Below, one piece after another: positions 1 to 18,490 of a stretch of DNA of 18,490 nucleotides. The DNA is from a candidate division WOR-3 bacterium (lineage in GTDB: Bacteria > Hydrothermota > Hydrothermia > LBFQ01 > DSFT01). Numbering within the stretch: position 1 is the first letter of the stretch; every line of letters starts with the position of its first letter. Position numbers and translations under genes: made by a program. The notes below the pieces were generated by a model, which made no database searches, was not told where the DNA came from, and worked only from the letters and a program-made list of their open reading frames with translations. Where the stretch lies: positions 35,821-54,310 of the forward strand of contig CBFGJN010000004.1 of NCBI GenBank assembly GCA_965649115.1. The letters run 5' to 3'.

Positions 1-105
1 GCCCCCCAAAGCCGAAATATGGGTATTTTAAAGGCGAAGCCTTGAATATAGGGTGGGTGGGAAAATAAAGAAAAATAAATAATTCCAGAATTATTGGACA
101 AGGCA
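1..105 (+). mobile_element. MITE-like element copy 1 (right half; cut by window edge)
   Basis: GCCCCCC..GCCGAAA, GGG 21-23, hairpin AAGGC-GAA-GCCTT 31-43, GGGTGGGTGGG 51-61 and right TIR TTATTGGACAAGGCA 91-105; colinear with the copies at 1535-1685 and 15081-15199. Confidence 0.75.
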
Positions 106-310
106 GATTTATTACGATTTAATAGCAGATACATTTTCTTATTATTATTGGGCTTATGATCCTGCTGATTTTAAATATGGCTCAACTTGTGAGCATTGGG
201 AAAGTTTTAGTGTTTTTCAAGAACCTTTACCTAATGGTAATTATGCGACATTTTTCAGTGAGGTAGTTAGATGGTGGAATTCAAGTAATGCTTGTAATTA
301 TTCGCCTGGA

Positions 311-1447
311 ATGGCAATAGATTCATCAGGTGCTTATATTGGAAGTTTTGTATTTAGTGGTAATCCAAATGTTGGTTTAATATCGGGAAGTTATAAAAAT
401 GTTCTTGGATTTTATTATTTTTATCAAAATCCTTCAAGTGATTTATATAGAAGAATTTCTATAAATTTTGGAAGAGACTATTTATATCATCCGATTGCTA
501 GAAATAACAGCAATTTTTATTTTATTGCATATGAAGTTGAAATATGGAGGCCTTCAAAGAATATAATAAATAAGTGGCAGTGGATAGATTTTGTTGTTTT
601 AAATTCAAATAGGGATACAATAAATACGGGAACAGTAGCAAATAAACTAACACCTTATGGGACATCAAATTATAATAGTGCTAATTTCCCAGAGGATACA
701 TTTCCTGCTAAGCATCCTGATTTGGCAAGTAATGGCAATTCATTTACAGTTGCCTTTACAAGAATATATATAAATTCAAACAATTTTGACGCATCTAATG
801 GGGATTATGATATTGGAAGAAGATATGTTGCTTATTCAACGCCAACTTGTAATTCAAATAAATGGTGCGTTTATGGAGGAGATTATGCAGCAAGAAGTGG
901 AAGAAGAGAATATCATCCAAGAATAGAATTTGATTTACAAAATTATATATTAGCTTATGGTGATTCAATGTTTTCTTTGCCATCATCAAAGTTAAGATGG
1001 AGAGAGATTTGTGGCGCTAATTGTTATTCTGATACAGCGGGTAGAGTAGTTACAAATAATCTTTATAGTTACTCTTGGGGGACAATTACAAGTTCATTTG
1101 ATTTAGTTCCAACTTATGACACAGTTAAATGTACTGATAATACTTGGAGAAGAGTAATGAGATTTGTTTATATAAAAACAACTAATGGTTCTGATAGGGA
1201 TATTTATTATAGAAGAATGGTTCATACAGGTTGTATAACACCTGTTAATTTATCTGAAAATTATAAGGTTTTTCATTATAATCCATTAACCAAGACACTT
1301 TTCGTTAATGAAGATAAAGAAATCAAAATTTATGATATTAGTGGTAAGCTAATAAAAGTTATAAATAGAAAAGGTGCTTATGATTTTAGCAAGTTAAGAA
1401 AGGGTGTTTATTTAATAAACGGAAAAGAAAAAATTGTTGTTTATTAG
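311..1447 (+). CDS. Secreted-type protein with C-terminal T9SS (Por) sorting domain; probably an N-terminally truncated remnant
   Basis: C-terminus YNP...IKIYDISGKLIK...LRKGVYLI..KEKIVVY is a typical T9SS type A CTD; body is Y/N/S/C-rich. The frame is open upstream to a TAA at 80-82, with protein-like codons from ~107 but no ATG or signal peptide before 311. Confidence 0.7.
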   Translation: MAIDSSGAYIGSFVFSGNPNVGLISGSYKNVLGFYYFYQNPSSDLYRRISINFGRDYLYHPIARNNSNFYFIAYEVEIWRPSKNIINKWQWIDFVVLNSNRDTINTGTVANKLTPYGTSNYNSANFPEDTFPAKHPDLASNGNSFTVAFTRIYINSNNFDASNGDYDIGRRYVAYSTPTCNSNKWCVYGGDYAARSGRREYHPRIEFDLQNYILAYGDSMFSLPSSKLRWREICGANCYSDTAGRVVTNNLYSYSWGTITSSFDLVPTYDTVKCTDNTWRRVMRFVYIKTTNGSDRDIYYRRMVHTGCITPVNLSENYKVFHYNPLTKTLFVNEDKEIKIYDISGKLIKVINRKGAYDFSKLRKGVYLINGKEKIVVY

Positions 1448-1488
1448 CTTCAAGACAAAATTAGGATTTTCGGAATTATTTATTACAA

Positions 1489-1685
1489 TGTTTAATAAAT
1501 AACTTATGAAAAATTCATTAAAACTATTGTTTTTAGGGCGAAGCCCCTCTCTGCCGAAAAATGGGTATTTATAAAGCGAAGCTTTAAATATAGGGTGGGC
1601 GGGTAAAGAATAGGAATAATTATACTTAATTTCTCACCCAGCGTATATAGAAAAATATATAATTTTAGAATTATTGGACACAGCA
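1489..1685 (+). mobile_element. MITE-like element copy 2 (near full length, degenerate left end)
   Basis: TGTTTAATAA left end, AATAACTTATGAAAA, GGGC-GAA-GCCC hairpin, TAAAGC-GAA-GCTTTA hairpin 1572-1586, GGGTGGGCGGG 1593-1603 and right TIR TTATTGGACACAGCA 1671-1685. Confidence 0.8.
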
Positions 1686-1703
1686 CCTAAATAAATAATT
1701 ATC

Positions 1704-1737
1704 CTTTAAAATTTTCAAGCTTTTGAAAAGGAGGTTA
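1704..1737 (+). promoter_or_regulatory. Putative -10 box (CTTTAAAATT) and strong Shine-Dalgarno (AAGGAGGT) for the Uma2-rplT-pheS operon
   Basis: TAAAAT motif shared with other operon starts in the window; AAGGAGGT 1728-1735 lies 6 nt before the TTG at 1742. Confidence 0.55.
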
Positions 1738-1741
1738 TAAA

Positions 1742-2215
1742 TTGATTTTAGATAGAAAAATTCGGACTTATGATGATTATTTAAAATTAAGTGATGATAA
1801 AAGGTTTGAAGTAATTAGAGGAAGGTTTGTTGAAATGGTAGGAGCAAGTTTTGGGCATCAAAATGTCTTAACAATTTTATTAATGAAATTGCGAAAATTT
1901 TGTGATAAGAATAACTTAGGTAAAGTTATTCCTTATATTGTTTTTATTTCAAATGAGAAACTTCATTTAATAAAGCATTCATTATTTGGTGTTCCTGATT
2001 TAGTTGTAGAAGTTGTTTCAGATAGTTCGGAGAAGAAAGATAAAATTATTAAAAAGAGATTATATGAAAAGTTTGGAGTTAAGGAGTATTGGATAGTTGA
2101 GCCAAACAAGAAGAAAATTAGTGTTTATGTAATGGAGAATAATAGATATGCTCTTTATTGTAAAAGTAAGGTGCTTGAAGGTTTTGAGATTGATTTAAAG
2201 GAGGTTTTTGAATGA
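1742..2215 (+). CDS. Uma2 (DUF820) family PD-(D/E)xK endonuclease, possibly with internal deletions
   Basis: TYDDY, RFEVIRG, HQ, GVPDLVVEVVS, KKRLYEKFGVKEYWIVEP and final FEIDLKEVF are Uma2 motifs; TTG start with strong SD; the first PD motif reads PY. Confidence 0.85.
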   Translation: MILDRKIRTYDDYLKLSDDKRFEVIRGRFVEMVGASFGHQNVLTILLMKLRKFCDKNNLGKVIPYIVFISNEKLHLIKHSLFGVPDLVVEVVSDSSEKKDKIIKKRLYEKFGVKEYWIVEPNKKKISVYVMENNRYALYCKSKVLEGFEIDLKEVFE

Positions 2216-2837
2216 AGGTTTTAAATGGAAGAATTTGGACTTATGAAGAAATAAGTGAAATTCCAGAGCATTCAATAATTTTAAATGGTAAAGAGGTTGA
2301 AATTATGGCAGCGAGTGTTAAGCATGGAAGATGGGTTTTTGAAGTTTCTAATAAATTGAATAAAATTTTTAGAAAAAAATATATTATTATGGTTGGGGAA
2401 GTTGGAATTTTAATCAATAGGAAACCACTTCTTATATTATCAGCAGATATTGTTTTAATATCTAAAAAGAAACTTAAAGATATTTCTGATAGAATTTTAG
2501 AAATTGCGCCAGATTTAATTATAGAGATTGAAAAAGAAAAGGAGGAGGTTGATATTGATGAGAAGATAAATTATTATAGTTCAATTGGCATTAAGAAGCA
2601 GGTATGGATTTTATTAAGCAAGAGGGAGGTTTTGGTTATTGAGGATAACAAGAGGTCTACTTATCATTTTGATGATGAGATAGAGCTTCTTGAAGGGAAG
2701 AAAATGAAATTTTCAGATATTGAAAAGGAGGTTTTTGAATGAAGGTTTTAAATGGAAGAATTTGGACTTATGAAGAAATAAGTGAAATTCCAGAGCATTC
2801 AATAATTTTAAATGGTAAAGAGGTTGAAATTATGGCA
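2197..2837 (+). repeat. 114-bp exact direct repeat (2197-2310 and 2724-2837) at the 5' ends of the Uma2 paralogs
   Basis: AAAGGAGGTTTTTGAATGAAGGTTTTAAATGG...GAAATTATGGCA is identical at an offset of 527 bp. Confidence 0.9.
2212..2742 (+). CDS. Uma2 family endonuclease (divergent), tandem paralog A
   Basis: [46 protein letters not shown] motifs; ATGA overlap with the upstream gene plus SD. Confidence 0.8.
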   Translation: MKVLNGRIWTYEEISEIPEHSIILNGKEVEIMAASVKHGRWVFEVSNKLNKIFRKKYIIMVGEVGILINRKPLLILSADIVLISKKKLKDISDRILEIAPDLIIEIEKEKEEVDIDEKINYYSSIGIKKQVWILLSKREVLVIEDNKRSTYHFDDEIELLEGKKMKFSDIEKEVFE

Positions 2838-3269
2838 AGTTCAGATATTCACGCTGTATGGTTGGGTCAAATTTATCTAAAATTGTATAAACTTTATAAA
2901 GATTCCTACTGGATTCTTATTGGCGAGATTGGTATTTTGATAAGTAAAGAGCCATTAATTATTTTAGCAAGTGATATTGCTATTATCTCAAAATCCAAAA
3001 TGCCCAAACTTAAAGAAAGAATTTTGGAAATCCCACCTGATTTAGTAATAGAGATTGAAAAAGAAAAGGAAGAGGTTGATATTGAAGAGAAAATTAATTA
3101 TTATAGTTCTATTGGAGTTAAGAGGCAAATATGGGTTTTATTAAGCAGAAGGGAAATTTTAGTTATTGAGGATAATAAGAGGGTTATTTATAGTTTTGAT
3201 GATGAAGTTGAGCTTCTTGAAGGGAAGAAAATGAAGTTTTCAGATGTTGAAAAGGAGGTTACCTTATGA
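2739..3269 (+). CDS. Uma2 family endonuclease (divergent), tandem paralog B
   Basis: Same length (176 aa) and motifs as 2212..2742; first 33 codons identical; ATGA overlap and SD. Confidence 0.8.
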
Positions 3270-3622
3270 GAGTTAAAACAGGTTTTGTTAGAAGGAGAAA
3301 ACATAAGAAAATTTTGAAATTAGCAAAAGGCTACTATTTATCAAAGTCAAAGGTTTTCAGAAGGGCAAACGAACAAGTAATAAGGTCATTGTATTATTCT
3401 TATGTTCATAGAAGGGAGAGAAAAAGAGATTTTAGGAAACTTTGGATTATTAGAATAAATGCTGCTGTTAGAGAATTTGGATTAAATTATTCAAAGTTTA
3501 TTTATGGTCTTAAAAAACTTAATATAAATTTAAATAGAAAAGCTCTCTCAGAAATGGCTATAAATGAGCCTGAAGCCTTCAAAAAACTCGTTGAAGATGT
3601 AAAATTGGCACTAAATGCATAA
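3266..3622 (+). CDS. rplT: 50S ribosomal protein L20
   Basis: [60 protein letters not shown]. Confidence 0.98.
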
Positions 3623-4586
3623 TTTAGATGAAATTAAATTAAGAGCATTAGAAGAGTTAGAAAAAATTAAAAATTTAAATGATTTAAACGATTTTAAAAC
3701 AAAATATCTTGGTAAAAGAGGTATCATTACTGAAATGATAAAAAATTTGAAAAATTTAACACTTGAAGAAAGAAAAATTTTTGGAACTAAATTAAATGAA
3801 ATTAAGGAATTTTTAGAGGAACAAATTGAAAAAAAGAAAGAAGAATTACTTGATTTTGAAGGTGAATTTTACGATATATCGTTATTAGGATATAAAAGAG
3901 AATTTGGTAATATCCATCCAATAACAAGAGTTTTTAATGAAATTATTGAGATTTTTGTTAGTATGGGTTTTAGTGTTGAAGATGGACCTGAAATTGAAGA
4001 AGATTGGTACAATTTTAGTGCTTTAAATATCCCAAAGTATCATCCTGCAAGAGATATGCAAGACACTTTTTATTTAGAGAATAATAATCTTTTGAGAACA
4101 CATACATCACCAATACAAATTAGAACAATGGAAAGAAAAAACCCTCCTATTAGGATAATAGCACCAGGTAGAGTTTTTAGAAGAGACGAATTGGATGCTA
4201 CACATTCTCCCGTTTTTCATCAACTTGAAGGATTGTACGTTGATAAAAATGTTTCGCTATCTGATTTGAAAGGGACAATTGAAATTTTCATTCATAAATT
4301 ATTTTCAGAAAATATAGAAATTAAGTTTAGACCTTCGTACTTTCCTTTTACAGAACCAAGTTTAGAAGTTTTAATATATAAGGATAATAAGTGGTTGGAA
4401 ATTCTTGGAGCAGGAATGGTTCATCCAAATGTATTGAAAAATTGTAATATAAATCCTGAAATTTATAGTGGATTTGCTTTTGGTCTTGGTATTGAAAGAA
4501 TAGCAATGATAAAATACAATATAAACGATATAAGGCTTTTTTATGAGAATGATATAAAATTTTTAAAACAAATAAAAGGAGGTTAG
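3615..4586 (+). CDS. pheS: Phenylalanine--tRNA ligase alpha subunit
   Basis: [72 protein letters not shown]. Confidence 0.98.
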
Positions 4587-4590
4587 AGAT

Positions 4591-5754
4591 ATGAAGAGGT
4601 TGATTATCTTTATAAGTTTGTTCCTTTGGTCATGTGCTCCACAAAAGGCTAAGATAATGGTTGCATTGCCTCTTGAAAAATCTGGTTTAACCTATGGAAT
4701 AGATGCTAGAAATGGTATAAATCTTGCTGTTCTTGATCTTGGAGAAAAGAATGTAACTTTTACTTATTGTGATACAGAAGGTAAGGCTGAAAAGTTCAAC
4801 GAGTGTTATGAAAATGCTAAAAAACAAGGTGTAAGTATTGTTGTTGGTCCTATCTTAACAAGAGAGCTTGATGATAAATCAATTGAATTGATAAATAAAT
4901 ATAAAATTCCCGTTATATCTCCTTCTATAACAACAGATGAAATTTTCAATAAAAGTGAATATATATTCAGTGTTGCAGCTTCTAATTCAATAATTGCTGC
5001 TAATTTAGCTTACGTTCTGAGTGAAGTTGGTGTCAATGAAGTTATTATTGTAAAAGACCCAAATAGTCAATATTCTCTTGATATTTCAGAAAAAGAGAAA
5101 AAGGCTCTAAGCAAATATAATATAGCTGTTGTTGATGAAGTTAATTTTAGAGGTTCAAGAGCAGACCTAATAAATGATTTGAAAAATTCCATTTCTAAAT
5201 TTAAGAAAGAAGAAAAAACTGCTCCAAAAAAGGGTAAATCAAAAGAAGAAGCATCTAAACCACCTTCAAAAAATGCAATTATTATAAATACTTATGCTGT
5301 TGATTTAGATAAAATTCTCTTAGATATTAGAGAACAATTGAAGTACAATGGTATATTAGCAGGTCCTGATGCTTGGGATGAAATAAAAGAACAAGCAGTT
5401 AAAATTCCTGGTGAGAACTTTTACGTTGCTCACTTTTTCCCATTAGAAAATAAAAAGACAGAAGAATTTTTCAATAAGTATAAACAACAATTTAAAACTA
5501 TACCATCTTCCTGGTCCGCTTTGAGTTATGATGCTTTAAGTATAGTAATAAATGCTATAAGGGAAGCGAAAGCTATTGAAACTCAAAGAATACTTTTAAG
5601 AATGAAATATCAAGACTATAACGGACTTACAGGGAGAATATCTTATGGAGGTGATAATAAACCAGATGATAAATCTGTTGTAATTATAAAATATACAGGT
5701 GATAAGAAAGGATTTATAAGAAGAACTAACGTTGCTGGAACAATAGCTCAATAA
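4591..5754 (+). CDS. Lipoprotein, branched-chain amino acid ABC substrate-binding (LivK/Peripla_BP_6-like) family
   Basis: Lipobox LWSC; G.DARNGINLAV, IVVGP, KIPVISPS, DPNSQYS, F.NKYKQQF, ALSYDA, YNGLTGRISY match type I periplasmic binding proteins; no cognate permease adjacent. Confidence 0.8.
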   Translation: MKRLIIFISLFLWSCAPQKAKIMVALPLEKSGLTYGIDARNGINLAVLDLGEKNVTFTYCDTEGKAEKFNECYENAKKQGVSIVVGPILTRELDDKSIELINKYKIPVISPSITTDEIFNKSEYIFSVAASNSIIAANLAYVLSEVGVNEVIIVKDPNSQYSLDISEKEKKALSKYNIAVVDEVNFRGSRADLINDLKNSISKFKKEEKTAPKKGKSKEEASKPPSKNAIIINTYAVDLDKILLDIREQLKYNGILAGPDAWDEIKEQAVKIPGENFYVAHFFPLENKKTEEFFNKYKQQFKTIPSSWSALSYDALSIVINAIREAKAIETQRILLRMKYQDYNGLTGRISYGGDNKPDDKSVVIIKYTGDKKGFIRRTNVAGTIAQ

Positions 5755-5769
5755 GGGGCTTTTGCCCCT
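5754..5769 (+). terminator. Hairpin AGGGGC-TTTT-GCCCCT (putative terminator); copy 1 of a 20-bp direct repeat
   Basis: Perfect stem starting at the last base of the stop codon, followed by TAATTTT; identical to 8456-8471. Confidence 0.65.
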
Positions 5770-5775
5770 TAATTT

Positions 5776-5923
5776 TGGTGTATCTAATAAATGGTGTTAA
5801 GTAATTACACACAAATCAGTTTAGGAGCGGAGGGGATTTGAACTATAAGTAATTATCCAAATTTTCAAGGTGGGTAGGGAGAACATAGAAAAATAAATAA
5901 TTTCAAGATTATTAGACACACTA
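5776..5923 (+). mobile_element. MITE-like element copy 3 (both TIRs, replaced interior, 9-bp target duplication)
   Basis: TGGTGTATCTAATAA 5776-5790 and TTATTAGACACACTA 5909-5923 are inverted repeats; GGTGGGTAGGG..ATAGAAAAATAAATAATTTC internal; flanks CCTTAATTT 5767-5775 and TCTTAATTT 5924-5932. Confidence 0.75.
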
Positions 5924-5975
5924 TCTTAATTTCACTATTAGGCTTTATAATTTTCGTCTCGAAGGAGGTACGATT

Positions 5976-8456
5976 ATGATTAAATTTTTATGGGTAATTT
6001 TTCTTTGGTGGTTTGTAATCTTCTCCACTTCACTTTTTGGTGCTCAAACTCCCAAGAACTACAATCCGGAGATTATAAAGGAGTGGATAAACTTTGATAT
6101 TAAAATTTATAAAGGTTTTTCGTTAAACAAGGGGCAAATTGACAAACAGGTTCTTTTATATTCAAAAAATGGAGATTTTAACATATACCTAACGCAGAAA
6201 GGTCTGTCATTTCTAATGTTTGCTACTAAGTCAAAAGAGGAGGTATTGTACTCACGAATAGACTATGATCTAATAGGAGCTAATATTAAGCGAGAAAATA
6301 TCATCCTTGAAGATGAAATAGAAAATTATTATGAAAATTATTATAATGAAAATGCTCCTGATGGTATATTATTCGTCAAGTTATATAGGAAGGTGAGAAT
6401 AAAGGAAATCTATCCCAAAATTGACCTTATATTGAAATATGATGAAAACGGTAACTTTCATTATGAATTTGAAGCTAATCCGAATTCAAATATAGCTCAA
6501 ATAAAAATAGAAGTCAAGAATGCTCAAATAGAGCCAACTGATGAAGGAAAGAGCATTTTACTGAAAACTCCTCTTGGTATAATGAAAGATGGTAATCTCA
6601 TTGCTTATGAAGGAAATAAAGTTATAAATGCTAAATATCTTATAAATAATAATTTGTTGAGCTTTGATGTTAAAAACTATGAAAATAGAGATAAACTCCT
6701 CATTGATCCTTACACACTTGTCTGGTCAACTTATTATGGAGGAAGTAATTATGATCACGCCAACTACATAGCTTCCGATCCCAGCAGCAACATCTTTGTA
6801 GTTGGTTGGACACTCTCATCTAACTTTCCAACATATAATCCAGGAAATAGTGCTTATTTTCAAGGAACTCTTGCGGGTTCTTATGATGCTTTTATTTTAA
6901 AATTTAACAATAATGGTGTTAGATTATGGGCAACCTACTATGGTGGTAGTAATTATGACTTTGCGACTTCGGCAGGAGCTGACGCTAATGGAAATGTCTT
7001 TGTAGTTGGAGGAACCTTCTCAACCAACTTTCCTACTTACAATCCAGGAGGTAGCACTTATTATGATGGAACTTGTGGGACTGATGGTAATTGTAACTAT
7101 GATCCTACTTATGGTTATAAAAATGATGCTTTTATTTTAAAATTTGATAATAATGGTGTTAGGTTATGGGCAACTTATTATGGAGGCAGTAGCTGGGAAC
7201 GGGAGTGCGGAACATCAGGTACCTATTCAGCTTCAGCAGCTACTTATGATTATTGCTCTTTAAAAGTTGATAGAAATAATAATTTGATAGTTGTGGGTAT
7301 GACTATGTCTTTTGATTTTCCTATTTACAATCCAGGTGGTGGTGCTTACTATCAGACTTGCCATAATAATGACTTTGATGCTTTTATTCTGAAATTCTCA
7401 AATTCAGGTCAATTGTTGTGGGCTACTTGTTATGGCGGAAGTAACTGGGATTACGCTCGTTCCGTTGATGTTGATGGAGCAAATAATATATTTGTTGTAG
7501 GATTTAAGGTTTATTCATCTGATTTTCCAACTTATAATCCAGGTGGAGGTGCTTATTATCAAACTTGTAGTGGTATTGATTGGGATGTATTTATTTTAAA
7601 ATTTAATAGTTCAGGAGTTAGGTTGTGGGCAACTTGTTATGGAGGTTCTAATCATGAATGGGCTGATGGGGTTGCTGTTGATAACAACGGGAAAGTTTAT
7701 GTTATAGGTGGAACTTGGTCTACTGACTTTCCCACATTAAATCCGGGTGGAGGTTATTATTTTGACGGAACTCTTAATAGTGGCGATGCATTTATTTTAA
7801 GATTTAATAATAGCGGTGTTTTGGAGTGGGCTACTTATTATGGCGGAAGTGGTGATGAAGCTAATACTCAACATTCTATAACTACTGATGGGAGCGGTAT
7901 TTATATAGTTGGTAATACCACATCTACTGATTTTCCTACATACAATCCAGGTGGTGGTGCTTATTATCAGTCTAGCCTTTCTGGAGGCAGGGATGCTTTT
8001 ATTTCTGTATTTAATAATGGTCAAGTATTATGGTCAACCTATTTTGGTGGAAGTGGTGATGAATGTTATAATTTTAATTGTCATTTAGCGATAGCTGGTA
8101 ATAACCTTTTTGTAGTTGGCTCAACAGTTTCAAGTAATTTTCCTCTTCAAAATTTGATAGGTGCATATTATCAAGGAAATCTTACTGGTTTTAGAAATGC
8201 TTTCATCTCGAAGTTCTCTAATATAACTCCAACTTCTATTTATGAGTCTTTCATTTCATTTATAAAAATCCAAAATAATCAAGTTATAATAAAACTAAAT
8301 GAAAATTTAAGTGGAAACTATAAAGTTTATACAATTCTTGGGAGGGAAATAACAAGCGGAGAAATAAGTAATAATGAAATTTCATTTGCAGTGCCAAATA
8401 GTGGAATTTATATTATAAAAGTTAAAAACAAACAATTAAAAATTATTGTTAAATAA
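5976..8456 (+). CDS. Secreted SBBP beta-propeller repeat protein with C-terminal T9SS-type sorting domain
   Basis: Hydrophobic signal peptide; N-terminal domain ending LLIDP..L.WSTYYGGS; seven W(S/A)T(Y/C)(Y/F)GGS...G.T.S.DFP...DAFILKF repeats; C-terminal YKVYTILGREI...SGIYIIKV; SD AAGGAGGT. Confidence 0.88.
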   Translation: MIKFLWVIFLWWFVIFSTSLFGAQTPKNYNPEIIKEWINFDIKIYKGFSLNKGQIDKQVLLYSKNGDFNIYLTQKGLSFLMFATKSKEEVLYSRIDYDLIGANIKRENIILEDEIENYYENYYNENAPDGILFVKLYRKVRIKEIYPKIDLILKYDENGNFHYEFEANPNSNIAQIKIEVKNAQIEPTDEGKSILLKTPLGIMKDGNLIAYEGNKVINAKYLINNNLLSFDVKNYENRDKLLIDPYTLVWSTYYGGSNYDHANYIASDPSSNIFVVGWTLSSNFPTYNPGNSAYFQGTLAGSYDAFILKFNNNGVRLWATYYGGSNYDFATSAGADANGNVFVVGGTFSTNFPTYNPGGSTYYDGTCGTDGNCNYDPTYGYKNDAFILKFDNNGVRLWATYYGGSSWERECGTSGTYSASAATYDYCSLKVDRNNNLIVVGMTMSFDFPIYNPGGGAYYQTCHNNDFDAFILKFSNSGQLLWATCYGGSNWDYARSVDVDGANNIFVVGFKVYSSDFPTYNPGGGAYYQTCSGIDWDVFILKFNSSGVRLWATCYGGSNHEWADGVAVDNNGKVYVIGGTWSTDFPTLNPGGGYYFDGTLNSGDAFILRFNNSGVLEWATYYGGSGDEANTQHSITTDGSGIYIVGNTTSTDFPTYNPGGGAYYQSSLSGGRDAFISVFNNGQVLWSTYFGGSGDECYNFNCHLAIAGNNLFVVGSTVSSNFPLQNLIGAYYQGNLTGFRNAFISKFSNITPTSIYESFISFIKIQNNQVIIKLNENLSGNYKVYTILGREITSGEISNNEISFAVPNSGIYIIKVKNKQLKIIVK

Positions 8457-8471
8457 GGGGCTTTTGCCCCT
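8456..8471 (+). terminator. Hairpin AGGGGC-TTTT-GCCCCT; copy 2 of the 20-bp direct repeat, abutting the next ATG
   Basis: AATAAGGGGCTTTTGCCCCT 8452-8471 is identical to 5750-5769; no poly-T tail here, so terminator function is uncertain. Confidence 0.5.
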
Positions 8472-9239
8472 ATGAAAATTATTGAAAAATTACAAGATGG
8501 TTCAGATAGGATTTTTTATAGAGTTTTAATAAAAAATAAAACTTATATCCTTCTAAAAGAAACAAAATTATTTAGATTTAGGAATTATTTAAAAGTCGCT
8601 AATTTTCTTAAAAATTTAGCTCCTAAAATTTATGATTATGATGAAGAAAAGCTTGAAATTTTAATGGAGGATTTAGGAGATTTAAGTCTGTTTCAATACA
8701 TCAGAAGAAATAGAAGCTATAAAATCTATTATAGTGTAATTTCGGTTTTGAAGGAAATGGAAAGTGTAAATGAAAGCTTACCTACATTTGATATTGAACA
8801 TTTGAAATATGAATTAGATTATTTTTTAGATTTTAATCCTCAATATGAGAGTTTAAGAGATATTTTATATAAAAATGCAGAGGACATTTCAAAGTTTAAA
8901 TATGTTTTTATGCATAGGGATTTTCAGTCAAGAAATATAATAATAAATGATAGTAAAGTAAGAATTATAGATTTTCAAAATGCTCATATTGGACCAAAGG
9001 GTTATGACCTTGTAAGTCTTTTAATAGATCCATATGTAAATTTGAATAATGAAATTATATTAGATTTACTTAAATTTTATAAAGAGATAAATGAAGAAGA
9101 ATTTTTAAAAATTTCAATTCAAAGAATATCACAAGTTTGTGCTGCTTTTAAGAAACTTTCAATAAATAAACCTTTTTTTAAGGAATTTATTCCAATTGCA
9201 ATTAATAAGTTTGAAAATTTTATTAGATATATAGTTTAA
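8472..9239 (+). CDS. APH-family phosphotransferase, AmgK-like anomeric MurNAc/GlcNAc kinase
   Basis: DGSDRIFYRV, LMEDLGD, HRDFQSRNI, IIDFQNA..GP.GYDLVSLL.D motifs. Confidence 0.85.
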   Translation: MKIIEKLQDGSDRIFYRVLIKNKTYILLKETKLFRFRNYLKVANFLKNLAPKIYDYDEEKLEILMEDLGDLSLFQYIRRNRSYKIYYSVISVLKEMESVNESLPTFDIEHLKYELDYFLDFNPQYESLRDILYKNAEDISKFKYVFMHRDFQSRNIIINDSKVRIIDFQNAHIGPKGYDLVSLLIDPYVNLNNEIILDLLKFYKEINEEEFLKISIQRISQVCAAFKKLSINKPFFKEFIPIAINKFENFIRYIV

Positions 9240-9275
9240 GCAGTTAAAAAGACCCTTTTATTTTATGTGGGTTAT

Positions 9276-9374
9276 TGTTTTGTCCAATAAATAAATCAGA
9301 ATCAATAACTTATGAAAATTTTTTAAAACTCATTTATTTTATATTGGGGTTTAATATAGGAGGCTGTGCCTCCT
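9276..9374 (+). mobile_element. MITE-like element copy 4 (left part)
   Basis: Left TIR TGTTTTGTCCAATAA 9276-9290, AATCAATAACTTA 9300-9312, GGGGTTT, hairpin AGGAGGC-TGT-GCCTCCT 9358-9374; colinear with 18375-18480. Confidence 0.7.
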
Positions 9375-9389
9375 TACGCGTAGCCTTTT
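9358..9389. terminator. Putative terminator hairpin(s) between convergent genes
   Basis: AGGAGGC/GCCTCCT stem, or alternatively AGGCTGTGC/GCGTAGCCT (9361-9386, with G:U pairs) followed by TTT. Confidence 0.45.
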
Positions 9390-9392
9390 GAT

Positions 9393-9773
9393 TTAATTAT
9401 TGTTTAAAAAGGCGATTTTGTTTAAAATTTCTTCAAAATTTTTTACTTTAAGTTCTATTGCTATCTCATTATTTGGAATTTTTTCATCTTTTAGTTTTAT
9501 TATGTAGGTTTCATATTTTAAAATTCTTGAAAATTTTATAAATTTTTCAATGTTAAATCCAATTGTTAATATAATTAATCCTGAAAGCTTGTTTTCTCTA
9601 ACAATTTTATCTAATTCAAAAAAGGACTTATATGGAAATTTATGTTCGTAAATTAGAAATTTCAAAATTTTGTTTTCATCTTTAATCTCACAAATTTCAT
9701 CTTGTAAATTTAACATTTTTTTGAAGTCTTCAAGCTCAAATATATCCTTAAATAAAATTATAAAACATTTCAT
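9393..9773 (-). CDS. Hypothetical protein
   Basis: 126-aa ORF with ATGA overlap on the upstream regulator's stop; amino-acid composition like its neighbours; no recognised motif. Confidence 0.65.
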   Translation of the reverse strand: MKCFIILFKDIFELEDFKKMLNLQDEICEIKDENKILKFLIYEHKFPYKSFFELDKIVRENKLSGLIILTIGFNIEKFIKFSRILKYETYIIKLKDEKIPNNEIAIELKVKNFEEILNKIAFLNNN

Positions 9774-10435
9774 AATTTTTTAACCTTTATGAGTTTTGAT
9801 ATTTCTAGACTTAAAATGACTTCCTTTTCTAAAAGAATTTTCATATAACCTGCAATTTCATTCTTTTCAATAACCTTACCTTTATTATTTGGAACAATGG
9901 AGTTTTCAAATAGAAACTTCGTTAGTTTATTGTCATTATCAGGAATTTCAACAACTATAAAACTGTCACCACTTGATAGCTCCGGTAATAATAAGCATTC
10001 TGTTTTTGGTAAATTTCCTTTTTCATCGGGAATTGGATGACCATGAGGATCAAACTTTGGCTTTCCAAGAAATTCATAAATTGCTTTTGCTAAATCACTT
10101 GATATATAATGCTCAAGATTTTCAGCTTCAGAATGTAATTTTTCATAATCATAACCCAAGCTTTTTAATAAATATAATTCAATTAGTCTATGGTGCCTTA
10201 TTACTTCAAGAGCTATTTTTTTTCCAATTTCAGTTAATTTGATGTCAGAATATCTTTCATGTTTAACAAGTCCTTTTTGTTCTAATCTCTCTACCATTTC
10301 ACTTACAGAGGAGGGTTTTGTTCCTATTCGTTTTGATAGTTCAACAATACTACATTTCCCTTTTTCCTCAATTTCATAATATATATTCTTTAAATAATCT
10401 TCCATCACAGGCGTTAATTTTAGTTTCTCTTTCAT
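9770..10435 (-). CDS. DtxR/MntR family metal-dependent transcriptional regulator with FeoA-like C-terminal domain
   Basis: EDYLKNIY, SVSEMVERL, LTEIG...A..VIRHHRLIELYL, EAENLEH, PKFDPHGHPIP. Confidence 0.95.
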   Translation of the reverse strand: MKEKLKLTPVMEDYLKNIYYEIEEKGKCSIVELSKRIGTKPSSVSEMVERLEQKGLVKHERYSDIKLTEIGKKIALEVIRHHRLIELYLLKSLGYDYEKLHSEAENLEHYISSDLAKAIYEFLGKPKFDPHGHPIPDEKGNLPKTECLLLPELSSGDSFIVVEIPDNDNKLTKFLFENSIVPNNKGKVIEKNEIAGYMKILLEKEVILSLEISKLIKVKKL

Positions 10436-11382
10436 AATCCTAAAACTTTTCTGAAATAATCTATTGTTTTTCTTAAACCTTCTTTTAATGGAACTTTTGG
10501 TTCCCAGTTTAATAATTTTTTTGCTTTTGATATATTTGGTCTTCTTTTTCTTGGGTCGTCTTCAAGTGGTGGTAAAAATTCAAAGCCTTTGGTTTGTGGT
10601 AAAATATCTTTTATGATATTAGCAAGTTCTAAAATTGTAAATTCTGATGGATTTCCGAGATTAATAACTTCTCCATTTAATTTATCATATGTAGAAACTC
10701 TAAAAATTCCTTCAACTAAATCATCAACATAACAAAAACTTCTTGTTTGAGAACCATCTCCATAAATTGTTAGTTTTTCACCTTTTAAAGCTTGAACTAT
10801 AAAGTTTGATATTACTCTCCCATCATTTATCCTCATCCTTGGTCCATATGTATTGAAAATTCTAATAATTCTAACATCTAAATTATAACTTCTGTAATAT
10901 GCCATACTTATAGCTTCTGAAAATCTCTTTCCTTCATCATAAACACTTCTTGGTCCTATTGGATTTACATTCCCCCAATAGTTTTCATCTTGTGGATGAA
11001 CAAGAGGGTCTCCATAAACTTCACTTGTTGAAGCTAAAACGAATCTACTATTGAATTTTTTTGCTATATCAAGGCAATTTTTTGTTCCTATGGAATTTAC
11101 CATCATTGTTTCAATTTTATATTTATAATAATCAGCAGGACTTGCAGGTGATGCAAAGTGTAAGATAATGTCTGGTTTAAAACCATTTAGATGGCTTTCA
11201 TTTAATAAACAAACATCTAATTCTATAAATTTAAAATTTTTATTTTCAATTAAGTGTTCTATGTTTTTAAAACTTGATGTCAAAAAGTTGTCAATTCCTA
11301 AAACTTCAAATCCTTCTTTTAAAAATTTTTCACATAAGAAAGAACCCAAAAAACCACTTGCACCTGTAATCATAACCTTCAT
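10432..11382 (-). CDS. UDP-glucuronate decarboxylase-like NAD-dependent epimerase/dehydratase (SDR)
   Basis: ITGASGFLGS, HFASPASP, ASTSEVYGDP..HPQ.E.YWGNVNPIGPRSVYDEGKR, RIFNTYGPRM, GDGSQTRSFCYVDD, DDPRKRRP. Start moved to ATG 11382 (MKVMITG) because the longer ORF runs into the repeat. Confidence 0.93.
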   Translation of the reverse strand: MKVMITGASGFLGSFLCEKFLKEGFEVLGIDNFLTSSFKNIEHLIENKNFKFIELDVCLLNESHLNGFKPDIILHFASPASPADYYKYKIETMMVNSIGTKNCLDIAKKFNSRFVLASTSEVYGDPLVHPQDENYWGNVNPIGPRSVYDEGKRFSEAISMAYYRSYNLDVRIIRIFNTYGPRMRINDGRVISNFIVQALKGEKLTIYGDGSQTRSFCYVDDLVEGIFRVSTYDKLNGEVINLGNPSEFTILELANIIKDILPQTKGFEFLPPLEDDPRKRRPNISKAKKLLNWEPKVPLKEGLRKTIDYFRKVLGL

Positions 11383-11426
11383 ATCGTAATTTTTGATAAT
11401 TTTAAAGTAAAGGTTAGTAATGAATT

Positions 11427-11479
11427 TGCTGTGTTTAGTAATTCTGAAATTTTTTACTTTTCTATTTTTCCCCACCCAC
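11427..11479 (-). mobile_element. MITE-like element copy 5 (right-end fragment, inverted)
   Basis: Reverse complement GTGGGTGGGGAAAAATAGAAAAGTAAAAAATTTCAGAATTACTAAACACAGCA matches 15146-15199. Confidence 0.75.
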
Positions 11480-11510
11480 AGTTAGCAATTTGCTTTAAAA
11501 TTTTAATACT

Positions 11511-12053
11511 ATGTTTTTGATCATTTCATTTTATCAGATAAACATATCTGATGTTGAAGTAAAGTATAAAGTAAATGAGAAACTTGTTCAAGTTGGAAAG
11601 ACTACTGCTATTGGAAGAACAAAATCAATAAGTGGTAAAATTTTTCTAAATTCTGATAATTCTTTTGATACATCTTCCATAATTAAAGTAGATTTATCAA
11701 CACTAAAAAGCGATCAAGAAAGAAGAGATAGATATATAAAAACGAGAACACTTGAAGTTGATAGATATCCTTTTGCTGAATTTTATCCTCAAAGAATTGA
11801 AGGAATTAAAGAAATTAAAGATGGAAATTACGATGTAAAAATTTATGGAAAATTAAAAATAAAAGATGTTATTAAGAATATCGTTTGGAGTGGGAAAATT
11901 CAAATAAAAAATAATAAAGCAAATGTTTTATTAAAAACTGAATTTCCTTTTGATTACTTTAATTTACAAAAACCAAAAGTTCCTGTTGTTATTGAAATTG
12001 ATGACCCGATAGTTTTAGAAGTTGAAGGTATTTTTGATATTAAAAAAGATTAA
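11511..12053 (+). CDS. YceI family protein
   Basis: VKYKVNE....AIGRTKSISG, VDLSTLKSDQERRDRYI....LEVDRYPFAEF, GKLKIKDV, F.LQKP. Confidence 0.88.
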   Translation: MFLIISFYQINISDVEVKYKVNEKLVQVGKTTAIGRTKSISGKIFLNSDNSFDTSSIIKVDLSTLKSDQERRDRYIKTRTLEVDRYPFAEFYPQRIEGIKEIKDGNYDVKIYGKLKIKDVIKNIVWSGKIQIKNNKANVLLKTEFPFDYFNLQKPKVPVVIEIDDPIVLEVEGIFDIKKD

Positions 12054-12063
12054 TTAAAGGGAG

Positions 12064-12906
12064 GTGGAACCTATGGTCTTAGTTAGTACAGAGTGGTTAT
12101 ATGAGAATTTAGATAATGAAAATGTTAGAATTCTTGAATGTTCAGAAGATGAGTTATCTTATGATGAATCGCATATTCCTAATGCTCTTAAAGTGTCTTG
12201 GCAAAATGATTTAAGAAGTAAGGAATGGAGAGATTTTTTATCAAAAGAAGAATTTGAAAAACTTATGTCAAAACTTGGAATAACTAACAAAACAAAAGTT
12301 ATTTTATACGGTGATAAAGCGAACTGGTTTGCATGTGCGGCATTCTGGGTTTTCAGATATTATGGACATGAAGAATTATATATCCTTGATGGTGGAAAGA
12401 AAAAGTGGAAAGATGAAGGAAAGCCTATTACTAGCGAAATAATTAAAGTAGATAGAACAATATATAAAGCAAAAGATAGAGATGAAAGCATTAGAGCATA
12501 TTTATATGAAATTAAAAAATCACTTGCTGAAAATAGAAAGGACTTTATATTAGTGGATATTCGCTCTCCTATGGAATATTCGGGAGAAATTATAAGTGTT
12601 TTGGCAGAAGAAAGTGCTTATATTGGAGGTCATATTCCTGGTGCAGTTAACATCCCATGGAATGAAAATGTTAATCAGGACTGGACATTCAAAAGTGTAA
12701 AGGAACTTAAAGAATTATATGAATCAAAAGGTGTTACACCTGATAAAGAAGTAATAGTATATTGTAGAATTGGAGAAAGAAGTGCTATAAATTGGTTTGT
12801 ATTAAAGGAAATCCTTAAATATCCGAGAGTTAAGAATTATGATGGTTCTTGGACGGAATGGGGAAATAGTGTAAGGACGAGAATAAAAAGGGGTTATGAA
12901 CCATGA
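12064..12906 (+). CDS. Thiosulfate sulfurtransferase (tandem rhodanese, TssA/CysA type)
   Basis: LVSTEWL, HIPNA, LYGDKANWFA, LDGG, GHIPGAVNIPW, active loop YCRIGERS, NYDGSWTEWG; GTG start with SD AAGGGAG. Confidence 0.95.
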   Translation: MEPMVLVSTEWLYENLDNENVRILECSEDELSYDESHIPNALKVSWQNDLRSKEWRDFLSKEEFEKLMSKLGITNKTKVILYGDKANWFACAAFWVFRYYGHEELYILDGGKKKWKDEGKPITSEIIKVDRTIYKAKDRDESIRAYLYEIKKSLAENRKDFILVDIRSPMEYSGEIISVLAEESAYIGGHIPGAVNIPWNENVNQDWTFKSVKELKELYESKGVTPDKEVIVYCRIGERSAINWFVLKEILKYPRVKNYDGSWTEWGNSVRTRIKRGYEP

Positions 12907-13529
12907 AGATATTAGCAATTGAACTTGCCAAAGTTTTAGCAAATAAAGAGACAGGATTATTTGTATTTCAAAATAAAGATGGTGGTGTAATTAGAGTTTT
13001 TTTGAAAAATGGAGAAATCGTTGGAATAGATGGAACTTATGGTGAAAATGTAAATGAACTTGGAAGATTGTTCTTATGGGAGGGAGAAGTTATAAAAAAG
13101 CCATTACCAAAAGACTTTAAATCAGATAAAAAATATGAAATTCCTGGATTTTATAAAGTTTTAGTATGGAAAATTATTGATAGTCAAAAGGAAACAAGGT
13201 ACGATATAAATTTTGAAAAATTAAAACAAAAAATTAGTGAAGCCTTTACATTAATTGACTTTAAAATTGAAAAGGGTTTGTTTTATGATTTCTCTGAAAT
13301 TTTGAATTTAGTTAAAAAATATACTTCAAAAAATGTAGTAATAGTTAATGAGGATTTTATAGCATTTTTTGATAATAATCAAGTTATTGGTATATTTTCA
13401 AGATGGGGATTTATAGATTATCAAAAAGCACTACAATTATCCAAGGAAAATTTTTATGAATGGAAAATTTATATGTTTCCAGAAAGTGATTTTGAAAAAC
13501 TTCTTAAAGAACTGAATTTAAATGATTAG
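12903..13529 (+). CDS. Hypothetical protein (N-terminus reminiscent of DUF4388/PATAN-like fold)
   Basis: Translationally coupled on both sides; KETGLFVF...IRVFLKNGEIV...LFLWEG resembles DUF4388 (weak). Confidence 0.7.
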   Translation: MKILAIELAKVLANKETGLFVFQNKDGGVIRVFLKNGEIVGIDGTYGENVNELGRLFLWEGEVIKKPLPKDFKSDKKYEIPGFYKVLVWKIIDSQKETRYDINFEKLKQKISEAFTLIDFKIEKGLFYDFSEILNLVKKYTSKNVVIVNEDFIAFFDNNQVIGIFSRWGFIDYQKALQLSKENFYEWKIYMFPESDFEKLLKELNLND

Positions 13530-14679
13530 TATATTGCTAATTGGTGATGAATTGCTTGAAGGATTTACAAATGAAAAAAATTTATTTATTATTTCAAATT
13601 TTTTAAGAAGTTTTAGAAAACAACTTCCAAAAAAAGCAATAATTGTAAAAGATAATAAAGAAGAAATTGTAAAAGCGGTTAGGAATTTGTTAGATGAAAA
13701 ACCAAAGGTTATTATAACAACAGGTGGAATTGGTCCTACGGAAGATGATTTAACAATTGAGAGTATTTCTTATGCTTTAAATTTAAATTTAGTAAAAACA
13801 ACATTTGAAACTGAAATTGAAAAATATAAATATGTTATTGATGGCTTTAAATTGATAAAAAATCCAAGGGGAAAAGCACCTGCTCAAATTGGTTATTATC
13901 AAGATGTTCTAATAATTATTCTTCCTGGTGTTCCTTATGAAATTGAAGGATTTTTAAATGAAAGTGAAATTGGAAAAATTTTAATAGATGTTATTGAGGA
14001 AGGTTATGATTTTTTAATTATAAAAACAAATGGGATATATGAGACGAAATTAAGAGAGATTTTACTACCACATTATGAAAAGCTTGGTTTCTTTGGATAT
14101 TTACCAAGAAATGATGGTGTTTATTTAAAATTTAAGGGGAATAAAGAGAAACTTAATGAAATTAAAAGTTTTCTTGATAATTTACTAAAAGATTACATTT
14201 GGGGTTATGATGATGATAGAATTGAAGTGCTTTTAGGAAATTTACTTAAAAGGAACAATTTAAGAATTTCAATAGCTGAAAGTTTTACAGGTGGGAAGGT
14301 TTCAAATTTAATAACAAGTGTTCCTGGTTCTTCAAATTATTTCAAAGGTTCAATTGTTGCTTATAGTAAAGATATTAAGAAGAAAATATTGAATGTTAGG
14401 ACTGAAAATATTTATTCAAAAGATTGTGTTATTGAAATGGCTAAAAATGTTAAAGAATTATTTAATAGTGATATTGGAATTTCAACAAGTGGTGTTGCAG
14501 GACCTGATAAAGATGACAGTGTAGAAGTTGGAACATGCTTTTTTGGAATATCATTTAAAGAAAATTTAGCATTTGAATATAAATTTAGTGGAACAAGAAT
14601 GGCTATTATTGAGAAGGGAGCTTACTTTATTCTTTATAAATTATACAAATGCCTACTGCATAATTTTCAGAGTGACTAA
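13522..14679 (+). CDS. cinA: CinA family protein (molybdopterin-binding domain plus NMN deamidase PncC domain)
   Basis: IGDELLEG, ITTGGIGPTEDDLT, NPRGKAP, LPGVPYE, SIAESFTGG, VPGSSNYF.GSIVAYS, STSGVAGP. Confidence 0.92.
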   Translation: MISILLIGDELLEGFTNEKNLFIISNFLRSFRKQLPKKAIIVKDNKEEIVKAVRNLLDEKPKVIITTGGIGPTEDDLTIESISYALNLNLVKTTFETEIEKYKYVIDGFKLIKNPRGKAPAQIGYYQDVLIIILPGVPYEIEGFLNESEIGKILIDVIEEGYDFLIIKTNGIYETKLREILLPHYEKLGFFGYLPRNDGVYLKFKGNKEKLNEIKSFLDNLLKDYIWGYDDDRIEVLLGNLLKRNNLRISIAESFTGGKVSNLITSVPGSSNYFKGSIVAYSKDIKKKILNVRTENIYSKDCVIEMAKNVKELFNSDIGISTSGVAGPDKDDSVEVGTCFFGISFKENLAFEYKFSGTRMAIIEKGAYFILYKLYKCLLHNFQSD

Positions 14680-14992
14680 TTGATATTTCTATTTTTCTAT
14701 TTCCAAGCATTTCTTTAAGTTTTCCATTTAAAATAACAATTGGCTTTCCTTTATCTATATTTAAAACTTCAATATCTTTAAATGAAAAACCCGAAGTCAT
14801 ACCAATTTCAAGTGCTTTTAAAACAGCTTCTTTTATAGCAAATCTTCCCGCTAAACTATGAAAAGAATTTTTTCTTGAAAAACAATAATTTATTTCATTC
14901 TCTGTAAAAATTCTATTGAGAAATTTAGAACCGAATTTTTCATATAATTTTTTTATTCTTTCAACTTCAACAATATCAATACCAACATTCAT
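14627..14992 (-). CDS. acpS: Holo-[acyl-carrier-protein] synthase
   Basis: VGIDIVEVERI, RIFTENE, LAGRFAIKEAVLKAL, GKP, ISISHS. Confidence 0.96.
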   Translation of the reverse strand: MNVGIDIVEVERIKKLYEKFGSKFLNRIFTENEINYCFSRKNSFHSLAGRFAIKEAVLKALEIGMTSGFSFKDIEVLNIDKGKPIVILNGKLKEMLGNRKIEISISHSENYAVGICIIYKE

Positions 14993-15015
14993 AATTTAAA
15001 ATTTTAAAGGACTTT

Positions 15016-15199
15016 AAATGTCCAAATTATCAATAATTTATAAAAGCTTTAAGGAAATTGTTGATTTAATTGGGGGTTAAGGGGGGCGCGTTAGCCCCCC
15101 ACAGCCTAAAAATGGGCATTTTAAAGCCGAAGGCTTAAATTTAGGGTGGGTGGGAAAAATATAGAAAAATATATTTTTTCAGAATTACTAGACAAAGCA
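15016..15199 (+). mobile_element. MITE-like element copy 6 (left TIR missing)
   Basis: TATCAATAATTTA 15028-15040, GGGGGGC-GCGTTA-GCCCCCC 15081-15100, GGG 15114-15116, AAGCC-GAA-GGCTT 15124-15136, GGGTGGGTGGG 15144-15154, right TIR TTACTAGACAAAGCA 15185-15199. Confidence 0.8.
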
Positions 15200-15242
15200 G
15201 TATATTCCATATTTTATCCTTTAAACTTTTAAAACTATAATT

Positions 15243-16427
15243 ATGATTGTGCTTTCGGGAATGAGACCAACAGGAAAATTACATTTGGGTCATCTTGTTG
15301 GTGTTCTAGAAAATTGGAAAAAATTACAAGAAAAGTATCAATGTTATTTTTTTATTGCTGACTTTCATGCTTTGACTGATGACCCTAAAATTGCTTTTGA
15401 AATTAGAAATAATACAATAGAAGTAGTTAAAGATTGGTTAAGTGTAGGTATTGAACCTAATAAAAGTATATTATTTATTCAATCAAAAATTAAAGAGCAT
15501 TCTGAGCTTCATTTAATTTTATCTATGCTTGTTTCATTAAGTAGATTATTTAGAAATCCAACATATAAGGAAAAAGTTGAAGAATTAAGAAAAAAGGGCA
15601 TTGAAACGAAAATTAACTTAAAAATTGATGATGAAAAAATTGATGAAACAATAAAGTTAAATGTTGAATTTGTAGTTAATATCTTTGAAAATGAAAAAAA
15701 TTTAGAAAAAATAAAAGACCAAATATATAGAAAATTAAAAAGTGATATTCTTGGAATTATTAGAGAGACAATTGAAAATTCTATTGAATTTGATGAAATT
15801 TCAACAAATGCTGAAATTAGTTATGGATTTCTTGGTTATCCTGTTTTACAATCAGCAGATATTCTAATTTATAGAGCAAATTTTGTTCCCATTGGTCAAG
15901 ATCAAGTTCCTCATTTAGAATTGACAAGAGAATTAGCAAAGAAATTTAATAGTTTATTTAAGGAAATTTTTCCAATTCCAGAACCTCTTCTAACTGAGTT
16001 TCCAAAAGTTTTAGGAATCGATGGAAGAAAAATGAGTAAAAGTTATAATAATGCAGTTTATATTTCAGACGATAGCCAAACACTAAAAGATAAAATTAGA
16101 AATTACTTTACAGACCCACAAAAAATTAGAAAAAATGACCCAGGAAGACCTGATATTTGTCCAATATATTATTTACAAAAGATATTTAATAATGAGGAAA
16201 AAGAGGAAATTTATAAGGATTGTTCAACTGGAAAGCTTGGTTGTGTTGATTGTAAAATGAAATTGTTTAATAAGCTTGATAAATTTTTAGAACCAATTAG
16301 GGAAAGAAGAAATTTAATAAAAGATGATGAAGTTATTGATATATTAAATGATGGCTCAAATAAGGCAAAATTAAGAGCCCAAGAAACGATGAATTTAGTT
16401 TATGATGCTATGAATTTTAAGTTTTGA
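15243..16427 (+). CDS. trpS: Tryptophan--tRNA ligase with ~70-aa insertion
   Basis: SGMRPTGKLHLGH (HIGH), GYPVLQSADIL, VPIGQDQVPHLELTRE, KMSKS, TDP. Confidence 0.97.
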   Translation: MIVLSGMRPTGKLHLGHLVGVLENWKKLQEKYQCYFFIADFHALTDDPKIAFEIRNNTIEVVKDWLSVGIEPNKSILFIQSKIKEHSELHLILSMLVSLSRLFRNPTYKEKVEELRKKGIETKINLKIDDEKIDETIKLNVEFVVNIFENEKNLEKIKDQIYRKLKSDILGIIRETIENSIEFDEISTNAEISYGFLGYPVLQSADILIYRANFVPIGQDQVPHLELTRELAKKFNSLFKEIFPIPEPLLTEFPKVLGIDGRKMSKSYNNAVYISDDSQTLKDKIRNYFTDPQKIRKNDPGRPDICPIYYLQKIFNNEEKEEIYKDCSTGKLGCVDCKMKLFNKLDKFLEPIRERRNLIKDDEVIDILNDGSNKAKLRAQETMNLVYDAMNFKF

Positions 16428-17158
16428 TGATTATTTATGGTAAGAATGTCATTTTATGTGCTTTAAATTCTAAATTTAAAATTTCAAAAGTTTTAATCTA
16501 TGAAAATTTAAGAGATAAGGATAAGTTCATTCAACTTTGCAAATCCAAAAATGTTCCTTATGAACTTGTTAGTAAATTTAGATTAGAACAATTAGTTAAG
16601 GAGGATAATCATCAAGGATTATGTGCTTACTTTGAAGATGAAATTCAAATTAAAGTTCAAGATAACATAAATAATTTTATAAAAAGCAAAGAAAATAAAA
16701 TAATTTTGATAATTGATAGAATTCAAGACCCTCATAATTTTGGCTCAATCATAAGAACTGCTCAAATTCTAAATGTTAATAACATTATTTCAACATATAC
16801 TCAATCTGTAAAAATAACACCAAGTGTTATAAAAGCTTCTGCTGGTGCTATATTTTATATAAACTTTTCATATTCAGATAATCTCAAAAGGATTATTCAA
16901 ATTTTAAAAGAAAATCAAGTGAGAATTTATTCACTTGAAAGGAATGGTGAGTATATTGAGAATGTTAGTATAGGAAGTGAAAAAATTGCCCTTATAGTGG
17001 GCTCGGAACATTATGGAATAAGAAGTTCATTAATTCAATTATCCGAAAAAATTTTAACTTTAAGGACCTACAACAATCAAATTAATTCATATAATGTTTC
17101 AAATGCAGTTTCAATTGCACTTTATATATTGACAGTAAAAAGTTTAAAGTTAAATTAA
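16427..17158 (+). CDS. rlmB: SpoU/TrmH family RNA 2'-O-methyltransferase, 23S rRNA G2251 RlmB-like
   Basis: IYGKN, NHQG, DRIQDPHNFGSIIRTA, KASAGA, IVGSEHYGI, INSYNVSNA; ATG 16427 overlaps the trpS TGA. Confidence 0.8.
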   Translation: MIIYGKNVILCALNSKFKISKVLIYENLRDKDKFIQLCKSKNVPYELVSKFRLEQLVKEDNHQGLCAYFEDEIQIKVQDNINNFIKSKENKIILIIDRIQDPHNFGSIIRTAQILNVNNIISTYTQSVKITPSVIKASAGAIFYINFSYSDNLKRIIQILKENQVRIYSLERNGEYIENVSIGSEKIALIVGSEHYGIRSSLIQLSEKILTLRTYNNQINSYNVSNAVSIALYILTVKSLKLN

Positions 17159-17167
17159 AGATGTCTA

Positions 17168-17198
17168 TAATGCCCGTTTTTTGGCAGTGGGGGGCTAA
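17168..17198 (-). mobile_element. MITE-like element copy 7 (internal fragment, inverted)
   Basis: Reverse complement TTAGCCCCCCACTGCCAAAAAACGGGCATTA matches 15091-15121 TTAGCCCCCCACAGCCTAAAAATGGGCATTT. Confidence 0.65.
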
Positions 17199-17253
17199 GA
17201 CTCTGCCTTATTTCGTAGGGTGAGTATTATTTACCCTTTAAAATTATCAAACT

Positions 17254-18213
17254 ATGATAGAAAAATTAAATAAAGTTTTAGAGAAACTACCACCAGAACA
17301 TAGAGAAATAATAAGGGAAGCATTTACAATTCTTATTGAAGAAGTAATAAACACTATTATTAGGGAAATCAGGCAGGGATTTTCAGAACAAGTAAAAGAA
17401 AATGAGAGAATATGGCAAGCAATTAAGGAAGGCTTTGAAAGACAAGAGAAAGAAAATCAAAGAATATGGCAGAATATAGAAAGAATATGGCAATCTATTG
17501 AAGAAATGAGAAAAGATATGAAAGAAGGATTTGAAAGACAAGCAAAAGAAAACGAAAGAATTTGGCAAACTATTGAAAAAGTATGGCAGGCAATTGATAG
17601 ATTAGAAAAATCAATTGAACAAACAAGAAAAGATATGAATGAAAGATTTGAAAGACAAGAAAAAGAAAATCAAAGAATATGGCAGAATATAGAAAGAATA
17701 TGGCAATCTATTGAAGAAATGAGAAAAGATATGAAAGAAGGATTTGAAAGACAAGAAAGAGAAAATCAAAGAATATGGCAGGCAATTGAAAAACTAACAC
17801 AAGCAATTGACAGATTAGATAAAAAAATAGACAGAAAAATAACATCACTTGGAGCAAGATGGGGATTAATGGCAGAAGAAACATTTAGAGGAGGAATAAG
17901 AACTATTATTGAAGATTTAGGTTATGCTGTTGAAAATATCGTATTCTTTGATGAAGAAGGATATGTCTTTTTAAAGCCAAGTCAAGTAGAAATAGATATA
18001 ATCATTAAAGATAGTAAGAAAATAGCAATTGAAATAAAATCATCAATTAGCGAAGGTGATGTTTCTACATTTGAAAGGAAAGTTAAATTATATGAGAAGA
18101 AATTTAATACAAAAATTGACAAGAAAATTATTTTAACACCATTTGCTAATGATAAAGCAGTCGTTATTGCTAAAAGCTTTGATATTGAAATCGTTGAAGA
18201 GTTAAAAGATTAA
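17254..18213 (+). CDS. DUF3782-like protein: repetitive coiled coil plus C-terminal PD-(D/E)xK nuclease-like domain
   Basis: Heptad repeats ERIWQAIE/FERQEKEN, then LGARWGL.AEETFR.G, DEEGYVF..PSQVEIDIIIKD..IAIEIKSS, FERKVKLYEK. Confidence 0.85.
   Translation: MIEKLNKVLEKLPPEHREIIREAFTILIEEVINTIIREIRQGFSEQVKENERIWQAIKEGFERQEKENQRIWQNIERIWQSIEEMRKDMKEGFERQAKENERIWQTIEKVWQAIDRLEKSIEQTRKDMNERFERQEKENQRIWQNIERIWQSIEEMRKDMKEGFERQERENQRIWQAIEKLTQAIDRLDKKIDRKITSLGARWGLMAEETFRGGIRTIIEDLGYAVENIVFFDEEGYVFLKPSQVEIDIIIKDSKKIAIEIKSSISEGDVSTFERKVKLYEKKFNTKIDKKIILTPFANDKAVVIAKSFDIEIVEELKD
17434..17755 (+). repeat. In-frame internal duplication (17434-17542 and 17647-17755)
   Basis: 109-bp repeat with one synonymous mismatch at an offset of 213 bp, encoding FERQEKENQRIWQNIERIWQSIEEMRKDMKEGFERQ twice. 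Confidence 0.88.
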
Positions 18214-18229
18214 ATTAAACCGATTTTAA

Positions 18230-18363
18230 AAATGTCAAGTCCTTGAATCTCAATAACTTATTGAAGCTTTAAGGAAATTATTGATTTGTAGAATAGATAT
18301 TTTAAAGCCAAAGGCTTAATTATAGGGTGGGTGGGAAAATAAAGGATTATTCTATATTTCCAG
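18230..18363 (+). mobile_element. MITE-like element copy 8 (degenerate, lacks TIRs and first hairpin)
   Basis: TCAATAACTTA..AAGCTTTAAGGAAATTATTGATTT matches 15030-15067; AAGCC-AAA-GGCTT 18305-18317; GGGTGGGTGGG 18325-18335. Confidence 0.7.
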
Positions 18364-18374
18364 CAAATTGTCTT

Positions 18375-18490
18375 TGCTTTGTCCAATAAATAATGTTAAA
18401 TTTTTGATAATCAATAACTTATAAAAATTTTAAGAAAATTATATATTTTACGGGGGGTTTTGAGGGGGGCGAAGCCCCCCACTGCCGAAA
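18375..18490 (+). mobile_element. MITE-like element copy 9 (left half; cut by window edge)
   Basis: Left TIR TGCTTTGTCCAATAA 18375-18389, AATCAATAACTTA 18409-18421, GGGGGGC-GAA-GCCCCCC 18464-18480, ACTGCCGAAA. Confidence 0.8.

What the first reader, a model, noticed from the sequence alone, without database searches (positions are those of the whole stretch)
1..18490. A ~200-bp structured MITE-like element occupies every large intergenic gap (9 copies or fragments in 18.5 kb)
Seen: related sequence at 1-105, 1489-1685, 5776-5923, 9276-9374, 11427-11479(-), 15016-15199, 17168-17198(-), 18230-18363 and 18375-18490. Joining copy 9 to copy 1 gives a ~204-bp unit: left TIR TGCTTTGTCCAATAA, AATCAATAACTTA, G-run, hairpin 1, GGG, hairpin 2, GGGTGGGTGGG, A/T tract, right TIR TTATTGGACAAAGCA. 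It has no coding capacity and no transposase is in the window. Established: non-autonomous MITEs (e.g. Neisseria Correia elements) have TIRs and are mobilised in trans. Inference: this is an abundant repeat family, possibly undescribed, whose density and modular conservation suggest it has been domesticated as a regulatory or chromosome-organising element.
Basis: partly seen in the sequence, partly recalled or inferred. Interest (0 to 1): 0.85.

Follow-up and report, generated by a model that had tools for sequence, protein, structure and literature searches.

The report
Promoter-homing miniature transposon family
The repeats are copies of a 205-base non-coding jumping element, moved by an IS903-like insertion sequence in the same genome. 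Both mostly land the same way round about 22 bases upstream of this hot-spring bacterium's promoter box, so they fill gaps between genes, a habit reported so far for an unrelated transposase family.

Summary
All nine copies are real. They belong to a ~205-bp MITE with 15-bp TIRs and 9-bp target duplications. It gives 738 hits covering 5.2% of a 1.85-Mb Ca. Hydrothermia genome. Its partner is a co-resident, multi-copy IS5-family IS903-group element (~1,052 bp, 300-aa DDE transposase) whose interior dropped out of the assembly. Its ends carry the same TIR and a 9-bp duplication. Window copy 1 has a clean empty site, inside a gene, in a sister species.

The gaps are filled because insertion is oriented and promoter-anchored. 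Of 309 outermost MITE right ends, 174 lie 21-22 nt upstream of the host -10-like box; so do 11 of 16 IS right ends. Only 3 of 173 left ends and 0.4% of random sites do. Repeat hits build head-to-tail stacks with 9-bp spacers, the newest copy usually nearest the gene.

Domestication is not supported: occupancy is independent between sister species, and congeners nearly lack the element. More distant relatives of the IS show no homing. How the promoter is recognised is inferred, not shown. This scan had already reported the same reading on other pieces of this genome.

The parts
1..105 (+). MITE copy 1, right half (model 100-205) with right TIR at 91-105; left half lies before the window. Inserted inside a secretion-tail protein gene
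   Evidence: empty site with a single 9-mer in G002; continuous 614-aa frame in G002
106..114 (+). right copy of the 9-bp target duplication of copy 1 (left copy differs at 1 base)
1489..1685 (+). MITE copy 2, decayed left end, internal insertion, right TIR with 1 mismatch
1707..1712 (+). host -10-like hexamer TAAAAT, 21 nt from the right TIR of copy 2
   Evidence: sequence
5776..5923 (+). MITE copy 3, old and decayed (right TIR 4 mismatches)
5946..5951 (+). host -10-like hexamer TATAAT, 22 nt from the right TIR of copy 3
9276..9380 (+). MITE copy 4, left half only, in a convergent gap
11427..11480 (-). MITE copy 5, right-end remnant
11399..11404 (-). host -10-like hexamer TAAAAT, 22 nt from the right TIR of copy 5
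15016..15199 (+). MITE copy 6, left TIR lost, between divergent acpS and trpS; G002 has a different copy in the opposite orientation here
15222..15227 (+). host -10-like hexamer TAAACT of trpS, 22 nt from the right TIR of copy 6
17167..17203 (-). MITE copy 7, internal fragment (hairpin 1 region), no TIR
18232..18365 (+). MITE copy 8, internally deleted, right TIR decayed; distal member of a stack
18366..18374 (+). 9-bp spacer between copies 8 and 9, as in other stacks
18375..18490 (+). MITE copy 9, perfect left TIR, cut by the contig end

Best explanation
A selfish MITE/IS pair that homes to promoters. SHOWN: a ~205-bp MITE shares its ends with a co-resident, recently active IS5-family IS903-group element, and both make 9-bp duplications. 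Both sit with the right end facing, and mostly 21-22 nt (less often 13-16 nt) from, the host's housekeeping promoter box (CTTTAAAATTTT around a TAAAAT hexamer), which exists without the element. Copies stack head-to-tail by independent insertions, often sharing one 9-mer. INFERRED: the transposase places its target capture by the promoter, either tethered to RNA polymerase-sigma or reading the promoter DNA, with a weak local CA-N9-TG preference. The cut falls where a -35 box would lie, which this host's promoters appear to lack, so the duplicated 9 bp leave the promoter intact. Insertions then cost little, copies build up to about 40% of such promoters, and each new copy pushes older ones outward. 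Recombination and transposase-led rearrangement between copies shuffle transcription units together with their promoters. The internal IHF-like word, hairpins and G-runs are most likely cis aids to mobilising a short element, not host regulators.
For: TSD: exact 9 bp in 98 of 241 TIR pairs, control 0.000. Partner: 10 left and 16 right IS ends at contig breaks, with 6 exact 9-bp pairings; P0012 matches both ends at 90-100% and passes the IS5 equivalog cut-off (245.5 vs 140 bits). Promoter: the motif peaks 6-10 nt before ATG genome-wide and lies 7-27 nt before 33 of 46 tRNA/tmRNA genes. Spacing at 21-22 nt: 174 of 309 MITE right ends vs 3 of 173 left ends; 11 of 16 IS right ends vs 0 of 10 left; 38 of 57 young copies; random intergenic sites 0.4%. 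Replication elsewhere: 13 of 26 outermost right ends in 385 kb of G002 at 21-22 and 7 at 14; a sister IS (75% aa) in metagenomes at 22, 22, 21, 21 and 14 in 5 of 7 right ends, plus a weak sixth at 22. Not just safe harbours: intact copies in 47 of 139 divergent vs 13 of 153 convergent gaps, and 95 vs 8 facing the gene in tandem gaps. Stacks: 46 of 49 neighbours share orientation; neighbours are no more alike than random pairs (0.809 vs 0.808); the proximal copy looks younger in 22 vs 13 of 35 (p 0.005).
Against: 68 of 309 outermost right ends have no promoter motif, and window copy 1 sits inside a gene. The polarity of stacks is imperfect (13 of 35 the other way), and only 15 of 36 proximal copies carry a perfect own TSD. 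A related IS in G013 (46% aa, near-identical TIR) has the motif at 0 of 6 right ends, and archaeal relatives show no fixed flank motif (the right-flank sets mixed two families). P0012 has no extra domain that could be a tether. All sites are survivors of selection; no transposition, transcript start or protein contact was observed.
Confidence: 0.75

Rival explanations
1. Selection sieve. The transposase inserts broadly into AT-rich DNA, and only insertions just upstream of promoters survive.
For: Only 1,861 of 95,759 element bases lie in ORFs that cover 77% of the genome. Some intragenic insertions exist, so the enzyme can insert elsewhere.
Against: Selection would not give a 1-2 base spacing, or one orientation for an element with near-symmetric ends. 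Convergent gaps, the safest sites, are under-used. Near-identical IS copies and young MITEs already show the spacing.
Confidence: 0.1
2. Domesticated regulator. The host keeps the element at promoters as an upstream activating, DNA-bending or insulating cassette, and the fixed spacing reflects that function.
For: About 40% of promoters are occupied (196 of 477; 165 of 428). G and C columns are better kept than A and T (0.89/0.88 vs 0.80/0.81). An IHF-like word occurs in 81 of 108 copies. Hairpin 2 keeps its pairing through a C-G/G-C swap. HU/IHF-family genes are present. Correia elements regulate genes through promoters and an IHF site (PMC10969869, passages).
Against: Occupancy is independent between sister species. 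Congeners nearly lack the element but keep the promoters. The autonomous IS, which lacks this interior, shows the same spacing. Many promoter-side copies are decayed remnants. No extended conserved RNA fold was found.
Confidence: 0.1
3. End-targeting. The transposase prefers sites next to existing TIRs, or a TIR-like half-site; stacks grow this way and the promoter link is a side effect of the promoter's TGCTTT word.
For: 104 right and 120 left ends have another TIR exactly 9 nt away. In the 13-16 class, 14 of 52 flanks read TGCT right after the duplication. A weak CA-N9-TG bias is seen in 39 solo targets.
Against: The main 21-22 class has no such half-site (G at position 11 in 14 of 174). Solo insertions and first insertions of the IS show the spacing. 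It probably acts only as a second, local rule.
Confidence: 0.05

Closest known systems
IS903-group IS5 elements and MITEAba12 (ISAba12-driven; PMC6382973, passages read)
   Same: TIR related to IS903's (11 of 14 bases; motif from PMC8477213, passage), 9-bp TSD, ~1,050-bp single-ORF parent (PMC3281130 table passage), and a short AT-rich MITE sharing only the ends.
   Different: MITEAba12 has 90 copies over 31 genomes and no target trend beyond AT-richness; IS903's listed target is a symmetric palindrome (PMC2577343 table passage). Here the target is asymmetric and promoter-anchored, there are hundreds of copies in one genome, and they form stacks.
TnGBS ICEs and ISLre2 / ISKra4 IS (prokaryotic Mutator-like transposases; PMC3942029, passages read)
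   Same: Oriented insertion, right end next to a housekeeping promoter at a fixed distance.
   Different: Unrelated transposase family (no PF00872 match in this genome). They insert 15-17 bp upstream of the -35 box; here the end lies 21-22 nt from the -10-like box, and the duplication covers the -35 position of promoters that show no -35 consensus.
Neisseria Correia elements, ERIC (PMC10969869, passages and section 3.3 read)
   Same: High-copy MITEs, often just upstream of genes, with an IHF site (Correia).
   Different: A different transposase family and short TA duplications (recalled). The passages read give no fixed-distance promoter rule. Regulation is shown for Correia, not here.

Membership tests
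MITE | Short (<500 bp) with no coding capacity | tested here: met
   Modal length 203-207 bp; no ORF family in the copies
MITE | Terminal inverted repeats | tested here: met
   Sharp 15-bp boundary; 285 elements with both TIRs
MITE | Target-site duplication | tested here: met
   Exact 9 bp in 98 of 241; other lengths at most 10 above chance
MITE | Autonomous partner with the same ends | tested here: met
   IS ends at 26 contig breaks share the TIR and the first ~25 bp on the left
MITE | Empty orthologous sites | tested here: met
   One exact empty site (window copy 1); 21 of 26 promoters occupied in G000 are free in G002. Strain-level test inconclusive
IS5 family, IS903 group (parent IS) | IS5 DDE transposase | tested here: met
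   P0012: NF033579 245.5 bits vs cut-off 140; 30% identical to ISAba10, with D115, D194, E256 and a Y-R-E-K pattern invariant (residue roles recalled)
IS5 family, IS903 group (parent IS) | ~1,050 bp, one ORF, 15-27-bp IR, 9-bp DR | tested here: met
   1,052 bp inferred from the ends plus the length of P0012; 6 exact 9-bp pairings. The interior is not assembled in this genome
IS5 family, IS903 group (parent IS) | IS903's symmetric target WTTYA-N9-TRAAW | tested here: not met
   39 solo targets show a weak CA-N9-TG bias plus a one-sided promoter motif
IS5 family, IS903 group (parent IS) | Listed in ISfinder | not testable with these tools
   ISfinder is not available
Promoter-targeting Mutator-like elements (TnGBS, ISLre2, ISKra4) | Mutator-like transposase | tested here: not met
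   PF00872 finds 0 matches in the genome; the partner is IS5
Promoter-targeting Mutator-like elements (TnGBS, ISLre2, ISKra4) | [quoted passage not shown] | tested here: met
   the distance differs from theirs
Structured ncRNA | Rfam match, or a conserved fold with covariation | tested here: not met
   No Rfam match on the copies; consensus fold of 8 pairs, covariation term -0.14. No RNA run was available to test expression

The most novel reading that the evidence does not exclude
An IS5/IS903-group transposase has evolved, without any extra domain and only within one Hydrothermia lineage, to dock on promoter-bound RNA polymerase and insert at the -35 position of -10-only promoters. Its MITE has occupied about 40% of promoters, records insertion order in polarised stacks, and breaks the genome into promoter-headed units that get reshuffled. 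Close non-homing relatives make the targeting determinant directly mappable.
Probability: 0.4. Interest if true: 0.8.

Novelty: new variant of a known kind. Interest (0 to 1): 0.6.

Why it matters
The MITE itself is a new member of a familiar class. Its landing rule is what matters. The promoter-homing precedent I found in print belongs to Mutator-like transposases; this would be an independent origin in the IS5 family. Homing and non-homing transposases 46-75% identical are available for swap experiments. It offers a plain explanation for a MITE load at or above the top of a published survey: 137-154 near-complete copies per Mb and 5.2% of the assembly with remnants, against 123 per Mb and 1.23% in bacteria (PMC11602168, passages; methods differ, and counting only copies with a perfect TSD gives about 56 per Mb). 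The insertion sites also map the promoters of an uncultured lineage.

Tried and rejected
Transposase families PF00872, PF01609 and PF13737 gave no match in the own genome because the IS interior is unassembled; it was found through a related protein from G013. The first metagenome scan with that fragment found nothing. Laying contigs of 4 runs on an 18.5-kb stretch holding 5 copies with perfect TSDs showed no joint skipping exactly one copy among the 15 joints shown; 79 were not shown, so this is inconclusive. No RNA holder was listed. A test of swapped TSDs between copies gave 5 against a shuffled mean of 1.2 (maximum 6), inconclusive. The hairpin-2 swap shows 25 changes on a tree against 26 for shuffled labels; a 205-bp tree cannot tell recurrence from mosaicism. 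trpS synteny in G001, G003 and G004 was uninformative, and synteny is broken at control promoters in those genomes too. The right TIR as a -35 donor was rejected: its TTGACA-like hexamer ends about 27 nt before the -10-like box in the main class. A complex prediction of the transposase with the host's sigma-70 could not be run, so that contact is untested. A generic sigma-70 scan gave 5 sites against 2.1 expected and missed the host motif. The three Rfam hits are far below their cut-offs and off the copies. Ten literature searches returned no paper on a promoter-homing IS5 element or on this MITE. The library lacks most subscription papers, and Hu and Derbyshire 1998 on IS903 targets was not held. 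I read no supplements; the tables of PMC11602168 could list this MITE.
Full report
OBSERVATION. The window is G000:C4:35821-54310 of a 1.85-Mb, 27.6% GC draft genome in 99 contigs. Members of its TrpS 90% cluster are named Candidatus Hydrothermia (phylum WOR-3 recalled), and the four best holders among sequencing runs are hot-spring metagenomes. A profile from 108 full-length copies finds all nine reported places, at E 2e-4 to 2e-47, with no comparable hits on reversed sequence. Genome-wide it gives 738 hits, 253 of them near-complete, covering 95,759 bp (5.2%). 87 of 198 contig ends stop in the element, so these are lower bounds.

IT IS A MITE. The flanks of 241 exact TIR cores show a sharp boundary. 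Of 251 TIR pairs 120-300 bp apart, the mode is 203-207 bp. Of the 241 pairs with full flanks, 98 have an exact 9-bp duplication, against 0.000 in random pairings. Window copy 1 has an exact empty site in sister genome G002: one copy of the 9-mer, inside a 614-aa open frame that the element splits in G000. A scaffold gap of 10 N lies within copy 1.

THE PARTNER. Family searches missed a transposase in G000. A PF13737 hit in G013 sat 111 bp inside a near-identical TIR. That protein found two fragments at G000 contig ends. G000 holds 10 left ends (at least 97% alike) and 16 right ends (identical over 100 bp) of one IS at contig breaks; 6 pairs join by an exact 9-bp duplication. P0012 (300 aa) matches the left ends at 90-100% and the right ends at 100%. 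It passes the IS5 equivalog and is 30% identical to ISAba10 with the catalytic residues kept. The inferred length is 1,052 bp. IS903-group elements are about 1,050 bp with 9-bp repeats (PMC3281130, table passage), and the TIR shares 11 of 14 bases with IS903's (PMC8477213, passage). MITE and IS share the TIRs and about 25 bp on the left; the MITE interior has no convincing match to the assembled IS ends.

WHY THE GAPS ARE FULL. Outward flanks of right ends carry a motif at a fixed place; left flanks do not. The motif (CTTTAAAATTTT around TAAAAT) is the host's: it peaks 6-10 nt before ATG over 1,468 ORFs, lies 7-27 nt before 33 of 46 tRNA/tmRNA genes, and is kept at orthologous genes lacking the element. 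I read it as the -10 box of largely leaderless promoters; no -35 consensus shows in 159 unoccupied examples. Transcription starts were not measured. With a matrix built from unoccupied promoters, of 309 outermost right ends 129 lie at 22 nt, 45 at 21, 52 at 13-16, 15 elsewhere and 68 have no motif; 3 of 173 left ends lie at 21-22. Random non-coding sites give 0.4%. The IS gives 11 of 16 right ends (3 more abut a MITE) and 0 of 10 left ends. Young copies give 38 of 57. In the window, 4 of 5 right TIRs lie at 21-22; copy 1 is the exception. In 385 kb of G002, 13 of 26 outermost right ends lie at 21-22 and 7 at 14. A sister IS (75% aa) from metagenomes has the motif at 22, 22, 21, 21 and 14 in 5 of 7 right ends, and weakly at 22 in a sixth. 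Intact copies occupy 47 of 139 divergent but 13 of 153 convergent gaps, and face the downstream gene 95 to 8 in tandem gaps. 196 of 477 strong upstream motifs have a TIR end at these distances.

STACKS. 104 of 428 right ends and 120 of 307 left ends have another TIR exactly 9 nt away. Among 285 two-ended elements there are 41 dimers and 4 trimers, and 46 of 49 neighbours share orientation. Neighbours are no more alike than random pairs, with 0 of 49 at 95% or more, so these are independent insertions rather than tandem duplications. The promoter-side copy scores higher in 27 of 36 stacks and looks younger in 22 vs 13 of 35 (p 0.005). This is what a fixed ruler predicts, since a second insertion reuses the promoter-side duplication. 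It is a tendency: only 15 of 36 proximal copies have a perfect own TSD, and five dimers have matching outer 9-mers with a different inner spacer, as if moved as a unit.

LIMITS OF THE HABIT. The G013 element (46% aa to P0012, near-identical TIR) shows the motif at 0 of 6 right ends, although a small G013 sample hints at similar promoters. Flanks of archaeal relatives fetched show no fixed motif (the right-flank sets mixed two families, and Aquificaceae samples were too few). P0012 has no added domain. Homing therefore looks restricted to one lineage, and its mechanism is inferred.

DOMESTICATION. Occupancy of 58 orthologous promoters is independent between G000 and G002 (5 both, 21 G000 only, 9 G002 only, 23 neither; p 0.54), and shared sites have different 9-mers. 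Exact TIR counts are 344 in G000, 129 in G002, 1 in G003 and 0 in G001 and G004; 400 kb sampled from the last three gave 0 profile hits, though G003 holds a few copies. The interior is patterned. An IHF-like word (consensus recalled) occurs in 81 of 108 copies and four or more G-runs in 107 of 108. Hairpin-1 loops occur in both orientations (for example GAA 22, TTC 12), and hairpin 2 keeps its pairing through a C-G/G-C swap. Interior folding z-scores are -1.4 to -3.4 in 12 copies, but the consensus fold is only 8 pairs. This fits small DNA hairpins and cis sites kept by selection among copies for mobility; a host role is not excluded. Gene order against G002 is broken at 49 of 68 informative MITE clusters (49 uninformative dropped) but at 5 of 24 element-free promoters (4 dropped; p 2e-5). 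'Broken' includes a missing homologue, so this suggests but does not prove element-driven shuffling.

COMPARISON. It is a member of the MITE class and its parent is an IS903-group IS5 element; it fails IS903's symmetric target consensus (PMC2577343, table passage). It works like TnGBS, ISLre2 and ISKra4, which insert oriented 15-17 bp upstream of -35 boxes (PMC3942029, passages), but is not related to them. A MITE review's section on insertion preferences names no fixed-distance rule (PMC10969869, section 3.3). A survey reports that ISs in general often sit in promoter regions (PMC9208149, passages). Ten searches found no report of this element or of a promoter-homing IS5. No match was found in Rfam, plasmids or phages.

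EARLIER NOTES. After I had recorded this reading (note), the scan's index showed eight reports from other pieces of this genome with the same conclusion. They are not independent evidence.

VERDICT. Observation confirmed. MITE confirmed (about 0.97). Promoter-anchored insertion is the best explanation (0.75) and domestication is unlikely (0.1). New variant of a known kind; interest 0.6.

Noticed in passing
L011:1860-3285 (G000:C11:31359-32784): A MITE, a 242-aa cargo ORF, a ~65-aa ORF and a partial MITE lie between perfect outer 9-bp repeats: a likely MITE-bounded composite transposon. The cargo has no Pfam or NCBIfam hit and only weak PD-(D/E)XK-like leads. It is one of 3 such matches among 1,572 end pairs; chance was not computed.
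   Followed up: partly
L232:1501-2202 (G000 rpoD): Sigma-70 region 4.2 in this genus departs from the class consensus (SLDDVAMELGIS against TLEEVG..FGxT), which fits promoters without a -35 consensus. Inference only.
   Followed up: no
genome-wide; G000 vs G002: Even at promoters free of the element in both species, identity falls to about 50% some 15 nt upstream of the -10-like box, while the genes are about 90% alike (23 pairs). This may reflect past insertions and excisions.
   Followed up: partly
G000:C50:14008-14077 (L057): The IS's own transposase gene starts 6 nt after a TAAAAT box, so it appears to use a leaderless host-type promoter.
   Followed up: no
window 5756-5769 and 8457-8470: A short GGGGC-TTTT-GCCCC palindrome follows two gene ends. 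12 such words occur on one strand of the genome; probably terminators, and similar to MITE hairpin 1.
   Followed up: partly
window 1742-3269: Three tandem Uma2-family putative restriction endonuclease genes; two share an identical 114-bp stretch.
   Followed up: no
window 17254-18213: A coiled-coil repeat plus DUF3782/PDDEXK_10 nuclease gene between MITE copies 7 and 8. Similar multi-copy genes elsewhere are also MITE-flanked, which may only reflect promoter homing.
   Followed up: partly
genome-wide: 557 of 871 regions with a G4Hunter score of 1.2 or more overlap the element, and the consensus peaks at 1.9. Quadruplex formation was not tested.
   Followed up: no
L115-L127 (G013), L138-L170: Related ISs with TGC-ended TIRs occur in G013, Aquificaceae, Aminicenantes and thaumarchaeal genomes, often with 8-bp rather than 9-bp duplications.
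   Followed up: partly
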